From the IMG/VR virus record IMGVR_UViG_3300046314_000297: a DNA stretch of 60,615 nucleotides; one strand, written 5' to 3'. The notes below the pieces were generated by a model. It was not told where the DNA came from. It did not search any database and saw only the letters and a list, made by a program, of their open reading frames with translations. The DNA is from an uncultured virus (IMG/VR IMGVR_UViG_3300046314_000297) (Duplodnaviria; Heunggongvirae; Uroviricota; Caudoviricetes). This document shows positions 1 to 60,615 of this stretch, in pieces. The position numbers were made by a program, and so were the translations under genes. How positions within the stretch are numbered: position 1 is the first letter of the stretch; each line of letters opens with the position of its first letter.

Positions 1-1940
1 ATGACTACTACGAAAAGGAGGTCCTAGACCAGTACTCACCTGAGTTCATCAAGTCTGCTTTCCAGGCTGCGTATGCCCACAAGTTCCGCTTTGAGGCATT
101 CCTTGGTGCATACAAGTTCTACACCTCATATGCTCTTAAGACTTTCGAAGGTGACCGCTACCTAGAGCGGTTTGAGGACCGCGTTGTTATGAATGCCCTT
201 GCTCTTGCACGTGGTGACGAGGAGCAGGTTCTAAACCTGATTGACGAGATCATCTCTGGTCGTTTCCAGCCAGCAACTCCAACCTTCTTGAACTCAGGTA
301 AGAAGCAGCGCGGTGAGTTCGTCTCGTGCTTCCTTCTTCGTATTGAAGACAACATGGAATCTATCTCTCGTGGCATCAACTCAGCTCTGCAGCTCTCGAA
401 GCGTGGTGGCGGTGTTGCTCTGAACCTGAGCAACCTACGTGAGTTTGGTGCTCCAATCAAGAAGATTGAGAACCAGAGCTCGGGCATCATCCCAGTGATG
501 AAGCTTCTTGAAGACTCATTCTCGTACGCGAACCAGCTTGGTGCACGTCAGGGTGCTGGTGCTGTCTACTTGAATGCTCACCACCCGGACATCCTCCGTT
601 TTCTAGACACCAAGCGTGAGAACGCCGATGAGAAGACTCGTATCAAGACTTTGTCTATTGGTGTGGTTATCCCAGATGTGACTCTTGAGTTAGCTAAGAC
701 TAACGAAGACATGTACCTTTTCTCTCCTTATGACGTAGAGCGCGTGTACGGCGTACCTTTTGGGGACATCTCAGTCACTGAGAAGTACCAGGAGATGGTT
801 GATGATGCTCGCATCAAGAAGACCAAGATCAAGGCTCGTGTTTTGTTTGAGCGTATTGCTGAACTTCAGTTTGAGTCTGGCTACCCATACATCATGTACG
901 AAGACACCGTAAACGCTGCTAACCCTGTAGAGGGTCGCATCAACATGTCGAACCTCTGTTCAGAGATTCTTCAGGTAAACACCCCGTCTACCTTTAAGGC
1001 AAACCTTGACTATGACGAGATTGGTAGCGACATCAGCTGTAACCTTGCATCTCTAAACATTGCTAAGGCTATGGAGTCCAAGGACTTTGGTATGACTATA
1101 ACTACTGCTATCCGTGCTCTAACTGCTGTCTCGGACCTCAGCTACATCGACTCGGTGCCTTCTATTGCTGAAGGTAACAAGCGTGCTCACGCAATTGGTC
1201 TTGGCCAGATGAACCTCCATGGCTACTTGGGCAAGGAGCGTATTCACTATGGTTCAGAAGAAGGCATCGACTTCACCAACATCTACTTCTACACTGTTCT
1301 GTTCCACGCGCTAGTTGCCTCTAACGAGCTGGCTATCGAGCGTAAGGAGACTTTCGTAAACTTCGAGAAGTCTAAGTACGCTGACGGTTCATTCTTTGAT
1401 AAGTATGTAAACCAGGAGTGGAAGCCAGCAACTGCACGTGTTGCTGAGTTGTTCGCAAATGCCGGTATTGCAATTCCTAACCAGCAGGACTGGGAAGTTC
1501 TTCGTGAGTCAGTAATGGAGCACGGGATCTACAACCAGAACCTTCAGGCAGTTCCGCCTACCGGTTCGATCTCATACATCAATAATTCGACTTCAAGCAT
1601 CCACCCAATTGCTTCGAAGATTGAGATCCGTAAGGAAGGCAAGCTAGGTCGCGTTTACTACCCAGCCCCTTACTTGACCAATGACAACATGGAGTTCTTT
1701 GAGGACGCCTATGAGATCGGCCCAGACAAGATCATTGATACCTATGCTGCTGCAACTCAGCACGTTGACCAGGGTTTGTCGTTGACACTATTCTTCAAGG
1801 ACACCGCAACCACTCGCGATGTCAACCGTGCGCAGATTTACGCATGGAAGAAGGGTATCAAGACCATTTACTACATCCGTATCCGTCAGATGGCACTCGA
1901 TGGTACCGACATCGAGGGCTGCGTCAGCTGCATGCTCTGA
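1..1940 (+). CDS. nrdE: Ribonucleotide reductase class Ib alpha subunit, 5'-truncated by the window edge
   Basis: Frame is open from base 3 ([11 protein letters not shown]...[12 protein letters not shown]...RFEDRV). Motifs [29 protein letters not shown] and C-terminal CVSC are typical of actinobacterial NrdE. Confidence 0.97.
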
Positions 1941-1960
1941 GTGTGTGGTACCATAAATTC

Positions 1961-3437
<1,477 letters not shown>

Positions 3438-3445
3438 GTCAGACG

Positions 3446-3477
3446 GAAAGGCCATCCTTCGGGATGGCTTTTCTTTT
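3446..3477 (+). terminator. Intrinsic terminator after nrdF
   Basis: GAAAGGCCATCC-TTCG-GGATGGCTTTTC followed by a T tract. Confidence 0.85.
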
Positions 3478-3496
3478 ACCCTGGTAAGATGAGACC

Positions 3497-3682
3497 ATGC
3501 CTACTTATGAATTTTATTGCTCTGAGAATAAAGAGCACACCTATAGCGAGATCCGAAGTATTACTGAAGATCAGAAGAAGTTCACTTGCGCTGAGGAGGG
3601 GTGTGACGGTAAGCTATTACGTAAGTTCACTGCTCCACCAATTACCTTTAAAGGTACTGGATTCCAGGGTGTGAACCGCTAA
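3497..3682 (+). CDS. FmdB-family zinc-ribbon protein
   Basis: MPTYEFYC...C....CDGKL.R.F..P.I.FKGTGF signature. Leaderless start after TAAGAT. Confidence 0.8.
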   Translation: MPTYEFYCSENKEHTYSEIRSITEDQKKFTCAEEGCDGKLLRKFTAPPITFKGTGFQGVNR

Positions 3683-3702
3683 CCGATAAAGAAAGAACTA
3701 TC

Positions 3703-4020
3703 TTGGCCCTCAAAGACCTGAACCTATTTTCTAACTTCCCTGTCTTTGAAGATTATGGTGCACCTATATGTTCTGAAACTGATCCAGAACTTTTCTTTCC
3801 TCGAGAGCCGCTAGAAGGTATACGCTCTGTCAACGAGGTATACGAGAATGAAGCAGCAGCTAAGTCGATGTGCTCTCAATGCCCTTACCGTATGCAGTGT
3901 CTAGAGGCCGCTATTGTTGACCCGGAGACTCAGGGTATCTGGGGAGGGACTACTCAGCTAGAGCGCCGCAAGATGCTACGAGCTGCTAAGACTCGCCTCA
4001 AGCTATCAATGATAAAATAA
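3703..4020 (+). CDS. whiB: WhiB-family transcription factor
   Basis: C..TDPELFFP ... CSQCP....C ... GIWGGTT..ERR. Confidence 0.93.
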   Translation: MALKDLNLFSNFPVFEDYGAPICSETDPELFFPREPLEGIRSVNEVYENEAAAKSMCSQCPYRMQCLEAAIVDPETQGIWGGTTQLERRKMLRAAKTRLKLSMIK

Positions 4021-4070
4021 AACTACGCCTGGGAGAGGTGTAAATAACCATACCTATCCCGGGAGAAAAC

Positions 4071-4376
4071 ATGATTCTAGATATCATCTACCGCATCATC
4101 GCGGTATTTGTAGCAACAGCCTTGGCAACAATTGGAACCGGCTCGCTTGTCGGCGTGAGCATTGCTCAGTCTGCACTTATGGCAGGAGCTGGAGCTGTAG
4201 CTGCAGTTGTAGAGCGTCTTGCTCGCGCATTCATCGACGATGGAAAGCTAACCATTGATGAGATCAATGCTGCATTCAACGTCAAGGACCCTAAGAAGAC
4301 TGCCGACGGCACTAGCGGAAATGCTGGAACTGCTGTTGATGGCGTTGACGACGAAGAACACGAGCCTTACCAGTAA
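4071..4376 (+). CDS. Small membrane protein (holin-like)
   Basis: Two hydrophobic segments and an acidic tail. GGAG RBS. Confidence 0.55.
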   Translation: MILDIIYRIIAVFVATALATIGTGSLVGVSIAQSALMAGAGAVAAVVERLARAFIDDGKLTIDEINAAFNVKDPKKTADGTSGNAGTAVDGVDDEEHEPYQ

Positions 4377-4442
4377 ATCTCTTTACAAATTGGACCCTCC
4401 CCTATACAATAGGCGGAGGGTTTAATTTTAGGAGAGACAGTT

Positions 4443-4676
4443 ATGGATTTTGATGAGTGGATGGAACTCGGTATTAAGTTTGGCTACTGCGGTCCAGCAG
4501 TTTGCTACACGCACGATGGGCTACCAACCTCGGAGTTAGAGGACTCAGAGTTTGAAGAATCGGATCCTTGTATCCACATTATTCGACTTTATGAAGACCG
4601 AGCCACTAAGATGGGTGTAGAAGCAAATCACTCGCCTAGCGTTTGGCGTGCAACCAATCTCGGTATCGATGTATAA
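4443..4676 (+). CDS. Hypothetical phage protein
   Basis: AGGAGAG RBS. Conserved-looking C.THDG.P...DPCIHIIRL. Confidence 0.65.
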   Translation: MDFDEWMELGIKFGYCGPAVCYTHDGLPTSELEDSEFEESDPCIHIIRLYEDRATKMGVEANHSPSVWRATNLGIDV

Positions 4677-4690
4677 TAGAGGAACTAGAA

Positions 4691-4819
4691 ATGGCTAAAG
4701 GTAAGGGTGGAGCACCAGCTCCAGCAAGCAAGACTAATGACCGCCAGAATGGCAAGGCATCTAAGAAGCGCCCACTGAAGTTCGACGCTGCAAAGCGTCG
4801 TCTAGTAACTGATAACTAA
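4691..4819 (+). CDS. Small basic protein, 42 aa (MAKGKGGAPAPASK...), directly upstream of tmRNA
   Basis: GAGGA RBS and codon usage like the highly expressed genes (GCT/AAG/CGT). Not in the supplied ORF track. Confidence 0.6.
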   Translation: MAKGKGGAPAPASKTNDRQNGKASKKRPLKFDAAKRRLVTDN

Positions 4820-4831
4820 ATAGAGATTCAC

Positions 4832-5152
4832 GGGGATGACAGGTTTCGACGGTCATTCAACAAACTAGTGAAGCAAGCAGAGACGGCCACGCACTCTTAA
4901 GTGTGGCAAAAAACTAAATGCAAACTCACGTTCAGCATTCGCACTAGCAGCCTAAAAACTGCTAGACGCCCCTGACAAAGCAGTAGTTCTAGCTGGGCAG
5001 TCAGGTCTTAAATAAATAGAACAACACCAAGGGTTGCAGTAGGAGACCTTAAGATCCCACATCTGTAGTACCGTGGCTGGTAAAGCCTAAGCTTGTAGAA
5101 GAATAGTTAGTCCTTGATCGGACGGGGCTCTCGGATGCCCCCATCTCCACCA
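4832..5152 (+). ncRNA. ssrA: tmRNA, tag ANSRSAFALAA* at 4920-4955
   Basis: 5' GGGGATGACAGGTTTCGAC. Acceptor GGGGATG/CATCTCC with G3-U70 wobble and 3' ACCA. Resume codon follows TAAAT, and the tag ends FALAA-stop. Confidence 0.95.
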
Positions 5153-5225
5153 TGGCCTATAACTCAGTCGGTAGAGTGCCTCTCTGTTAAAGAGGATGTC
5201 GCAGGATCGAAGCCTGCTGGGCCAG
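5153..5225 (+). tRNA. tRNA-Asn(GTT)
   Basis: Cloverleaf with acceptor TGGCCTA/TGGGCCA and anticodon arm CCTCT-CTGTTAA-AGAGG. T loop ATCGAAG. No encoded CCA. Confidence 0.85.
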
Positions 5226-5311
5226 CGAAGGGCATGTACACCTGATGGTAATACGCTGTGTGGGTGTCGACTCCTTTAGCACCTGAGCATGTGCTATCAA
5301 AAACTGCCCAT

Positions 5312-5382
5312 GCGGATGTAGCTTAGTGGTAAAGCCTCAGTCTTCCAAACTGATGATGCGGGTCCGATTCCCGTCATCCGCT
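5312..5382 (+). tRNA. tRNA-Gly(TCC)
   Basis: Acceptor GCGGATG/CATCCGC and anticodon arm TCAGT-CTTCCAA-ACTGA. Confidence 0.9.
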
Positions 5383-5528
5383 CTAAATCCTTACGGGATG
5401 GCTCCATGTAAGGTCAGCCACCATGCTGGATATTGGTCGGGATTTACGCCGTCATACTGTAGAGGTGTTTTGGGTTGACCGTTAAGAACCCACAGTGGTA
5501 GGCTTTTGCCAAGGGTGCTACCACACTT

Positions 5529-5601
5529 GCCTCAATAGCTCAGTTGGTAGAGCGCCATACTTGTAATATGGATGTCGCGGGTTCAATTCCTGCTTGAGGC
5601 T
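5529..5601 (+). tRNA. tRNA-Thr(TGT)
   Basis: Acceptor GCCTCAA/TTGAGGC, anticodon arm CCATA-CTTGTAA-TATGG, T loop TTCAATT. Confidence 0.93.
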
Positions 5602-5702
5602 CGGTACTTAGATGGCGTGTCAGCGGGTGTCTAAGCGTGTGCCCATTCTACGTAAACAATGGGTAGGGACTTGAGTTCTGACAAGCAAGATAGTCCCACC
5701 AA

Positions 5703-5776
5703 GTTGGTAAAGTGTTACGGTAGCACGGAGACCTCCAAAGTCTCAGGCCCAGGTTCGACTCCTGGTACCTTCGCCA
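5703..5776 (+). tRNA. tRNA-Trp(CCA) with an imperfect acceptor stem
   Basis: Anticodon arm GAGAC-CTCCAAA-GTCTC, T arm CCAGG-TTCGACT-CCTGG, 3' GCCA. Acceptor GTTGGTA/TACCTTC has two U-U mismatches. Confidence 0.75.
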
Positions 5777-5822
5777 ACAGGCAGAGAAACGGTCACGGAG
5801 GCATCTGTGGCAAGTCAAACCT

Positions 5823-5905
5823 GGAGCTATAGTGTTAGAGGCAGCACGCGGAGGTCTGAATGCAGGACATAATCCGAAGCCCTGGTTCGAATCCAGGTAG
5901 CTCAT
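5823..5905 (+). tRNA. tRNA-like RNA with an enlarged anticodon arm, identity unclear
   Basis: Acceptor GAGCTA/TAGCTC, D arm GTGT/GCAC, perfect T arm CCTGG-TTCGAAT-CCAGG. Anticodon arm is about 28 nt. Confidence 0.65.
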
Positions 5906-5940
5906 TTTAACTTTTTACACTTATCTGCTAGCATGTCATC

Positions 5941-6375
5941 ATGACTATAAGAGGAGAATCCGCTAGAAGCGGTCGTGGAGAATATCTACGTAACTATCAA
6001 AAGCCTTGGATTAGAGCTCGACGCGATGCGTTCATTGAATCACGTGGCGGCGTATGTGTAAAATGCGGTTCAGCTGATCGACTAGAGGTTGACCACATCG
6101 ACCGTAATAAGAAGACTATGCGAGCCAGCTCTATCTGGTCCCGTAATCAAACTAGTCAAGTAGTCCTTGATGAACTTGCCAATTGCCAGGTTCTGTGTCA
6201 CGACTGCCACCAGCAGAAGACTAATGCAGAGCGACGTGCACATATCACTGAGCATGGAACTTATGCAATGTATAAAACAGTTGGGTGCCGTTGTGAGCCA
6301 TGCACTAAAGAAAATGCCTTACGTGTTCGAGAGCAGCGAGCTGCTCGTAAGAGTAAGCTAGCTGAAGGTAGTTAA
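5941..6375 (+). CDS. HNH endonuclease
   Basis: CVKCGS..RLEVDHID ... NCQVLCHDCH, then C-terminal HGT..Y...CRC..C. Confidence 0.9.
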   Translation: MTIRGESARSGRGEYLRNYQKPWIRARRDAFIESRGGVCVKCGSADRLEVDHIDRNKKTMRASSIWSRNQTSQVVLDELANCQVLCHDCHQQKTNAERRAHITEHGTYAMYKTVGCRCEPCTKENALRVREQRAARKSKLAEGS

Positions 6376-6448
6376 TCTACTTTGAACTTTTAGATGTAAA
6401 TTAATTGCTACTGAACTCACTAGTTCAAGTAACGTTTATCATTAATGT

Positions 6449-6988
6449 ATGATAAATAAAATATGTGAAAAATGTTCTGTAGAGTTTAATAGTAAAGACA
6501 GTAGAACTAGATTCTGCGGCCATTCGTGTGCTGCAAGCGTTCGTAATATTGGGATATCTAGAAATAGAAAAAGACCTCTAAAATTATCTCCATGTTTATT
6601 TTGCAACTCGCCTTTGGTCAAATATCACAATAAAAAATACTGCAGCGTTAAATGCAGTAATGCTGCCAGAACAAAAAATAAGATAGATGCCTGGCTAGAA
6701 AATCCCGCTGGTGTTGCTAATACTAACGGTGCCCCAGCGTATCTCAGGAGGTATCTGTTAGAGCAGGCAGAATATCGCTGCTCCACGCCTTCATGCGGTT
6801 GGTCTGGTATAAATCCAATTACGGGTAGATCTACTCTGCATGTTGACCATATAGATGGAAATGCTATGAACAATACCCCTGAAAATTTAAGAGTTATATG
6901 TCCTAATTGTCACTCTCTCAGCGCTAATTATGGGTACTTAAACAAGGGTAAATCGACTAGAAAAAGCTACTATAGGAAGCTAGGCTAG
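6449..6988 (+). CDS. HNH endonuclease with N-terminal zinc fingers
   Basis: CxxC..FCGHSC and YCSVKC repeats, then LHVDHIDGNAMNN.PENLRVICPNCHS. AT-rich relative to its neighbours. Confidence 0.9.
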   Translation: MINKICEKCSVEFNSKDSRTRFCGHSCAASVRNIGISRNRKRPLKLSPCLFCNSPLVKYHNKKYCSVKCSNAARTKNKIDAWLENPAGVANTNGAPAYLRRYLLEQAEYRCSTPSCGWSGINPITGRSTLHVDHIDGNAMNNTPENLRVICPNCHSLSANYGYLNKGKSTRKSYYRKLG

Positions 6989-6995
6989 TTTAAAA

Positions 6996-7072
6996 CCTCC
7001 AGTATCGGCTCACTCTTATAAGGTGTAGGAACCGTAGTTGGTGGCACGCGGGTTCAAGTCCCGCCTGGAGGA
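6996..7072 (+). tRNA. Non-canonical tRNA-Ile(TAT)-like RNA lacking a normal D arm
   Basis: Perfect acceptor CCTCCAG/CTGGAGG, T arm GCGGG-TTCAAGT-CCCGC, anticodon loop CT-TAT-AA. Only 8 nt separate the acceptor from the anticodon arm. Confidence 0.65.
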
Positions 7073-7209
7073 CTAATGGTAAGGTTCAAGTATGAAGAAG
7101 AGAAACTCTGTAACTGGCTCCGGGATCGGCTGCGCTTTTATTGTTCTTATCTTTGCCGGGTTATTAGTTTTAGTAGCCGTTATTCTCTGATAAGTGGTAA
7201 GCTATTCAC

Positions 7210-7656
7210 ATGCCTAAATCTACATACATTTCGATCGTAGTTAACGATCCCGCTCTACTTCCTACCTATGCTCGCGAAGGCGATGCTGGCGCTGATCTTC
7301 GCGCAGCTGAAGATCTTATCATCCCTGCTGGAGAACGTGCTCTCGTTAAGACTGGCGTAAAGCTTGCTCTGCCAGACGGTGTTGTTGCCCTTGTGCATCC
7401 ACGCTCTGGCCTTGCTCTCAAGCACGGAGTAACTGTTCTCAACACTCCTGGAACCATCGACTCTGGCTACCGTGGCGAGATTGGTGTGATCCTCTACAAC
7501 ACCTCTGAGCAAGACTTCGCTGTAGTAACTGGCGACCGTATTGCTCAGTTGGTCTTTCAGGAGTACCTAACCGCTGACTTCTCTCGCGAGTCTTCTCTTG
7601 ATGAGACAGACCGTGGCGAGGGTGGCTTCGGCTCTACCGGTATTGGGGAAATCTAA
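7210..7656 (+). CDS. dut: dUTPase
   Basis: GDAGADL, PRSGLA, GTIDSGYRGEI, GDRIAQL, RGEGGFGSTG. Confidence 0.97.
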   Translation: MPKSTYISIVVNDPALLPTYAREGDAGADLRAAEDLIIPAGERALVKTGVKLALPDGVVALVHPRSGLALKHGVTVLNTPGTIDSGYRGEIGVILYNTSEQDFAVVTGDRIAQLVFQEYLTADFSRESSLDETDRGEGGFGSTGIGEI

Positions 7657-8363
7657 TGTCTGAAATTCAATTTCGTTCTGATGTAACCGTTGAGCTTATT
7701 GACTCAATGGGAGGAGATGATGCAGTTGTTCGCAGCGCTCGTGTGTCTACTAGCAGTGATAGTCGCAATGTTGATATGGGAACCCGGGAAGAGGGACTAA
7801 TCAACTACTTGATGCGTGACCGCCATGGTTCACCATTTGAGCACAATGCCTTCACCTTCTTTATTGAGGCACCTATCTTCGTATTCCGAGAGTTCATGCG
7901 TCACCGCATCGCTTCGTACAATGAAGAGTCTGCCCGGTACAAGGAGCTTTCACCGGTCTTTTATGTTCCTGGAGATGACCGTAAGTTAATTCAAGTCGGT
8001 AAGCCTGGTGCCTACACTTTTGAAGATGCTAACTATTCTCAGATTAAAAGTGCTCAGTCGTTAACTCGTCTAGCTAGTGAGCGTTCATATGAGCTCTACA
8101 AGAAGATGCTTGATGACGGTATTGCTCGCGAGGTTGCTCGTGGAGTACTGCCTGTAAATATCTACTCGAGCATGTATGTAACTATGAATGCCCGTTCAAT
8201 GATGAACTTCCTAAGCCTACGCACTATGCGCGAAGGTACCCACTTTCCTTCATTCCCGCAGCGGGAGATCGAGATGGTTGCTGAGAAGATGGAAGAGTTC
8301 TTCGCGGAGAAGATGCCTATTACCTACGCGTCATTCAACAAGAACGGCCGCGTAGCTCCGTAA
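7656..8363 (+). CDS. thyX: Flavin-dependent thymidylate synthase
   Basis: H.SPFEH, REFMRHRIASYNEESARY, REVAR.VLP, NARS..NFL.LR, Q.EI. Confidence 0.97.
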   Translation: MSEIQFRSDVTVELIDSMGGDDAVVRSARVSTSSDSRNVDMGTREEGLINYLMRDRHGSPFEHNAFTFFIEAPIFVFREFMRHRIASYNEESARYKELSPVFYVPGDDRKLIQVGKPGAYTFEDANYSQIKSAQSLTRLASERSYELYKKMLDDGIAREVARGVLPVNIYSSMYVTMNARSMMNFLSLRTMREGTHFPSFPQREIEMVAEKMEEFFAEKMPITYASFNKNGRVAP

Positions 8364-8462
8364 TGGCTAGACGCGGCTATCCTTGCAGGAAGCACCGGAT
8401 TTGGTTTCTAGGTAGCTACTGCGTACAATGTTATAAAGAACGCCGAGCAAAGGAACGTAACA

Positions 8463-8699
8463 ATGGATAAAGATGATGTAATCGTTTCAAAGGTCGGTAG
8501 TGCAGTTCGCGCAGCAATGGCTGCCAAAGAAGCGCTAACCAATGCAACTGCCGAAGCAATCGATTCCGCATCTACATTTGGTTACGAGCTTGGCGCAGAG
8601 GACATGAAGCTCGGTCTTATCGAGATGTTCGAGAGTTCTGACTCTGCTTGTGCTGCCTGGGCTATCTCTCAGATTGAATCTCATGTCAGCGCCGAATAG
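8463..8699 (+). CDS. Hypothetical protein
   Basis: AAGGA RBS, co-oriented with the operon. Confidence 0.55.
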   Translation: MDKDDVIVSKVGSAVRAAMAAKEALTNATAEAIDSASTFGYELGAEDMKLGLIEMFESSDSACAAWAISQIESHVSAE

Positions 8700-8946
8700 C
8701 GATCGCGTTCTATTTAGGTGCGAGTACTGGGTTGAAGACTCTGGCCTAAAGGTTGACTACGAGTGGGCGCTAAACAGTGCTGAACTTGAAGACCTATATA
8801 AAGGTGAAGACGGTATCAACTTATATAAGTATCAGGTAGCATCTCCTTACGAGGTAGAAGCTTGGCTTAGTGGTTTTGATGAGGGCTCCCTATATGGGAT
8901 TGCTAAAGCTCGACTGAAGAACATCGCGGATTCCGACAATAATTAG
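8683..8946 (+). CDS. Hypothetical protein
   Basis: Overlaps the upstream ORF. ATG 8683 is preferred over TTG 8650. Confidence 0.5.
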   Translation: MSAPNSDRVLFRCEYWVEDSGLKVDYEWALNSAELEDLYKGEDGINLYKYQVASPYEVEAWLSGFDEGSLYGIAKARLKNIADSDNN

Positions 8947-8974
8947 TTAATCCGTTTTACGGTAAAATTAGATC

Positions 8975-9718
8975 ATGAACGATTTAATCCCTGAAGAACA
9001 AGAGCTTGCCGACGCTCTACAGCTGATTGCTGATAAGTACGGGAAGTTTAACGACGACAACACCGGCATTTGGGCTGGCTACACTCCTGCGTCTGAGAAT
9101 GAGGAAAACTCCAGAATCGGCGTTAAGTGTGGTAACTGCGTCTTCTATCTTGAGCCTAACGGATGTTCAATCATTGTTGCTGAAGTTGAAGAAGGCGGAC
9201 TATGCCGTTTTGCTGTGCTTCCAGATGGTGCTGTAACTGCAACCGCTGGATCTAAGCCTGCCCCTAAGAAGGACCGAATTAGAGGCTCTGACAAGAACAA
9301 ATCTGGATCTGCTGGTAGTGGTAAGGGCGTTAACTTCACTGCAGAAATTACTAAGTCTCTAGAAAAGAAAGTTGCTACTCACAACGAGAAGGCACCTAAC
9401 GGACGTAAGGTAACTCTTGCGAAGTTGAAGGCTGTCTATCGTCGAGGTGCTGGAGCCTTCTCTACTTCTCACCGGCCAGACCAGAACCGGAACTCGTGGG
9501 CGATGGCACGTGTAAACGCTTTCTTGCACTTGGTAAAGAGTGGTAAACCTAAGAACTCTAAGTACACTACCGACAACGACTTGCTACCAAAGATGCACCC
9601 GCGTGCAAGCGAGGCATCTGATATGTCTCCTATTCTTGCAAGCCTGATGGCTAACCTAAACTTTGACTATGATCTAGATGAAGCTCATGACGAACCTTTG
9701 GAGCCTTGGCTAAATTAA
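8975..9718 (+). CDS. Two-domain phage protein: Cys-motif N-terminal domain plus a basic domain resembling DUF5824
   Basis: CGNCVFY...C...GGLCR, then L.AVYRRGAGAF..SHRP...WAMARVNAFL. Leaderless start after GGTAAAAT. Family assignment is from memory. Confidence 0.6.
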   Translation: MNDLIPEEQELADALQLIADKYGKFNDDNTGIWAGYTPASENEENSRIGVKCGNCVFYLEPNGCSIIVAEVEEGGLCRFAVLPDGAVTATAGSKPAPKKDRIRGSDKNKSGSAGSGKGVNFTAEITKSLEKKVATHNEKAPNGRKVTLAKLKAVYRRGAGAFSTSHRPDQNRNSWAMARVNAFLHLVKSGKPKNSKYTTDNDLLPKMHPRASEASDMSPILASLMANLNFDYDLDEAHDEPLEPWLN

Positions 9719-9783
9719 ATAGCTAATTTCTAATCTGCTTCGTGATAACATTTAGGTAATCAAGTGCAGACAGGAAAGAACCT

Positions 9784-10668
9784 TTGAAAGTTTACATCGC
9801 TGGTCCAATGACTGGAATTAAAGACTGGAACTTTCCCGCTTTCTTTCAGGCCGAGGATGAGCTTGTAGCTCTTGGGTTTGATGTAATCAATCCTGCGCAC
9901 AATGACGGTGCAACTGTTCAAGAAGCACTTCAGTCTGCTGGCTCTCCTGAGTCACCAAATAAGCTTTGGTCAGACTACATGAAGCGTGACCTTCCACATG
10001 TGATGGAAGTTGACATGCTTTGCTTGCTTCCTGGTTGGCAAAGCTCTCGAGGTGCTCAGTTGGAAGTGCACGTGGCGAAAGCACTAGGTCTTCCGCTTAT
10101 GGTTTTGAAGGACGGAAACCTAGTTCCTCGTCTAGAGGTTCTTGGTTTGAGTGGCTATGCCAGATCTGGTAAAGATACCGTTGCCGAGCACCTAATTGAA
10201 ACTCAGGGGTATACCCGTATTTCTTTTGCTGACCCCATGCGTGAGGCATTAGTTGCTCTCGACCCAGTAATTCATCTTGGCGGCTATCCAATGGGACTAG
10301 CGTCAGCTGTACGAATGGTTGGCTGGGAGAAGCTAAAGGGTATGAGTAATGATATCCGCCCTCTTATGCAACGCTTTGGTACAGAGGTTGGTCGAGAGAT
10401 GTTCGGTCAGAACTTTTGGGTAGACCTAGCCCTATCGCGAATCCCCGATGGTGGCAAGGTTGTTTTTGCTGATGTCCGATTCCCTAATGAGGCTAATGCT
10501 ATCCGTGACCTAGGTGGAGAAATCTGGCGCGTAGAGCGCGAGGGTGTAGTTGCGGCTAATGCGCACATCTCGGAGCGAGCCTTGGATGACTATATGTTTG
10601 ATTCAATCATTGCAAATACTGGAACCCTAGAAGATCTTTACGCTGCCGTAGACGCGCTTATTAAATAG
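9784..10668 (+). CDS. DUF4406 (deoxyribosyltransferase-like) fused to a dNMP kinase
   Basis: N-terminal VYIAGPMTG..NFPAF...INPA...LPGW..SRGA.LE. C-terminal GLSGYARSGKDT, FADP, Q.FGTE.GR, DVRFPNE, H.SE. Confidence 0.85.
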   Translation: MKVYIAGPMTGIKDWNFPAFFQAEDELVALGFDVINPAHNDGATVQEALQSAGSPESPNKLWSDYMKRDLPHVMEVDMLCLLPGWQSSRGAQLEVHVAKALGLPLMVLKDGNLVPRLEVLGLSGYARSGKDTVAEHLIETQGYTRISFADPMREALVALDPVIHLGGYPMGLASAVRMVGWEKLKGMSNDIRPLMQRFGTEVGREMFGQNFWVDLALSRIPDGGKVVFADVRFPNEANAIRDLGGEIWRVEREGVVAANAHISERALDDYMFDSIIANTGTLEDLYAAVDALIK

Positions 10669-10705
10669 ATTTGCATTTATGAAGAAGCAGTGCTACGCTG
10701 CTTCT

Positions 10706-11164
10706 ATGATAAAAAGTAAGACTACGCATCGCGGCTCAGACTATGGTTCTGTTGATTTAGGTTCGCATCTACATTGGCCTACTGCAACAAAAACTATTGG
10801 CCCTAACTCTGTAGCTAGTGACGGATATGACCGTGCCGTTAATGAAGCCCTCTCTCACTTTGAGGGGGAGGGAGCTTTATTCACCGTTGTGCGTCGTGGA
10901 GATGGGCTGTATATTCTCAAGCCGCATGGTGAGGAAAGCAGGGTGTACGTTCGCCTATTCAAGAGCGATGTCGGATCTTCTGAGCTAGAGGCAGATGTCT
11001 TAGATCTAGAACCTAAAAACTATCCAGCAGTTGGCTGGTTCCAGGATGCTGCAGGAGAATTGTATTGTCACGAAGGTGAAGGCCACTGGCAGGGTATTGC
11101 ACTTGCGAGATGCAAGGAACTTAATAAGTTGGCAGCAAAAGGTGAATTGGAGTTTATTAGCTAA
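10706..11164 (+). CDS. Hypothetical protein, paralog of 11164-11586
   Basis: Leaderless ATG after TACGCT. C-terminal GWFQD..G.LY...G.G.W...LEF. Confidence 0.6.
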   Translation: MIKSKTTHRGSDYGSVDLGSHLHWPTATKTIGPNSVASDGYDRAVNEALSHFEGEGALFTVVRRGDGLYILKPHGEESRVYVRLFKSDVGSSELEADVLDLEPKNYPAVGWFQDAAGELYCHEGEGHWQGIALARCKELNKLAAKGELEFIS

Positions 11165-11586
11165 TGACAACTAAAGTATCTACTCGCCCTAAGAAGGCAT
11201 CTGCTGCTGTAAAGCTTTGGGCTAATGCCCTTGCAACTAAAGATAATGACATCATCCAGCTTCGTAAGAAGAACGGTATCCTTTACGTTATGAAAGTTAT
11301 TCCGCACAGGAGTGGTACATGGGAGAAGCTTGACCCTACTGATGTAGCTGTTGTTACTGATCAATACGGTGCAAAATTGGAAGATGTAAGTCTTGCTGAC
11401 CTACGTGAAGAGCTAGTTGCTCCTAAGGAGCCAAAGCCAATTCCAAGCATTCCGCTCGGCTGGTATCAGGATAACGGGGCAAACCTTTATAAGTATCTCG
11501 GTAAGGGTATCTGGGATGCTCCAATAGATATCTGGGAAAAGTTGCTTAATCTTGCAGAGTCTGATACATTAGAGTTCTTAGGTTAG
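11164..11586 (+). CDS. Hypothetical protein, paralog of 10706-11164
   Basis: TAATG coupling. C-terminal GWYQD.G..LY...G.G.W...LEF. Confidence 0.65.
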   Translation: MTTKVSTRPKKASAAVKLWANALATKDNDIIQLRKKNGILYVMKVIPHRSGTWEKLDPTDVAVVTDQYGAKLEDVSLADLREELVAPKEPKPIPSIPLGWYQDNGANLYKYLGKGIWDAPIDIWEKLLNLAESDTLEFLG

Positions 11587-11596
11587 GAGATAGCAA

Positions 11597-11782
11597 ATGG
11601 CTAAAGAACTAGTACAGATCGATATCGAGCGCGATGATGTTCATCGTCTATTATCTTACATGAAGACGGCTGAGATTGCCTATGGCAATGACCAGCAGTG
11701 GCTAGCAAGTAAGCATGCTGGTAGGCTACATACAGAACTACAAAAGCAAATCTTCTACTATGAAGGTAGTGATGAGGACTAA
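11597..11782 (+). CDS. Hypothetical protein
   Basis: AGGAGA RBS. Confidence 0.6.
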   Translation: MAKELVQIDIERDDVHRLLSYMKTAEIAYGNDQQWLASKHAGRLHTELQKQIFYYEGSDED

Positions 11783-12051
11783 TGAGTTACGCAAGGTTTA
11801 GCGCAGAGAGCGACGTATATGTCTACCACCACTACATGGGGTGGATTGAATGTTGCGCCTGCAACATAACCCCTGTAGAGCAGGGGGAGAACGTGGGATT
11901 CTTTAGGGCATACACTGCTCGAGAAATCCTGGATCACTTGGGGATGCACTCCATGATTGGAGAGTCAATTCCGGAGCGTTGCTTCGCCCGCATTCGTGAA
12001 GAGTACCCTGACTTGGATGCCCCTATTGAAGAATATAAGCAGGAGAAGTAA
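11782..12051 (+). CDS. Hypothetical protein with ECCAC motif
   Basis: MSYARF..SDVYVY....IECCAC. TAATG coupling at both ends. Confidence 0.65.
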   Translation: MSYARFSAESDVYVYHHYMGWIECCACNITPVEQGENVGFFRAYTAREILDHLGMHSMIGESIPERCFARIREEYPDLDAPIEEYKQEK

Positions 12052-12536
12052 TGGGTAACGTATTTATTACCAGTGATACTCACTTTGGGCATGCAAACAT
12101 TATTAAGTATGCAAACCGCCCTTTTGATTCTGTAGAAGAGATGAACGAGGCTCTAGTAGAGAACTGGAACTCGGTTGTGAAGCAGGGAGATAAGGTCTAC
12201 CACCTTGGTGATGTAACTATGAACTCTAAAGCACTAGACATCATGACTCGTCTTAACGGGCGTAAGTGCCTTATCAAAGGCAACCACGATACCCAAAGGT
12301 TGAAGTTCTACACTCCGCACTTTTATGATATTCGTGGCTCTCATGAATTGGGCAACTTTATCCTGACCCATATTCCCGTAGCCATTGAGCAGAAGTTGCG
12401 TTATCCAAGCGGAAACATTCATGGACACCTACACGAACAGAACATGAATGACCCTTGGTATCTAAATGTAAGTGTGGAGCAAACTAACTATACCCCGATA
12501 GCGTTTGACGCAATAACAAAGGAGAGAAGTAAATGA
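12051..12536 (+). CDS. Calcineurin-like metallophosphoesterase
   Basis: SDTHFGH, HLGD, GNHD, THIP, HGHLH. Confidence 0.92.
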   Translation: MGNVFITSDTHFGHANIIKYANRPFDSVEEMNEALVENWNSVVKQGDKVYHLGDVTMNSKALDIMTRLNGRKCLIKGNHDTQRLKFYTPHFYDIRGSHELGNFILTHIPVAIEQKLRYPSGNIHGHLHEQNMNDPWYLNVSVEQTNYTPIAFDAITKERSK

Positions 12537-13584
12537 GTAAAGAATCTGTCAATATGACCTATCGCTTATCGGATGGCACAGAAACTACCTATTCTGTAGA
12601 ACTTCAACCTGAAAGCGATTACAACTTGATGGATAAGAAGTTTTATCAGGCAGGTGTGCAAGCCGAGCAAGAACGTATTCTTAAGTTGCTAGAGAAGATT
12701 CTTGTAGGGCAGCGCAACGGTCTCGCTTATTGCTACGAATGTGATGGCTGGGATGAACTATATCCAGATGTTGTCGCTCTTATCAAAGGAGAGAAGTAAA
12801 TGAGAATGTTTTGGTTTTTTACCAATAAAGCATGGCTTGAGGGCTTCCTGAAGGGGGAGGCTTTTGGGGCTTATGATGAGCGACAGCGCATTATCAAGTT
12901 GCTCTCGGAGAATCAATGCGTATGTGGTTGTGAGCAGTCCAATCGAGCAGGAGACATCGCTCTTATCAAAGGAGAGAATAAGTGAGCAAGGAAGAGAATA
13001 CTGAACACCTGATTAACTCATTAACTTGGTTAGGTAAAAGCATTAGCGAACCGTTACCACCTTTTCCTAAGCCAAAGTGGTATGACAGCGTTGCAAAATG
13101 GGAGTTACACTTACTTGCCTGGAAGAAGGGAGTTATCAGTGAGCGTGAGCGCATTATAAAACTGCTAGAGCCACTTGGTTGCGAGGCTAATGGTGTTGAG
13201 CATGATTGCCAAAATGGGCTGGGTTACACAACCGCAGCCGACCTTATCGCTCTTATCAAAGGAGAGAAGTAAATTAGTAAACCAATCGTATGCACTAGAC
13301 CAGGGTGTAGCAGTACTGAGTTTGAAAACAAGATGTTTTTCTGGGTTTGTAAGAAGTGTCGTATTGCTATTAGTAAAGGATAAGTAATGGCTAAGAAGCT
13401 GACAACAATCGTGCTAGATGAGCTGACTGAGGCTCAGCAGGTTGCTATTGATATTGTTATGGGCGAGGGCGCTTTGCGTGAGCAAGAGCGTATTCTTGCA
13501 CTGCTAGAGGATGAACGTAGCAACTGTAAGTGTGAGGAACCTTTGCAGCACTTGGGGCTCCGAATTAGAAAAGACTCGGAGTAG
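12533..13584 (+). CDS. Four tandem paralogous small ORFs (12533-12799, 12800-12985, 12982-13272, 13387-13584)
   Basis: All share an E[QR][EQ]RI[IL].LL motif, three end in ALIKGE, and each has a Cys pair. Confidence 0.7.
12774..13268 (+). repeat. 22-bp direct repeat TCGCTCTTATCAAAGGAGAGAA at 12774, 12957 and 13247, with a partial copy at 12517
   Basis: Read directly. It encodes ALIKGE and contains the next gene's RBS. Confidence 0.9.
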
Positions 13585-13845
13585 CTTGTGAATTGTCCAA
13601 ATTGTAGTACAGTTGTTTTAGTGAAGCAGCCCACCGGGCTGTGGACTTGTAGTTCATGTCTATCAAGTTGGATTGGGATTAAGGAAGAATCAAATGCTAG
13701 ATAACCGAGGAATGCTAGAAGCACTAGAAGGTAGCAGGGATGTGTTTGCGCTACTTGCTGGTATGAAGAAGCAGGCAATGGACGCTGGATTCAGTGAAGA
13801 GATTGCTGAGCAAATTGTTCTTGAGATGTTGAAGAAGCAAAGCGC

Positions 13846-14259
13846 ATGAGCTCGCTAGTTAGTCAAGGGGATCTTGACAAGATTAATAAAATTACTCGTC
13901 TTCATGACGAAGCCTTCTGGCATCTACATGAGTTCGATAGTCATGCTAAAAGCAGTGATGGGCGTGTATCTATAAGTCTAAATATGGGTACGGTATGGGA
14001 CCGAGAAAATGGTAACACCTATCCTCGTATTGAAGTGTCTATATATTCTTACGTTGTAGCAACTGAGGGTGGGCGTACTCATGAGTTTGAATCTATTGAT
14101 GAGGCCTTAGCTGCTGTAACTGAATGGCACTCAAAGGCGCTGGCGTACAACCCTACCCCTGAAGAGATTGCAGAAGTAGATGCTTTTGCGATTGAGATGT
14201 GGGATGCTATTAAAGATAGAGTTATTGTTATAGATGCTAGTAAGAAAGACGGAGAATAA
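13846..14259 (+). CDS. Hypothetical protein
   Basis: 137-aa ORF in the operon. Confidence 0.6.
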   Translation: MSSLVSQGDLDKINKITRLHDEAFWHLHEFDSHAKSSDGRVSISLNMGTVWDRENGNTYPRIEVSIYSYVVATEGGRTHEFESIDEALAAVTEWHSKALAYNPTPEEIAEVDAFAIEMWDAIKDRVIVIDASKKDGE

Positions 14260-14260
14260 A

Positions 14261-14545
14261 ATGGATGAGATCGAAAGCGCAGATGTGACTTTGTTTGAAG
14301 ACAAGGCAGCTATCTTGGCTGACCTTTGGCTCAACTATCGGGAAGACGAGAACTTCACAGAGTTCATTGCGTACAATGACTTAGGCCTACCTTTGGCATA
14401 CGCAATCGCAAATGGGATTGTAGAGAGCACCGAAATGGCAGCTCGATTTGTTGAAGAGACTTTTGAGTTACTAGTAGATGGTCTAGATATCGAGGACACT
14501 GGGTTCGAGACTTTGGACGACATGCTTGAGGCTGTAGACATTTAA
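14261..14545 (+). CDS. Acidic hypothetical phage protein
   Basis: GGAG RBS before ATG 14261. Motif K..ILADLW..Y...F..YNDLGLPLAY. Confidence 0.65.
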   Translation: MDEIESADVTLFEDKAAILADLWLNYREDENFTEFIAYNDLGLPLAYAIANGIVESTEMAARFVEETFELLVDGLDIEDTGFETLDDMLEAVDI

Positions 14546-14904
14546 TGGCTGGTGTTAGTAAGTTCGGCTGGTGTATAACTGGCCATCATGACATATGCAT
14601 TGTCGAATTTACTGGGCATAGATGTGGCTGCACCTGCCATGGTGGCGTTGAAGAGCCTGTCGTAGAAGAAAATACGTAGTGTAGCATAGTTTGCTAAAGT
14701 AAAATCAAGAAAAATAGAGGGGGCTATTGTGCTGTATTTGGAATGTAGCATAGTTTAGGTCTAATTACATTACCGTCCAGTGCCTCCCGTTGTAGTCTAT
14801 TGTGCTCTATTGCTGTCCGTTGATGTCTATTGATGTTTATTTGTGTATTGAAATGCTTGTTTGGTAGTACACTAGTAGAAATAGTTCAAACGGAAGAGAT
14901 CCTA

Positions 14905-15174
14905 ATGCGCGAGAGCCAGATTCGTAAGATCCAAAAGCAGCGACACATGAGCGACATTATGGTCATGATTCTAAGTAATGGAATTTTTAAGAATCTGAAT
15001 GAGCGTGACCGTAAGAAGCTGGCAGAATTAATCTACAAGGCCGAGATTGTCGAGATGCATATGCGCGACAAGAGCCTAACCCGCGTAAACGAATCGTTCC
15101 AAGACATTGTTCAGGCGCTCATGGCAATGGATTTGGATGATGACGAAGACGACGAGTTTGACGATAAGCTTTAA
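14905..15174 (+). CDS. Hypothetical protein
   Basis: ATG 14905 preferred over TTG 14830. Acidic tail. Confidence 0.5.
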   Translation: MRESQIRKIQKQRHMSDIMVMILSNGIFKNLNERDRKKLAELIYKAEIVEMHMRDKSLTRVNESFQDIVQALMAMDLDDDEDDEFDDKL

Positions 15175-15247
15175 AAATCCCCGCAACATGTACTAGAATG
15201 AAAGCGCATTGAAAAATGTTTTCCTTTCGTAGGGTTGTTGGGTAAAA

Positions 15248-15283
15248 GAAAGCCCCCGGTGTTTAGCCGGGGGTTTTCCTTTT
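15248..15283. terminator. Probable bidirectional terminator between convergent blocks
   Basis: GAAAGCCCCCGG...CCGGGGGTTTTC with A and T tracts on either side. Confidence 0.75.
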
Positions 15284-15301
15284 GACATGGAAGGGTTAGG
15301 G

Positions 15302-16135
15302 TTACGGAAGCTCGATGATCTTGGTCCAGGTGAGCTTACCGAAGACGCCATCAGCCACAAACTTGTTCTTCTTCTGAAGAGCAACTACAGCCTTAACTGT
15401 CTTAGGGTCGTAGACGCCAGTAACGGTTAGCTTCAACTTACGCTGTACATATGAAACGTAGCGGTTCTTAGCTCCAGGAGCTAGCTTCGGGTACTTAGCT
15501 AGGTCTAGGTTCATCTCGCGAGATAGCTCATCTAGGTAGTCAATAACTGGTGCAGCAGCAACTGGTGTTTCGGCAACTGGTGCAGCAGCCTTTGCGGCAG
15601 CTGGTGCGGCAGCGGTAGCAACAGCCGGGGTAGCCGGGGCAGCAGCTGGAGCTGGCTTTGAGTGTGCATCGATCCACTTGAATGGGTCCATAAGCTGGCT
15701 ACGGTCTGCAAGGTGGCAGTTCTTTACGCGGCCCATGGCAACATGAAGATGGGCACCGGTGCTCGCAGAACCGCTCGGGGTCTTCTTACCGCCACCAACT
15801 TTACCTACAACCTGACCCATCTTGACTACTTCTCCGACATCAACGGCGGCAGTCTTTGGTGCGACGTGCGAGTACTGTGTATAGACGCCATCTGCTGCTA
15901 GTACTTCTACAACCCAGCCTAGAACGTTAGACCAGAAAACCTGGGTGACTTTACCGTCGCAGAATGCTTTGATAGGGCTGAGTTCCTTTGGAGCCCAGTC
16001 GCCTCCGCGGTGTGGACGGCCATTACGATATGGTGCTAGATTGCCAAATTCATCGCCACGCAGTTTCTTACCGAAGAAGTCGGTGTACTGTACGTAAGGC
16101 TTTGGCTTTGCTGGTGCTTTAGGTGCTGCAGCCAT
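15302..16135 (-). CDS. Endolysin: M23 peptidase plus C-terminal peptidoglycan-binding domain
   Basis: HRGGD, YSH, STGAHLH, an Ala/Pro linker, then V...Q..L..TG.Y...T..AV..LQ....ADG.FG..TW. Confidence 0.88.
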   Translation of the reverse strand: MAAAPKAPAKPKPYVQYTDFFGKKLRGDEFGNLAPYRNGRPHRGGDWAPKELSPIKAFCDGKVTQVFWSNVLGWVVEVLAADGVYTQYSHVAPKTAAVDVGEVVKMGQVVGKVGGGKKTPSGSASTGAHLHVAMGRVKNCHLADRSQLMDPFKWIDAHSKPAPAAAPATPAVATAAAPAAAKAAAPVAETPVAAAPVIDYLDELSREMNLDLAKYPKLAPGAKNRYVSYVQRKLKLTVTGVYDPKTVKAVVALQKKNKFVADGVFGKLTWTKIIELP

Positions 16136-16176
16136 GGTCTCTCCTTGTTATTTGTTTGTTGGAAGTTATATTAATT

Positions 16177-16625
16177 TTACCGCTGAGCCCATTCGCTGAG
16201 TTTAGCGAGGGCGTAGTCCTTACGGCGACGTTCCATATATGCTTGCTGGAACCGCTGAGTCTCTGTGAGACGTCGCGCGTAGTCGACTGGTCTTGGGTAT
16301 GGGTTTGCTACTGTGCGTAGCGGTCTTGCTCGGTAATACACTCCGGCAGCTTCATAAGCTTCCTTGCGTAGTTCCTTACTGTTTAGCTCCATATAGAACC
16401 TGAGATACATGAAGAATCTTTTCATGAGCCAATTTTACCAGGGTGCTTATGTAGGTAGTCGTGAACTGCTTTGTGAAAGATGTCGCGCTCTACTGACCAC
16501 TCAAGTTTGTCACCGTTCTCTATCTGAGCACGGTAAATCATCATGTAAGCGTATTGCCTCACGTCAGGAGTGATGTCGTGTGTTAGGCGACATTCTTCGG
16601 TTGGTTCGTTATTACTCGTTGTCAT
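16177..16625 (-). CDS. Two small coupled hypothetical ORFs (16422-16625 and 16177-16425)
   Basis: ATGA overlap within the minus-strand operon. Confidence 0.55.
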
Positions 16626-16806
16626 CTTCTGGCTTCTCGTAACGAAGTGGGAAAGTGATTACCCAGATCGCAAGTACTACGAGAATAAGGTTTCCGGTCA
16701 GTTCTTTAGCTGAGCCTTCGAGTACGAGCCATGCAACGACCATTCCTAAGAGGGTCCAAGCCTGGTCGATGATGTCTTTGAAAAGTGATACTAGGAAGTT
16801 CTTCAT
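16612..16806 (-). CDS. Small two-TM membrane protein, holin candidate
   Basis: Two hydrophobic helices. Upstream of the endolysin in the same block. Confidence 0.55.
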   Translation of the reverse strand: MKNFLVSLFKDIIDQAWTLLGMVVAWLVLEGSAKELTGNLILVVLAIWVITFPLRYEKPEDDNE

Positions 16807-16808
16807 TG

Positions 16809-18671
16809 CTATTTATTCTTTCTACTTGAGTTGGTTGATTCTTTACGTGATCCGCCAGAAGCTCCTCCGCCTCCACCGGAACTTGCGGCTGCTGATGATG
16901 CTGCACCTGCGGCACCTGCAGCGGCAGCAATAGCTGCGTTACCAGCAACAACGGCTGCAACAACTGTCTCTTCTGCTGTTTTACGAGTCTCTGGAGACAT
17001 GTCAGCGCCTGCGTTACCAAGGAAGTTAATCGCGTCAACAAGGGCTTCAGCGCCTGGGATGGCTGCAAGTTCTGGGCTTAGAACAATGTCATCCGCTGCT
17101 GCTGCAACGTAGAGTGCGTCAAGGGCTTGCTCGTATTCTGCTGAACCCTTCTCTGCTGTCTCGAATGTTTGAAGTGCAGCTTCCTTCAAGGCCTCTGCTT
17201 GCTGTGGAGTTAGGTCAGTGGCAACAATCTCGGTAAGGTCGATCTTCGTTAGAAGTTCGGCGCTGATGATTTCTGGAAGCTGTTCGGCAGAAGTAATCTC
17301 TTCTTCTTTTACAACTGGCGGTTCAGGCTCTACTGGTGTAGGCTCTGGAGCAGGTTCAGGTATAACAACAGGAGGTTCAGGTGTCGGTTCAACAACAGGT
17401 GGTTCAGGTACTACTACTGGCGGTTCTGGTTCCGCTGGTACCGTTGGTTCTGGTGTTGGCTCTACTGGTGGCTGTGGAGTGGGAGTCGGTTCTGGTGTTG
17501 GCTCTGGTTGCGGTTCTGGCGACGGACTTGGTGCTAAAGGCAAAGTTGGCTCTGGCTGTGGAGTCGGAGTAGGGGTAGGGTCAACTACTGGGTCTAGTGT
17601 TGGAGTAGGGGTTGGCTCCGGGATTACGATTGGCGGGATCACGGGTGTTGGCTCTGGAGTTGGGATTGGTTCATAGTTGACTACAAAGATGAGAACCTTA
17701 ACTGTGCCACCTGCTGGGTCTCCATATCGATTGTCTGAGTCAATCGTGACGGAGGTCTGTCCGCTGGCTAGCTGAGTTAGTTGTGATGAAACTTCGATGC
17801 CACGTGAACCGTCAGCCGGGTCACCGTACCAAGCAGTGACGCTTACAATCCTCTGTCCTGCTGGAGCAATGACTTCAATAGATGAACCCTCTCCTAGTAA
17901 GGTAGCTCCCTCTGGAATGAATGGCGTTGGAGTAGTAGGCTGAGGGGTCGGCTCTGGAGTTACAACTGGTTCTGGGGTAGGTTCAACGGTTGGTTGAGGA
18001 GTCGGCTCTGGCGTTGGGGTTTGTATAGGGGTTGGTTCTGGGGTAGGTGTGACTGGCTCTGGAGTTAGTACTGGCGGAGTCTCGACCTGAACAACGCCAT
18101 ACTCTTCAAGCGTGGCAATCTGGCCGTTAGTTAGTCGAACTCCAGTACGAGTCTGACCTTCGTAGGTTGGACCTGTTAGGGAGTATGAGATGGCTACTGT
18201 TCCGTCAATGTTGATGGCGGCAACAATATTAATGTTCGTTGGTTCTGTAGCATTCTGTAGCCAAATCGGACGAGCCGAGATGTCTACCTGAAAACCTCCG
18301 TCAGATGCGCGAATGATTAGGTGCTCGTCTGAGCGCTGGTTAGGGTAGACAACCCAGTCCATGGAGTATAGGGAGATAGATGGTGTCTGTGGATAGGTCC
18401 AGTAGGTTCCATCTGGCTTTCCGAATGTGATGACTGAGTTCGTTGTAGCGTAGACGTTGCTGTACTGCACTCCGTCAAAGGTAACAGTGGTTGTCAGTGG
18501 TATCTGGTAGGACGAGTCATCGCCACCGGGGGTAGTAACTACAACAACTACCGGCTCTGCAGGTGCTGGCTCTTCAGCCATCGCTGAGGTTGCAACCGCT
18601 ATAGGTGCGAATGCTAGAAATGCTGCTAGGTATAGTCTTATAGACTTACGCGCTAGTTTGGTGTTGAACAA
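16809..18671 (-). CDS. Secreted or surface Pro/Thr/Glu-rich protein with signal peptide
   Basis: Basic then hydrophobic N-terminus with an AMA cleavage site, PEPT repeats, an internal domain resembling a SUEL-type lectin (AWYG...YGDPAGGTVKVL), and an Ala/Gly C-terminal segment. Confidence 0.75.
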   Translation of the reverse strand: MFNTKLARKSIRLYLAAFLAFAPIAVATSAMAEEPAPAEPVVVVVTTPGGDDSSYQIPLTTTVTFDGVQYSNVYATTNSVITFGKPDGTYWTYPQTPSISLYSMDWVVYPNQRSDEHLIIRASDGGFQVDISARPIWLQNATEPTNINIVAAINIDGTVAISYSLTGPTYEGQTRTGVRLTNGQIATLEEYGVVQVETPPVLTPEPVTPTPEPTPIQTPTPEPTPQPTVEPTPEPVVTPEPTPQPTTPTPFIPEGATLLGEGSSIEVIAPAGQRIVSVTAWYGDPADGSRGIEVSSQLTQLASGQTSVTIDSDNRYGDPAGGTVKVLIFVVNYEPIPTPEPTPVIPPIVIPEPTPTPTLDPVVDPTPTPTPQPEPTLPLAPSPSPEPQPEPTPEPTPTPQPPVEPTPEPTVPAEPEPPVVVPEPPVVEPTPEPPVVIPEPAPEPTPVEPEPPVVKEEEITSAEQLPEIISAELLTKIDLTEIVATDLTPQQAEALKEAALQTFETAEKGSAEYEQALDALYVAAAADDIVLSPELAAIPGAEALVDAINFLGNAGADMSPETRKTAEETVVAAVVAGNAAIAAAAGAAGAASSAAASSGGGGGASGGSRKESTNSSRKNK

Positions 18672-18784
18672 ATGAGGCTCCCGTAGGTAGACCTCTCCCT
18701 CTACTATTTTACCATTTGCCTGTTGAGTTGTTAGGGTGCTAGGGTGTAGAGTGTAGGGTATAAACCCTTAAAAGGAGATGCGAA

Positions 18785-18928
18785 ATGGTAGTTTCATTTG
18801 TAATTGACTGGACGTCAGTCTGGATTGGCGCTGCTGTAACAGTGGCCCTAGAGTTCGTAGCGTTGGTTATTGTGGCTTCGGTTACTTACCGTAAGCAGAA
18901 GCGTTCTAGTAAGCGCCGTGTGCTGTAG
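18785..18928 (+). CDS. Small single-TM protein, 47 aa
   Basis: AAGGAG RBS, a hydrophobic stretch then a basic tail, followed by a terminator. Confidence 0.55.
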   Translation: MVVSFVIDWTSVWIGAAVTVALEFVALVIVASVTYRKQKRSSKRRVL

Positions 18929-18947
18929 TTTGACTTAGCTAGCCCTT

Positions 18948-18978
18948 AAACCCTCTTGCCTTCGGCAAGGGGGTTTTT
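18948..18978. terminator. Intrinsic terminator between convergent genes
   Basis: AAACCCTCTTGCC-TTC-GGCAAGGGGGTTTTT. Confidence 0.8.
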
Positions 18979-18979
18979 G

Positions 18980-19243
18980 CTACTCGTCTTCGTACTCTTC
19001 TTCTTCTTCTTCATGATCTTTCCCCCACGCCATTCGTCTTACGGTGTGGAGAAGGTCTACTACTTCAATGGTGAGAGCCTCTGTAGCTAGAAGAAGGTCT
19101 GCTTTGTGCTCTGGGTCTTCTGGGGAGTCTAGTTCGTAGTGCGTCTCTTGGACTGCGTACTGGCATAGGGTGAGCCTGTGGAGAGCGCGTTCTAGTGGAC
19201 TGCGTGGGTCTGGTGTCGAAACCTCGTACGGCTCTAGCGTCAT
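18980..19243 (-). CDS. Hypothetical acidic protein
   Basis: Leaderless ATG 6 nt after TACAAT on the minus strand. Confidence 0.6.
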   Translation of the reverse strand: MTLEPYEVSTPDPRSPLERALHRLTLCQYAVQETHYELDSPEDPEHKADLLLATEALTIEVVDLLHTVRRMAWGKDHEEEEEEYEDE

Positions 19244-19261
19244 GAAACTATTGTAAAACAA

Positions 19262-19810
19262 AACTAAACAATCGTAAGGAGCTGGGATATGTAAAGCAAC
19301 TTCGAATGAAGGTTCGTTGGAAGTTAAGTGGAAAAGTGGATAGTTTTTAAAAACTTTTTAAAATGAAAAAAAAGTAGAGGGCCCTATTTTAAAGGGATTC
19401 CGGGGAGGGAAGTATAGCATAGGGAAAGGGGGAACTTAGCAGGGTTTGAAGTGGAGATGCAAAAAGGTATTAGCAAGAAAATCTTGGCGGTTATTGTTTT
19501 TATTTGCTAATAGATGGGAAAGTATTAGCAAGAAAAAAGAAAAGTTAAGTGGAAAAATCTGCTAATACCGACGTCTTAAACGTATTAAATTAATTAACTA
19601 GCTGTTTTAGTAGTACGCGCGTAGTAATTCTTTCCGGGGGTAGTAGTAAAAACAGCCAGTTCATTGAAATAATTTGTTTAAGTAGTGATTTAAGTTCTAA
19701 TTAACTTGAAAATAAGATAGAATAAGAGTTGAAACAGAGATAAACTGTGCAGAACAGCAGGATAAGAAAACTGTGTATTTGACATTTGATTTGTCAAGTT
19801 TGCATTTAGG
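19262..19810. other. AT-rich non-coding region with direct and inverted repeats
   Basis: GTATTAGCAAGAAAA twice, AAGTTAAGTGGAAAA twice, and inverted TGCTAATA copies. Confidence 0.6.
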
Positions 19811-19812
19811 AG

Positions 19813-20295
19813 TTGGAAATGGAAGTTGGAATGGGACTGGTTGGAAAGAATGGGTCGGAAGATCCTTTTGCTTTCTTTGACTTCACGGAGACGGAAGTTG
19901 AAGAAGAGATGGAACGAGTGACGGCTGCAGCAAAAGCACGCGGAACTGTTTGTATGTGTGGACATCCTTCAGGGCGTCATACAGAAGAGGTTGGCGTATA
20001 CAGTTGCTCGGCTGGTAAGTACACTTGCCCGTGTAAGAAGTTGAAGCCGGTTATAGAAGTTGATAACGCAAGAATCTTCCTACGTAAGACTACGGGACCT
20101 GGAACTCAGCATGCCTTGGCTCAAGGAATGTTGAGTGCAATAAAGGCTGGTCAGGAAATCTCGTGGCTTATCGAACAGAAGTGCGACAAGTGTGATGTCC
20201 CTGGGGCAGTAGCACCATGTCCTGTAAATCAACGTGGAGTAGTTATGGATGAGGCAACTGGGTATGACGTGTTGCTTTGCCGTGATTGCCGTTAG
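19813..20295 (+). CDS. Cys-rich, probably Zn-binding protein
   Basis: CMCGH...H, C...CPC, CDKC, CRDC. Confidence 0.7.
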   Translation: MEMEVGMGLVGKNGSEDPFAFFDFTETEVEEEMERVTAAAKARGTVCMCGHPSGRHTEEVGVYSCSAGKYTCPCKKLKPVIEVDNARIFLRKTTGPGTQHALAQGMLSAIKAGQEISWLIEQKCDKCDVPGAVAPCPVNQRGVVMDEATGYDVLLCRDCR

Positions 20296-20316
20296 TTAGT
20301 TAGTTAGGAGTTAGAA

Positions 20317-20568
20317 ATGTTTAAGAATGAAGCAGCACGAAAGATCGAAGAGCATATTGCATTGCTTGTTGACTACGATGTTCTGGACGCAAGGGTGGCG
20401 GATACGCTCACTGAGTATGTCTGGAAGATTATTGGCGAAGTAGATGAAGTCGTCAATGTTGACAAGGATGAGGAACAGGCTATAAGCTTGGCTGGTTGGG
20501 AATGGATTTTAAAGAACTACAACAACCAAAATGAAAACGAAGATGGAGAGAACAATGGGAATCTTTAA
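20317..20568 (+). CDS. Hypothetical protein
   Basis: AGGAG RBS. Confidence 0.6.
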   Translation: MFKNEAARKIEEHIALLVDYDVLDARVADTLTEYVWKIIGEVDEVVNVDKDEEQAISLAGWEWILKNYNNQNENEDGENNGNL

Positions 20569-20989
20569 CAAGATTATTAAGAAGCTTCGCGGTGGAGCAG
20601 CAGCACCGAATGAGCATGGCCCAGCAGTACAGGCTGCAAAGCTACGCGCTAAGGAAGTAGCAGCAACGGATGCTTTGATTGACAGTGCAAAGCCAAAGGT
20701 AAAGGTTCAGGTTGTTAAGGCAACTGTTGGAACTAACCCAGGTTGTGCATGTGGCGGTCAGTGTGGTTGCAAGCCAAAAACTGCGCCAAAGACTAAGGCG
20801 GCAGATACTTACACCGCTGAAGTTAAGAAGGCTGCCGTCAAGAAGGCAGCAACTCCTGCACCTAGTGCAAAGAAGCCAGTAGCTAAGACTACTGAGAAGA
20901 AGATTGCGATTGCTAAGGACTTGGCAGATGAGCCAGTCGTTGCTAAGAAGCCAGTTGCTAAGAAGCCTGCACCAAAGAAGGCGAAGTAG
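20555..20989 (+). CDS. Lys/Ala-rich histone-like protein with a CACGGQCGC motif
   Basis: AKKP repeats. GGAG RBS before ATG 20555. Confidence 0.65.
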   Translation: MGIFNKIIKKLRGGAAAPNEHGPAVQAAKLRAKEVAATDALIDSAKPKVKVQVVKATVGTNPGCACGGQCGCKPKTAPKTKAADTYTAEVKKAAVKKAATPAPSAKKPVAKTTEKKIAIAKDLADEPVVAKKPVAKKPAPKKAK

Positions 20990-20991
20990 TC

Positions 20992-21177
20992 ATGGCAAAA
21001 AGGGAAGTAGCTGACTATATTTTGGTTTCAGCAGGATCTGCAGAAGAGTTGACTGTTCATACTCATAACCACATTATTGACGATTACGAACCATTTGGTG
21101 CACCATTCTCGGCAACATTTCATGACGGCAGCATTGGATTCTATCAAGCTGTGGTTAAGTATGCAGATCGATACTAA
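20992..21177 (+). CDS. DUF1737-like small protein
   Basis: Y.LV.....EL......I...YEP.G.PF......FYQAVVK pattern, recognised from memory. Confidence 0.55.
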   Translation: MAKREVADYILVSAGSAEELTVHTHNHIIDDYEPFGAPFSATFHDGSIGFYQAVVKYADRY

Positions 21178-21301
21178 TAAGCCAGCCCCGAAAAAGAAGT
21201 AAGGGCACAACTCCGTAACCTAACTAAGGTTGCCTTAAACGGAGTTGCAGAAACGGGTCCACCAACTTGCGGTGTGGGCCCGTTTTTGTTATGCTGGGGG
21301 A

Positions 21302-21796
21302 ATGAGTGAGATTATGCCAGAGGATTTGGTTACGCGGGAGGAAGCAGCGAAGGCTGTGTATGTGACCGAAGCGATGGTGTCGTACTGGACTCGCAAGGGT
21401 CGGGCGAATAAGTACTTTGTTCTAGGGAACAAGAAAGAGTTTCTCGTAAGCATGGCTGAGATTGTTTACGCAAGTCATTGGCGTGAGAATGAGATTGCCA
21501 GGATTACATCAGGGGAGTATGACTCAGTAGGGCGAATGATTACTCGGGCTGAAGCAGCAGAGTTGCTGTATGTGTCCGAGCCTCAGATTAGCAACTACTG
21601 TCGACGTGGATATTTAACTAGGCACTACCTGCTAGACAATAAGAAAACTTACTTCCTAGAACTTGATGAAGTTCTGCAAGTTACAATGAAGCGAAAGAAA
21701 GTCGAAGAGAAGCGCGTCCATGATTTGAAGATGCGCTACTGGGAGAATCCATTTCCACGAGATGAGCGAGGGCAGCGATTTGTCAAGCACGGATGA
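21302..21796 (+). CDS. Tandem HTH DNA-binding protein
   Basis: Two repeats of TR.EAA...YV.E...S.[WY].R.G. Leaderless ATG after TATGCT. Confidence 0.7.
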   Translation: MSEIMPEDLVTREEAAKAVYVTEAMVSYWTRKGRANKYFVLGNKKEFLVSMAEIVYASHWRENEIARITSGEYDSVGRMITRAEAAELLYVSEPQISNYCRRGYLTRHYLLDNKKTYFLELDEVLQVTMKRKKVEEKRVHDLKMRYWENPFPRDERGQRFVKHG

Positions 21797-22043
21797 GCCA
21801 ATGGTTAAGATTACGGTTGCAGCAGATGAGGTCGGAGTCTCGTACAAAACTTTGTACAACTGGATTGAAGACGGCTCGCTTCCATTAGCCCACCCCGGCT
21901 ATGTGAGGATGTCGGATGTCCACCGAGCCATGATGATTAAGCAGAACACTAAGTCCAACTGGTCTCGTAAGAATGCCAGTTATGTAGCCCGAGATGTAAA
22001 CGGTAGGTTCAAGTTGCTCAATGGAAAGCTCAACGGCAAGTAG
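21762..22043 (+). CDS. Excisionase/MerR-like HTH protein, start uncertain
   Basis: AADEVGVSYKTLYNWIEDGSL. Confidence 0.7.
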   Translation: MSEGSDLSSTDEPMVKITVAADEVGVSYKTLYNWIEDGSLPLAHPGYVRMSDVHRAMMIKQNTKSNWSRKNASYVARDVNGRFKLLNGKLNGK

Positions 22044-22282
22044 TAATGTAGCAGGCTTGACGGATTAGTCAAAGAGGGTAACTTGTTACTGCAAGGAGCA
22101 AAACCCTTCCGTCTCCCTATCCACGCGCTAAAAAAACTTTTCAAGCTTCGTTCTCTCCGAACTCAACTTCGAACGAGTATCGTAAAATTAATAGGACGGT
22201 GGATCGTTTGCAAGTCCTCTCCCCGGTTGAATGGTCCACCGTCGCTTAACAACTAACTTCCAACGGAGAGAACCGACGAACG

Positions 22283-23167
22283 ATGTTTGACAAAGAAGAC
22301 GAAGACGAACTTCCCGAAATCCAGGATGACGAACCGATCGATCTTAGGGTTGACCTAAGCGGCCTGGGTATAGACGAAGTTGATAAAGGCGTCTGCGAGG
22401 ACAACTACACTAACCGTGGTATACTTCGTAAAGCTCGCATGTCCTGGGATCCGGTCTACTCAACTAACGGAGTACCTACCGGACTGATTAGGGCCCGCTC
22501 TCAAGAATCAATGGCCGAGCGTCGCTTGATGACACTTGCCGAGAAGCGGCCAGTGCTTTCAGTTCCAACGGATAATAACTCCGACTACCTAACCGGCCTG
22601 GATCTACTAGTTGAAGAAGCATCGGATTATCTAGTTCCGCCTTGGGTTATCCACAGTACCCGCCTCTATCTCAAAGAGCAGGAGAATGGTGGTCCGGCGA
22701 GCGCTAAACGTCAACCACTTGCCCAACCTCATCGATGCCGACAGATCAAGAGCGACGGTATCCGCTGCCTACTTTGGAGTTCGGGACGTCCAAAGGATGA
22801 CGGCCTGTGTAGAGTACATTTGCGATCAGCGAAACATAAGACATCCGATGACATCGAACGAGCTCGTACGAAGTTGATGCAAGCTGCACCTTACGCAGTT
22901 GACAAGCTTGAAGATCTAATGATGAACGCAGAGAGTGAACCGGTTCAGCTCAAAGCTGCAACGGAGATCCTTGACCGAGCTGGTGTACGTGGTGGTGTTG
23001 AGATCGACACGACGGTGAACATTGATGTGCGGCCAGCAGCTTCAGTAATAGCCGAGCGACTTGACCGTCTTGCTCAAGGAGCGATCGCAAATGCTGCTAG
23101 ACTAACCGCAGCTACTGAAGAAGTAGTTGACGCTGAAGTTGTAACGGAGCCTGCCAAGAATGAATGA
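22283..23167 (+). CDS. Probable terminase small subunit
   Basis: RC...SDG.RC......GLCRVH zinc motif followed by AVDKLEDLM..AESEPVQLKAATEILDRAG, as in terminase-adjacent actinophage proteins (inference). Confidence 0.55.
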   Translation: MFDKEDEDELPEIQDDEPIDLRVDLSGLGIDEVDKGVCEDNYTNRGILRKARMSWDPVYSTNGVPTGLIRARSQESMAERRLMTLAEKRPVLSVPTDNNSDYLTGLDLLVEEASDYLVPPWVIHSTRLYLKEQENGGPASAKRQPLAQPHRCRQIKSDGIRCLLWSSGRPKDDGLCRVHLRSAKHKTSDDIERARTKLMQAAPYAVDKLEDLMMNAESEPVQLKAATEILDRAGVRGGVEIDTTVNIDVRPAASVIAERLDRLAQGAIANAARLTAATEEVVDAEVVTEPAKNE

Positions 23168-23351
23168 AGAACTTAACCAAATAACGGAAGCGGCCCGCGC
23201 ACTTTACACGAACCTAAAAGCGGATATCCAGAATGCCGGTACCCGCGTCGAGCACATCAGATTAACCGCACTGACTCAGGAAGCTGCGAATCTTCTAACG
23301 GAGCTCGAGAACATGGGATCAGCTTCCAACGAAGAGTCTTCTGCAGCATAA
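23160..23351 (+). CDS. Small helical hypothetical protein
   Basis: Overlaps the upstream stop. GGAG RBS. Confidence 0.55.
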   Translation: MNEELNQITEAARALYTNLKADIQNAGTRVEHIRLTALTQEAANLLTELENMGSASNEESSAA

Positions 23352-23378
23352 CGGCCAACACTGTGATAGACTTCACAC

Positions 23379-24227
23379 GTGAACAGCTCAGCTGAAGTTT
23401 TTGTCCAGACGGCCCGGAAGTATGTTGGTTATACTTCCGAGCTACTTGGGCGCAACAGTTTCGGCGAGCGCGTAGGTTATAACACGACGGTCTGGTCTGG
23501 GGCATTCATTGATGTGATCGCCCGGGAGAGCGGCCTGGACATACCGTCATTCGTTTATAGTCCTGCAGCGCTCGCCGAATTCTTACGTAACGGCCAGGTT
23601 GTAAAGACACCGCGGCCAGGGGACATCGCGATCTTTAACTTCGCATCAACATCAACACATGCGGCGAGCGCCTTCAATAGCCCGCACTGCGGGATTGTTA
23701 CTGACGTCCGCCATCTTTCAACCAACGGTCAGTTCGTTACAGTGGAAGCTAATACGACGGGTACCCAATACCAGCAGCAAGACGGAATCTACGTAAAGCT
23801 TCGCCATCTAACGGATGTTGTTACCTTCTGCCGGCCTGCCACTTTCAACGGACCTGTTCGTAAGTTGTTAGCAGCTGCCCGCCGATCCGGCCTGCAACTT
23901 CTAACGAAGGTTAAACGGATCTTCAACCAGGAGCTCAAGCTCGAGCTAGATCAGATCCAGGAAGCGGCCAGCTTACAACCAACGGTTGATATAAAGATGA
24001 TCCGGCCTGCAACTAAGAACAAGCAGATAGCTGCAGTGCAGCTCGCACTTTCAACGGTTGTTGATTTGATCGGAGCTGAGCAAGGAAAGTGGGACCAGGT
24101 CACGGCGAGCGCCTTCGCTAGGTTCCAACGAAACATTGGACGTGTCGGATCGGATGCATCGGGGATGCCAGATCTACAGACTTTGCAACGGCTGGCTAAA
24201 GACACCGGCATGTTCCAGGTAAGCTAG
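23379..24227 (+). CDS. CHAP/NlpC-like domain plus peptidoglycan-binding-like C-terminus
   Basis: A.KYVGY...WSGAFI...P.PGDI..F...HCGIV...VEANT. Leaderless GTG after TAGACT. Confidence 0.7.
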   Translation: MNSSAEVFVQTARKYVGYTSELLGRNSFGERVGYNTTVWSGAFIDVIARESGLDIPSFVYSPAALAEFLRNGQVVKTPRPGDIAIFNFASTSTHAASAFNSPHCGIVTDVRHLSTNGQFVTVEANTTGTQYQQQDGIYVKLRHLTDVVTFCRPATFNGPVRKLLAAARRSGLQLLTKVKRIFNQELKLELDQIQEAASLQPTVDIKMIRPATKNKQIAAVQLALSTVVDLIGAEQGKWDQVTASAFARFQRNIGRVGSDASGMPDLQTLQRLAKDTGMFQVS

Positions 24228-24313
24228 CTCCAACTTCTAACGAAGAGATGGAAGCTGCGGCCCGCCCCTAAGGCCGGCTTGCATTCTGAACCAGGTCCTG
24301 CTAACATCGACGT

Positions 24314-25768
24314 ATGAAACAATTCACATACCACGTAAACTGCAGCGGACTCTGTACTGTAGACCGGATCACGATCCAAGCTTTCAACGAAGAAGACGCT
24401 GTTCAGAAGTTGCTAGCTGCGACACTGAACGGCGAGCACTTCAGTAACCCGCGGCTTGAACGCGTCGAAGGAAGGGACTAACCATGGCTAAAGGCAAGGA
24501 AGCAATCGCTGCAGAGAAGCGACGGAATGCTGAGCTACTAGAGAAGCAATCAGAGTTGATGATTCGGATCGCAGAACTTAAGACGGAGAACGTCACCCTT
24601 CATGAGAAGGTGCGGGCCCTGGAAGTGCAGCATGATCGAGCAATTAGAACCGGCACGCTTCTCACTGAACGCGACGAAGCCATCGCGCAGGCAAACGGCA
24701 TGCAAGATGAACTTGCGATGTGGAAGGCCCGCGCTATCATGTTTGCTGAAGCTGCAGTGTCCGAAGAAAATGTCAACACGATCAAACTTCCAGTCGAAGC
24801 TTTCGGAGTACTTGCGGACCTCGGACTAGCGCCTGAGGCACTGAAGAGGAATCGACAGCAGCGACGTTCAGTCAAGTCCGAGGCCAGGTTCCAAAAGCAG
24901 GAGCGGCTAGCCCGCGAATATCACAAGCTGGAGAAGACTGTTCCAATGATTGACATTTAATCATCGGCATGCTAAGCTGAACAAACAACCAACGAAAGGG
25001 GATCCCCATGGATCGCGAAGAAGTAGCAGTAATACTAGACACTCTGATCAAACAAGCGGAGCGTGCACTGCAGGTTTTGGAAGACGAGACCGACGATCGA
25101 ATTCAGGCACGCGTACGTGTGATGACCACTACGGTCACCGACCTACAGAACGAGGTGCACTAATGCAGTCAAAGCATGTTAAAGCGGTACCCGACGAGCT
25201 GCGCTTCTGTGCGGCATGCGGATACGAGGGCTCGCCAAACGCTGGCCCGTCCGATGACCTTCGCTTCTACGGGACTGAACTACTTCACCCGATATGCCGC
25301 GAAGAGATGGGGTTCCTGCTAACGGAGTTCACCAAGGCGGGCTCGGTTACTGAGGACGACGCAGCGGACCTATTGCGACGGATCCAGCTCTAACTTCCAA
25401 CGAACGGCATGCGGCGAGCGCCTCTCCAAATCAACATCTCAGTAACGGGGTAACATAACCTCATGAGAAGTTTAGAGATCCACGTATTCGAGACCGATGC
25501 CGATTTGGATAGCGGCGTGCTTGGCGGCCTGCTGACCGTCGAGGACCTAGATGCCGTAGCATGCACTGCGTGCTTGGACGAAGTCGGACACACTAACGGA
25601 TCCTTCGTAAGCTACACGACTGTGCTTGATGACGTCGATCAGTGGTACCTTTGCATTCCATGTACTGGAGCAGTACTCGAGCCATCAGCTGCAGCGATCG
25701 ATGAACCGATCTATCTTCTTGACGTCGACGACGAGGAATTCGAAACTTTCGACCTAACGGATGACTAG
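24314..25768 (+). CDS. Run of small hypothetical ORFs: 24314-24481, 24484-24960 (coiled coil), 25008-25163, 25163-25393, 25463-25768
   Basis: Each has an RBS, a coupled start or a leaderless -10/ATG arrangement. Two carry CxxC motifs. Confidence 0.55.
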
Positions 25769-25950
25769 CTAGTAGCTCAGCTCCTTCCCAACTTCCAACG
25801 AAGCCTGGGACCTGAATGCTGAATTTAGTCCCGTATTCATTTTTTCAATACACGTATTCATTTTTTCACAAGAGCAAAACACCCGCTGCGTGATTTGACT
25901 CGCCGAACCTTTTCTGCTAAGTTTGACCTAAGCAATGAAAGGACGGAAAA

Positions 25951-26481
25951 ATGCACGTTGCGCACATACTGCTTGTTCAAGCAGACTCAGCAGAGGACGC
26001 CTTTGAGAGGGTCGAAAGCGAACTATCACCAACTGACTATGGAGTTCGACCAGAGTGGTCAGACTGGCACAATGCCAACAACTCAGCAGAGATGAACTTT
26101 GCTGGTCGTTGGACTGGTTCATTCTTCAAGAGCGATAAAGAGGACGAGCCAAACCCAAACCACCTTTGCTACGCAGATGACAAGGCGCTCGCAGAAAGTG
26201 TTATCTCTGACCAGTTAGCCATGCGTGACGCGGAGATTGCCAACATTAGAAAGAACATGGTTTCAGACCTTTCTACTGTCACAATCAACCACTACGCAGA
26301 AAAGTGGAACATGGATTACTGGTATACCCAGAAGTTCCTCAAGTTGGCAGATAACGAGTGGACTCCAGACTCATACATTTATGACCTAGAAACCAGCACA
26401 GCGTCACTTCACTGGTTCATGGAGCGTGTCATGCTCGTGCCAAAGAAGCAGTTTCTGGTTCCTGTGGACTTCCATTATTAG
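25951..26481 (+). CDS. Hypothetical phage protein
   Basis: AAAGGACGG RBS. Motifs WSDW...AGRW and C-terminal VDFH. Confidence 0.7.
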   Translation: MHVAHILLVQADSAEDAFERVESELSPTDYGVRPEWSDWHNANNSAEMNFAGRWTGSFFKSDKEDEPNPNHLCYADDKALAESVISDQLAMRDAEIANIRKNMVSDLSTVTINHYAEKWNMDYWYTQKFLKLADNEWTPDSYIYDLETSTASLHWFMERVMLVPKKQFLVPVDFHY

Positions 26482-26510
26482 AAGTGGAGAAGTGGTGATA
26501 CACTTTTCTT

Positions 26511-26966
26511 ATGAAATCAATAGACAGATTTACAACTAAATACAAAATCAATCTAGAAACAGGCTGCTGGGACTGGATAGCAGGGACATCGGCTGGGTAT
26601 GGAGCGTTCGCGTACGAGCGCGGCAAAAAAGCCCATAGATTCTCGTACGAATACCACAACAACACCATTCTCGGCGAACTGACTATCGACCACTTATGTA
26701 GGAATACACTGTGCGTAAATCCAGAACACTTAGAGGCAGTACCTAAGGGGGAGAACTCTAGGCGCAGAAATCTCAACCACACCTATAAGAAAAAAGAAGT
26801 CTGTAAGAATGGACACTTCATAGGAAAAAATGAATACGTCAGACCAGATGGCTACTCTGAGTGCCTACTATGTAGGAGTGATAGAGGTAAGGCTTATAGG
26901 GAGAAGCATGGAGACGAGCATAGAGCCAAACTTCGTAAGTATTACCACGACAAAAAAAATAAATAA
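26511..26966 (+). CDS. HNH endonuclease
   Basis: GCWDW.....GYG....AHRFSY...IDHLCRN..CVNPEHLE.V...EN. AT-rich, with a leaderless start. Confidence 0.92.
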   Translation: MKSIDRFTTKYKINLETGCWDWIAGTSAGYGAFAYERGKKAHRFSYEYHNNTILGELTIDHLCRNTLCVNPEHLEAVPKGENSRRRNLNHTYKKKEVCKNGHFIGKNEYVRPDGYSECLLCRSDRGKAYREKHGDEHRAKLRKYYHDKKNK

Positions 26967-27055
26967 AAAACTTTCAAAATAGACTTGACACTTCGAACGA
27001 ATGGTGTAAAGTTATCAGTAGGTGGAAATCACCACCCAAAAAGTAAGGACGGAAA

Positions 27056-27526
27056 ATGACAACAATCGTTGAGCCAGTAGTCGAGACAGGTAAGCCAGCA
27101 ATCGCTGGTGTTGGTATCTATCTCGAACTCGTGCCAAAGGGCGACAACCCACACAACAAGACCACCCAGATTTTGTTTACCCCACAAGGTATGACAGAAA
27201 AGGGTCAGCCAGTAGGACTCGCCATGATTTCTCGTGAGGTCTCAACTTGGTCGCCACGCAAGCAATGGAGGCACAACTTCTCTCGCTTGACAGCAGAGCA
27301 AGAAGCACTCGCACCAGCAGACCAAGCACTCGCACTAATCGCTCGTTTCGAGACTTCTCTCAAGCGTGAGATTTACTATGGCTACGAACTACGCAACAAG
27401 CCAATCGTTTTCGAAGTTACCAACCTAGACCTCGCCGAGGTTCTGGACTGGAAAGCACCTGCTTCGGCACTACGCCGAATCCAAAAGGCACGAGTATCTC
27501 TCGGCTTTCCAGAGAAGTTAGTTTAG
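27056..27526 (+). CDS. Hypothetical protein
   Basis: Own promoter (26985) and AAGGACGG RBS. Confidence 0.7.
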   Translation: MTTIVEPVVETGKPAIAGVGIYLELVPKGDNPHNKTTQILFTPQGMTEKGQPVGLAMISREVSTWSPRKQWRHNFSRLTAEQEALAPADQALALIARFETSLKREIYYGYELRNKPIVFEVTNLDLAEVLDWKAPASALRRIQKARVSLGFPEKLV

Positions 27527-27549
27527 TCAAGGAATAGGACGGAAAAATC

Positions 27550-28590
27550 ATGACTACAACCACAGCAACCCCAGCACCAGCAACACGCTCAATGGACACC
27601 ATTGAGGTAGACGAACTGTTCGCCAATCTGACAGGTATGCTTTTCAGCGTGGCTGTTCAGGACAAGGACGCAAGTCTCAAGTCTCCAAATCTCGACTCCC
27701 TAATGCCACCTGCCGCTCGTGCTAATCTTAGAGCAAAGGCTGGCACAGGACAGGTAAAGGTAGCGAAGAAGTCAATGGTCAATGTTGAAGCACTAGAGGG
27801 TGTCGAGAAGTATCCTCGCCCAAATGGTCAGGATTACTACGCTCGCCCTTGGGGTGAACACACAGACATCGAGGTTCTCCGCAAGGCTCGAACTGCTGAC
27901 CAGTTTGTTCTCCTCTATGGTGCGCCCGGAACTGGTAAGACTGCCGCTGTTGAAGCAGCGTTCCCAGACGAACTTTACACAGTCTTGGGTTCAGGCGACA
28001 CCGAAGTTTCTGACCTCGTTGGAGGGTATGTTCAGACTCCAAGTGGCGGCTTCGAGTGGGTGGACGGTTCTCTCGTTCGCGCCGCCGAAGAGGGTAAGGT
28101 TCTTCTCATTGACGAGATTGGTCTCATTGACCCAAAGGTCTTGTCAATCGTTTATGGTCTCATGGACGGACGCAGGGAATACACCGTCACAGCGAACCCA
28201 GAGCGCGGAACTGTCAAGGCGAAAGAGGGCTTCTATGTAATCGCCGCGACTAACCCAAATGCCCCAGGAGTTCGCCTATCAGAGGCGTTGCTATCTCGCT
28301 TCTCACTCCAAGTTGAAATGACAACTGACTGGGGTCTTGCCAAGAAGTTGGGCGTTCCAGTAATCGCTGTAACTGCCGCGCAGAACCTTGCGAAGAAGCA
28401 GAGCAATGGAGAAGTTTCTTGGTCTCCACAAATGCGTGAGTTGCTCAACTTCAAGACAGTCTCGACCTTGTTTGGTTCGAAGTTCGCTGTCGAGAACCTC
28501 GCAGGTTCAGCACCAGAACTTGACCGTTCTGTTGTGGTAGATGTTCTGACCCGAGTGTTCGGCGAAGAAGTCAAGCCAGCCAAGATTTAG
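27550..28590 (+). CDS. MoxR/CbbQ/CobS-like AAA+ ATPase
   Basis: Walker A GAPGTGKT, Walker B LLIDEI, ATNP, and SEALLSRF arginine finger. Confidence 0.9.
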   Translation: MTTTTATPAPATRSMDTIEVDELFANLTGMLFSVAVQDKDASLKSPNLDSLMPPAARANLRAKAGTGQVKVAKKSMVNVEALEGVEKYPRPNGQDYYARPWGEHTDIEVLRKARTADQFVLLYGAPGTGKTAAVEAAFPDELYTVLGSGDTEVSDLVGGYVQTPSGGFEWVDGSLVRAAEEGKVLLIDEIGLIDPKVLSIVYGLMDGRREYTVTANPERGTVKAKEGFYVIAATNPNAPGVRLSEALLSRFSLQVEMTTDWGLAKKLGVPVIAVTAAQNLAKKQSNGEVSWSPQMRELLNFKTVSTLFGSKFAVENLAGSAPELDRSVVVDVLTRVFGEEVKPAKI

Positions 28591-28711
28591 CAACACCGTC
28601 CGTTGCTAATCGGGGAGTGTCAAAAAAGTTTTCGAATGGACTTGACACTCCCCACCCACTTATGCTACTTTGTTGGTAGGACGAAACACCAACACGAATA
28701 AAGGACGAAAC

Positions 28712-30484
28712 ATGGCACACTTATCTAGACTCTCAACTCGCACGAGTTCAACTCCTGTCGAGTGGCTCAAGACCTGTTCACACATTGGCGAAGTTGCTAA
28801 TGCTTGGGCTGGTCGTGGAGACCTTGCTGTCTACGCTGGCGAGGACGCTGGCATGGGCGAGGCACTTGCTTGCTTCATTATCGAGACAGCAGAAATCGAA
28901 ATCAACCTACCAAAGGCTTTTGGCAAGGCGACCACTCCAGAAATGGTTGGCGACCTACGCTTGCGCGAAGTTCAGTATGACTGGGCAGAGCCAGTTGGCG
29001 TTATCTATCACGAGGCACTTCACGCTCGTTACACCACTTGGAACATGGAGGCACTCAAGGAGAGTCCAAAGGTCGAGATTGACGCTTTCATGTTGCTAGA
29101 GGAGTCACGCATTGAAGCACGAGGCGCACGACTAATCCCAAGTAACAAGTTGTTCTTGCGCTCGTCTGCCCTTGGTCTCTCGATTGGTGACATGGCAGAG
29201 GCTGTCAAGGACATGAGCGAGGTCTGGGCGACTGCCAACCTCGCAGGTCTGGCACTTGCTCGTGTAGACGCTGGCGTTCTCGAAGCGAGTGATGTCACGA
29301 TTATCGAGGGCAAGGTTCTCGAGATTCTGGGCGAGGACTTGCTTGGCAAGTTGCGTTCAGTCTGGGTTCGCTTTCAGGCACTAGAGACTTCACAAATGGA
29401 ACAGGGCAAGGCACTCGCTCAAGAGTGGGTCGAGTTGCTACGCGAGGCAGACCCAGAGGGCGAACCTCAAGAGGGTGGCGCAGGTGGCGCAATGTCACAG
29501 GCACTCCAAGACTTGATTGACGCGCTTGGCGAGGCTGCTGGCGATACTGCTGTTCAGGTCTCGATTGACATGGGCGACCAGCAGGATTCAGAGGAACGCA
29601 AGGCAGAGGCAGAGGAACGCGCCAAGGAAAGCAAGCGACAGAACGACAACAAGCAGGAGTCGCGCGAAGTGTTCACTCGCTCGAATGGCTCGACTGGTTC
29701 TGGGTCAGATTCACGACTCCAAGAACAGCGCAACCCAACTGGACACGAACGCGCCGCCGCTGTTCAGATTGCCAAGATGTTGGAAAAGGCAAAGTATCGT
29801 GAACGCTCGCTCACCGAAATCAAGAGCCACGCGCCACAGGGTCGCCTCAAGGCTCGCGTTGCTATTCAGAACGCCGCCGCGAAGTCGCGTGGAGTTCGTG
29901 AGACACAGCCAGCGTGGGTCGCCAAGAAGCGCAAGCACACAGACGACCCGAACCTAAGCATTGGTGTCATGGTGGACATTAGCGGCTCAATGAGTTCGGC
30001 AATGGAGGCAATGGCAACTACGGCGTGGGTCATGGGAGAAGCAGGTCGCCGCGTTCAAGCCAAGACCGCAATGGTCTACTTCGGCTCGGGAGTGTTCTCG
30101 ACTCTCAAGGTCGGTCAGAAGTTGGACAAGGTTTCGGTCTACTCCGCGCCAGACGGAACGGAGAAGTTTGACAAGGCGTTCAAGGCACTAGACGGCGAGT
30201 TGAACCTGACCTACGGCGAGGGTGTTCGTATGTTGGTCGTTGTATCAGACGGACAGTTCACCAGCGTAGAAATGGAAAAGGCTCAAGCCGCGGCTCGCCT
30301 TTGTGACCGCAACGGAGTCGCGCTTCTTTGGATTACGCCAGAGGCTTGCTGGAGTGGCAAGGGTCAAGCCTTGCTCAACGGCACGAGCGGCGTGGTTCTG
30401 GACAAGATGAAAACAGACGAGATTGCGCTCGCTATCGGTAAAGCCGCCGCCGAAGCACTCGGTAAGGTGGGTTCAAAGTTCTAG
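28712..30484 (+). CDS. CobT-like protein: HExxH domain plus C-terminal VWA domain
   Basis: YHEALH...LLEESRIE, an acidic linker, MIDAS DISGSM and VVSDG. Paired with the upstream ATPase. Confidence 0.85.
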   Translation: MAHLSRLSTRTSSTPVEWLKTCSHIGEVANAWAGRGDLAVYAGEDAGMGEALACFIIETAEIEINLPKAFGKATTPEMVGDLRLREVQYDWAEPVGVIYHEALHARYTTWNMEALKESPKVEIDAFMLLEESRIEARGARLIPSNKLFLRSSALGLSIGDMAEAVKDMSEVWATANLAGLALARVDAGVLEASDVTIIEGKVLEILGEDLLGKLRSVWVRFQALETSQMEQGKALAQEWVELLREADPEGEPQEGGAGGAMSQALQDLIDALGEAAGDTAVQVSIDMGDQQDSEERKAEAEERAKESKRQNDNKQESREVFTRSNGSTGSGSDSRLQEQRNPTGHERAAAVQIAKMLEKAKYRERSLTEIKSHAPQGRLKARVAIQNAAAKSRGVRETQPAWVAKKRKHTDDPNLSIGVMVDISGSMSSAMEAMATTAWVMGEAGRRVQAKTAMVYFGSGVFSTLKVGQKLDKVSVYSAPDGTEKFDKAFKALDGELNLTYGEGVRMLVVVSDGQFTSVEMEKAQAAARLCDRNGVALLWITPEACWSGKGQALLNGTSGVVLDKMKTDEIALAIGKAAAEALGKVGSKF

Positions 30485-30717
30485 GATTCCACTAGCGCAA
30501 CGGTAGGCTTTCGGGTTCGTTCATGCCCGCCTCCTTTCCCTATCGGCTACTGGATAGAGACCCTCGACAGATTCGTCCCTGTCGGGGGTTTCGCACTTTC
30601 GGCGAGCGCAGGTCGTATTCATTTTTTCATTCTGTCTTTCGACTTCTGACGAAAGATGTTTGACACTCGTTTGAAGTATGCTAAGTTTGAACTATTCCTA
30701 GAAAGGGGAAAACAGAA

Positions 30718-31644
30718 ATGCCAAATCACGTTTGGAACAGCATTGGGGTTTCAGGGGCTATCGCTGACATTGAAGCGTTCGTTGCTAAGGCTGGCAAGCC
30801 ACACATTACAGAGTTCAAGGGCAAGCGTTATCAGGACGAAACTGGCGCTTGGAAGTATGACCCAGAGATTATTGACACCCACGAGGACACAGACCCATTC
30901 TCATTCTGGAACTTCATAAAGCCAGACGACGAGATTCTTCCTGTCTACTTTGGACACGAGAAGTCAGAGAAGCCAGAGGGCTACGAGGGCTGGGACTTCG
31001 CGGAGAAGATGGCGCACGACCTCAAGTTCACAGGCAACAACGCATACGACTGGAACGTTCGCAACTGGGGAACCAAGTGGGACGCATACGACCAGACCTT
31101 CGACGGCGTGACAACTGACGAAGCGATTGGAAAGGCGAGTGCGACTTACAGTTTCAATACGGCGTGGAGTATCCCAGTTCCAGTATTTGAAGCACTCTGC
31201 GAACAGCACCCAGAGTTGAGTTTCTCGTTTGAGTCGGAGGAGGAACAGGGCTGGGGCGCGACTTACGAGTCAAGCGCGGTAGACGACCCAGAGGACGGCG
31301 AGCCTACATCCGCACTACTTCTCATCAGCGAGTGGGACATCCCTGAGAGCCACGCAGAGTTGGTAGCCCGAGGGCGAGAATGCCACTGCGAGTATGACGA
31401 CGACGAGGACTCGTGGTATGACGACTGCCCTCGTGAAGAACGAGTGTTCACCGTTGTCGTTGAGCAGACTTTCGTGGTCAAGGCGACGGACGCAGAGAAG
31501 GCTTGGGAACTTGCCGAGGAACACCTCAACAAGCCGATTGAGAACTTGCCAGAGGGAGTCGAGCAGTCGGATGAGTATTCGCTGTTCGTCAAGAACCCAG
31601 AGACTGGCGAGCGTTTGTATCCGACACTCGGAGGGGGTGAGTAG
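30718..31644 (+). CDS. DUF1281/YubB ferredoxin-like domain protein
   Basis: MPNH..N, WNVRNWGTKWD, F.TAWS.P. Confidence 0.75.
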   Translation: MPNHVWNSIGVSGAIADIEAFVAKAGKPHITEFKGKRYQDETGAWKYDPEIIDTHEDTDPFSFWNFIKPDDEILPVYFGHEKSEKPEGYEGWDFAEKMAHDLKFTGNNAYDWNVRNWGTKWDAYDQTFDGVTTDEAIGKASATYSFNTAWSIPVPVFEALCEQHPELSFSFESEEEQGWGATYESSAVDDPEDGEPTSALLLISEWDIPESHAELVARGRECHCEYDDDEDSWYDDCPREERVFTVVVEQTFVVKATDAEKAWELAEEHLNKPIENLPEGVEQSDEYSLFVKNPETGERLYPTLGGGE

Positions 31645-31890
31645 CGTGGCAACACCAAAGACACCGAAGCCGAAGATGGGCAACGGCGCAACGACTCGTC
31701 TGACAGACGGACGACGCAAGTAGCAGAGGGAGAGGGCGAAAGCCCTCTCTTTTCTTTTGCCCCTCGTATTCATTTTTTCGTCATTGCCACGCCGATACAC
31801 GCCGCGATTTGACACGAGTTTGGAATAGGGTATAGACTACGAGAGTAGTCAACGAGGAAATGCCTCGACTACACAAAGGAGGGGATTGAA

Positions 31891-32283
31891 ATGGCAACTG
31901 CCGAACTTCAATCAGCACAGGTTGCTAAGGCGACCACCAGCATTACCAGCACCACAGAGGACAACCTAGTTGTTCTAACCCCTGCGATTCAGAAGCAGGT
32001 CAAGGCACTACGCGAGGCTCGCAATGTAGCGAAGCAGGCAAAGGCTCTAGGGGATACAGCACGAGACGTTATCTTGGAGTTCGTGGGGGAGACCACCACC
32101 AACCTCGTGGGCGTGGACGCAAAGGGCAAGCGTTTGATTAGCCTCAAGTTGATTCCAAGTTCAGAGAGTTTCGACTGGGCACGACTTCAACTTCAGCAGC
32201 CTGAGTTGTTCGAGATGCTCAAAAAGGAATACACCATTCCTCGTGGGGCAGGCGCACCAACTCCACGAGTGGACACGATTTAG
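31891..32283 (+). CDS. Hypothetical protein, related to 35898-36224
   Basis: Own promoter, GGAGGGG RBS and terminator. Confidence 0.7.
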   Translation: MATAELQSAQVAKATTSITSTTEDNLVVLTPAIQKQVKALREARNVAKQAKALGDTARDVILEFVGETTTNLVGVDAKGKRLISLKLIPSSESFDWARLQLQQPELFEMLKKEYTIPRGAGAPTPRVDTI

Positions 32284-32446
32284 TCCACTCACGAAAGTCG
32301 CTGGCGAGAGTTCCCCTCTCTCGCTGGCGATTTTTTGTATGGAGGCTGTATTCATTTTTTCATTAGATCCATAACTTCCAACGAATGGTTTGACTTGGAG
32401 ATAACAAACTGGTAAAGTGGAAGTAACTCAACCAAAGGGGATTCAA

Positions 32447-32899
32447 ATGAGAACCAGAGAATACGACCTCAACGTTTACGTCACAGATGGCGTGGCACGT
32501 TTGTCAGCATACGAATACACATATAGCGACAGCGACGACCCTCAGCCAAATGGCACAGAGATGAGCAAGTTCGTCACGTTGGAAGTTCCAATGGACAAAG
32601 CACACCACGACGAAGTGGCGTTTCTACTGAGCGACGAGGACTGGCAAGACTCACCAGTGGCAGACTGGCAGGACTACGACAGCCCATGGGAAAACTTGGC
32701 GTGGCTAGAGACAGCACCGGCAAGCATAAGAGCGTGGGGAGACGCGCTCGCGGAATACGAGCCGACCACTCAACACGAGTGGGAACTCTACACAATGGAC
32801 TTGAAATACGGCGAACGGCGAGACGTGAAGTGCCTCAACTGCGACGCGACATACCCTATCTACCGTTTGACATGGGAACAGATGACGGCTAAGGTGTAG
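32447..32899 (+). CDS. Acidic hypothetical protein with C-terminal CxxC
   Basis: AAGGGG RBS before ATG 32447. Confidence 0.65.
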   Translation: MRTREYDLNVYVTDGVARLSAYEYTYSDSDDPQPNGTEMSKFVTLEVPMDKAHHDEVAFLLSDEDWQDSPVADWQDYDSPWENLAWLETAPASIRAWGDALAEYEPTTQHEWELYTMDLKYGERRDVKCLNCDATYPIYRLTWEQMTAKV

Positions 32900-32901
32900 G
32901 T

Positions 32902-33126
32902 ATGAGAAAAGACATCAAGCAACTACGGATACTCGCAGAGCAACAAGGCTGGAGAGTAGAGCGCACTAACGGCGACCACTTACGGTGGCTCGCGCCAGAG
33001 GGTGGCATGGCTATCTACTCGGCAAGCACACCGTCTAATGCTCGCGGAATACTCAACCTCAGAGCGCAACTGCGTAAAGCGGGTCTACATTTAGAGAAGC
33101 ACGGCAAGCAAAAGGTGAACGCATGA
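32902..33126 (+). CDS. HicA-like small basic protein
   Basis: QGWRVERTNGDHLRW..P.G.....STPS. Confidence 0.6.
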   Translation: MRKDIKQLRILAEQQGWRVERTNGDHLRWLAPEGGMAIYSASTPSNARGILNLRAQLRKAGLHLEKHGKQKVNA

Positions 33127-33419
33127 AACTGTATCGGCAAGCACTAGGCGAGGTTCTGCGCGAAGCAAGAACGGTGAGGGGTCAGACCCTGCGACAAGTC
33201 TCAACGGCTGCCTCGTGCGCCCTCGGATACCTGTCGGAGTTGGAGAACGGACACAAGGAAGCGTCCTCGGAGATTTTGGAGGGGCTTGCCCGTGCGCTCA
33301 AGGTGACGGTGAGTGAACTCGCTATCCGTGCTGGCTTGCGTATAGCGGAGGAGAGTATCCCTGATACCCCTGCCGAACTCTACGAGGAAGCACCGGCCCT
33401 CATTCCTCACCGAGGATAG
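33123..33419 (+). CDS. XRE-family HTH regulator, ClgR-like
   Basis: LGEVLR..R...G.TLRQVS......LGYLSELE.G.KEASSE.L...AL. Confidence 0.8.
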   Translation: MKLYRQALGEVLREARTVRGQTLRQVSTAASCALGYLSELENGHKEASSEILEGLARALKVTVSELAIRAGLRIAEESIPDTPAELYEEAPALIPHRG

Positions 33420-33533
33420 CCTCGGGTGGTAACCCCGTATTCATTTTTTCAACAACCGACACGGCGAGCGCAATACTTGCTTGACGGCTTGCCGTAGGGT
33501 ATAGTTGGACTATCCAATGAAAGGGGTTGCCAA

Positions 33534-33929
33534 ATGGCAGAGAACATCACAACGGCGGGGCTAGTAGCCACCACACCAAGATACCTAGTCACGGCAGACG
33601 GCTTGCCGATTACTTCATTCCGGCTTGCCACAACTTCAAGAAAGTTTGACGCGCGAACTGGCGAGTGGGTTGACGGCGAGGCTAACTGGTATACCGTTAC
33701 CGCCTTCCACGACTTGGCTATCAATGCGGCAAGCAGTATCGAGAAGGGTCACCGTATTGTCGTTCAAGGCGCGGTTAGAGTGCGCGACTGGGATAACGGC
33801 GAGCGAAGCGGAACATCCGTAGAGATTGAAGCCGAGGTCATAGGTCACGACTTGAGTTGGGGAACCGCTGTGTTCACCCGAACCGTCTTGACTCGTAGGG
33901 TAGAGAAGCCAGAGACCGTGGGGGTATAG
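33534..33929 (+). CDS. ssb: Single-stranded DNA-binding protein, short form without acidic tail
   Basis: FRLATTSR.FD..TGEWVDG..W..V..F..LA.N...S..KG.R..V.G....R.W....GTSVEIEA..IG. Confidence 0.88.
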   Translation: MAENITTAGLVATTPRYLVTADGLPITSFRLATTSRKFDARTGEWVDGEANWYTVTAFHDLAINAASSIEKGHRIVVQGAVRVRDWDNGERSGTSVEIEAEVIGHDLSWGTAVFTRTVLTRRVEKPETVGV

Positions 33930-34105
33930 AGACCTTACCGAACAGATAGAGAAAACGCGGGAACTTGCTATCCCGCGTTTTTTCATAGTCGGGGTCGTAT
34001 TCATTTTTTCAACCGGCACGACACTTCACACTAAGATTTGGAAGTTGGCACGGAAAGTGGTAAGGTTGAACTATCACCGAAGACAAGGGTGAGAAAAGGG
34101 AAGAG

Positions 34106-37100
34106 ATGAACGAGATAAAGATTTGCCCAAAGTGTCAGGGCTACATCCCAAACAACAAGACACCGGGGGCATACTCAGGCGCGATTTCACGCCGAGACAA
34201 CAAGACAGAGATTTGTTCGGCTTGCGGAACTCATGAAGCGTTCGAGGACCTTTTCGCGAAAGAGCGAGTCAATGGCTAAGGCAGAGTGTTACGACTGTGA
34301 CGCGGAAATTGAAGTCGAAGACTCAACCTATGTCCACCCCTTGTGCGCTGAGTGTCAGAACGAAGCAGACGACTGGCTACAAACACAGATGTTGCTAATG
34401 AACTAAAAGTCACGCTCACCGAAAGGTGGGCGTTTCTTTTACGCCGCATCGCGTATTCATTTTTTCACCAACACAGTGGCGATTACTCACAACAACTCAC
34501 GAATGATTTGATTTTGTCCTAGCAGGGTGATAAGTTTGATTTGTTGCCGAAGTTCAGTAAGCAACGAAAGGGGCAACAAAATGGGTAACAGGGCTTGGAT
34601 TCAGATTTCAGCAGAGCAGTTTGAAACACCTATCAGCCTTTATGGTCACTGGTCGGGCGAGGACAACCTCACCGCCGTAGTCAAGACCCTAGAGAGTTCA
34701 ACACGCATTGGGGATGTGTCATACCTCACAGCACAGATTTTCTTCCACTTCACGCAACTAGGTGGCTACACAGGCGACACAGGGTTTGGCATTTCGACAG
34801 GCGAAGCCCCTAGCGTAGACGATGTGGACACCGTTTATGTGAACGCTGATAATGGTGAGTATACTTATCAGGGCGTAACTCACCACGAGTTTGCGCTAAT
34901 GAAGGCTTGAGTCGAGGTCGAGTCCACCACTCCCTTGATTCATTGGGTTAGGGTTAGCCCCCTTTCCCTAACCCCGAACGCCAGTAGATAATCCCCTTAT
35001 CTACTGGCGTTCACCATTTCTCAGGGATACGAGGCGTATTCATTTTTTCCTCGAGCTCAGACACGACGCAACAACTCACGAATGATTTGACTTGATACGA
35101 GTTATGTGTTACTTTTGTATTGCCTTTGAAAAGGCAGAAAGATAAGGGGCAACATGGAAAAGGTATTAGAGATTCGCAAGTTTGAGATTAGCTCAGACTG
35201 TTCATGCGAGGTATACGACGAGGACACAGACACGTCTTCACCAAGCGACGAGTGTTTCAACTGTTTCGCCGACGACAAGGATAATTTCAAATACGTGATT
35301 CTTCAGCCATGGCTTGAGGCTAATGGTTGGGATGAGGACACAGTTGTTTATGTGTTCAGCGCGAACATGAACTGGAATCACGTCGCGGGATGGACAAACG
35401 TCTACGCGAGAGAGGCTATCGACTGCCTAACTTTGAATGGCGAGTTTACCCTTAGTTACAAGTTGGATGGCAAGAACTTGACTTGCGTTCGTTCAAGCCA
35501 CGACGAACATGGCGCGTTGTTCACGTTCAGTGAGGCACAGAAGGATTATCGCGATGAGTAACCTAGTGTTCACCGGCCCTCGCGCCGTTCTCTCTCAGTT
35601 GTCTGCCGATTCGACAGTCATGTTCTCTCAGTTGATAGAGGATGACGAGTTGGTCGCGATGGTGTTAGCCAAGAAGCCATACGACACGTTGCTTGAATAC
35701 GTGAACGAAAACTACTGAGTCACGACAGGGAAGCCCCGCGGAAACGCGGGGTTTCTTTTTGCCCGCGGGAAGTCGCCGTATTCATTTTTTCAGCGAGCCT
35801 AGAGCCGACACGCTTAGGATTTGGTGTTTTTTGAAATAGGGGGTATCATTGACTTATGAAGTCAATAAGGCTTCACTAAATAGAAGGGGGTCGCCAAATG
35901 GCTACCAAGATTCAGAAGGCAACCGCGGTTGTCACCGAGGCTCGCAAGGTCTCAAAGGTTGTTGTTGCTAACGCCGAGCGTCTAGCGTTCGTTCGTGCCG
36001 AGGTTATTCGTCTAGAGGCAGAAGCCAAGCTCTTGCGCGATGGGCTTATCGCGGTTGCCGATGGCGCAACTACTCTTGTCCACAACAACATCGCCATCGT
36101 TGAGATTTCACCACGCTCAACCTCACGCGTAGACTCGAAGGCGTTGAAGGTTATGTTTCCTGAAGCATACGAGGCAACACTCAAAGTCACCGTATCACCT
36201 GTCGTGGATGTTCTGAAGCGATAAACGCCACGAGGAAGCCCCCTAGGATTCTCTAGGGGGTTTTTCCTTACCCTAAACACGCCAAGCCCGCCACGAGGCA
36301 CACAGCCCCGCCACGAGGGCGTATTCATTTTTTCGTCAAAACACGCCAGCTGAGGATTTGATTTGACAAGTGTCCGGCTTATGGATAAGATTTAGTTATA
36401 ACTAAATAGATGCACCACTCAATGCACCACCAACCTAAGGGGATTCAAATGGCAACTATGGCACCTGCTACCAACACCACTACCAAGTTCGACCTAGGCG
36501 CGACTCTAGACGAGCCGACCACCGCATCAGTCGTCACCGAGGTCGAGAAGTTCGACAACACTATGGTCTATGCCAAGACTTCACTAGAGATGTTCGTTAG
36601 CGCGGATAACGTGGATGACACAGTCTACCTTGACCTTCGCCAACTCAACTTTGTACGACTGGGCCCAACCGACGAAGAACAGATGCACGTATTCACCACC
36701 TTGCTCAACCACCGCTTCACTCGCGAGCAGGCCGAGGCACTGGTCGCCACGTTCACTCACGAACTCGCGAAACTCTAGCGAGCGCGACAAGCCCCTGTCG
36801 AAAGGCAGGGGTTTTGTCATTCCCCGGCTGTATTCATTTTTTCACAAGAAGACACAGGAGTGGGCTGAGATACTATGTTTTGTCCGAGGGGTTTGATAAA
36901 ATGGGAGTATCCAAATGAAAGGGGATAAAGAATGACAAACTACAGCGACGTGGAAGTTGCTCTTGAGAACGCTAAGGCGATTGCTTGGGACACCTGCCAC
37001 AAGATTTACGTTCTAATGGATGACGAGCAAGTTGAGAAGATGCGCGAGTACGAGTACGACCCTCTAATCACGAGCGACGAGATGGACCCTAGCGAAATGC

Positions 37101-38493
37101 TGTCCACGATTCAAACTTGGTATGAGGACTCTTGCGGATTGCGTTTCGTAGAAAGCGTCACCACAAATCACGAAGACCCTAACCTTGGGTTTGAAAGTCT
37201 GATTCCACAGGGCGCGGATGACGAAGATGACGACACCGACGAATCTGAAGACGACTACTTCGATGACGAGGATGACGAAGATGAGTAAGTTCGCGTTCAA
37301 CCTAGTTCTCAAGACTGATTACATCGAAGCAGAGAACATCGAAGAAGCAGAGAAGTTGCTGAACAAGTACATCGATGGGCTGGCTATGGTTGGTGAGCCT
37401 GAGATTACTTGGGACGAAGTTGACTGGCAGACCTTTGAAGGCGACCTAGTAATCAAAGACTTTAGTTCGCCCCTCAACTGAGCACGAAGAAGAACGCTCT
37501 CGAAAGAGGGCGTTTTTTCTCAGGCCCGTTGTATTCATTTTTTCAACTGGCGACACGGGGGGTTGGTCGAAAGTTGCGAAGGTTTGTCGAAAGTAGTAAA
37601 GTAGTTCTGTTGGCAAAAGCCAGCGTAAAGGGATAAGGGGTTTGAAATGAAGTTTGTAGTTCGTAGAGCAGTCATTGGAGTTCTAGCAGTTCCAGCAGTA
37701 GCCGGTGCGTATGTGTTTGGGTATCTAGGTCTGTTGCTTCTAGGCGCGGAGGGTGCGCTCAAGATTGAAGAAATCTGGAACAATGGAATGTTGATTGGTG
37801 GCGTGTGTGCCGTAATGCTCGTGTTCGCGCCACAGGTAAACAAGTTCCTCGACAGGGTTACTGGAGAGTAAAAGACTTGGCAGGGTTTATCCCCCTATCC
37901 CCTGCCCAAGAAAAGAGCGTGACCATTCCGCTCACGGCTAGGCACTTCCCCCAAGTGTCTAGCCTTTTTCTTTGCTCGGAAGTGTATTCATTTTTTCACC
38001 CTGCGACACGCGGATACAGATTGGATTTGCGCTCGCCGAGGATTTCCTGTAATGTAGTTCTTGTAGCCAGCAAGGGGTTGGCAGACAAGGGGTTCAAATG
38101 CTAAAGACTTCAACAGCCGAGTGCGTAGATTGCGCGGTTGCTATCACCAGCGACAACACGCAAGACGAGGGTGGAAAGTTTGCTTCACCACAGGGGGAAT
38201 ACGCTATCTGCGACAACTGCGCCAATGCTCGCATTGACGCTTACCTAGAGAACTAAGGGGCAGGGAAAATGGCCGACTCAATGAAAGGTTCTGGGATTGA
38301 CTCCGAGGACTACACCGCTTGGTTCTTTTGCTCACATTGTGACGAGGAACTGGAACTTGATGGAAAGTCAGACGACTATGGGATTATTGCGACAGCCGAG
38401 TGTCCTAAGTGCCGTTCAACCCTAGAGGTTGAAATGCCTAGCAAGGAACAGTTGCGCGAGGACTACCTAGCCGACTACGACCCAAACAACTAA
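34106..38493 (+). CDS. Small cassette genes: 34106-34279, 34272-34406, 34581-34910, 35154-35561, 35554-35718, 35898-36224, 36449-36778, 36932-37288, 37281-37481, 37647-37871, 38098-38256, 38269-38493
   Basis: The first gene of each unit follows a promoter and a purine-rich (mostly AAGGGG) RBS. Most are acidic or CxxC proteins, and 37647-37871 is a two-TM protein. Functions unknown. Confidence 0.7.
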
Positions 38494-38738
38494 ATAGACT
38501 TACCTAGCGCGGGCAACTTCGCTAGGTGGGAGAGAACCGAGTAACCCCCTTGCTCGTGCGACTCCGAAAGAGCCAGACACTAATCCCCTTGTGTCTGGTT
38601 CTTTTGTTTCTACGGTGCTATTCATTTTTTCAGCAAGACTCCCCCGGGCGTGTCGATTTGCGCCACCCTGGTTGGGGTGCTACAGTTGATACTGTAGTCA
38701 GGAAGCAGATAGCGGAGGGCTACACGCAAGGGGAAGAA

Positions 38739-39074
38739 ATGTCTTCAATCATTACTGTTCCAGTTCAGTTCCAGGCCGAGGACTTCTGGAGTGAAATCAT
38801 GGGTTCAGCCTGGGAGACCTGGGACTGGTGGGTGACCCTGGACTACAGCCAGGGCGCGTCCTGGGACAAGGTTGGCGAAATCACCGTTACATCCTGGGAC
38901 GGCGAGACCGAGGGCGAGACCCTAGTCACCAAGACCCTCACCATCCAGGACCTGGCTGAGTCTTACGGCAAGTGCCTGGCCGAAGGGTTCCGAATCAACA
39001 TCCACGACCTGGACGCCGGCCAGGGCGACGTCATCCTTCAGATGGCAATGTTCGGAGAAGTCGTCTACGGATAG
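38739..39074 (+). CDS. Acidic hypothetical protein on CCWGG-rich DNA
   Basis: AAGGGG RBS. C-terminal DLDA..GDVILQ.A.FGEVVYG. Confidence 0.7.
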   Translation: MSSIITVPVQFQAEDFWSEIMGSAWETWDWWVTLDYSQGASWDKVGEITVTSWDGETEGETLVTKTLTIQDLAESYGKCLAEGFRINIHDLDAGQGDVILQMAMFGEVVYG

Positions 39075-39111
39075 TTTCACCAGGACGCCCCTCGGCAGAA
39101 ATGCCGGGGGG

Positions 39112-39162
39112 TTTTCCACAGCCTGTGGAAAGTTATCCACAGACTTATCCACATGTGGATAA
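39112..39162. promoter_or_regulatory. Cluster of five DnaA-box-like 9-mers
   Basis: TTTTCCACA at 39112 (+), CTTTCCACA at 39124 (-), TTATCCACA at 39133 (+), 39145 (+) and 39154 (-). Confidence 0.85.
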
Positions 39163-39307
39163 CTTTTTTTGGAGAGGTCTATTCATTTTTTCGTCAAACG
39201 ACACGCACTTACGGAGACGATTTGACAGCTGCCAAAAACCCGAGTAGGCTTACTAATGTAATCAGGAAGCCAAGGGGGCGGAGGGTTACTGAAGGGGTGG
39301 GGTTCCA

Positions 39308-39646
39308 ATGGGACTTCTTATCAGCGTGTATCGGTCGGACTACGACAGCAAGGCAAATGTTTTCCACGGAAAGCGTCAGCTAGTTCTCGTGAATGTCGAA
39401 GGGCCATTCCAGCCATCAGACAACGCACCAGCTGCCAAGTTGGTTCAGGGTCACGGTAAGACCGCAATCATCGTGCCAGCGGACGAAGGCTTTGACGGCG
39501 TTCAGATGAACGGCGGAACTTACGGCTCAACCAGCGACAGTCGCTTTCAGCGAGCCGTAGAGGGACTAGTCGGAGTCTCACACTTTGCGGTGGCAATCCA
39601 CGACCGTCGTGAGTCGTGGGCGGAATACGAGCAGTTCAGCCAGTAG
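39308..39646 (+). CDS. Hypothetical phage protein
   Basis: Motifs NVEGPF.P...APA, MNGGTY..TSDSRF and AIHDR.E. Own promoter and terminator. Confidence 0.7.
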   Translation: MGLLISVYRSDYDSKANVFHGKRQLVLVNVEGPFQPSDNAPAAKLVQGHGKTAIIVPADEGFDGVQMNGGTYGSTSDSRFQRAVEGLVGVSHFAVAIHDRRESWAEYEQFSQ

Positions 39647-39801
39647 GCAACCAAGCGAAAGGCTCACCCGAAGGGGTGGGCTTTTTTCTTGCTCGTTAGT
39701 CTATTCATTTTTTCATCCGGATGCGGGGAAGCTTGCGCGGTTCGTTGGAAGTTGGTAAAGTTGGAGTATCAACCAGATTGGTTGAAGATAAGGGGCTTCA
39801 A

Positions 39802-40149
39802 ATGGAAAAGATTGGTTTGGTAGTGGACTCGGAGTTCACCGCGTCTGTGACCAGGTTGTCACTCAAGGAACTACAAGCTGCGGTCGATGGTCTGATTCAG
39901 CCGATTGACATTCGCGAGGGCTTGACTATGTGGGTAAACGAGGAGTTCTTGTTTCGCTCAGAACCAGACGCAAACGTTTTGGCTAGTGCGTTCTTCGCTG
40001 AGGCTGGTGGAAAGTATGACATCCACGGAACTGTCGTCTTCACTGGTGGCACGGATGAGGATGGCAACACTCTCGGGCTGTCAGACGAGCACCGCGAGTT
40101 AGTGGAGTCGCTCTGTAAGTTCGGGATTGGCGTTCGCGAAATGGCTTAG
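39802..40149 (+). CDS. DUF3846-like protein
   Basis: LKELQAAVDG.I......MWVNEE......N..AS......I.G.VVFTG..D..G.T.GL. Confidence 0.75.
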   Translation: MEKIGLVVDSEFTASVTRLSLKELQAAVDGLIQPIDIREGLTMWVNEEFLFRSEPDANVLASAFFAEAGGKYDIHGTVVFTGGTDEDGNTLGLSDEHRELVESLCKFGIGVREMA

Positions 40150-40321
40150 ATTTCAAAAAAGGAAAGTCCGGCTTCGGTCGGGCTTTTTCTTTTTCTCGGG
40201 GCTATTCATTTTTTCCTTCAGCTCGCAGACAACACACGGAAGTTCGTGGGAAGTTGCGTAGGCAGGGCGTTTCGATTAGGCTTAGGTCATAAGCCAAATG
40301 GTTTGGCGAAAGGGGATTCAA

Positions 40322-43300
40322 ATGGCAACCAAGAACGCGAACGCAGATTTCGTTTTCGAACTCGTTATGAAGATGGCGGGCGGGGCGGACAAGTATTCAA
40401 TCCACACTCAGGGCGCAATCTGGGCTGAGTGTCAGCGCAACTCATCACTACAAACGCTAGCGGGAATGTATCTCGTTGGTTCATCAGCACGCGCAGAGAA
40501 CAACCTAAAGAAGTTGCGCTCTGCCGTTTACTCAACATTCCTAGAGAGGAACTAATAATGGCAATGTCATACGGAGAGCGTAAAGCGCAAGCAATCGCTA
40601 GGCGTAATGCGGAACTACTCACGCGAGATTCTATGTTGGAGATTCGCAGTATTCTAAGTCCAATGCCCTACGCGCCTAAGTCGGTGCTAGAGGGCGTGCC
40701 GTTCGTAATAGAGAACTTGACCCCAATGGAATTAGATGTGGAGTTCGTGGGCGACACAATCACAATCAAAGAAGCGGTGCGCTAATGCGGGCGTGGCACT
40801 TGCTCAAGTATCGAACTTGGCGCGTGGTCGGTTCGCTGGCGTTCGGTCTGTATCACCGCTCTGCTCAATGGTCTCACGAAGCGTTCGTGCGGGCTGGCAA
40901 GTCTGGTGCGGACAATGACTAGGGGCGAGAGTCTGGCTGTTCTTTTACGCTCGGTGGCTGGCGGTCTGGGATTTGTCTGGCTGTTTGGTTTTGCCGTTGG
41001 CTGGCAAGACCCTGTATCGCCGTTCGTTGTTTCCACACTTGCCGTTGGATTCTTGTGGGGTGCGTGGCGCGTGGGTCGTTAGTGACCCCGCGTTCGCGCT
41101 TGCGTGCGGACTATTCATTTTTTCCCTAATCCCCCTGCGGGCACACGGATGATTTGACTTTCATTTGCGGAGTAGGGTAGGCTAGTCGTAGACCAGCCAA
41201 GGGGGCTGGGGAGAGGGGCATCATGATTCACATCTTCTGTGCGGACTGCGACGGCTGGGACTCGTTCCCATCTGGCGGGTCACACAACTGCGAGACCGTC
41301 GAGTTCGTTACCAACCCATCCGCTGGGTTCATCGGTGGCGACTGCTGGTTCGGGGACGACTCGGACTACTAGGCGAAAGCCTAGCCAACCCCTCACCTTC
41401 GGGTGGGGGGTTTCTTTCTGTTCGTGAGAAGTTGTCTGTGCGGGAGTGCTATTCATTTTTTCCCTAGGCGACACGCTTGCGGGGGGTATGATTTGACTTT
41501 GCCGGAGGATGTGTTAGGCTAGTCCTAGGACAAGCCAAAGGGGCTTGCCAGAAAAGGGGATTCAAAATGTTCGGTCAGACTTTCTCAGGAATCGAAATCA
41601 CTGTTCGCGAAGCAAACGGCTCAATCGTATGTGCGCCAACCTACGAAGCACACACCACGGCGAAGCAGTTGGAACTTATCAACGCAACCAAAGCAATGCT
41701 TACCGCTGGTCGCTCAATCACTTGGCGTTTGTTCTAAGCCAACTTCCAACGAAGCCCGTCACCTCGGTGGCGGGTTTTGTTTTGCCCTGTGGGTCTATTC
41801 ATTTTTTCGTCAAGTCGGGCATGCGGGTGACACGATTTGATTCGCGCACCGTAAAGTGCTAAGCTCATGGGTAGAGCTTCAAAGGGGGGCTCAATAGTTC
41901 AAAGGGGTATTTATGTTTGGGTTCAACGAGTGCGCACACTCTGAGTCGGAATCGTATGGCACTAGCCAGATTCATTGGGATGACCGCTCTGCGGGTATCG
42001 GCTGGGTTCAAGCTCCGTGCGCTGAGTGCGGGGAATCGCTAACATGGGTTATCAACGCATGAGCGCCCTGCTAGCAACCCGCGAGACTACTGCGGGCATT
42101 ATCGCGGGGATGCTTACCGAAAACACTGGTCGGAGCTTCCTAGACTCTGGGGGTGAATCGGGACGTGCGTGGCAGAGAAACGCGGGCATGACCGTGGCAG
42201 ACTTTGAAGCCCGCCCTGCGGGTACCTATGACGCTGAGTATGAGACGCTTACGGTAGACACATTCCATTACTTGAATGAGCTACTAACCTTTGACGCTGA
42301 GCGCACTGCGGAATGGGTGACCTTTGACGCTGAGCGGTCGCACCTATCGTGGGGCGAAACTTTGGATGAATGGCTTGACACTCTAGGCGTCCCTGCCGAA
42401 GGGGGTGGGGATTTTTACTCTAACGCGCGATGGGGATTCAACAGCTACAACTTTGATGGGTGTTTGCTGAGCTCCACGATTCAGGGCGTCAAGTTTGTCT
42501 CTGCGGGCACTGAGTACCTAGCCCTTCAGATTCATGGCGGGGCTGACGTGCGGGGCGGTTACACGGCATTCAAGATTTTCACTGGAGACATTGAATCAGT
42601 GATTCTCGGGACTACTCGCGCAACCCTGCGATGCCCTGAGTGCGACTTTTATGCGGGCTACTCCGATGGCATGTTGGAAGATTACTACCTAGGTGACGCG
42701 CTAGCTGACCCGAACATGTTGATTGAGATGGATGTGCCTACGGAGCTCCCTGCGGGATGGGCAATCTCTGACGGTTGCCCTTTGCATAAGGTCGCTCTGG
42801 TTTAGCTCTACTCGGGAACCCCTGCTTCGGCGGGGGTTTTCGCATGTGCGGGGGAGCTATTCATTTTTTCCTGCTCTGCAACGAGTGCGGGCGTGATTTG
42901 ACAAGTTTCGAATAGCTGATAGGATTTAGTCATAACTAAATAGCTCCAATTAACCGACAACCAAAGGGGACAACATGTCAACAGCAACAACTACCGCTAG
43001 CTTCTTCGTGCTAGCCGTCTCAACCAAGGGTGAGCTGCGCTTCACCCGTGGCAACAGCTTCGTTACTCGCGGTGCTGCAACCTTCGAAGCTTCTCAGAGC
43101 AACAAGCTCACTGAGCACCTTCGTGCTCAGGGATGGGACACTAGCTACAAAGTGTTCTCTGCCGATGAGCTCAACGCCCTGGGTGCGCTAGGTATTCGCA
43201 TCGGTGAAGCCTACTAGGCACACGCTCAAAGATGACCCCGCCATCGTGCGGGGTTTTCTTTTTGCTCAGGGGTTGCATTTATCTTGCGGGGCATGTATGA

Positions 43301-43789
43301 TTGACTTATCAAGTCAAGGTGACTTGGAGATAAGGGGTTCAAAATGAAAACACGTAACGCACGCGCATGGAGCGCAATCTTTATTCTTGGCATGGCAGTA
43401 GTCGGCGCGGTCGACTTGAACAACATCCAATCAGCTGACGATGCCAGTGAATTCTTTGGGTACGTTGTCGCTGTAGACGTGGCCATGTTTGCGGTAGGCC
43501 TAGCCCTGTTCGCCTACAACATCGCAACCTTCAAGCGTTCAAAGGTAGGTGCATAATGACGCACGCGGTGTTGATTGAAGATGCACTTACGGGTGACCTT
43601 CTTGACCTTCGTTACTACTGCTCTGATTCATGCGCTCAGGATGACGTGGCCTACTCAGGATGGAATGGCTGCATTGAGCTCATGTTTGGGCAAGTGTGTG
43701 AGCGTGAAGGGTGTGAGAGCATCCTGCATGGCGTGAGCGAGTGTGTCTGCTCTGACGCTTCGTGTGTCGGGTCTCTGATAGACGTCTAG
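40322..43789 (+). CDS. Small cassette genes: 40322-40555, 40558-40785, 41223-41372, 41567-41737, 42044-42805, 42975-43217, 43344-43556, 43556-43789
   Basis: Promoter, RBS and terminator context. 42044-42805 has ENTGRSFLDSGG..GRAWQRN and LQIHGGADVRGGY motifs. Functions unknown. Confidence 0.65.
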
Positions 43790-44754
43790 CCCCTAAGCAT
43801 CCACGTTAGCCCCTAGCTCAGTGCTAGGGGTTTTCGTATGTCTGCGGGCACCTTATCCCTGCGGTGACCTTATAGGGGCGTCTCAGGGCGTATAGCCCCC
43901 TGCGGTGACAACTATCCTGCGCTCAGGGTTGCACGCTCTGCCACGGGTCTCTCTAGCCACGTGTGCCCCTATGCACTAGCGGGCGGGGTGTAGCTAGCTC
44001 ATGCTCATGAGTAGGTTGGTACCTAGGCATGGGCATGCTTATCACTGGAGATTCTGAGCATGACCTTTGTCTAGCCATGACCGGGCGCGTGAGCTATCGA
44101 TTGATGAGAGCATGAACAACAAGCAACCCTTCATGGGTAGCCGCTAGCGAGACGGGCATTAGGCGTGTGCATGAACACCTAGGCATGATAGGCAGCCATA
44201 GAATCCATGAGCGTGCTCACCTTGTCGCTCACGTGGCTAGGGGTTGTTGGCGTAGGGTGTAGGATAGGCATGCTTCTCAAACGGGCATGTATCAATTTGG
44301 AAAACATGCTTGACTTTGGTCGCGGGTTATGGTAGACTACTCCATCTTTTGGCGTGACGGACGGTGCTCCACGGCCGATTCAGGAAACGTTTCGAGAGGG
44401 GTCGATTTATAGCTGCTGCCCTCTCGCACCCCAAAAGCATTTCAACGTCAACCTTACCCTAGTGCCGTCGGTTGTCAAATTCCTCCTTGAATTCTCCTAC
44501 CTTAGACGCCCCTATTTCTAAAATCCCCCTCCACAAATTTTCAAAAAATACGTCCCAAGTTGCATCACGACCAAAAATCCGACATAATAGACGCAGTTAT
44601 TGTGCTACCATATTTAAACGGGAGCGCATTCAGCCACTAAAAGGTTGGATGTGCTTTTTTGCATCTCTGACAAGTACCACCCACAATTAAATAAGAAACA
44701 CCAAGACAAGAAACAGCTGAGTACTAACTCTCACCAGGAAAGGTAGGCTGCCTA

Positions 44755-45372
44755 ATGAAATGGATTTCATTTCTACTCACCGCATCAACCGCAGTAGGAG
44801 CCCCAATGGCCCCAGATCTGTCTGATGCAGCTCTAGTAGAGCAAATTTCTACAAATACAATGACAATAAGCACCTCCGCTACACCAAAGCAGCTATCTAG
44901 TGCAAACTTTTTAGCTAATCTGCCAGCCCTAAAGGCTAAGCAGACACTCCTTGAGCAGCAGGCAGCCCATGCGCAGCTAGTTGAGCTCAATAACCAGAAG
45001 ATGGCTACCGCCCTAGAACGTCTCAAAAAGACTGTTGGGCACACATGGTACGCCTTCTCCGGTGCCTCTCCCTCAGGTTGGGACTGTTCAGGCCTCGTTG
45101 TCTGGACTTATGAGCAGGTTGGAACCTCTCTGGAGCACCGAGCCACTCTCCAAGCCAATACCGGCGTTCAGACCACCTCACCACTGCCAGGCGATATTGT
45201 TGCCTTCACGTATAAGGGATCTAACTCCGCATATCACGTTGGCATTTATATTGGAGACGGTAAAATGATCCACGCCCCTAAAAAGGGCCATGTTACTGCC
45301 ATTGAAGATATTGGAACCTTCGGCGGAAACTACTCCATCATTGAATTCAGGCGTATCCTTACGCGTGAATAA
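44755..45372 (+). CDS. Secreted NlpC/P60 peptidase
   Basis: Y.FSG.SP.GWDCSGLV, PGDIV.F, HVGIYIGDGKMIHA, and an N-terminal signal-like sequence. Confidence 0.9.
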   Translation: MKWISFLLTASTAVGAPMAPDLSDAALVEQISTNTMTISTSATPKQLSSANFLANLPALKAKQTLLEQQAAHAQLVELNNQKMATALERLKKTVGHTWYAFSGASPSGWDCSGLVVWTYEQVGTSLEHRATLQANTGVQTTSPLPGDIVAFTYKGSNSAYHVGIYIGDGKMIHAPKKGHVTAIEDIGTFGGNYSIIEFRRILTRE

Positions 45373-45482
45373 CCACCTCTAAGGTAAGCCAACCAAGCAT
45401 TGCCTACCAGAAGTAAAGTCCTAGGGCCGACTATAAAGGGCCCTATTTCCATTCCCCGGGCAACATATGCTATGATAACCTC

Positions 45483-46120
45483 ATGATGACTACACAAGAC
45501 AAGTATTACTACGTTCTACTAGGCGTATTGCTCACGCTTTCCCTAGTATCTATCGCCATTTCCGCCTATTATCTGGCCCATCACTATGCCCGAAAGAGGC
45601 TAGCTGCCCTCCAAAAGAAGCACATTTCCGCCCTTTTAGGCGTAGCTTCCCCAGAAACTATCAAATACCTAGCCAAAAAGGATAAAAATGCCCGTTTTTA
45701 ACCCTCTAGTAGTACTTTTGACCGTATTTTCAGCGATTGCGCTTATTCTCGTTTTGCTTTTTCTAGCAGCAGCGTTTATAGTGTCTATAACGCCATTTGG
45801 CGACTACGACAACGACCCTCACGGAGGATTGCTTCTAGATGGAGAAGACTTTGACAATAAAGCTACAGCTTCACAGCGCCGATGAGCTAAGGGAGTCGCT
45901 CCCAACCAGCGGTGTATTCGACATGTTCGACTGCACAATCCGCATCAGCTATCCAATTGAGGCTACAACCGAAGAATTAGAGCGAATGGTTACGATTCTT
46001 GAGTCTGTAATCAACGTTCAGCGTCTAGAGACCCAGATTAATCTCGAAGACAATGAGTTCCGCTTCGAAATCACCGAGGTTCCAGCAGATTTCACCCGCA
46101 ACCGCCGCAAGTTTACTTAA
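45483..46120 (+). CDS. Two single-TM proteins (45483-45701, 45688-45885) and a hypothetical protein (45839-46120)
   Basis: Overlapping co-oriented ORFs. The first is leaderless after TATGAT. Confidence 0.55.
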
Positions 46121-46182
46121 TTTGACATCCACCAACCCACCAGATACACTTCAAGTACCAAATAACGACAAAGGACCACGAA

Positions 46183-46776
46183 ATGACTACCGAAATCAAC
46201 TACGTTAAGAAGAATCAAGAGCTTCCAGCTGAAATCAAGGAAGTTTTTGACACTCTTGTTTCAAACGAAGGTCGCGATCGCCTCATTCGAGAGCTCCGCC
46301 ACAAGCAGTGGACCCTTGAGGCTATTGCAGTAGCCTCTGGACTCACCCGAGAGCGTGTTCGACAGATCTCTAAGCTAACTCCGGAGGCCCCAGAGCCGGA
46401 TATCTCAGAGATTATCGACATTCCTACTCCGCCAATCAAGGCAGAGCGTCCAAAGCCGGTTTACATTGAGCCATCAGAGAAGGTTCTTGCTCGGCTTCTA
46501 GAGCTTCAGCCTTACGCACAGCTAGTTCGCTCCAATGGAATCAAGTACCGCGCAGAAGCAGAGGAATATACCTCGCTACTGAACTACGCACACACTGTTG
46601 AGGGTGTAACCCTCTACCGTTTGGCAAAGCGTCTCGGCGTAACTCACGGTGCACTACGTTTCCGCCTTGTCCGCTACGGCTACAAGACTCCAGTTACTGC
46701 TACCTCTAAGGTTTACACTCCAATTGTTGCCGAGAACCGCGCCAAGGAGTATGACTGGGAAGCACTAGTTAAGTGA
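46183..46776 (+). CDS. Double-HTH DNA-binding protein, sigma-70 region 4-like
   Basis: WTLEAIA..SGLTRERVRQI and a second HTH, TLYRLAKRLGVT. Upstream TTGACA...TACACT promoter. Confidence 0.75.
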   Translation: MTTEINYVKKNQELPAEIKEVFDTLVSNEGRDRLIRELRHKQWTLEAIAVASGLTRERVRQISKLTPEAPEPDISEIIDIPTPPIKAERPKPVYIEPSEKVLARLLELQPYAQLVRSNGIKYRAEAEEYTSLLNYAHTVEGVTLYRLAKRLGVTHGALRFRLVRYGYKTPVTATSKVYTPIVAENRAKEYDWEALVK

Positions 46777-46962
46777 TGCCACTACGTCTACCAGGATTCC
46801 GACACTATAACTTGCGTAAGCAGGGAAATAGGACCGTTTACTACGGAATCCTATTAGACGCTTTCAAAACTACCAAGCAGACCAAGCGCTACTACACGCT
46901 AGACATCTATCTCGGACATCACCTTTACGTTGTGTTCTGGGGAAACAGGGTAAACTAGGCAC

Positions 46963-49404
46963 ATGGGTAAATCAATTATGGAGATCCTTGCCGCTCTCCC
47001 GCCAGAAGAGCGCGAAGAAGCACTGCAAGGCATGGATCCAGAACAGCTTCTCTGGGACTGGTCTGTTTGGGGTCGTCCCGAGCAGCAAGCTCCTGAAGGC
47101 GACTGGAACATCTGGCTCGTCTTAGCCGGACGTGGGTTTGGAAAAGCTTTAGACGTAAACACGCCAGTGCCGACCCCTATCGGTTGGTCAACGATGGGCG
47201 AATTGCGCCCAGGTGATCGTGTCCTAGGTGCGGATGGTAAACCGACAATGGTAACATTCCATACTGGTGAACAATTCAACCGCACCTGCTACCGCATAAC
47301 CTTTAGCGATGGGGCTCAAGTAGTTGCTGATGCGGACCACCAGTGGACTGCCCGCGCCCGCAAAGATCGACGAGCTGCGCGAGAGTATCGTACTGTAACC
47401 ACTCAGCAAATGCTCGACGAGGGCTTAACCATTGGTCAGGCTAATCCTGAAGCCAACTGGCAAATGCCGATCAATAAAGCATTGCACCTACCGGAAGTTG
47501 ATTTACCAATCCACCCTTGGGTACTTGGCATATGGTTAGGCGATGGCTCGTCGTCAGCCGCTGAGGTGACTATGGGGCCAGAAGATATCGATGAGTTAAA
47601 AGCCTTAATGGCTGAAGTAGGCGAGCCTTTCAACGGTAAACCGCGCTCTAAAGATGGCAAAACTTGGACTATTGGATTTGGTCAACGCTCCATGCGTGAA
47701 CGTGCTCAGTCAGCCCAAGCGAGGCTACGAACGCTTGACGTGCTGAATAACAAACATATTCCAATGAGTTATTTGCGTGCTTCAGAGCAGCAACGCCGTG
47801 ATCTGCTTGCCGGACTTATTGACTCAGATGGCCACTGCGACCGCTCAACCGGAACTTTTGAAATAACAACCAACCGTGAAACACTGGCCTTAGATGTAGC
47901 TGAGCTAGTTCGCTCACTCGGATACCGCGCCAATATAGTTACTGGTAGAGCTACCATATACGGCAAAGATTGTGGCGCAAAGTATCGCATTACGTGGACA
48001 ACCCGATCGGGCGGTGGCTGGCTAAAGCGTAAGCAGCTATCAGATCGCAACCACCTAGGACAGCCTAACCGAAGTACTACCCGCTATGTTCATAACATAG
48101 AGTTGGTAGAGTCACGCCCTGTCTGTTGCATCACCGTAGATAATGATGATGAGCTCTATCTTGTCGGCGAAGAGATGCTAGTCACCCACAATACCCGTCT
48201 GGCTTCAGAGTGGGTTCGCGAACAAGCGAAGTACACTAATACTGGCCAACGCCGTTTCGCACTTGTTGCTCGTACTGCTGCTGACGTACGTGACGTTATC
48301 GTTGAAGGTGAGTCGGGCATTATGAATGTCACTCCGCCATCCGAGAAGCCCCTCTATGAGCCTTCGAAGCGTCGTCTAACTTGGCCTAACGGAAATACCG
48401 CCACACTGTTCACCGCTGATGAGCCTGACTCGCTTCGTGGCCCTCAGTTCACTCACGCATGGGGCGATGAGATCGCGGCTTGGCGTCAAACCCCGGATGC
48501 TGCGGGCATGACCGCGTTTGACAACCTCCGCGTTGGTACTCGTCTTGGTGCAAAGCCGAAGATTCTAGTTACCACCACCCCGAAGCGTACCCCCCTTCTC
48601 TACAAGCTCATTGAAGAAGCAGCCACCGGCCGAGTCTCCATCACCCGCGGTTCAACTATGGACAACGCCGGAAACCTTTCAGGTGCATACATGGACACCA
48701 TGCTTGGCGTTTACGAGGGAACCTCTCTTGCTCGTCAGGAGCTCTACGGTGAAATGCTTGAAGCCATGGAGGGTGCTCTCTGGACTGAAGAGTCTATTGA
48801 AGCTGGACGAGAGATCCAGTATCCTTTCTCTACACCTCTACGAGTAATCGGCGTTGACCCGAGCGTTGCCGAGAACCCGCGAGATGAATGTGGAATCGTT
48901 GTTGTTGCCTCTACCGCAGATAATGATCTTTACAAGCGCAATGCTTGGGTACTAGAAGATGCTTCTGTACTCGGAAGCCCGGATGTCTGGGCAAATCAAG
49001 TTGTCAAGATGGCGAGGAAGTGGGGTTGCCCAGTTGTTGCAGAAGTTAACCAGGGCGGTGCGTTGGTTCGCAATGCCATCAATACCATTGACCCAACAAT
49101 TAAAGTCCTTGAAGTCCACTCAAAGCAGGGTAAAGCGCTTCGGGCTGAGCCTATTACTCTTGCGTACGAGCAAGGGCGAGTCCACCATGTTGGTCATCTG
49201 GCTGATCTTGAGTCTCAGATGATCTCCTGGGTTCCAGGCGAAGGAAAGTCTCCTGACCGCGTCGATGCACTTGTTCACGCGCTCACTGCCCTACTAATCA
49301 AGCCACCTCCTGGGTTCACCGGTGGAAAGATCCGAGCTAAGTCTCTTTCTGACCGCCGCCTACCTGACACTCGCCTAGGCCGAGGAACATTCCGAGTACG
49401 ATGA
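46963..49404 (+). CDS. terL: Terminase large subunit with intein
   Basis: Walker A AGRGFGK/T split by the intein, LRGPQF...WGDE (Walker B), VTTTP, IGVDP, and SPDRVDA nuclease motif. Confidence 0.95.
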   Translation: MGKSIMEILAALPPEEREEALQGMDPEQLLWDWSVWGRPEQQAPEGDWNIWLVLAGRGFGKALDVNTPVPTPIGWSTMGELRPGDRVLGADGKPTMVTFHTGEQFNRTCYRITFSDGAQVVADADHQWTARARKDRRAAREYRTVTTQQMLDEGLTIGQANPEANWQMPINKALHLPEVDLPIHPWVLGIWLGDGSSSAAEVTMGPEDIDELKALMAEVGEPFNGKPRSKDGKTWTIGFGQRSMRERAQSAQARLRTLDVLNNKHIPMSYLRASEQQRRDLLAGLIDSDGHCDRSTGTFEITTNRETLALDVAELVRSLGYRANIVTGRATIYGKDCGAKYRITWTTRSGGGWLKRKQLSDRNHLGQPNRSTTRYVHNIELVESRPVCCITVDNDDELYLVGEEMLVTHNTRLASEWVREQAKYTNTGQRRFALVARTAADVRDVIVEGESGIMNVTPPSEKPLYEPSKRRLTWPNGNTATLFTADEPDSLRGPQFTHAWGDEIAAWRQTPDAAGMTAFDNLRVGTRLGAKPKILVTTTPKRTPLLYKLIEEAATGRVSITRGSTMDNAGNLSGAYMDTMLGVYEGTSLARQELYGEMLEAMEGALWTEESIEAGREIQYPFSTPLRVIGVDPSVAENPRDECGIVVVASTADNDLYKRNAWVLEDASVLGSPDVWANQVVKMARKWGCPVVAEVNQGGALVRNAINTIDPTIKVLEVHSKQGKALRAEPITLAYEQGRVHHVGHLADLESQMISWVPGEGKSPDRVDALVHALTALLIKPPPGFTGGKIRAKSLSDRRLPDTRLGRGTFRVR
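47146..48192 (+). mobile_element. Ala-initiated intein (class 3 signature) with LAGLIDADG endonuclease, 349 aa
   Basis: Begins ALDVNTP and ends VTHN/T. Block B ADHQW, block F VCCITVD. Endonuclease motifs LGIWLGDG and LAGLIDSDG. Confidence 0.92.
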
Positions 49405-49763
49405 AACTTATTAAAGATGTTTTCCCAGCTCACGTTGCTGTTGTTCCTGCCGGATTCACAGAGGATGTCACCGAGGTTCGCTCTATGCCGACTTCAGAGG
49501 GTGCCCATTATGTCGGGACGACTCGCGTTGTACTTACCTCTGACCTAATTGTGATTGCAGCTGATGGCCCACAGGGTCCAGTAATCATATTCCGCGAACC
49601 CTACACCGAGCTCATTCCAGAAACCTCCAAGGGAGCTGACATGCGCATTATCACAACCTCTGGAAAGATTGTTGCCTTCAAAAAAGACACCAACTGCGGA
49701 TGCGGTTCTCGCTTGCGTAGCTGGAATCCAATTAAGACTCTCAGCTCTACCAAGGACGAGTAA
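49401..49763 (+). CDS. Hypothetical protein with CGCG motif
   Basis: ATGA-coupled to terL. Confidence 0.65.
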   Translation: MKLIKDVFPAHVAVVPAGFTEDVTEVRSMPTSEGAHYVGTTRVVLTSDLIVIAADGPQGPVIIFREPYTELIPETSKGADMRIITTSGKIVAFKKDTNCGCGSRLRSWNPIKTLSSTKDE

Positions 49764-50050
49764 TGCCAGTAGACCCGTTTACGTTTGTTCTGCTCACGCT
49801 AGCCACCTACCGCCTAACTAGGCTCTTTCTTCTTGACGAAATCTTCTCTCCACTGCGCGAGTTTATCTGGAAGAAGTTCCCACCCCACACAAAGCTAGGC
49901 TACCTATTCACCTGCTTCTGGTGCTTCGGTTTATGGGCGTCTATACTAGTAGTAGTGCTCTATTTACTGGTCCCGACATTTGCGTATGTGGTATCATTAG
50001 TACTATCTATCTCCGCACTTGTTGGGATAGTATCCTCTCGTATGGATTGA
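49763..50050 (+). CDS. DUF1360-like membrane protein
   Basis: LATYRLTRL...D.IF.PLR.....L..C.WC.G.W. Confidence 0.75.
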   Translation: MPVDPFTFVLLTLATYRLTRLFLLDEIFSPLREFIWKKFPPHTKLGYLFTCFWCFGLWASILVVVLYLLVPTFAYVVSLVLSISALVGIVSSRMD

Positions 50051-50063
50051 CAGGGAGACCCTC

Positions 50064-51830
50064 TTGGGAATTTTTAAGCGTAGCTCCGCCCAGCAGCCAA
50101 AAGCTGCTAATCGCCAGCAAGGTCTTCGTGCCTCTGCTGCCCGTAACGCTACTCAGGTAGGCCCTGGCATCTCAGTAGACTCGTTCGGTGTAATTCGTGC
50201 AGAACCTGCAGTCTTCTCTAGCCCACGCCCTCTAACTGCAGCTGCTGCTCAGATTAAGATTGGCGACAAGGGCGAGGCCGAGTCATTTAAATCTCGCCGC
50301 CAGTCTGCCTCTACCGCGTGGCAGTCAGAAGCGTGGGAGTACTACGATGCAATTGGTGAAATTAAATATGCTTTTAACCTTGTGGCGTCTGTCGTATCGC
50401 GTATCCGACTTTACGCAGCTGTTCTAGACGATCCAGCCGAGGCTCCAGTCCCAGTTAACAAGTCAAAGAAGATCGAGGGCGACCTTGCAGCTGCTGCAGA
50501 GCGTGCCCTAGGCCGTCTTGACTCTGCCTATGGAGGCCAGGCTGGTCTTCTTAAGGACGCTGCCCTAAACCTCCAGGTTACTGGCGAGTGCTACCTTGTT
50601 CAGGTTCCAGAGCGTATCGGCTCTCAGCTCCCTGAATCATGGGACATCCGCTCAGTTGATGAGCTTCAGGTTGACCAGAAGGGCAACTACATTATCAATG
50701 CCCGCCGTGGTGTTGGTGGCTCTTCTTCGATGAATGTCTCTAAGGACACCATCAAGCTTCCAAAGGATGCGTTCATTGGACGCGTATGGAAGGCTCACCC
50801 ACGCTATAGCCAGGAGTCTGACAGCTCACTACGCGGCCTTCTAGACCTTTGTGCGGAACTACTACTCTTGAACCGTACTTTCCGTGCTACGGCCCGTTCT
50901 CGCCTCAATGCAGGTGCCCTCTACTTGCCAGACGGTCTATCAGTTGCTGCGTCTCCAGACCCAGATTATCCGTATGATGAAGATGGCGAATACAATGAGC
51001 AGTACAACATTGAAGAAGCTGCTGACGACTTTGAAGACCAGCTTATCGATGCGATGACCACTCCAATCAAGGATGAGGACTCAGCTTCTGCTGTTGTTCC
51101 TCTAATCATCCGCGGTCCTGCAGACCTTGGCGACAAGATCAAGCAGTTCAAGTTCGAGCGTTCATTTGACGACTCTCTTGTTGTTCGTGCTGACCGTGTT
51201 CTTGAGCGCATCATGCAGGGTCTAGACGTTCCTAAGGACGTTGTCTCTGGTATGGCTAACGTTAAGTACTCAAACGCTCTACAGATCGACGAGTCACTTT
51301 ACAAGGCACACATTGAACCTCTAATGCTGCTCATTGTTGACGCGCTTACTGTTGTCTACCTACGCCCTTACCTAATCGCTAATGGCTACGACAAGGCAGA
51401 TGTTAACCGCCTCCACATTTGGTATGACCCATCGGCTGTTGCTACTCGTAACGACCGTGCAGCAGATGCAGATGCAGGCTTCGACAAGATGGCTGTATCA
51501 TTTGACACATGGCGTCGCACCCATGGCTTCTCAGACCAGGATGCACCAGACCCTACAGAGCTTGCACTTCGCATCGTTCTAAACAAGGGTGCTGTTACCC
51601 CTGAGCTAACTCAAGCCTTGCTTACTGCAGTTGCTCCGGATGTTATGAACATGACCCGCGACATTCAGCAGCAGCAGTCAGCAGCACCAATCCCACCTGC
51701 TCTAGACCAGCTACTAACTCAGGCAACCGGAACTCCAGGTGCCCCTGCGGCTCCAGGCGCAGCTCCAGAAGTTGCCCCCGCCGATGCCGGACTAGCAGAA
51801 CCCACCGCACCAACAACACCAGGAGCCTAA
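50064..51830 (+). CDS. Portal protein
   Basis: 588 aa downstream of terL. WQ.EAW.YYD.IGE..YA...A...SR.RL.A and L.V.GE.YL patterns match actinophage portals. Confidence 0.8.
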   Translation: MGIFKRSSAQQPKAANRQQGLRASAARNATQVGPGISVDSFGVIRAEPAVFSSPRPLTAAAAQIKIGDKGEAESFKSRRQSASTAWQSEAWEYYDAIGEIKYAFNLVASVVSRIRLYAAVLDDPAEAPVPVNKSKKIEGDLAAAAERALGRLDSAYGGQAGLLKDAALNLQVTGECYLVQVPERIGSQLPESWDIRSVDELQVDQKGNYIINARRGVGGSSSMNVSKDTIKLPKDAFIGRVWKAHPRYSQESDSSLRGLLDLCAELLLLNRTFRATARSRLNAGALYLPDGLSVAASPDPDYPYDEDGEYNEQYNIEEAADDFEDQLIDAMTTPIKDEDSASAVVPLIIRGPADLGDKIKQFKFERSFDDSLVVRADRVLERIMQGLDVPKDVVSGMANVKYSNALQIDESLYKAHIEPLMLLIVDALTVVYLRPYLIANGYDKADVNRLHIWYDPSAVATRNDRAADADAGFDKMAVSFDTWRRTHGFSDQDAPDPTELALRIVLNKGAVTPELTQALLTAVAPDVMNMTRDIQQQQSAAPIPPALDQLLTQATGTPGAPAAPGAAPEVAPADAGLAEPTAPTTPGA

Positions 51831-51836
51831 TCCAAT

Positions 51837-52361
51837 ATGAATGAATACATCGACGTCCCACTAGACGAGACCGTTATGCCAATTGAAGAAATGCACGAAA
51901 TTAAGCCAGAGCAGTCAGGTATGGATCTAGCTATCCTTCTTGCTCGCGCTGTTGCAGACTCTACAGTAGCGGCCAACATTGCTCACGGATATCACTGGAA
52001 TGTTATGGGCCCAGACTTCAATGAGTATCACGAGTTCTTCGGCGAGATCTATGAAGATATCGATGCTTCAATTGATGACACTGCAGAGAGCATCCTTAAG
52101 CTAGGTCACGAAGCGCCATACCTTCTAACCGACTTCCTAGAGCTGACCTCTATTCACGAAGAACGTATTGATGGCGGAAACACTATTGCAATGCTTGAAT
52201 CTCTACACCGAGTAAATGGAATCCTTATTGGGAAGTTCAACGAGATCTTTGCTGTTGCAAATGATATCAACCGTCAGGACATTGCTAACTACGCAGCTGA
52301 CCGTTTGACAGCGCTACAGAAGCACGCATGGCAGATCAAGGCTTCTCTAGGCATTCGCTAA
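51837..52361 (+). CDS. dps: Dps/ferritin-like protein
   Basis: HGYHWNVMGPDF.EYHEFF.E.Y......D..AE and K..W. Confidence 0.9.
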   Translation: MNEYIDVPLDETVMPIEEMHEIKPEQSGMDLAILLARAVADSTVAANIAHGYHWNVMGPDFNEYHEFFGEIYEDIDASIDDTAESILKLGHEAPYLLTDFLELTSIHEERIDGGNTIAMLESLHRVNGILIGKFNEIFAVANDINRQDIANYAADRLTALQKHAWQIKASLGIR

Positions 52362-52365
52362 ACTT

Positions 52366-52405
52366 AAAAAAGTAACCCCCGGCCTACCCGCCGGGGTTAT
52401 TTTTT
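52366..52405 (+). terminator. Intrinsic terminator after dps
   Basis: TAACCCC(C)GGC...GCCGGGGTTA followed by a T tract. Confidence 0.8.
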
Positions 52406-52509
52406 ACCTTAATCCAAATAACATACCCCAGTCTTCTGTAAACTTTTAGTAGGCTATTTGTAGCACGAAAACTTTACCGCAGTGTCAGCGTTCAAAAAGA
52501 AGGATACGC

Positions 52510-55431
52510 ATGTCTTATCTAGACAAATTTAACCCAGAAACCATTCTTGCAGGAATCGGATTTAACGATGGAGCAAACAACGGCTTCTGGCGTGTACAAC
52601 CGCGTCTAAAGTTTGGTAAGGGTGCTGGCCAGTGGATTGAGATGGGTGCCGAGCTTCGTGCTGCATTCAAGATCAATGGCAAGGTCTCTAGTGTTCCTGG
52701 TCGCTCAGCTGGTTCTGGCGGAACCCCTGACACCGTACGTCTTCTAGTTCAGAACATGAGCGACAAGGGTATTCCTGATGGCATCTACGAAGTCAAGACC
52801 AAGCACGTTGAGCTAATTGGTGCTACTCTTCCAGAGAGCTACCTAAAGTCAAAGGGCATCAAGACTGAAGGCAACGCTGACAACCTTGGCGGACTGACTG
52901 ACGCTGCTGATATCCCAGAGCTAAAGGATATGAACACCGCTCCAATTACTCCAGATGACATCCGTCTTGTTAACGACGGTATCAACTCTCCAGAGGGCCG
53001 TGAGCAGTCTGCTTTCAAGGAGTCACCAGAAGGTAAGGCTATTGCCCAGCTTCCAGAAGATGCCGCCGAGCCGATGTCTGGCAATGAAGCCATTGACCAG
53101 GCTACTGAGCCAGGTGCATTTATGGACCAGGAACGTCAGCTATGGAATAAGACATCAGATCTTATGGACCAGATGATTAAGCTTGACTCATCTGACCCTA
53201 AGAACCTTCCAGAGCTAGAGCGCCTCTCCGCTGAGTATGAAAAGGCTCAGGCTGAGTACGATGCTATTGCTGGCGACATGCACAATGCGCAGGACATCGA
53301 GCACCTGGTTGACTACGCTCTAAACAAGGCTGGCAACGACGAGCCAGTTAATGTAGATGAGATCATCTCGATGGCTAAGGCTTCAGTATCCGACAAGAAG
53401 ACTCCTGTTTCTCAGCTGAAGGGTATGAAGACAACCGCCAAGCCTGCATCTATGGAGCCTGGCGACATTTTCAACGACCGTGGCACCGACTATGTATTCG
53501 AAGCACCTGGCGAGCGCGACCGCGTATCTAAGACCCAGACTGTGTTTGCTAAGGACTACAACACCGGCGAGTCTAAGGAAATTCTTCTTGACACTGACGT
53601 TGCTACTCCTGTTTTCCGCCCTGACGCAGTTCAGCCAGAGCCTAAGGCTCCAGAAGCCCCTAAGGCCGCTAAGGTAGCAGAGCTTCCTAAGGCTCCAGAG
53701 GCTGCTCCAGCTCCAGAAGCTCCTAAGGCACCGGAAGCTACTCCAACTCCAACTCCGGAGGTGCCTGCAGCTCCAAAGCCAAAGAAGGCTGCTAAGACTG
53801 ACAAGACTGGAACTAAGGGAAACAAGGCTACGCCTGCCCCTACTCCAGAGCTAGACCAGACCACTCCTGAAGCTAAGGCAATTGATGCTGGACGCGAGGA
53901 TAAGGGTCAGGACATTGACTTCTCCCCTATCTCAGATGAGGAACTATTCGGTCGCAAGCTAGATACCAAGGGGTCTAAGTCTGGTGCCGACGCTATCGTT
54001 GAGCAGCTACTTAAGGACTACCCTGACGCCGCTGTAACCCCAGACGGCACTATTGTTCTGGAGCGTCGTAAGTTCACTGATTCTAACGGCAAGACCTACA
54101 CCATGGAAAGCCGTGTCAACCGTACCGAAGGCAACCAGTTCATGGTTAGCCAGAAGGTAACTGATGAAAATGGCGAGTCTACCGAGTACTTCCAGTACGA
54201 CTACAAGGATTCGTACTCAGCTATTCACGGTAAGACTAATGGTATTCGCCGCATGAGCCGTATCCTTGCTGGTGAAGAGTCTCCTCTACAGGAGAAGCTA
54301 CTTTCTGGTAAGAAGGCTGGACAGCCAAACCCTAACTACCTAAAGCACTTTGGACCTGGCACCAACCTAGCTGACCGTCTCGGCTACTTCCGTGACAAGT
54401 TTAACGACAAGGCTGGAAACAAGAACCTGCAGGAATACCGCCTACTAACTCTTCCAGAGATGACCAACCGTATTCTTGATGGTCGCGACCGTACCTTCAA
54501 CCCAAGCCTCTCTAACAACCAGATTGGTAACGTTCAGCGTAGTTTCATCCAGAGCTTCTGGGAAGCAGCTAAGAACAAGGACAGCATCGGCATGGCCGAA
54601 GTTATGTCTGGCCTCATGGGACGCCTGCCTGACAATGAGTCATCTCGTCAGCTAGCTCTTGCAGCAGTTCGTGCTGGAGTCAAGAAGAACCTTCCTGACG
54701 CAAACAAGAAGGAACTATCTGGATTTGTAACTGCTGCGTACGCTGCAATGGTCAAGAAGTATGACTTCCGTAACCAGGTTCGCCCGCCGCACGTTTCAGG
54801 CGATGGAATCACTCCGGTTGAGGCTGGACAGTTCGTAGCATGGTACAACAATGAAGGTGACCGCTCAGTTGGTTTCGTTGCTAACCTAGTAGAACGTGTT
54901 GGCTCTGGTGCTGGTCCTAATGAGTATACCGACGCAGCATACGTCATCTTCGGTGACGGAACTCGCCGTAAGCTTGTGACCAAGAACATGGATATTATTG
55001 AAGCTGGTCACGCTTCTGACCTGACCTCATACAAGGGCTGGATCACCAAGGAAGAGAAGCTAGTTCGCCGTGGATTTGACCCGAACATCTATGCAGTTGC
55101 AGACAATAAGCGCCAAGCTGCTGACCTTGCAGACCAGGGCTTCAACCCAGCAACTAACGCTGCTAACCCTAACCTTGGAACTCAGGGTAACGAGGATGCA
55201 AAGGTTACTAAGGCAGACAAGACTGTAAAGCCTGCAGCTGACCTAATTACTGGTGACGGCATCTTCGACAATGACTTCACTAAGGTTGGTACCGTTATGG
55301 ACACCGACCTAACTGAAATCGATGGTCAGCCAGTTGTTGTAGTCACCTACCGTGACCTTAAGACTAACGAAGTCAAAACTGTTGGATATCTTCCAGAGCA
55401 GATGGTTGGTGGCCAGGGCCCAAAAGCCTAA
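52510..55431 (+). CDS. Large head-region protein, 973 aa, N-terminal part of a predicted frameshift fusion
   Basis: Strong codon bias, an APEAPK linker, and a C-terminus ...GPKA* lying over the C CCA AAA heptamer. Confidence 0.8.
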   Translation: MSYLDKFNPETILAGIGFNDGANNGFWRVQPRLKFGKGAGQWIEMGAELRAAFKINGKVSSVPGRSAGSGGTPDTVRLLVQNMSDKGIPDGIYEVKTKHVELIGATLPESYLKSKGIKTEGNADNLGGLTDAADIPELKDMNTAPITPDDIRLVNDGINSPEGREQSAFKESPEGKAIAQLPEDAAEPMSGNEAIDQATEPGAFMDQERQLWNKTSDLMDQMIKLDSSDPKNLPELERLSAEYEKAQAEYDAIAGDMHNAQDIEHLVDYALNKAGNDEPVNVDEIISMAKASVSDKKTPVSQLKGMKTTAKPASMEPGDIFNDRGTDYVFEAPGERDRVSKTQTVFAKDYNTGESKEILLDTDVATPVFRPDAVQPEPKAPEAPKAAKVAELPKAPEAAPAPEAPKAPEATPTPTPEVPAAPKPKKAAKTDKTGTKGNKATPAPTPELDQTTPEAKAIDAGREDKGQDIDFSPISDEELFGRKLDTKGSKSGADAIVEQLLKDYPDAAVTPDGTIVLERRKFTDSNGKTYTMESRVNRTEGNQFMVSQKVTDENGESTEYFQYDYKDSYSAIHGKTNGIRRMSRILAGEESPLQEKLLSGKKAGQPNPNYLKHFGPGTNLADRLGYFRDKFNDKAGNKNLQEYRLLTLPEMTNRILDGRDRTFNPSLSNNQIGNVQRSFIQSFWEAAKNKDSIGMAEVMSGLMGRLPDNESSRQLALAAVRAGVKKNLPDANKKELSGFVTAAYAAMVKKYDFRNQVRPPHVSGDGITPVEAGQFVAWYNNEGDRSVGFVANLVERVGSGAGPNEYTDAAYVIFGDGTRRKLVTKNMDIIEAGHASDLTSYKGWITKEEKLVRRGFDPNIYAVADNKRQAADLADQGFNPATNAANPNLGTQGNEDAKVTKADKTVKPAADLITGDGIFDNDFTKVGTVMDTDLTEIDGQPVVVVTYRDLKTNEVKTVGYLPEQMVGGQGPKA

Positions 55432-55460
55432 AGCCTTCATCGGATAAGTCCGAAGGAGGC
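55419..55460 (+). promoter_or_regulatory. Predicted -1 programmed frameshift signal
   Basis: X XXY YYZ heptamer CCCAAAA (55419-55425), a 7-nt spacer, then hairpin GCCTTC-A-TCGGA-TAAG-TCCGA-A-GGAGGC (55433-55460). Confidence 0.75.
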
Positions 55461-57035
55461 GACAAGCCGATAGTAGAACCAGTCGTAATTAAGCAATCGA
55501 TCTCGACTGGCAAGGTAGACAATACCCCTATCAAAATCTCGTCGCCTCTATCGGATGCTCCAGCAGATAACACCCCGCTAAACATTGACCTGAGCTCTTT
55601 CAAGAAGCCAGCAGCGACAAACAACACACCAATCCCAATTGACCTATCTAAGCTAACCCCTAAAACGGAGAAGACTTCCTCATATCTAGACAACGAGACC
55701 ATTCTTTCGCTATATAACGGGCTAGATGATCACCTGCTAGGCGACTACTCTCCCGATGAGGTTCTACACTCTGACAACCTAAATACTGCAGCAGCTGCTA
55801 TGCAGGATAAGCTGCAGAAGCTGATTGCCTCCGGCACTGCTGGCGAAGCTACTGTTAGCACCTTTAAGAATCTGTACAAAAAGCGTCTTCAGGATATTTT
55901 GAACTACAACAAGACACTTCAGGCTCGCTACTCAGGCGTTCGAGGTGAAGTTAAGAGCTACAAGCCAGAGATTTCTTCTGACCCTATTCTCACCCCTGCC
56001 GAGCTTGCCGAAATTAATGCTAATGTCCAGTTTGCCGACGAGGCCGGAGCTATTCATGAGTCGGTCGGTACCTACACCCGCAGGGCTAGTCAACAATACA
56101 CACTGAACCAGCTACGCGCACTTCAAGCATCTGCTGACGAGTCTAATGCCGAAACCGAGCTAGCTGGGAACATCCCAGAAGGTTTCCAGCTCTACACACA
56201 TGCTCAACACTGGGACGATAGAGTATCCGATCAGGCTAGTAATAACGTGTCCAAGCGCGTTGCTACGGTCACATTGCTGTTTAAAACTCCGGGCCGATCC
56301 CCTAAGAATCTGTATAGCGACTTGGTCATTGTCCCTAGCGATCCAAAATTGAAAGGCACTAGGTTCAATATTCAGCGATCCGGTAGCGGGCATGTTTTGT
56401 CCCCTAGTCAGCTAAAAGACGCTACTGAAGCTTTTACTGCAGCTGCTAAAAATATGGACCTATATAGCCCGGATGTAAATAATTGGAGCACCCCTGGCGT
56501 GCGCTATCAATTCGGGATCTTTAATGATGATCCAGAGTTTAGACCTAGTGGCGTCCTGGCTTATGCCAGCAACATCGGGTCAGTAGTTAGATTCCACACC
56601 AATAGAATCCAGCTTCACAGCTGGGATTTCGAGAACCAGCACACTAACGGCGATAAAGAGCTAGAGCACCACTTCGCTGCAGAAGAAGCAATAAAAAATG
56701 GTGACCTAACCATGCTTCAGTACACACTCTTCCACGAGACTGGGCACATCTTGGAATACAAGCGCGTCCCTATTAACTCATGGTATCGCTACATGAAGAA
56801 CCGTAAGCCAGCCCGCCGTTGGGCGCAGTACAAATCTGACTTTGGTGGTAACACCCCTATCAGCGGGTACTCTAAGGATTCCGAGGCAGAGCACATTGCC
56901 GAAGCTATTGCTAAGTATCTAGCTACCGGAGAAGCTTCTCCGCAATTTAGAGACTTCATGATTAAGTATGCAATTGCAAATGGCGGTCAGGATTTCGTTC
57001 AATTGCCTAAACCAGCTAGTGCTAACCAGAAATAG
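55425..57035 (+). CDS. -1 frame extension with a C-terminal zincin-type metallopeptidase domain
   Basis: Frame is open from the slippery site with no start codon until 55800. Motifs FHETGH and SGYS....AEHIAEA. Confidence 0.75.
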   Translation, partial: SLKPSSDKSEGGDKPIVEPVVIKQSISTGKVDNTPIKISSPLSDAPADNTPLNIDLSSFKKPAATNNTPIPIDLSKLTPKTEKTSSYLDNETILSLYNGLDDHLLGDYSPDEVLHSDNLNTAAAAMQDKLQKLIASGTAGEATVSTFKNLYKKRLQDILNYNKTLQARYSGVRGEVKSYKPEISSDPILTPAELAEINANVQFADEAGAIHESVGTYTRRASQQYTLNQLRALQASADESNAETELAGNIPEGFQLYTHAQHWDDRVSDQASNNVSKRVATVTLLFKTPGRSPKNLYSDLVIVPSDPKLKGTRFNIQRSGSGHVLSPSQLKDATEAFTAAAKNMDLYSPDVNNWSTPGVRYQFGIFNDDPEFRPSGVLAYASNIGSVVRFHTNRIQLHSWDFENQHTNGDKELEHHFAAEEAIKNGDLTMLQYTLFHETGHILEYKRVPINSWYRYMKNRKPARRWAQYKSDFGGNTPISGYSKDSEAEHIAEAIAKYLATGEASPQFRDFMIKYAIANGGQDFVQLPKPASANQK

Positions 57036-57051
57036 GGTATAGACTTTTATC

Positions 57052-57237
57052 ATGGCTGAAGAAAACTATACTGATAACCCAGAACTCTGGATCCGCACCA
57101 TTACGGAGACCACTGGCACCCGTGAGATTATCGAAGACCTTAGTCTTCTCAGCGACGAGGAGCTCATGGAAAAGGCTAATGACTACCCAGAACTGGAACA
57201 GCTAGTCATAAATCGCAGACTGAAGCGCTTTCTTTAG
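57052..57237 (+). CDS. Small acidic protein, candidate immunity or inhibitor
   Basis: Leaderless ATG after TAGACT, directly behind the peptidase domain. Confidence 0.55.
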   Translation: MAEENYTDNPELWIRTITETTGTREIIEDLSLLSDEELMEKANDYPELEQLVINRRLKRFL

Positions 57238-57322
57238 TCGCTATCTCTGTTTTAAGGTAAAATTGTCTTAGGCGTGTCTCTATTATGCGCCTAGACCTAC
57301 ATGAGGAAAGAACAACATACAC

Positions 57323-57700
57323 ATGGCTAACTCAACACTAGGTTTTAACGTATACATTTACGTAGACCCTGAGACTCAGGTTGTAGACTCTATCCACGCC
57401 TACCACACCTTTGGTGCTTCAGTCCGCCTTAATGCTGACTGGGTATCAATGAGCCAGGACGAGCTAGACGAGAACCTAGCTGACCTTGCCGGAGACCTCG
57501 TGTATTCTCTAGATTGGTCTACTGACTACACTGCTGCAGGGGATGCAGCTGACGACGATGACTCAGAGCACGTCGCTATCGAACTTTATGACCAGGATGA
57601 ACTTACTTTTGATGAAGTTCAGAAGTACGCAAAACTAGCAACTGAGGCCGAAGAGGCTGACGGTATTCCAGACGTAACTACAGACGAAGAATCAGCTTAA
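57323..57700 (+). CDS. Acidic hypothetical protein
   Basis: GAGGAAAG RBS and upstream GGTAAAAT box. Confidence 0.7.
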   Translation: MANSTLGFNVYIYVDPETQVVDSIHAYHTFGASVRLNADWVSMSQDELDENLADLAGDLVYSLDWSTDYTAAGDAADDDDSEHVAIELYDQDELTFDEVQKYAKLATEAEEADGIPDVTTDEESA

Positions 57701-57723
57701 TCAACTCTTAAGAACGGTACAAA

Positions 57724-60405
57724 ATGCCTCAATACCTCGGCTCTTCAGACAACCTGGCCCTGTTTTCACAGGGTAACCAGGGTATTGTTGTTGACACTGC
57801 TCTAAACCTAGTTCTAGATGCAGGACCGCTTGACCTAGTTCTAGCTAGCCGCAACGTCATGTGGCGTGATAATGGTCTAGAAATTTCGGAAGAGCTAGAT
57901 ACTCTAGTTTCTTCTGCCGTAACTGTTGAAGAAGATGCTCTAACTGCAGCAGCTAGCCGTATGTATACTATTCCAGGCGGCGCTCAGGCAGAAGCCAAGA
58001 AGGCATTGGCTTGGCATAAGAAGCACCACCGCGGCGGCACTCCAGTTGGTTTAAATACTGCACGCACTCTTGCAAAGGGTGGCCAGATCGGCATCGAAAA
58101 GATCCGCCACATCGCTAAGTACTTCCCTCGTCACGAAGTTGACAAAAAGGGCAAGGGCTGGGCTCCAGGCGAGGACAACTTCCCGTCTAATGGTCGTATC
58201 GCATGGGCCCTTTGGGGCGGAGATGCCGGACAGCGTTGGGCCTCTACTATCGTTAAGCGTGAAAACGCTATTACTGCTGACGCATATGCCGTCAACGAGT
58301 ACGATGCATACGCTGATGAGCCAGCACTAAACGCATTTAAGATGGCGCATGAACTAGACGAGAACTTTGGTCCAGAATTTTTGGCTCGTGTTCGCATGGA
58401 TGGTTCTGGATTCGACCGCCTATACAAGGTTGGCATTGATGGTACCGTTTCAGTCTGGGATGACTGCAGCTGGGATGATCTGGGAAACGTAGATTCAGAT
58501 ATCTGGACTTACGACCGTGCTCTAGATGACCCATACGACTCTGTAGGCAAGGACCACGTCATTATTGATGCTGAGTCTGCTTTTGTTATTGCCTCTCTTC
58601 TTGAGAAGAGCCCACATGCTCCGGTCTACATTGATGACATCGATACTGAAGAGGCTCGTCTAGTTGCACTAGGTCTTCTAGAAGATGACCTAGCTTTTGT
58701 AGACTCAGCAATCACTGCTGCAGCTACCGTAGCTGCTAAACCAGTAGCAGCTACTAAGGGTAACGACCAAGATGGCGTCGACACCCCGGAGGAGCGTGCT
58801 GCTCGTTCAGAGAACCAGCCACGCAATGCGCTAGGACGATTTGCTACTGCTGGCCAGAAGGTTGCTGTTGGCGGAGACGTTTCTCGTGGAGCCGGAACGA
58901 TTACCAAGGTTGATGCAAAAACCGGTCTAGTAGACGTCAAGCTAAACTCCGGCTCAACGATTAGTGTTGACGCTAAATACACTCAGCCTTTAGAGGGAAT
59001 GCCTCAGCCAGCAGCTGCTCCAGCTGGCGGGCTTATCAATACAAAGCCACTAGATACTTCAGGTATCTTCGCTAAGCCACGTGCTCAGGTAAATATGACT
59101 AAGGCTACGCTGCCTTCTAGCGCATCTACCGCATCTAGCGACCAGCTAAAGAGCGGCCTATCTGGATTCGCTTCTTACGTAGCTGCCCAGCGTACTGCTA
59201 CTGCAGACAACAAGGGAAAGATTGGCGTTCTAAAGGACGGCAAGATTACTCTGGCTCAGGGCATCAGCAAGGCTGTAGCCGAGGACAATAAGAACAGCAA
59301 GATTGTTCAGCCTATTCTTAAGGGCGGTAAAGACCTTATTGAAGGTAAGACCCATGTTTCTCAGGACATTGGCAAGGCAATTGGTAAGGCTGTAACTGAC
59401 GCAGGTGCTGGTGTTGGCGGTCGTTCTGCCAACATTCCAGACAAGCGTTCTGGCTTCCGCGGTATTGGTGGAACCAAGCCTACAACTACTACAAAGCCTG
59501 GTCCAGATGCAGTAGAGCGCAAGGGTGCCCCAGCAACAAAGCCGGGACCAGATGCAGTCGAGCGCAAGGGTGCACCTAAGCCAGCAGTAAAGCCAGCAGT
59601 AAAGCCAGCAGTCAAGCCGGCAGTAAAGCCAGCAGCTAAGGGCGGAGACTACACGATTCAGAAGGGCGACAACCTATGGTCTATCGCCGAGAAGAATAAG
59701 CCAGCTGGCGTAAGTACCGCTGACTACTGGAAGCAGATTCTTGATGCAAACCCTAAGGGCAACTTCAAGAGTGGCGACCACAACCTGATCTATTCTGGCG
59801 AGAAGGTAATTCTTCCAGGTAAGACTAAGTCGACCCCTACAGATTCTCGCAACGCGCCGGGCTCAAACAAGAGCACCCCGAGCAAGACCGACTCACGCAA
59901 TGCGCCTGGCTCTAACAAGAACGGCCCAACTGATTCTCGTAATGCTCCTGGATCTAACAAATCTAATGCAAAACCAGGCCCAGATGCAGTCGAGCGCAAG
60001 GGTGCACCTAAGAAGTACTCAGGCCCAATGATTGACCCTAACACCGGTAAGTCTACAATTACTGACTCGAACAAGGGTACGCCGGTTAAGCTACAAGGCA
60101 CTCCTAAGGATGCTCCTTTTGTGAAGAAGACTGGAACTGACACTACTGACGTAGTCGGAGTTCCAGCTAAGAAAACAAAAACCTATTCAGGTCCGATGGT
60201 AGATCCTAAGACTGGTAAGTCTACAATTCCTACGGCTACTACACCAAAGCCGGGTACCCCAGTTCAGGGAAATAAACTCCCTAACGTTGGTGCAAAGTAT
60301 ACTGGTATTACTACTAAATCTGCCAACCTAGGCGGTAAGGGCAAGGCTGGCGCTAAGCGTCAGAAGCCTGGTGACGGTAGCATGCTCTTCAAAACAGGGA
60401 AGTAA
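57724..60405 (+). CDS. Multidomain head-region protein with LysM domain and basic peptide repeats
   Basis: GGTPVG..AR.LA...YFPRHEVDK...GRIAWALWGGDAG domain and LysM YTIQKGDNLWSIA...LIYSGEKVILP. Repeats: KPGPDAVERKGAP x3, TDSRNAPGSNK x3, KPAV x4. Confidence 0.8.
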   Translation: MPQYLGSSDNLALFSQGNQGIVVDTALNLVLDAGPLDLVLASRNVMWRDNGLEISEELDTLVSSAVTVEEDALTAAASRMYTIPGGAQAEAKKALAWHKKHHRGGTPVGLNTARTLAKGGQIGIEKIRHIAKYFPRHEVDKKGKGWAPGEDNFPSNGRIAWALWGGDAGQRWASTIVKRENAITADAYAVNEYDAYADEPALNAFKMAHELDENFGPEFLARVRMDGSGFDRLYKVGIDGTVSVWDDCSWDDLGNVDSDIWTYDRALDDPYDSVGKDHVIIDAESAFVIASLLEKSPHAPVYIDDIDTEEARLVALGLLEDDLAFVDSAITAAATVAAKPVAATKGNDQDGVDTPEERAARSENQPRNALGRFATAGQKVAVGGDVSRGAGTITKVDAKTGLVDVKLNSGSTISVDAKYTQPLEGMPQPAAAPAGGLINTKPLDTSGIFAKPRAQVNMTKATLPSSASTASSDQLKSGLSGFASYVAAQRTATADNKGKIGVLKDGKITLAQGISKAVAEDNKNSKIVQPILKGGKDLIEGKTHVSQDIGKAIGKAVTDAGAGVGGRSANIPDKRSGFRGIGGTKPTTTTKPGPDAVERKGAPATKPGPDAVERKGAPKPAVKPAVKPAVKPAVKPAAKGGDYTIQKGDNLWSIAEKNKPAGVSTADYWKQILDANPKGNFKSGDHNLIYSGEKVILPGKTKSTPTDSRNAPGSNKSTPSKTDSRNAPGSNKNGPTDSRNAPGSNKSNAKPGPDAVERKGAPKKYSGPMIDPNTGKSTITDSNKGTPVKLQGTPKDAPFVKKTGTDTTDVVGVPAKKTKTYSGPMVDPKTGKSTIPTATTPKPGTPVQGNKLPNVGAKYTGITTKSANLGGKGKAGAKRQKPGDGSMLFKTGK

Positions 60406-60410
60406 GGACT

Positions 60411-60615
60411 ATGGCTGAAACAGCTGCACCATTGACTCCGGAGACCACCGATGTCCCGCCTCTATATTTTGCTATTGTCTCGCCTGACGACCCTCGCGCT
60501 GTTATGGATATGGTTGCCCTAATCCCAGCAAGTGGCACCAGTACCGAACTAGCTGCGTACAAGCGCGTGGATAAGCAGTGGGTTAAAGATGACCAGGTTG
60601 TTTTTGATCTAAAGT
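60411..60615 (+). CDS. Hypothetical protein, 3'-truncated by the window edge
   Basis: AAGGA RBS. Open to the end (MAETAAPLTPETTDVPPLYFAIV...). Confidence 0.65.
   Translation, partial: MAETAAPLTPETTDVPPLYFAIVSPDDPRAVMDMVALIPASGTSTELAAYKRVDKQWVKDDQVVFDLK

What the first reader, a model, noticed from the sequence alone, without database searches (positions are those of the whole stretch)
25834..43830. Array of about 20 stand-alone gene cassettes, each headed by an invariant 13-bp TATTCATTTTTTC box
Seen: 22 exact copies, all on the + strand and all intergenic. The usual unit is terminator or hairpin, box, often an ACACG submotif, (GAT)TTGNNN-N17-TANNNT promoter, AAGGGG-type RBS, 1-4 small genes, terminator. 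The sequence flanking the box is not conserved, yet the box never varies. Known analogues are mycobacteriophage stoperators and start-associated sequences, and repeated early-promoter modules of T4-like phages, but I do not recognise this motif. Inference: one regulon controlling an interchangeable library of host-takeover or anti-defence genes, with the box as a protein-binding site and possibly a crossover point for cassette exchange.
Basis: partly seen in the sequence, partly recalled or inferred. Interest (0 to 1): 0.92.

Follow-up and report, generated by a model that had tools for sequence, protein, structure and literature searches.

The report
Invariant boundary box in phage gene-cassette array
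A 13-base sequence that never varies marks the head of about twenty small, self-contained gene units in an uncultured freshwater phage; related phages carry their own versions, and it most likely serves as a protein docking site for the unit's promoter and as a joint where units are gained, lost and reshuffled.

Summary
There are no one-mismatch copies, and shuffles give 0. The box lies about 17 nt after a terminator stem and 26-31 nt before a sigma-70-like -35.

It is not unique to this window. Relatives carry their own exact boxes, a variable head followed by T6, in the same layout and confined to the same small-gene region. Box type does not follow genome relatedness. Near-identical phages differ at matching sites, while barely related phages share the window's box.

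In relatives the box also works reversed at the same structural position. That argues against a promoter or an RNA signal and for a DNA-level protein site.

Two cassette indels between 97%-identical phages break exactly inside the box, and cassette order is shuffled between arrays.

Best reading (about 0.55): an operator for a sequence-specific factor that controls every cassette promoter, with the repeats also acting as crossover points. The factor, the direction of regulation and the timing are not shown, and no RNA data exist. A host-takeover or anti-defence role for the genes is unsupported.

I found no published description.

The parts
25834..43830 (+). Array of about 21 box-headed transcription units (cassettes), all on the + strand. 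Includes one larger unit holding the AAA_5 ATPase and the 604-aa CobT-like protein.
25834..25846 (+). Box copy 1, first of a tandem pair set 21 bp apart
   Evidence: Exact match. 48 nt to the -35 at 25895. No canonical terminator upstream. Tandem pairs at the matching place in relatives L140, L144, L151 and G005.
25855..25867 (+). Box copy 2
   Evidence: 27 nt to TTGACT-17-TAAGTT.
26824..26836 (-). The only reversed box copy, inside the HNH ORF
   Evidence: Lies in a segment that is absent from other strains.
26454..26954 (+). Strain-variable HNH endonuclease insertion
   Evidence: HNH_3 / phrog_826. Contigs of runs X8 and X10 join 26453 to 26955 with 26 other letters between.
27550..30484 (+). 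AAA_5 ATPase (27550-28590) and 604-aa CobT-like protein (28670-30484). This conserved anchor was used to fetch relatives.
30616..30628 (+). Box copy
   Evidence: 31 nt to TTGACA-16-TAAGTT.
31767..31779 (+). Box copy
   Evidence: 29 nt to the -35. Terminator 14 nt upstream.
32349..32361 (+). Box copy
   Evidence: 28 nt to the -35. Terminator 19 nt upstream.
33438..33450 (+). Box copy
   Evidence: 26 nt to the -35. Hairpin without a T-run upstream.
33998..34010 (+). Box copy
   Evidence: 27 nt to the -35. Terminator 17 nt upstream.
34454..34466 (+). Box copy
   Evidence: 41 nt to the -35. Terminator 20 nt upstream.
35037..35049 (+). Box copy
   Evidence: 37 nt to the -35. No terminator by my criteria.
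35779..35791 (+). Box copy
   Evidence: 29 nt to the -35. Terminator 23 nt upstream.
36322..36334 (+). Box copy
   Evidence: 28 nt to TTGACA-17-TAAGAT. No terminator call.
36831..36843 (+). Box copy
   Evidence: No promoter by my criteria. Terminator 17 nt upstream.
37532..37544 (+). Box copy
   Evidence: 29 nt to the -35. Terminator 17 nt upstream.
37985..37997 (+). Box copy, the last one with G at position -1
   Evidence: 29 nt to the -35. Terminator 20 nt upstream.
38619..38631 (+). Box copy, the first one with C at position -1
   Evidence: 26 nt to the -35. Terminator 17 nt upstream.
39180..39192 (+). Box copy. Its cassette (gene 39308-39646) is shared with contig 3300044971_003253.
   Evidence: 29 nt to the -35. 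70% aa homolog, again box-bounded, with homology starting about 62 nt after the box in both phages.
39702..39714 (+). Box copy
   Evidence: 18 nt to the best -35 call (weak). Terminator 16 nt upstream.
40203..40215 (+). Box copy
   Evidence: 38 nt to the -35. Terminator 14 nt upstream.
41112..41124 (+). Box copy
   Evidence: 29 nt to the -35. No terminator by my criteria.
41450..41462 (+). Box copy
   Evidence: 30 nt to the -35. Terminator 36 nt upstream.
41796..41808 (+). Box copy
   Evidence: 28 nt to the -35. Terminator 16 nt upstream.
42858..42870 (+). Box copy, the last one
   Evidence: 27 nt to TTGACA-16-TAGGAT. Terminator 21 nt upstream.
33123..33419 (+). XRE-type HTH protein (98 aa) inside the array. 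A weak candidate for the box-binding factor.
   Evidence: HTH_31/HTH_3. G002's ortholog has hits in all 6 genomes that carry a T6-type box and in neither of the 2 complete box-less genomes. The window's own protein also hits 8 of 69 box-less loci. It overlaps a weak HicA-like ORF, 32902-33126.

Best explanation
The box is a cis-acting DNA site that marks the head of each cassette in the phage's small-gene region. A sequence-specific DNA-binding factor, more likely phage-encoded or virion-borne than host-encoded, docks on it. From about -77 to -65 relative to the start site, the factor acts on the sigma-70-type promoter about 28 nt downstream, so that about 20 otherwise unrelated promoters answer to one signal.

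Shown:
- The box is exact within the genome.
- It sits at a fixed distance from the promoter.
- It is confined to one region.
- It works in either orientation in relatives.
- Relatives use discrete box types that do not follow genome relatedness.
- Cassette indels break inside the box.

Inferred:
- A protein binds the box.
- Binding regulates transcription. At this position I lean towards activation or recruitment, about 60:40 over repression or shut-off.
- The region is expressed early.

Because the boxes are exact direct repeats, they also serve, probably passively, as crossover points through which whole promoter-gene-terminator cassettes are deleted, inserted and reshuffled.
For: 1. Exactness. 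The window has 23 exact copies and none with one mismatch. Contig 3300044971_003253 also has 23 exact and none with one mismatch.

2. Promoter link. In the window, 16 of the 21 called gaps from box end to the -35 are 26-31 nt. Pooled over lineages, 46 of 77 forward-box gaps are 26-29 nt, with smaller groups at 36-38 (8) and 47-48 (5). The distance from terminator to box is looser: 52 of 74 fall at 12-24 nt.

3. DNA level, not strand-specific. In G005, 13 of 32 boxes are reversed relative to gene direction yet sit in the same place, after a terminator and 34-51 nt before a TTGACA-type promoter. A reversed copy of the window's box in L259 lies about 57 nt before TTGACT-17-TATACT.

4. Confined to one region in every genome. 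G002 has boxes at 102.4-119.4 kb of 129.6 kb; G007 at 28.6-53.4 of 119.7 kb and G008 at 43-61 of 110.9 kb. The window has none outside 25.8-42.9 kb.

5. Matched change across sites.
- L126 and L125 are 95% identical over 5.8 kb, but at two matching sites the box and its near flanks are swapped between TATTCATTTTTTC and TATCCACTTTTTT.
- L155 and L151 are about 87% identical, yet differ by the same single base at 7 positionally matched boxes.
- The window's box is also found exact in G004, in 3300044971_003253 and in L238/L268, which share almost no nucleotide similarity with the window.

6. No RNA polymerase family among 100 of the 117 ORFs of 90 aa or more in G002 that were scanned.

7. Crossover role. 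The L124 vs L125 indels of 528 and 437 bp are bounded by boxes on both sides, and homology switches inside the box. Cassette order is permuted between the window and G002, G004, 3300044971_003253 and L238.
Against: - No binding protein is identified. Two searches for proteins whose similarity follows box type rather than genome relatedness gave no clear candidate.
- The one protein with a fitting presence/absence pattern (XRE HTH 33123-33419) also occurs in 8 of 69 box-less loci and may be an antitoxin.
- Transcription-factor sites are normally degenerate. 13 of 13 identity in 23 copies is stricter than such binding usually demands.
- The box is not palindromic.
- Nine of the 21 RBS-backed promoter-like sites on the window's + strand have no box.
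- In some relatives the box sits directly before an RBS with no promoter in between (L140 3811 and 8040, L151 5245). In G005 one forward box lies between a promoter and the RBS.
- Promoters and terminators were called by simple rules. There are no transcription start data and no RNA runs.
- G004, which holds both box types, could be a chimeric assembly.
Confidence: 0.55

Rival explanations
1. Boundary roadblock or insulator. A protein bound at the box stalls RNA polymerase that has read through the upstream hairpin. This completes termination and isolates each cassette. The promoter link is secondary.
For: - The box starts 12-24 nt after the terminator stem in 52 of 74 forward cases pooled over lineages. 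In the window the range is 14-23 nt in 13 of 14. By my own reasoning, not tested, that would put a stalled polymerase's active site near the T-run.
- Reversed copies keep a similar distance from the terminator (13-37 nt), while their distance to the promoter spreads over 21-59 nt.
- Some boxes follow a terminator and directly precede an RBS.
Against: - Spacing to the -35 is tighter than spacing to the terminator.
- Only 14 of 22 window boxes have a canonical terminator upstream, against 21 of 22 with a promoter downstream.
- The leading tandem pair has no terminator.
Confidence: 0.15
2. Dedicated recombination site. The box is the core site of a site-specific recombinase that excises and inserts promoter-bearing cassettes, as in an integron.
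For: - Strand exchange needs identical cores, which would explain 13 of 13 identity.
- Two cassette indels have both breakpoints in the box.
- Cassette order is permuted and most cassettes are not shared between arrays.
- G002 and G004 encode a 221-aa serine recombinase.
Against: - The recombinase has no counterpart in the 73.8 kb held for the window's phage.
- DSL-LC01 is annotated with a recombinase yet has no box.
- The box has no inverted-repeat arms.
- A recombination-only role does not explain the fixed 26-31 nt distance to the -35.
- One gene swap between L124 and L125 breaks at start codons, not at boxes.
- 13-16 bp direct repeats can give such deletions passively.
Confidence: 0.1
3. 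Intrinsic DNA element with no dedicated factor. The T6 tract bends the DNA, or offers a distal contact for RNA polymerase or a general AT-binding nucleoid protein, and so boosts the promoter.
For: - T6 is the one part shared by all box types.
- It works in either orientation.
- The box is an AT-rich island in DNA of 49-54% GC.
- Secondary spacing groups lie about 10 and 19-20 nt beyond the main peak.
Against: A bend or a general AT-binder would not hold the 6-7 nt head invariant. It also would not make close relatives change the same head bases at every site.
Confidence: 0.08
4. The box is itself a phage-specific promoter (for a phage RNA polymerase or sigma factor), or a strand-specific RNA signal such as a processing or antitermination site.
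For: - Exact, lineage-specific short motifs are typical of promoters for phage-encoded polymerases (from general knowledge).
- Some relatives have a box directly before the RBS with no other promoter visible.
Against: - Reversed copies occupy the same structural place: 13 of 32 in G005 and 3 of 23 in 3300044971_003253.
- No RNA polymerase family among the 100 G002 ORFs scanned. Unusual polymerases could be missed.
- The boxes are absent from the structural and replication gene regions.
Confidence: 0.04
5. The box is a site for another DNA transaction, for example strand-specific nicking by a phage endonuclease, or exclusion of competing phages by cutting the rival box type.
For: - The sequence is exact, and nearly all copies in the window lie on one strand.
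- A mobile HNH endonuclease sits in the array and carries a box copy.
- Discrete box types differ between close relatives.
Against: - Nothing links the HNH gene to the box, and that gene is absent from other strains that keep the array.
- A nicking or cutting role does not explain the fixed distance to the promoter.
- Only contigs, not raw reads, were available, so nicks could not be looked for.
Confidence: 0.05

Closest known systems
Stoperators of cluster A mycobacteriophages (L5 repressor sites).
   Same: A short asymmetric site of about 13 bp, repeated 20 or more times in one phage genome, lying between genes and mostly in one orientation. Site variants differ between related phages.
   Different: - Here the sites are confined to one 17-kb region.
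- Each sits at a fixed distance upstream of its own promoter, not inside long operons.
- Relatives use them in both orientations.
- No repressor or integrase was seen in the held 44% of the genome.
- The phage looks lytic, which is an inference.
Upstream activator sites of the class I type, and phage phi29 p4 sites. Recalled.
   Same: A site centred about 70-80 bp upstream of the start, at a fixed distance from the promoter, with secondary groups roughly one and two helical turns further out.
   Different: Those sites are inverted repeats for dimers and are degenerate. This box is asymmetric and exact, and no activator is known.
Early-promoter arrays of large lytic phages (host-takeover module in the SPO1 terminal repeat; T4 and T5 early regions). 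Recalled.
   Same: Many small genes of unknown function, each with a strong host-type promoter and its own terminator. In a cultured relative, Pumpernickel, the homologous region lies at the genome end.
   Different: In those phages the repeated element is the promoter itself. That is also the case in relative DSL-LC01. Here the core promoter hexamers vary, and a separate upstream box is invariant.
Integron cassette arrays. Recalled.
   Same: A row of exchangeable gene units separated by a repeated site. Whole-unit gain and loss occurs with breakpoints at that site, and unit order is shuffled.
   Different: There is no integrase next to the array. The site is a 13-bp asymmetric box, not a long imperfect palindrome. 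Every cassette carries its own promoter and terminator.
Start-associated sequences of cluster K mycobacteriophages. Recalled.
   Same: A 13-bp asymmetric repeat that precedes many genes.
   Different: Those abut the start codon. The window's box lies about 95-130 nt upstream of starts, ahead of the promoter. A motif of the start-associated kind does exist in other relatives, for example L146.

Membership tests
Stoperator-type repressor site array (mycobacteriophage cluster A) | Short asymmetric site repeated 20 or more times in the genome | tested here: met
   23 exact copies of a non-palindromic 13-mer.
Stoperator-type repressor site array (mycobacteriophage cluster A) | Sites spread through the early and late operons of the whole genome | tested here: not met
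   Confined to 25.8-42.9 kb of the 73.8-kb contig, and to one 17-30 kb region in G002, G007 and G008.
Stoperator-type repressor site array (mycobacteriophage cluster A) | Cognate immunity repressor and a temperate life style | tested here: inconclusive
   No integrase or repressor family among the window ORFs scanned (63, 56, 30). The contig is only 44% complete, and I made no direct search with a known repressor.
Phage-polymerase promoter | Orientation always matches the transcribed gene | tested here: not met
   13 of 32 boxes in G005 and 3 of 23 in 3300044971_003253 are reversed but sit in the same place relative to genes.
Phage-polymerase promoter | The phage encodes its own RNA polymerase | tested here: not met
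   No RNA polymerase family among 100 of the 117 G002 ORFs of 90 aa or more, nor among the window ORFs. Divergent polymerases could escape Pfam.
UP element | AT-rich, directly upstream of the -35 (about -40 to -60), degenerate | tested here: not met
   The box ends 26-31 nt upstream of the -35 and is invariant.
Class I-type activator site | Fixed or helically phased distance to the core promoter | tested here: met
   46 of 77 forward gaps are 26-29 nt, with groups at 36-38 and 47-48. The phasing is suggestive only.
Class I-type activator site | Known activator that binds the site | not testable with these tools
   Needs binding or reporter assays.
Integron | Integrase gene beside the array, and attC-type palindromic sites | tested here: not met
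   No integrase in the window. The box has no inverted-repeat arms.
Integron | Cassette gain and loss with breakpoints at the repeated site | tested here: met
   Two indels (528 and 437 bp) between L124 and L125 switch homology inside the box.
Start-associated sequence (cluster K) | Site abuts the start codon or RBS | tested here: not met
   A promoter and a 5' leader lie between the box and the start codon in 21 of 22 copies.

The most novel reading that the evidence does not exclude
Lytic freshwater actinophages carry a swappable 'operator code'. A small set of discrete box types, each read by a matching factor, defines regulatory compatibility groups. A close relative can change its type at every site. 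The same exact boxes act as the joints of an integron-like array whose cassettes each bring their own promoter and terminator, so early genes are traded between otherwise unrelated phages that share a box type.
Probability: 0.25. Interest if true: 0.85.

Novelty: new variant of a known kind. Interest (0 to 1): 0.7.

Why it matters
Repeated operator-like motifs are known in a few cultured actinophages, but how they work is mostly unsolved. Four features set this case apart:
- The system is seen across many uncultured freshwater phages.
- It has several discrete box types.
- Close relatives have changed type at matching sites.
- Whole gene units have been gained or lost exactly at the box.

That gives a concrete handle on two open questions. 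One is how large lytic phages co-ordinate dozens of unrelated early genes. The other is how their most variable region is rebuilt.

It also yields a simple rule for cutting such arrays into functional units when screening early genes. The natural box variants are ready-made controls for binding and reporter tests.

Tried and rejected
- Near-identity DNA searches of the window against the phage collection found nothing.
- A 14-mer scan of viral contigs gave only single chance hits. A box-plus-promoter pattern was again mostly chance hits, but it did find contig 3300044971_003253 and L238/L268.
- No RNA holder was listed among the 24 runs, which are almost all freshwater metagenome DNA, so expression, start sites and timing could not be examined.
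- Only contigs could be laid, so read-end pile-ups (nicks) could not be examined. Parts of the array without cover in some runs are not interpreted.
- The search for the factor by comparing similarity with box type gave no clear candidate. G004 proteins closer to the window's phage than to G002 are a dUTPase, an HNH protein and small ORFs. G005 proteins closer to G007/G008 than to G006 are four small ORFs.
- The presence/absence profile singled out the XRE HTH, but it is not exclusive to box-bearing phages.
- A Rayleigh test for 10-bp phasing is uninformative, because the main peak dominates at every period. I rely on the histogram only.
- The simple promoter/terminator scanner was no better than shuffles in this region, so I used my own rule-based calls (19, 69, 70, 77).
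- I considered a resemblance of the TATCCAC head to replication-initiator boxes and of the box to bending-protein sites (recalled) and dropped both: other box heads do not fit.
- I considered a role for the box in a terminator of its own (one search shows three small hairpins that use the box's T-run). This is not general.
- Microbacterium phage Pumpernickel has no repeated box in its first 33 kb.
- Literature searches found no description: DSL-LC01 (listing only), actinophage repeat terms (listing only), and the literal motif strings (17 papers, none of the 15 listed about phages). Supplements were not examined.
- An earlier-findings look-up returned nothing.

Full report
**1. The observation**

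TATTCATTTTTTC occurs 23 times exactly in the window, while 100 dinucleotide-preserving shuffles never produced it. Twenty-two copies are on the + strand between 25834 and 42870.

Allowing mismatches adds only two 2-mismatch sites, which is the chance level (1.66 expected). There is therefore no one-mismatch copy at all. The window is part of a 73.8-kb IMG/VR contig (CheckV 44% complete), and that contig has no further copies.

**2. The setting**

The window belongs to a large actinophage. It encodes ribonucleotide reductase, WhiB, ThyX, dUTPase, lysis enzymes, an intein-bearing large terminase and a portal.

The nearest named relatives by portal protein are:
- the metagenome-assembled Actinomycetia phage DSL-LC01 (71.5%);
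- Microbacterium phages of about 190 kb (60-67%);
- Arthrobacter phages.

The DNA runs that hold the array are almost all labelled freshwater metagenomes, with one aquatic, one groundwater and two unlabelled.

The boxes lie in a run of small + strand genes between an endolysin-like gene and the terminase. Most of these genes have no family match. The named ones are an SSB, an XRE-type HTH beside a weak HicA-like ORF, DUF3846, zinc-ribbon proteins, and the conserved AAA_5 ATPase with a CobT-like pair.

In the cultured relative Pumpernickel the homologous region starts at the physical left end of the genome. That fits an early-entering, early-expressed region, but this is an inference.

**3. Anatomy**

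Upstream of the box:
- Position -1 is always G or C: G in the first 14 copies and C in the last 8.
- A T-run is visible at -19 to -15.
- A hairpin plus T-run precedes 14 of 22 + copies, against 63 of 500 random positions. The stem ends 14-23 nt before the box in 13 of those 14.

Downstream of the box:
- A TTGNNN-N16-19-TANNNT promoter follows 21 of 22 + copies. In 16 of those 21 calls the gap from box end to the -35 is 26-31 nt; the others are 18, 37, 38, 41 and 48.
- The box therefore spans roughly -77 to -65.
- Between box and -35 lies the ACACG submotif. By my reading of the printed contexts it is usually 16-17 nt before the -35. GACACG occurs 14 times on + and 2 on - within 25001-44000.
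- ACACG is not specific to this phage. Relative L141 has no box, yet carries CGACACGCC at the same distance from GATTTGACA. CGACACG is + biased in most loci.

The core promoter hexamers vary between copies; the box does not.

Nine of the 21 RBS-backed promoter-like sites on the window's + strand have no box. The box therefore marks cassette heads, not every promoter.

**4. Relatives have their own boxes**

Using the CobT-like protein I fetched 76 related loci at 40-61% identity. Many carry an exact repeat of their own in the same layout of terminator, box, spacer and promoter:

| Locus or genome | Repeat | Copies |
|---|---|---|
| L124, L125 | GTATCCACTTTTTTA | 14-16 |
| L140 | TTGTAAATTTTTTAG | 15 |
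| L144, L155, L175 | AACTGAAATTTTTTA | 11-15 |
| L151 | AACTGAACTTTTTT | 12 |

The shared part is T6. The head is specific to each lineage.

Other relatives have no such box:
- DSL-LC01 is syntenic but repeats the promoter itself, at about 20 copies.
- L121 and L122 are the closest to the window by CobT (61%) and have none.
- The two complete genomes G009 and G010 have none.
- Pumpernickel has none.

In every box-bearing genome the boxes are confined to one contiguous 17-30 kb region.

**5. Box type does not follow genome relatedness**

Case A/B:
- L126 (contig G004) and L125 are 95.4% identical over 5.8 kb.
- At two matching sites the box, about 4 nt before it and 14-28 nt after it are replaced. 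The box changes from TATTCATTTTTTC to TATCCACTTTTTT, which is three transitions. The genes on either side stay about 99% identical.
- G004 holds three boxes of the window's type and one of the other type. It is either a natural intermediate or recombinant, or a chimeric assembly.

Case D/E:
- L155 and L151 are about 87% identical, yet differ by one and the same base at seven positionally matched boxes.
- L155 shares its box with L144 and L175, to which it has no blastn match of 85% or more.
- G006 has 26 boxes of one type and 3 of the other by the 13-mer count; the 12-mer pattern gives 4.

The window's exact box also occurs in contigs that share almost no DNA similarity with the window:
- contig 3300044971_003253, with 20 forward and 3 reversed copies in 12 kb, and only one 375-bp, 73% match to the window;
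- L238 and L268, with 3 copies each.

A matched change at many sites between close relatives, together with identity between distant phages, points to a common trans-acting reader with strict specificity.

**6. Either orientation works**

In G005, read in gene direction, 19 boxes are forward and 13 are reversed. The reversed ones sit in the same place, after a terminator and 34-51 nt before a TTGACA-type promoter. A reversed copy of the window's box in L259 lies about 57 nt before a good promoter.

This argues against the box being a promoter or a strand-specific RNA signal. In addition, no RNA polymerase family was found among 100 of the 117 larger ORFs of G002.

Pooled over lineages, forward boxes lie 26-29 nt from the -35 in 46 of 77 calls, with smaller groups at 36-38 (8) and 47-48 (5). 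The distance from terminator to box is looser, at 12-24 nt in 52 of 74. The tighter tie is therefore to the promoter.

The secondary groups hint at helical phasing, but the data are too few to prove it. My Rayleigh test was uninformative.

**7. Cassettes and crossovers**

L124 and L125 are about 97% identical. Two of their structural differences are whole-cassette indels of 528 and 437 bp. The upstream homology runs up to and through one box, and the downstream homology starts from the next box. A third difference is a gene swap with breakpoints at start codons.

Cassette content and order also differ between arrays:
- Only 8 of the window's 22 cassettes have a homolog in G002. They map in permuted order (3 to 1, 2 to 2, 5 to 4, 7 to 10, 10 to 3, 14 to 8, 17 to 11, 18 to 10), while the flanks are collinear.
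- Three window proteins match contig 3300044971_003253, in window cassettes 10, 14 and 16 and contig cassettes 18, 13 and 9, so the order is reversed. The cassette headed by 39180 matches from about 62 nt after the box in both phages.
- L238 has two extra cassettes between the HTH and SSB genes, which are neighbours in the window.
- Contigs of other lake samples show the array replaced between about 38.5 and 41.6 kb in one abundant strain.

The units are therefore interchangeable, and the box can be the joint. Exact 13-16 bp direct repeats can give such events passively. A dedicated recombinase is not needed and is not shown.

**8. Mechanism**

I commit to a protein-binding operator at each cassette head that couples about 20 unrelated promoters to one factor (confidence about 0.55). 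The crossover role is a by-product.

The position about 70 bp upstream and the fixed spacing favour recruitment or activation over repression. The sign of regulation, the factor and the timing are all inferred.

The exactness (13 of 13 in 23 copies) is stricter than usual for transcription-factor sites and remains partly unexplained.

Rivals:
- a roadblock that completes termination and insulates cassettes (0.15);
- a dedicated recombination site (0.10);
- an intrinsic bend or general AT-binder site (0.08);
- a nicking or exclusion target (0.05);
- a phage-specific promoter or RNA signal (0.04).

**9. The factor**

Two comparisons of protein similarity against box type gave no clear candidate.

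The orthologs of the XRE HTH (33123-33419), queried with G002's copy, have hits in all six box-bearing genomes and in neither of the two complete box-less genomes. The window's own protein also hits 8 of 69 box-less loci. It overlaps a weak HicA-like ORF, so it may be an antitoxin. It is a lead, not a finding.

**10. What is known, and novelty**

The closest analogues are stoperators, class I-type activator sites, the early-promoter arrays of large lytic phages, integron cassettes and start-associated sequences. All of these are recalled, not fetched. The membership tests show that this system fits none of them fully.

I found no description of these motifs. I checked the DSL-LC01 paper (listing only), general term searches (listing only) and the literal motif strings. 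Supplements were not examined.

I rate it a new variant of a known kind: a repeated operator-like site in a phage regulon. It has three unusual features, namely discrete swappable box types, orientation independence, and box-to-box cassette turnover.

**11. The reversed copy in the window**

The reversed copy lies in an HNH endonuclease segment (26454-26954) that other strains lack. Contigs of runs X8 and X10 join 26453 to 26955 with 26 other letters between. No link between this endonuclease and the box is shown.

Noticed in passing
window 26454-26954: The HNH_3 homing-type endonuclease gene is a presence/absence polymorphism. Contigs of two other freshwater runs skip it, with 26 different letters in its place. 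It carries the only reversed box copy.
   Followed up: partly
window 46963-49404: The large terminase subunit (813 aa) has Hom_end/LAGLIDADG domains ahead of its Terminase_6N and Terminase_6C domains, so it is probably intein-bearing. In G002 and DSL-LC01 the gene is about 1.4 kb and has no such insert.
   Followed up: no
window 25834-37997 versus 38619-42870: The base before the box is G in the first 14 copies and C in the last 8. GC content rises from about 49-50% to 53-54% near 38 kb, and the -10 hexamers shift to the TAGGCT type. The array looks like two sub-arrays of different origin. One abundant strain has 38.5-41.6 kb replaced.
   Followed up: partly
window, about 16-17 nt upstream of many -35 hexamers; also L141, L123, L144, L151: A second upstream element, (C)GACACG(CC), sits at a fixed distance from the -35 and is shared across lineages, whatever their box and even when they have none. 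It probably belongs to a different, conserved factor.
   Followed up: partly
L145-L150, L153, L154, L159, L162, L164, L170, L173, L176 and others: Another clade of relatives repeats TAGCAAAAAGTAAAAA 12-17 times. It often directly abuts an ATG (a start-associated layout) and sometimes lies 8-18 nt before a TTGACA.
   Followed up: no
L120 (DSL-LC01) 22.5-43.3 kb: The syntenic array of DSL-LC01 has about 20 copies of a near-identical extended -10 promoter, GATTCTAAAGWTGTTATAATWGAATC, and a shared ACGACGAAAGGACAA ribosome-binding leader. It has no box.
   Followed up: partly
L125 3590-3620, L126 8050-8080, G005 (several sites): A direct-repeat motif, GTTACCAAACTGTTACC or a close variant, lies between box and -35 at some promoters in several lineages. 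It may be a further regulator site.
   Followed up: no
window 32902-33419: A 74-aa ORF with a weak HicA-like match overlaps by 4 nt the start of a 98-aa XRE-type HTH gene. This may be a toxin-antitoxin-like pair inside a cassette.
   Followed up: no
L122 20900-21400: A dense cluster of short repeats (TTCGTTAGA, GGATCTAGCC and relatives) in about 500 bp, in the closest box-less relative. It looks like iterons.
   Followed up: no
G002 (L203-L204): This relative encodes two tryptophan-halogenase-like proteins, an ice-binding-like protein, a PhoH-PIN fusion, a 221-aa serine recombinase and several collagen-repeat proteins.
   Followed up: no
G005, gene-direction coordinates 7368-7484: A reversed and a forward box flank a promoter, about 100 bp apart, ahead of a conserved gene. 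The forward one lies directly before the RBS. This layout would suit repression by looping or by a roadblock.
   Followed up: no

What the first reader, a model, noticed from the sequence alone, without database searches (positions are those of the whole stretch)
28587..38605. 3' hairpin loops complementary to the unit's own ribosome-binding site, with covariation
Seen, as RBS and matching loop: genes 27056 and 27550 use AGGACGG, and the hairpin after them (28587-28609) has loop ACCGTCC. Gene 28712 uses AGGACGAA, and its 3' hairpin (about 30559-30590) has loop ATTCGTCC. Gene 31891 uses GGAGGGGA, and its terminator reads TTCCCCTC over the loop (32311-32318). Gene 34581 uses GAAAGGGG and is followed by CCCCCTTT and ATCCCCT loops. 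Gene 37647 uses GGGATAAGGGG and is followed by TTATCCCCCTATCC. Genes 38098 and 38269 use AAGGGG and are followed by CCCCC and TAATCCCCTT loops. Most other units have ordinary terminators. Established: 3' fold-back SD occlusion in type I toxin mRNAs, and C-rich loop sRNAs (cuckoo RNAs, RsaE). Inference: a translational shut-off by 3'-5' pairing or 3'-derived sRNAs, possibly acting across cassettes or on host mRNAs.
Basis: partly seen in the sequence, partly recalled or inferred. Interest (0 to 1): 0.8.

Follow-up and report, generated by a model that had tools for sequence, protein, structure and literature searches.

The report
Phage mRNA tails mirroring own RBS
Two neighbouring early genes of an uncultured lake phage end in small RNA hairpins whose loops mirror the ribosome-landing site at the front of the same message, and related phages change both sides together, so each message probably throttles its own translation; the C-rich loops elsewhere in the region are a separate, generic kind.

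Summary

They fall into two classes.

1. **AAA_5 ATPase ("cobS", 27550-28590) and the next 590-aa gene ("cobT-like", 28712-30484).** Their 3' hairpin loops are gene-specific anti-RBS elements.
   - In 56 related loci, each gene's 3' region matches its own RBS better than its neighbour's: 48 and 44 of 56.
   - Among 43 diverged representatives, an own match of 7 nt or more occurs in 25 of 43, against 179 of 1806 cross pairs.
   - There are 26 distinct co-varying word pairs, and 33 of 36 begin within 8 nt of the stop codon.
   - This supports cis 5'-3' RNA pairing of the icaR/hok-fbi kind.

2. **C-rich loops of units 31891, 34581, 37647 and 38098/38269.**
   - They match the cassette-wide AAGGGG RBS, not their own unit in particular.
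   - They stay C-rich in homologs whose RBS lacks G-runs.
   - They belong to a conserved hairpin RNA with fixed loops and co-varying stems.

There are no expression data.

Earlier notes of this scan describe the same idea on related phage DNA.

The parts
27046..27052 (+). RBS AGGACGG of gene 27056-27526, the first gene of the transcription unit that also holds the ATPase gene
   Evidence: Read. In a nested fold of 27015-28660 these bases pair with 28596-28603 in the MFE structure, P about 0.77.
27536..27542 (+). RBS AGGACGG of the AAA_5 ATPase gene ('cobS', 27550-28590)
   Evidence: Pfam AAA_5, E 1.4e-23. It gives 6 bp with loop 28595-28601, duplex -12.0 kcal/mol.
28587..28609 (+). Stop-codon hairpin of the ATPase gene. 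Stem TTAGCAAC/GTTGCTAA contains TAG 28588-28590. Loop ACCGTCC (28595-28601) is the anti-RBS.
   Evidence: Counterparts exist in related phages with co-varying loop and RBS words.
28671..28694 (+). 5'-UTR hairpin of the 590-aa gene. It shows a first copy of AGGACGAAAC (28678-28687) in its loop.
   Evidence: Relatives likewise show the upstream partner site in a 5' hairpin loop.
28702..28711 (+). RBS AGGACGAAAC of the 590-aa 'cobT-like' gene (28712-30484), second exact copy of the 10-mer
30530..30539 (+). CCTCCTTTCC in the 3' UTR of the 590-aa gene. It resembles the 16S anti-SD tail; that resemblance is recalled, not from a call.
   Evidence: Read. Flagged as a match to AAAGGA of the RBS. Not followed up.
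30557..30592 (+). 3' hairpin of the 590-aa gene: 14-bp stem, loop ATTCGTCC (30571-30578), which is the anti-RBS
   Evidence: duplex -11.0 kcal/mol. The orthologous loops match their own RBS over 15 nt in G007 and over 12-14 nt in L002, L003, L015 and L037. In DSL-LC01 the loop carries TTGTCCTTT, the complement of the RBS word AAAGGACAA (9 nt); the 13-nt longest match there lies further upstream, at -33.
32293..32335 (+). Terminator of gene 31891 with C-rich loop TTCCCCT (32311-32317)
   Evidence: The G006 homolog has loop CCCCCC with a non-matching RBS, and the G007 homolog has loop GAAA.
34904..35012 (+). Three-hairpin 3' UTR of gene 34581: H0 over the stop codon, H1 34945-34974 (loop TTAGCCCCCTTT), H2 34976-35012 (loop TCCCC)
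   Evidence: The same architecture occurs in L078, L080, L082 and L084. In the H1 stem, 7 of 9 pairs change on both sides.
37879..37964 (+). 3' UTR of gene 37647: hairpin 37879-37906 (loop TTTATCCCCCTATC) and terminator 37936-37964 (loop CCCCC)
38538..38606 (+). 3' UTR of genes 38098/38269: hairpin 38538-38556 (loop CCCCC) and terminator 38565-38606 (loop TAATCCCCTT)
   Evidence: Similar two-C-loop modules occur in G006 (14774-14803 plus the next hairpin) and in G007.

Best explanation
There are two different things here.

(A) The ATPase gene and the 590-aa gene each carry a gene-specific anti-RBS element in the 3' UTR.
- For the ATPase gene, it is a small hairpin whose 5' arm is made of the last codons and the stop codon. 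Its loop is the reverse complement of that message's ribosome-binding site.
- For the 590-aa gene, it is a larger hairpin 20-90 nt after the stop. In many relatives it is two-part: the loop pairs with the SD, and an adjacent unpaired stretch pairs with a 5'-UTR hairpin loop.
- Shown: the two ends are complementary, in a gene-specific way, and have changed together many times.
- Inferred: they pair as RNA, as loop-RBS or loop-loop kissing. This masks the RBS once the 3' end has been transcribed, so that each message gives a limited, self-timed amount of protein and may become a double-strand RNase substrate.
- Inferred: because the ATPase stop codon sits in the stem, a terminating ribosome must melt the hairpin. 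Ribosome traffic could therefore feed back on re-initiation.

(B) The C-rich loops after genes 31891, 34581, 37647 and 38269 belong to a conserved hairpin RNA module.
- The H1 loop is UUAnCCCCCUuu and the terminator loop is C5-6.
- The loops are fixed while the stems co-vary.
- They complement the AAGGGG RBS dialect used by this promoter class as a whole, not the RBS of their own gene.
- They most likely act as generic anti-SD RNAs on cassette messages, their own included. This is inferred.
For: (A) Gene-specific anti-RBS elements.
- One search gave 76 related IMG/VR loci.
- Swap test within 56 unique loci. The ATPase 3' region matches the ATPase RBS better than the neighbour's RBS in 48, ties in 4 and is worse in 4. 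The 590-aa gene's 3' region matches its own RBS better in 44, ties in 8 and is worse in 4. Wilcoxon p is 9e-10 and 4e-8.
- ATPase element. A complement of 7 nt or more occurs in 36 of 55 unique loci. Of these, 33 of 36 start at -1 to +8 nt from the stop. There are 26 distinct words, for example AGGACTAA/TTAGTCCT in L002 against AGGACGAA/TTCGTCCT in L003.
- 43 diverged representatives. Own matches of 7 nt or more: 25 of 43. Cross matches: 179 of 1806. 0 of 20000 permutations reach the own total.
- 590-aa gene. Its own RBS is the strictly best of all genes in the locus in 20 of 55 and tied best in 15, against 6.1 expected. The collinear two-site score is 11.96 for own pairs against 9.40 for cross pairs, with 0 of 10000 permutations as high. 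The longest match is 15 nt, in G007.
- Specificity. Among 221 called genes of the complete 153.7-kb relative G007 there is no general own-RBS excess, and the 590-aa gene is the top hit.
- Window. Nested fold of 27015-28660 pairs RBS 27046-27052 with the loop at P 0.77. AGGACGAAAC occurs exactly three times, and + strand TTCGTCC occurs once.
- Mechanistic precedent (abstracts read): icaR, PMC3868564; distal aSD-like sequences pair with the RBS, promote decay and block initiation, PMC12697547.

(B) C-rich loop module.
- as given in the summary.
- A GGGG-type RBS is found in 14 of 26 called genes in the cassette region, 5 of 38 to the left and 0 of 15 to the right.
- 6C sRNA uses C-rich loops to bind mRNAs (PMC6486639, abstract).
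Against: - No transcript ends, RNA levels or translation data. The one RNA run gave only short contigs.
- The window's own matches are short (6 and 7 nt). Shuffled loops reach the same duplex energy in 7 and 23 of 1000 trials, which is weak once about 30 hairpins are considered. The case therefore rests on relatives.
- 19 of 55 unique loci lack an ATPase match of 7 nt or more. DSL-LC01 lacks the ATPase element.
- The cultured soil relatives Pumpernickel and Forza lack both elements.
- Loci are phylogenetically related, so p-values overstate independence.
- Gene starts were assigned by a simple rule in my scripts.
- Nested folding gives P of about 0.02 or less for the ATPase RBS and 0.04 or less for the 590-aa gene's RBS. 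It cannot model kissing loops.
- The direction of the effect, brake or enhancer, is not shown.
- For (B), no target is demonstrated. Units whose own RBS is G-rich could still use the loops in cis.
Confidence: 0.7

Rival explanations
1. All the loops, those of the ATPase and 590-aa genes included, are generic mimics of the 16S anti-SD or trans-acting anti-SD RNAs. The apparent match to the own RBS only reflects each phage's RBS dialect.
For: - The C-rich loops match many units equally well or better.
- In DSL-LC01 nearly all genes share GAAAGGACAA, and the loop of the 590-aa gene matches that word.
- Some cross-gene matches of 10-12 nt exist.
Against: - Within one phage the two genes have different RBS words, and each 3' element follows its own: 48 of 56 and 44 of 56.
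- Matches extend beyond the SD core, for example CTTTTAGAAAGGG, TGACGGAAGGAC and CAACGAAAGGACGAA.
- In the window the 590-aa gene's loop follows GGACGAA, not the majority AAGGGG.
Confidence: 0.12
2. The pairing is real but activating. It closes the mRNA into a loop so that ribosomes released at the stop codon are handed back to the nearby RBS, or it protects the 5' end from 5'-dependent RNases, as in the hbs mRNA.
For: - The anti-RBS lies within 8 nt of the ATPase stop codon in 33 of 36 loci, and the stop codon is in the stem. A terminating ribosome must therefore open it.
- The hbs 5'/3'-UTR interaction concerns stability (PMC5737220; search listing and start of abstract only).
Against: - Pairing with the SD itself should block 30S binding.
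- Both experimental precedents read here are inhibitory (abstracts).
- Nothing here tests direction.
Confidence: 0.15
3. The complementary words are DNA-level terminal inverted repeats of mobile gene cassettes (recombination or transposition ends), not RNA partners.
For: - The region is an array of modular cassettes with an invariant box.
- Earlier scan notes propose shuffling at that box (unchecked).
Against: - The 5' repeat sits at SD distance from the start, at -10 to -19 in 34 of 36 loci.
- The 3' repeat sits in a hairpin loop right after the stop.
- G·U-compatible changes occur in G006 and G007.
- Only two genes of the 221 called in G007 show it.
- The repeats lie inside the cassette, between promoter and terminator, not at its borders.
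Confidence: 0.03
4. Chance: purine-rich RBSs and pyrimidine-rich loops match by composition.
For: - The window's own matches are 6-8 nt.
- Cross-locus pairs reach 7 nt in about 10% of cases.
Against: - Permutation and swap tests.
- The positional constraint.
- 12-15-nt matches.
- Strand asymmetry: 8 distinct hairpins with CCCC loops (9 rows) against 0 with GGGG.
Confidence: 0.02

Closest known systems
icaR mRNA 5'UTR-3'UTR pairing, Staphylococcus aureus (PMC3868564; abstract read)
   Same: A C-rich anti-SD motif in the 3' UTR pairs with the SD of the same mRNA. In icaR this blocks the initiation complex and creates an RNase III substrate.
   Different: - Here it is a phage gene pair and a whole family of more than 50 loci with natural compensatory changes.
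- The anti-RBS sits in a hairpin loop.
- For the ATPase gene it abuts the stop codon, which is itself in the stem.
- For the 590-aa gene the contact is often two-part, with a 5' hairpin loop.
- No experiment exists.
hok mRNA fold-back inhibition (fbi-tac pairing) of type I toxin-antitoxin loci (recalled; no call)
   Same: The 3' end of a full-length mRNA pairs with its 5' translation-initiation region and keeps it closed. Co-transcriptional timing matters.
   Different: There is no toxin gene, no antisense RNA, no evidence of 3' processing, and no sequence relation.
Long-range aSD-like sequences that pair with the RBS in Bacillus subtilis (Gill et al. 2025 preprint, PMC12697547; abstract read)
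   Same: Pyrimidine-rich sequences hundreds of nucleotides downstream pair with the RBS, promote decay and inhibit initiation.
   Different: That work reports such sequences as depleted from genes. Here they are conserved, gene-matched and placed in 3' hairpin loops.
6C sRNA of Actinobacteria (Rfam 6C; PMC6486639, abstract read)
   Same: For the C-loop modules only: two hairpins showing C-rich loops that could bind G-rich mRNA sites. The host group is Actinobacteria.
   Different: - No Rfam match at E up to 10.
- The modules lie in 3' UTRs of phage protein genes.
- The loop consensus is UUAnCCCCCUuu.
- Targets are unknown.
RsaE and cuckoo (CcsR) RNAs with UCCC or CCUCCUCCC loops
   Same: C-rich hairpin loops complementary to SD regions; stems vary while loops stay fixed.
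   Different: Different phyla, stand-alone genes, and no model match here.

Membership tests
icaR-type intramolecular 3'UTR-RBS pairing (functional class) | A sequence in the 3' UTR complementary to the SD region of the same mRNA | tested here: met
   Window: 6 nt (28595-28601 against 27536-27542) and 7 nt (30571-30578 against 28702-28711). Relatives: up to 15 nt.
icaR-type intramolecular 3'UTR-RBS pairing (functional class) | Pairing supported by compensatory changes on both sides | tested here: met
   Natural covariation: 26 distinct word pairs, swap test 48 of 56 and 44 of 56, permutations 0 of 20000. No mutagenesis.
icaR-type intramolecular 3'UTR-RBS pairing (functional class) | Inhibits formation of the initiation complex and/or gives an RNase III substrate | not testable with these tools
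   Needs toeprinting, reporter or RNase assays.
hok-type fold-back inhibition | Type I toxin ORF with antisense RNA and 3' processing that opens the mRNA | tested here: not met
   The genes are an AAA_5 ATPase and a 590-aa protein with no Pfam or PHROG family. No antisense promoter or toxin-like ORF was seen. Processing is not testable.
6C RNA (Rfam) | Match to the family covariance model | tested here: not met
   cmscan of 25500-43500 at E up to 10 gave 12 weak matches. None was 6C and none lay on the C-loop hairpins. The gathering-score scan of the whole window gave only tmRNA and tRNAs.
6C RNA (Rfam) | Two hairpins with C-rich loops | tested here: met
   Units 34581, 37647 and 38098/38269 each have two. 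Homologous modules occur in L078, L080, L082, G006 and G007.
Intrinsic terminator | GC-rich hairpin directly followed by a U tract | tested here: inconclusive
   Met for 37936-37964. By reading, also met for 32293-32335, 34976-35012 and 38565-38606. Not met for 28587-28609, which is followed by AATCGGGG. Weak for 30557-30592, which is followed by TTTCGCACTTTC.

The most novel reading that the evidence does not exclude
The early cassettes of this phage clade have a private layer of translational control built only from RNA.

1. Two enzyme genes carry 'addressed' anti-RBS loops. In the ATPase gene the stop codon lies in the stem, so the terminating ribosome itself opens and closes the RBS lock. 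This would be a ribosome-gated closed loop that meters protein per transcript.

2. The whole promoter class uses an unusual AAGGGG RBS dialect. C5-6-loop RNAs encoded in a few cassette tails can bind it more tightly than the ribosome's CCUCC. This would let the phage shut off its early class without touching late or host messages.
Probability: 0.25. Interest if true: 0.85.

Novelty: new variant of a known kind. Interest (0 to 1): 0.7.

Why it matters
Intramolecular 3'UTR-RBS pairing in bacteria rests on a few single-gene examples (icaR, hok, hbs). Recent reporter work argues that anti-SD-like sequences are normally purged from genes.

This family offers a natural, evolution-tested counter-case:
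- dozens of diverged phages keep a gene-matched anti-RBS in a defined 3' hairpin;
- there are many independent compensatory changes;
- the geometry, with the stop codon in the stem, links termination to initiation.

It gives a ready set of natural 'mutant and rescue' pairs for reporter tests. It would also add a rule for annotating phage 3' UTRs.

The C-loop modules suggest that phages of Actinobacteria encode 6C-like regulators tuned to the RBS dialect of their own early genes.

Tried and rejected
- **Known-sequence and Rfam searches.** Megablast of 27000-31700 against phages found no match. Rfam found nothing on any hairpin, in the window or in 10 related loci.
- **Sequencing runs.** 24 runs were listed, one of them RNA with a 0.05 share. 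Laying X24, X5, X6 and X8 gave only short contigs. The RNA run had six pieces of 151-201 nt, one of them 163 nt inside the ATPase gene with 1 difference. There was no cover of the hairpins, no ends and no informative variants at loops or RBSs.
- **Nested folding of 22 whole units.**
  - It cannot model loop-loop contacts.
  - My assumed 3' ends run past the terminators.
  - RBS-3'UTR pairing also appeared in units with ordinary terminators (36449 mean 0.52; 35898 mean 0.33).
  - It was about 0 for units 28712, 31891, 34581 and 38098.
  - I treat it as inconclusive, except for the unit 27056/27550 result.
- **RNAduplex on full-length UTRs.** Own -25.7 against cross -23.0 kcal/mol, with 0 of 10000 permutations as low, but no locus ranked first. 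The measure is noisy.
- **Searches for more homologs.** The search for related loci for genes 31891 and 38269 returned one locus each, so those units have thin comparative data. Gene 37647 was not searched.
- **Alignments of the C-loop module.** RNAalifold on five 34581-type tails recovered only H1. MAFFT did not put H2 in structural register, so H2 covariation rests on single folds.
- **Inner 3-bp stem of the 590-aa gene's element.** 89.8% of cells are paired but few changes occur on both sides.
- **Stop-codon hairpin search.** The permissive search found a hairpin in 55 of 55 loci. It has no null model and is descriptive only.
- **Cultured relatives.** Microbacterium phage Pumpernickel and Gordonia phage Forza have tight operons and no element.

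Full report
**Setting**

- The window is part of a 73.8-kb uncultured viral contig (handle G001).
- Its nearest named relative is the metagenome-assembled Actinomycetia phage DSL-LC01 (tblastn of the ATPase gene, 73% identity; record read; the paper was seen only as a search listing).
- Positions 25.8-43 kb hold about 23 small transcription units.
- Each unit is headed by the box GTATTCATTTTTTC. There are 23 copies at up to 2 mismatches, against 0.41 expected. A promoter-like GATTTGAC, an RBS and one to three genes follow, then hairpins.

**Observation**

- Folding the 3' regions of the 23 units shows two kinds of terminal hairpin.
  - Tetraloops (GAAA, GAAG, TTCG, CTCG) occur in most units.
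  - Larger loops carry pyrimidine words in six units.
- The C-rich loops are strand- and region-specific.
  - In 25501-43500, 9 hairpin rows (8 distinct hairpins) have CCCC in the loop and none has GGGG.
  - The remaining 42.6 kb has 1 CCCC and 3 GGGG.
- Inside the window the claim of unit-by-unit matching holds only in part.
  - The loop at 30571 is uniquely best for its own RBS (7 nt).
  - The loop at 28595 ties with unit 25951, which uses the same RBS.
  - The C-rich loops match the shared AAGGGG(A/T) RBS of many units as well or better. Their own unit ranks 2nd to 20th of 23.

**The two enzyme genes**

- Gene 27550-28590 is an AAA_5 ATPase (Pfam E 1.4e-23; PHROG 'ATPase' and 'porphyrin biosynthesis').
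- Gene 28712-30484 has no Pfam or PHROG family. Its DSL-LC01 homolog is annotated 'cobalamin biosynthesis protein'. I use 'cobS' and 'cobT-like' only as labels.
- The search for related loci with the 590-aa protein gave 76 IMG/VR loci at 40-61% identity.

*The 590-aa gene*

- Nearly all loci have a hairpin within about 100 nt of the stop whose loop carries a word complementary to the locus's own 5' UTR.
- Examples: 13 nt in L003, 12 nt in L015, 14 nt in L037, and 15 nt in the complete relative G007. In DSL-LC01 the loop carries TTGTCCTTT, the complement of the RBS word AAAGGACAA; its longest match (13 nt) lies further upstream, at -33.
- Compared with DSL-LC01, the window shows a compensating insertion. 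The RBS reads GGAC-AA against GGACGAA, and the loop reads TT-GTCC against TTCGTCC.
- In 55 unique loci the gene's own RBS is the strictly best partner among all + strand genes of the locus in 20 and tied best in 15, against 6.1 expected.
- Many relatives have a two-part contact in antiparallel order. A 5'-UTR hairpin loop (xGGACAx) and the SD ((T/C)GGAAGGA) face a 3' mini-hairpin loop (UCCUUCC(A/G)) followed by UGUCC.
- Both parts co-vary: GGACAC/GTGTCC, GGACAACG/CGTTGTCC, GGGACA/TGTCCC, and CGGAAG/CTTCCG against TGGAAGG/CCTTCCA.
- The collinear two-site score is 11.96 for own pairs and 9.40 for cross-locus pairs, with 0 of 10000 permutations as high.
- In one group of loci (for example L026-L035) the partner of the loop is a 5' hairpin loop (GGUCGGAAGCC) and not the SD. 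The conserved feature is therefore 5'-3' contact, which usually but not always covers the SD.
- In L008 and L072 the loop matches the RBS of the upstream ATPase gene over 14 and 11 nt, where the two genes look co-transcribed.
- In the window the 10-mer AGGACGAAAC occurs exactly three times, all on the + strand.
  - One copy is in the loop of a 5'-UTR hairpin (28671-28694).
  - One copy is the RBS (28702-28711).
  - One copy is in a hairpin loop inside the next gene (30833-30842).

*The ATPase gene*

- The intergenic stretch behind its stop codon carries the reverse complement of that gene's own RBS region. These RBS words differ widely between phages.
- Examples: AGGACTAA, AAGGACAC, GACACGAA, CACAGGGAG, GACATAGGG, GAAAGGGACT, TCTAAGGGGG, AACGAGGAG, CCAAGGAGT.
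- L002 and L003 differ by one base on each side (AGGACTAA/TTAGTCCT against AGGACGAA/TTCGTCCT).
- A complement of 7 nt or more occurs in 36 of 55 unique loci. Of these, 33 of 36 start at -1 to +8 nt from the stop, and the RBS side lies at -10 to -19 in 34 of 36. There are 26 distinct words.
- The last codons plus the stop codon form the 5' arm of a small hairpin, for example AATCTAA(G)...(C)TTAGATT. In the window it is TTAGCAAC...GTTGCTAA, and the anti-RBS is its loop (descriptive, no null model).
- Using only 25 nt before the start and 25 nt from the stop, 43 representatives that differ at more than 12 of 50 positions give own matches of 7 nt or more in 25 of 43, against 179 of 1806 cross pairs. 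0 of 20000 permutations reach the own total.
- G006 and G007, which share the window's cassette architecture, have loops UUCCGUUC and AUCCGUUC. By my reading, these pair with the same GGACGGAA through a G·U pair.

*Gene specificity*

- Within each of 56 loci the ATPase 3' region matches the ATPase RBS better than the neighbour's RBS in 48 (4 ties, 4 worse).
- The 590-aa gene's 3' region matches its own RBS better in 44 (8 ties, 4 worse).
- In G007, 221 called genes show no general excess of own-RBS complements: 14 have 7 nt or more within 100 nt (0.063), against 0.093 for cross pairs. The 590-aa gene stands out at 15 nt.
- The element is therefore particular to this gene pair. It is not a genome-wide habit and not a simple echo of an RBS dialect.

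*Limits*

- The loci are related to one another.
- Gene starts were set by rule in my scripts.
- Only Watson-Crick runs were counted.
- 19 of 55 loci lack an ATPase match of 7 nt or more, DSL-LC01 among them.
- Two cultured soil relatives lack both elements.
- The window's own matches are short: duplex -12.0 and -11.0 kcal/mol, with shuffled loops as good in 7 and 23 of 1000 trials.

**How it probably works**

- Shown: complementary, gene-matched and co-evolving ends; fixed placement relative to the start and stop codons; display of the 3' word in a hairpin loop.
- Inferred: the ends pair as RNA.
- A nested fold of the whole unit 27015-28660 pairs the first RBS (27046-27052) with the loop at P 0.77. 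Loop-loop contacts cannot be modelled this way, and the survey of all units was confounded.
- Two abstracts give the expected consequence. In icaR, 3'UTR-SD pairing blocks the initiation complex and creates an RNase III substrate (PMC3868564). In B. subtilis, distal aSD-like sequences pair with the RBS, promote decay and inhibit initiation (PMC12697547).
- I therefore favour a brake. The RBS is free while the message is being made and is masked once the 3' hairpin exists, which limits output per transcript.
- Because the ATPase stop codon lies in the stem, each terminating ribosome must melt the hairpin. That could couple termination to the next initiation. This last step is speculation. An activating closed loop is the main rival for the direction of the effect.

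**The C-rich loops**

- Homologs of gene 34581 were found at 12 loci. In four of them (L078, L080, L082, L084) the tail keeps the same three hairpins.
  - H0 lies at the stop codon. Its loop is UCGAGaUUACUC in three of the four.
  - H1 has loop UUAnCCCCCUuu.
  - H2 is a terminator with a C5-6 loop.
- The stem sequences all differ. For H1, 7 of 9 pairs change on both sides, 86.7% of cells pair, and 0 of 500 shuffles reach this.
- Units 37647 and 38098/38269 carry similar two-C-loop modules. So do a unit in G006 and one in G007.
- The loops do not follow the own RBS.
  - L084 has RBS GAAAGGAAAC with C6-C8 loops.
  - The G006 homolog of gene 31891 has RBS GAAAGGAAAT with loop CCCCCC, and the G007 homolog has a GAAA loop.
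- GGGG-type RBSs are a mark of the cassette class: 14 of 26 called genes there, against 5 of 38 to the left and 0 of 15 to the right (rough gene calls).
- These modules are therefore best read as generic anti-SD hairpin RNAs for this gene class, acting in trans or in cis-plus-trans. Their design is like that of 6C sRNA (abstract), but they are not members of that family (no Rfam hit).

**Literature**

- Five searches of the held library found no description of such an element in phages. Only listings were seen, plus the three abstracts named above.
- Subscription journals are not covered.

**Earlier notes of this scan**

- Earlier notes on related phage DNA describe the same idea (e1-6162736, e1-5744536, e1-5337283, e1-6076926).
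- They are AI notes and were read after my own tests. They are not independent evidence.

**Verdict**

- This is a new variant of the known 3'UTR-RBS pairing kind. The comparative support is unusually rich, and no experiment exists.

Noticed in passing
window 25833-42870: An invariant box (G/C)TATTCATTTTTTC heads about 22 cassettes. It lies roughly 35-45 nt upstream of a GATTTGAC -35-like element. Relatives G006 and G007 use the one-letter variant TATTTATTTTTTC, with 22 and 15 copies. Earlier scan notes discuss it.
   Followed up: partly
window 28612-28653: A perfect 12-bp inverted repeat, GGGGAGTGTCAA ... TTGACACTCCCC. Its 3' arm contains the -35-like TTGACA of the 590-aa gene's promoter. It could be an operator, or a terminator overlapping a promoter.
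   Followed up: no
window 30822-30851: A third exact copy of AGGACGAAAC sits in the loop of a 9-bp hairpin inside the coding region of the next gene (30718-31644). It could also pair with the 30571 loop if transcription reads through.
   Followed up: partly
window 39127-39168: TTATCCACA occurs twice directly and once inverted (TGTGGATAA), forming a 15-bp hairpin before a T run. By recall these look like DnaA-box words.
   Followed up: no
window 4832-7072: The phage carries a tmRNA gene (Rfam 105.6 bits) and four or five tRNA genes: Asn, Gly, Thr, Trp, and one weak hit.
   Followed up: no
window 38066-38092; G007 and G006 homologous units: The 5' UTR of unit 38098 holds two copies of CAAGGGGTT. 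By reading, the first lies in a small hairpin (GCCAGC...GTTGGC) and the second is the RBS. This echoes the duplicated site in the 590-aa gene's 5' UTR. It is conserved in G007 and, more loosely, in G006.
   Followed up: partly
window, whole: RBS dialect differs by region. AAGGGG-type dominates the cassette array, GGAG/GAGG-type the left 26 kb, and AGGA-type the right 17 kb (rough gene calls).
   Followed up: partly
L001 (DSL-LC01) 7209-24584: DSL-LC01 uses a different repeated promoter box (GATTCTAAAGATGTTATAATAGAATCA) and an almost uniform RBS, GAAAGGACAA.
   Followed up: no
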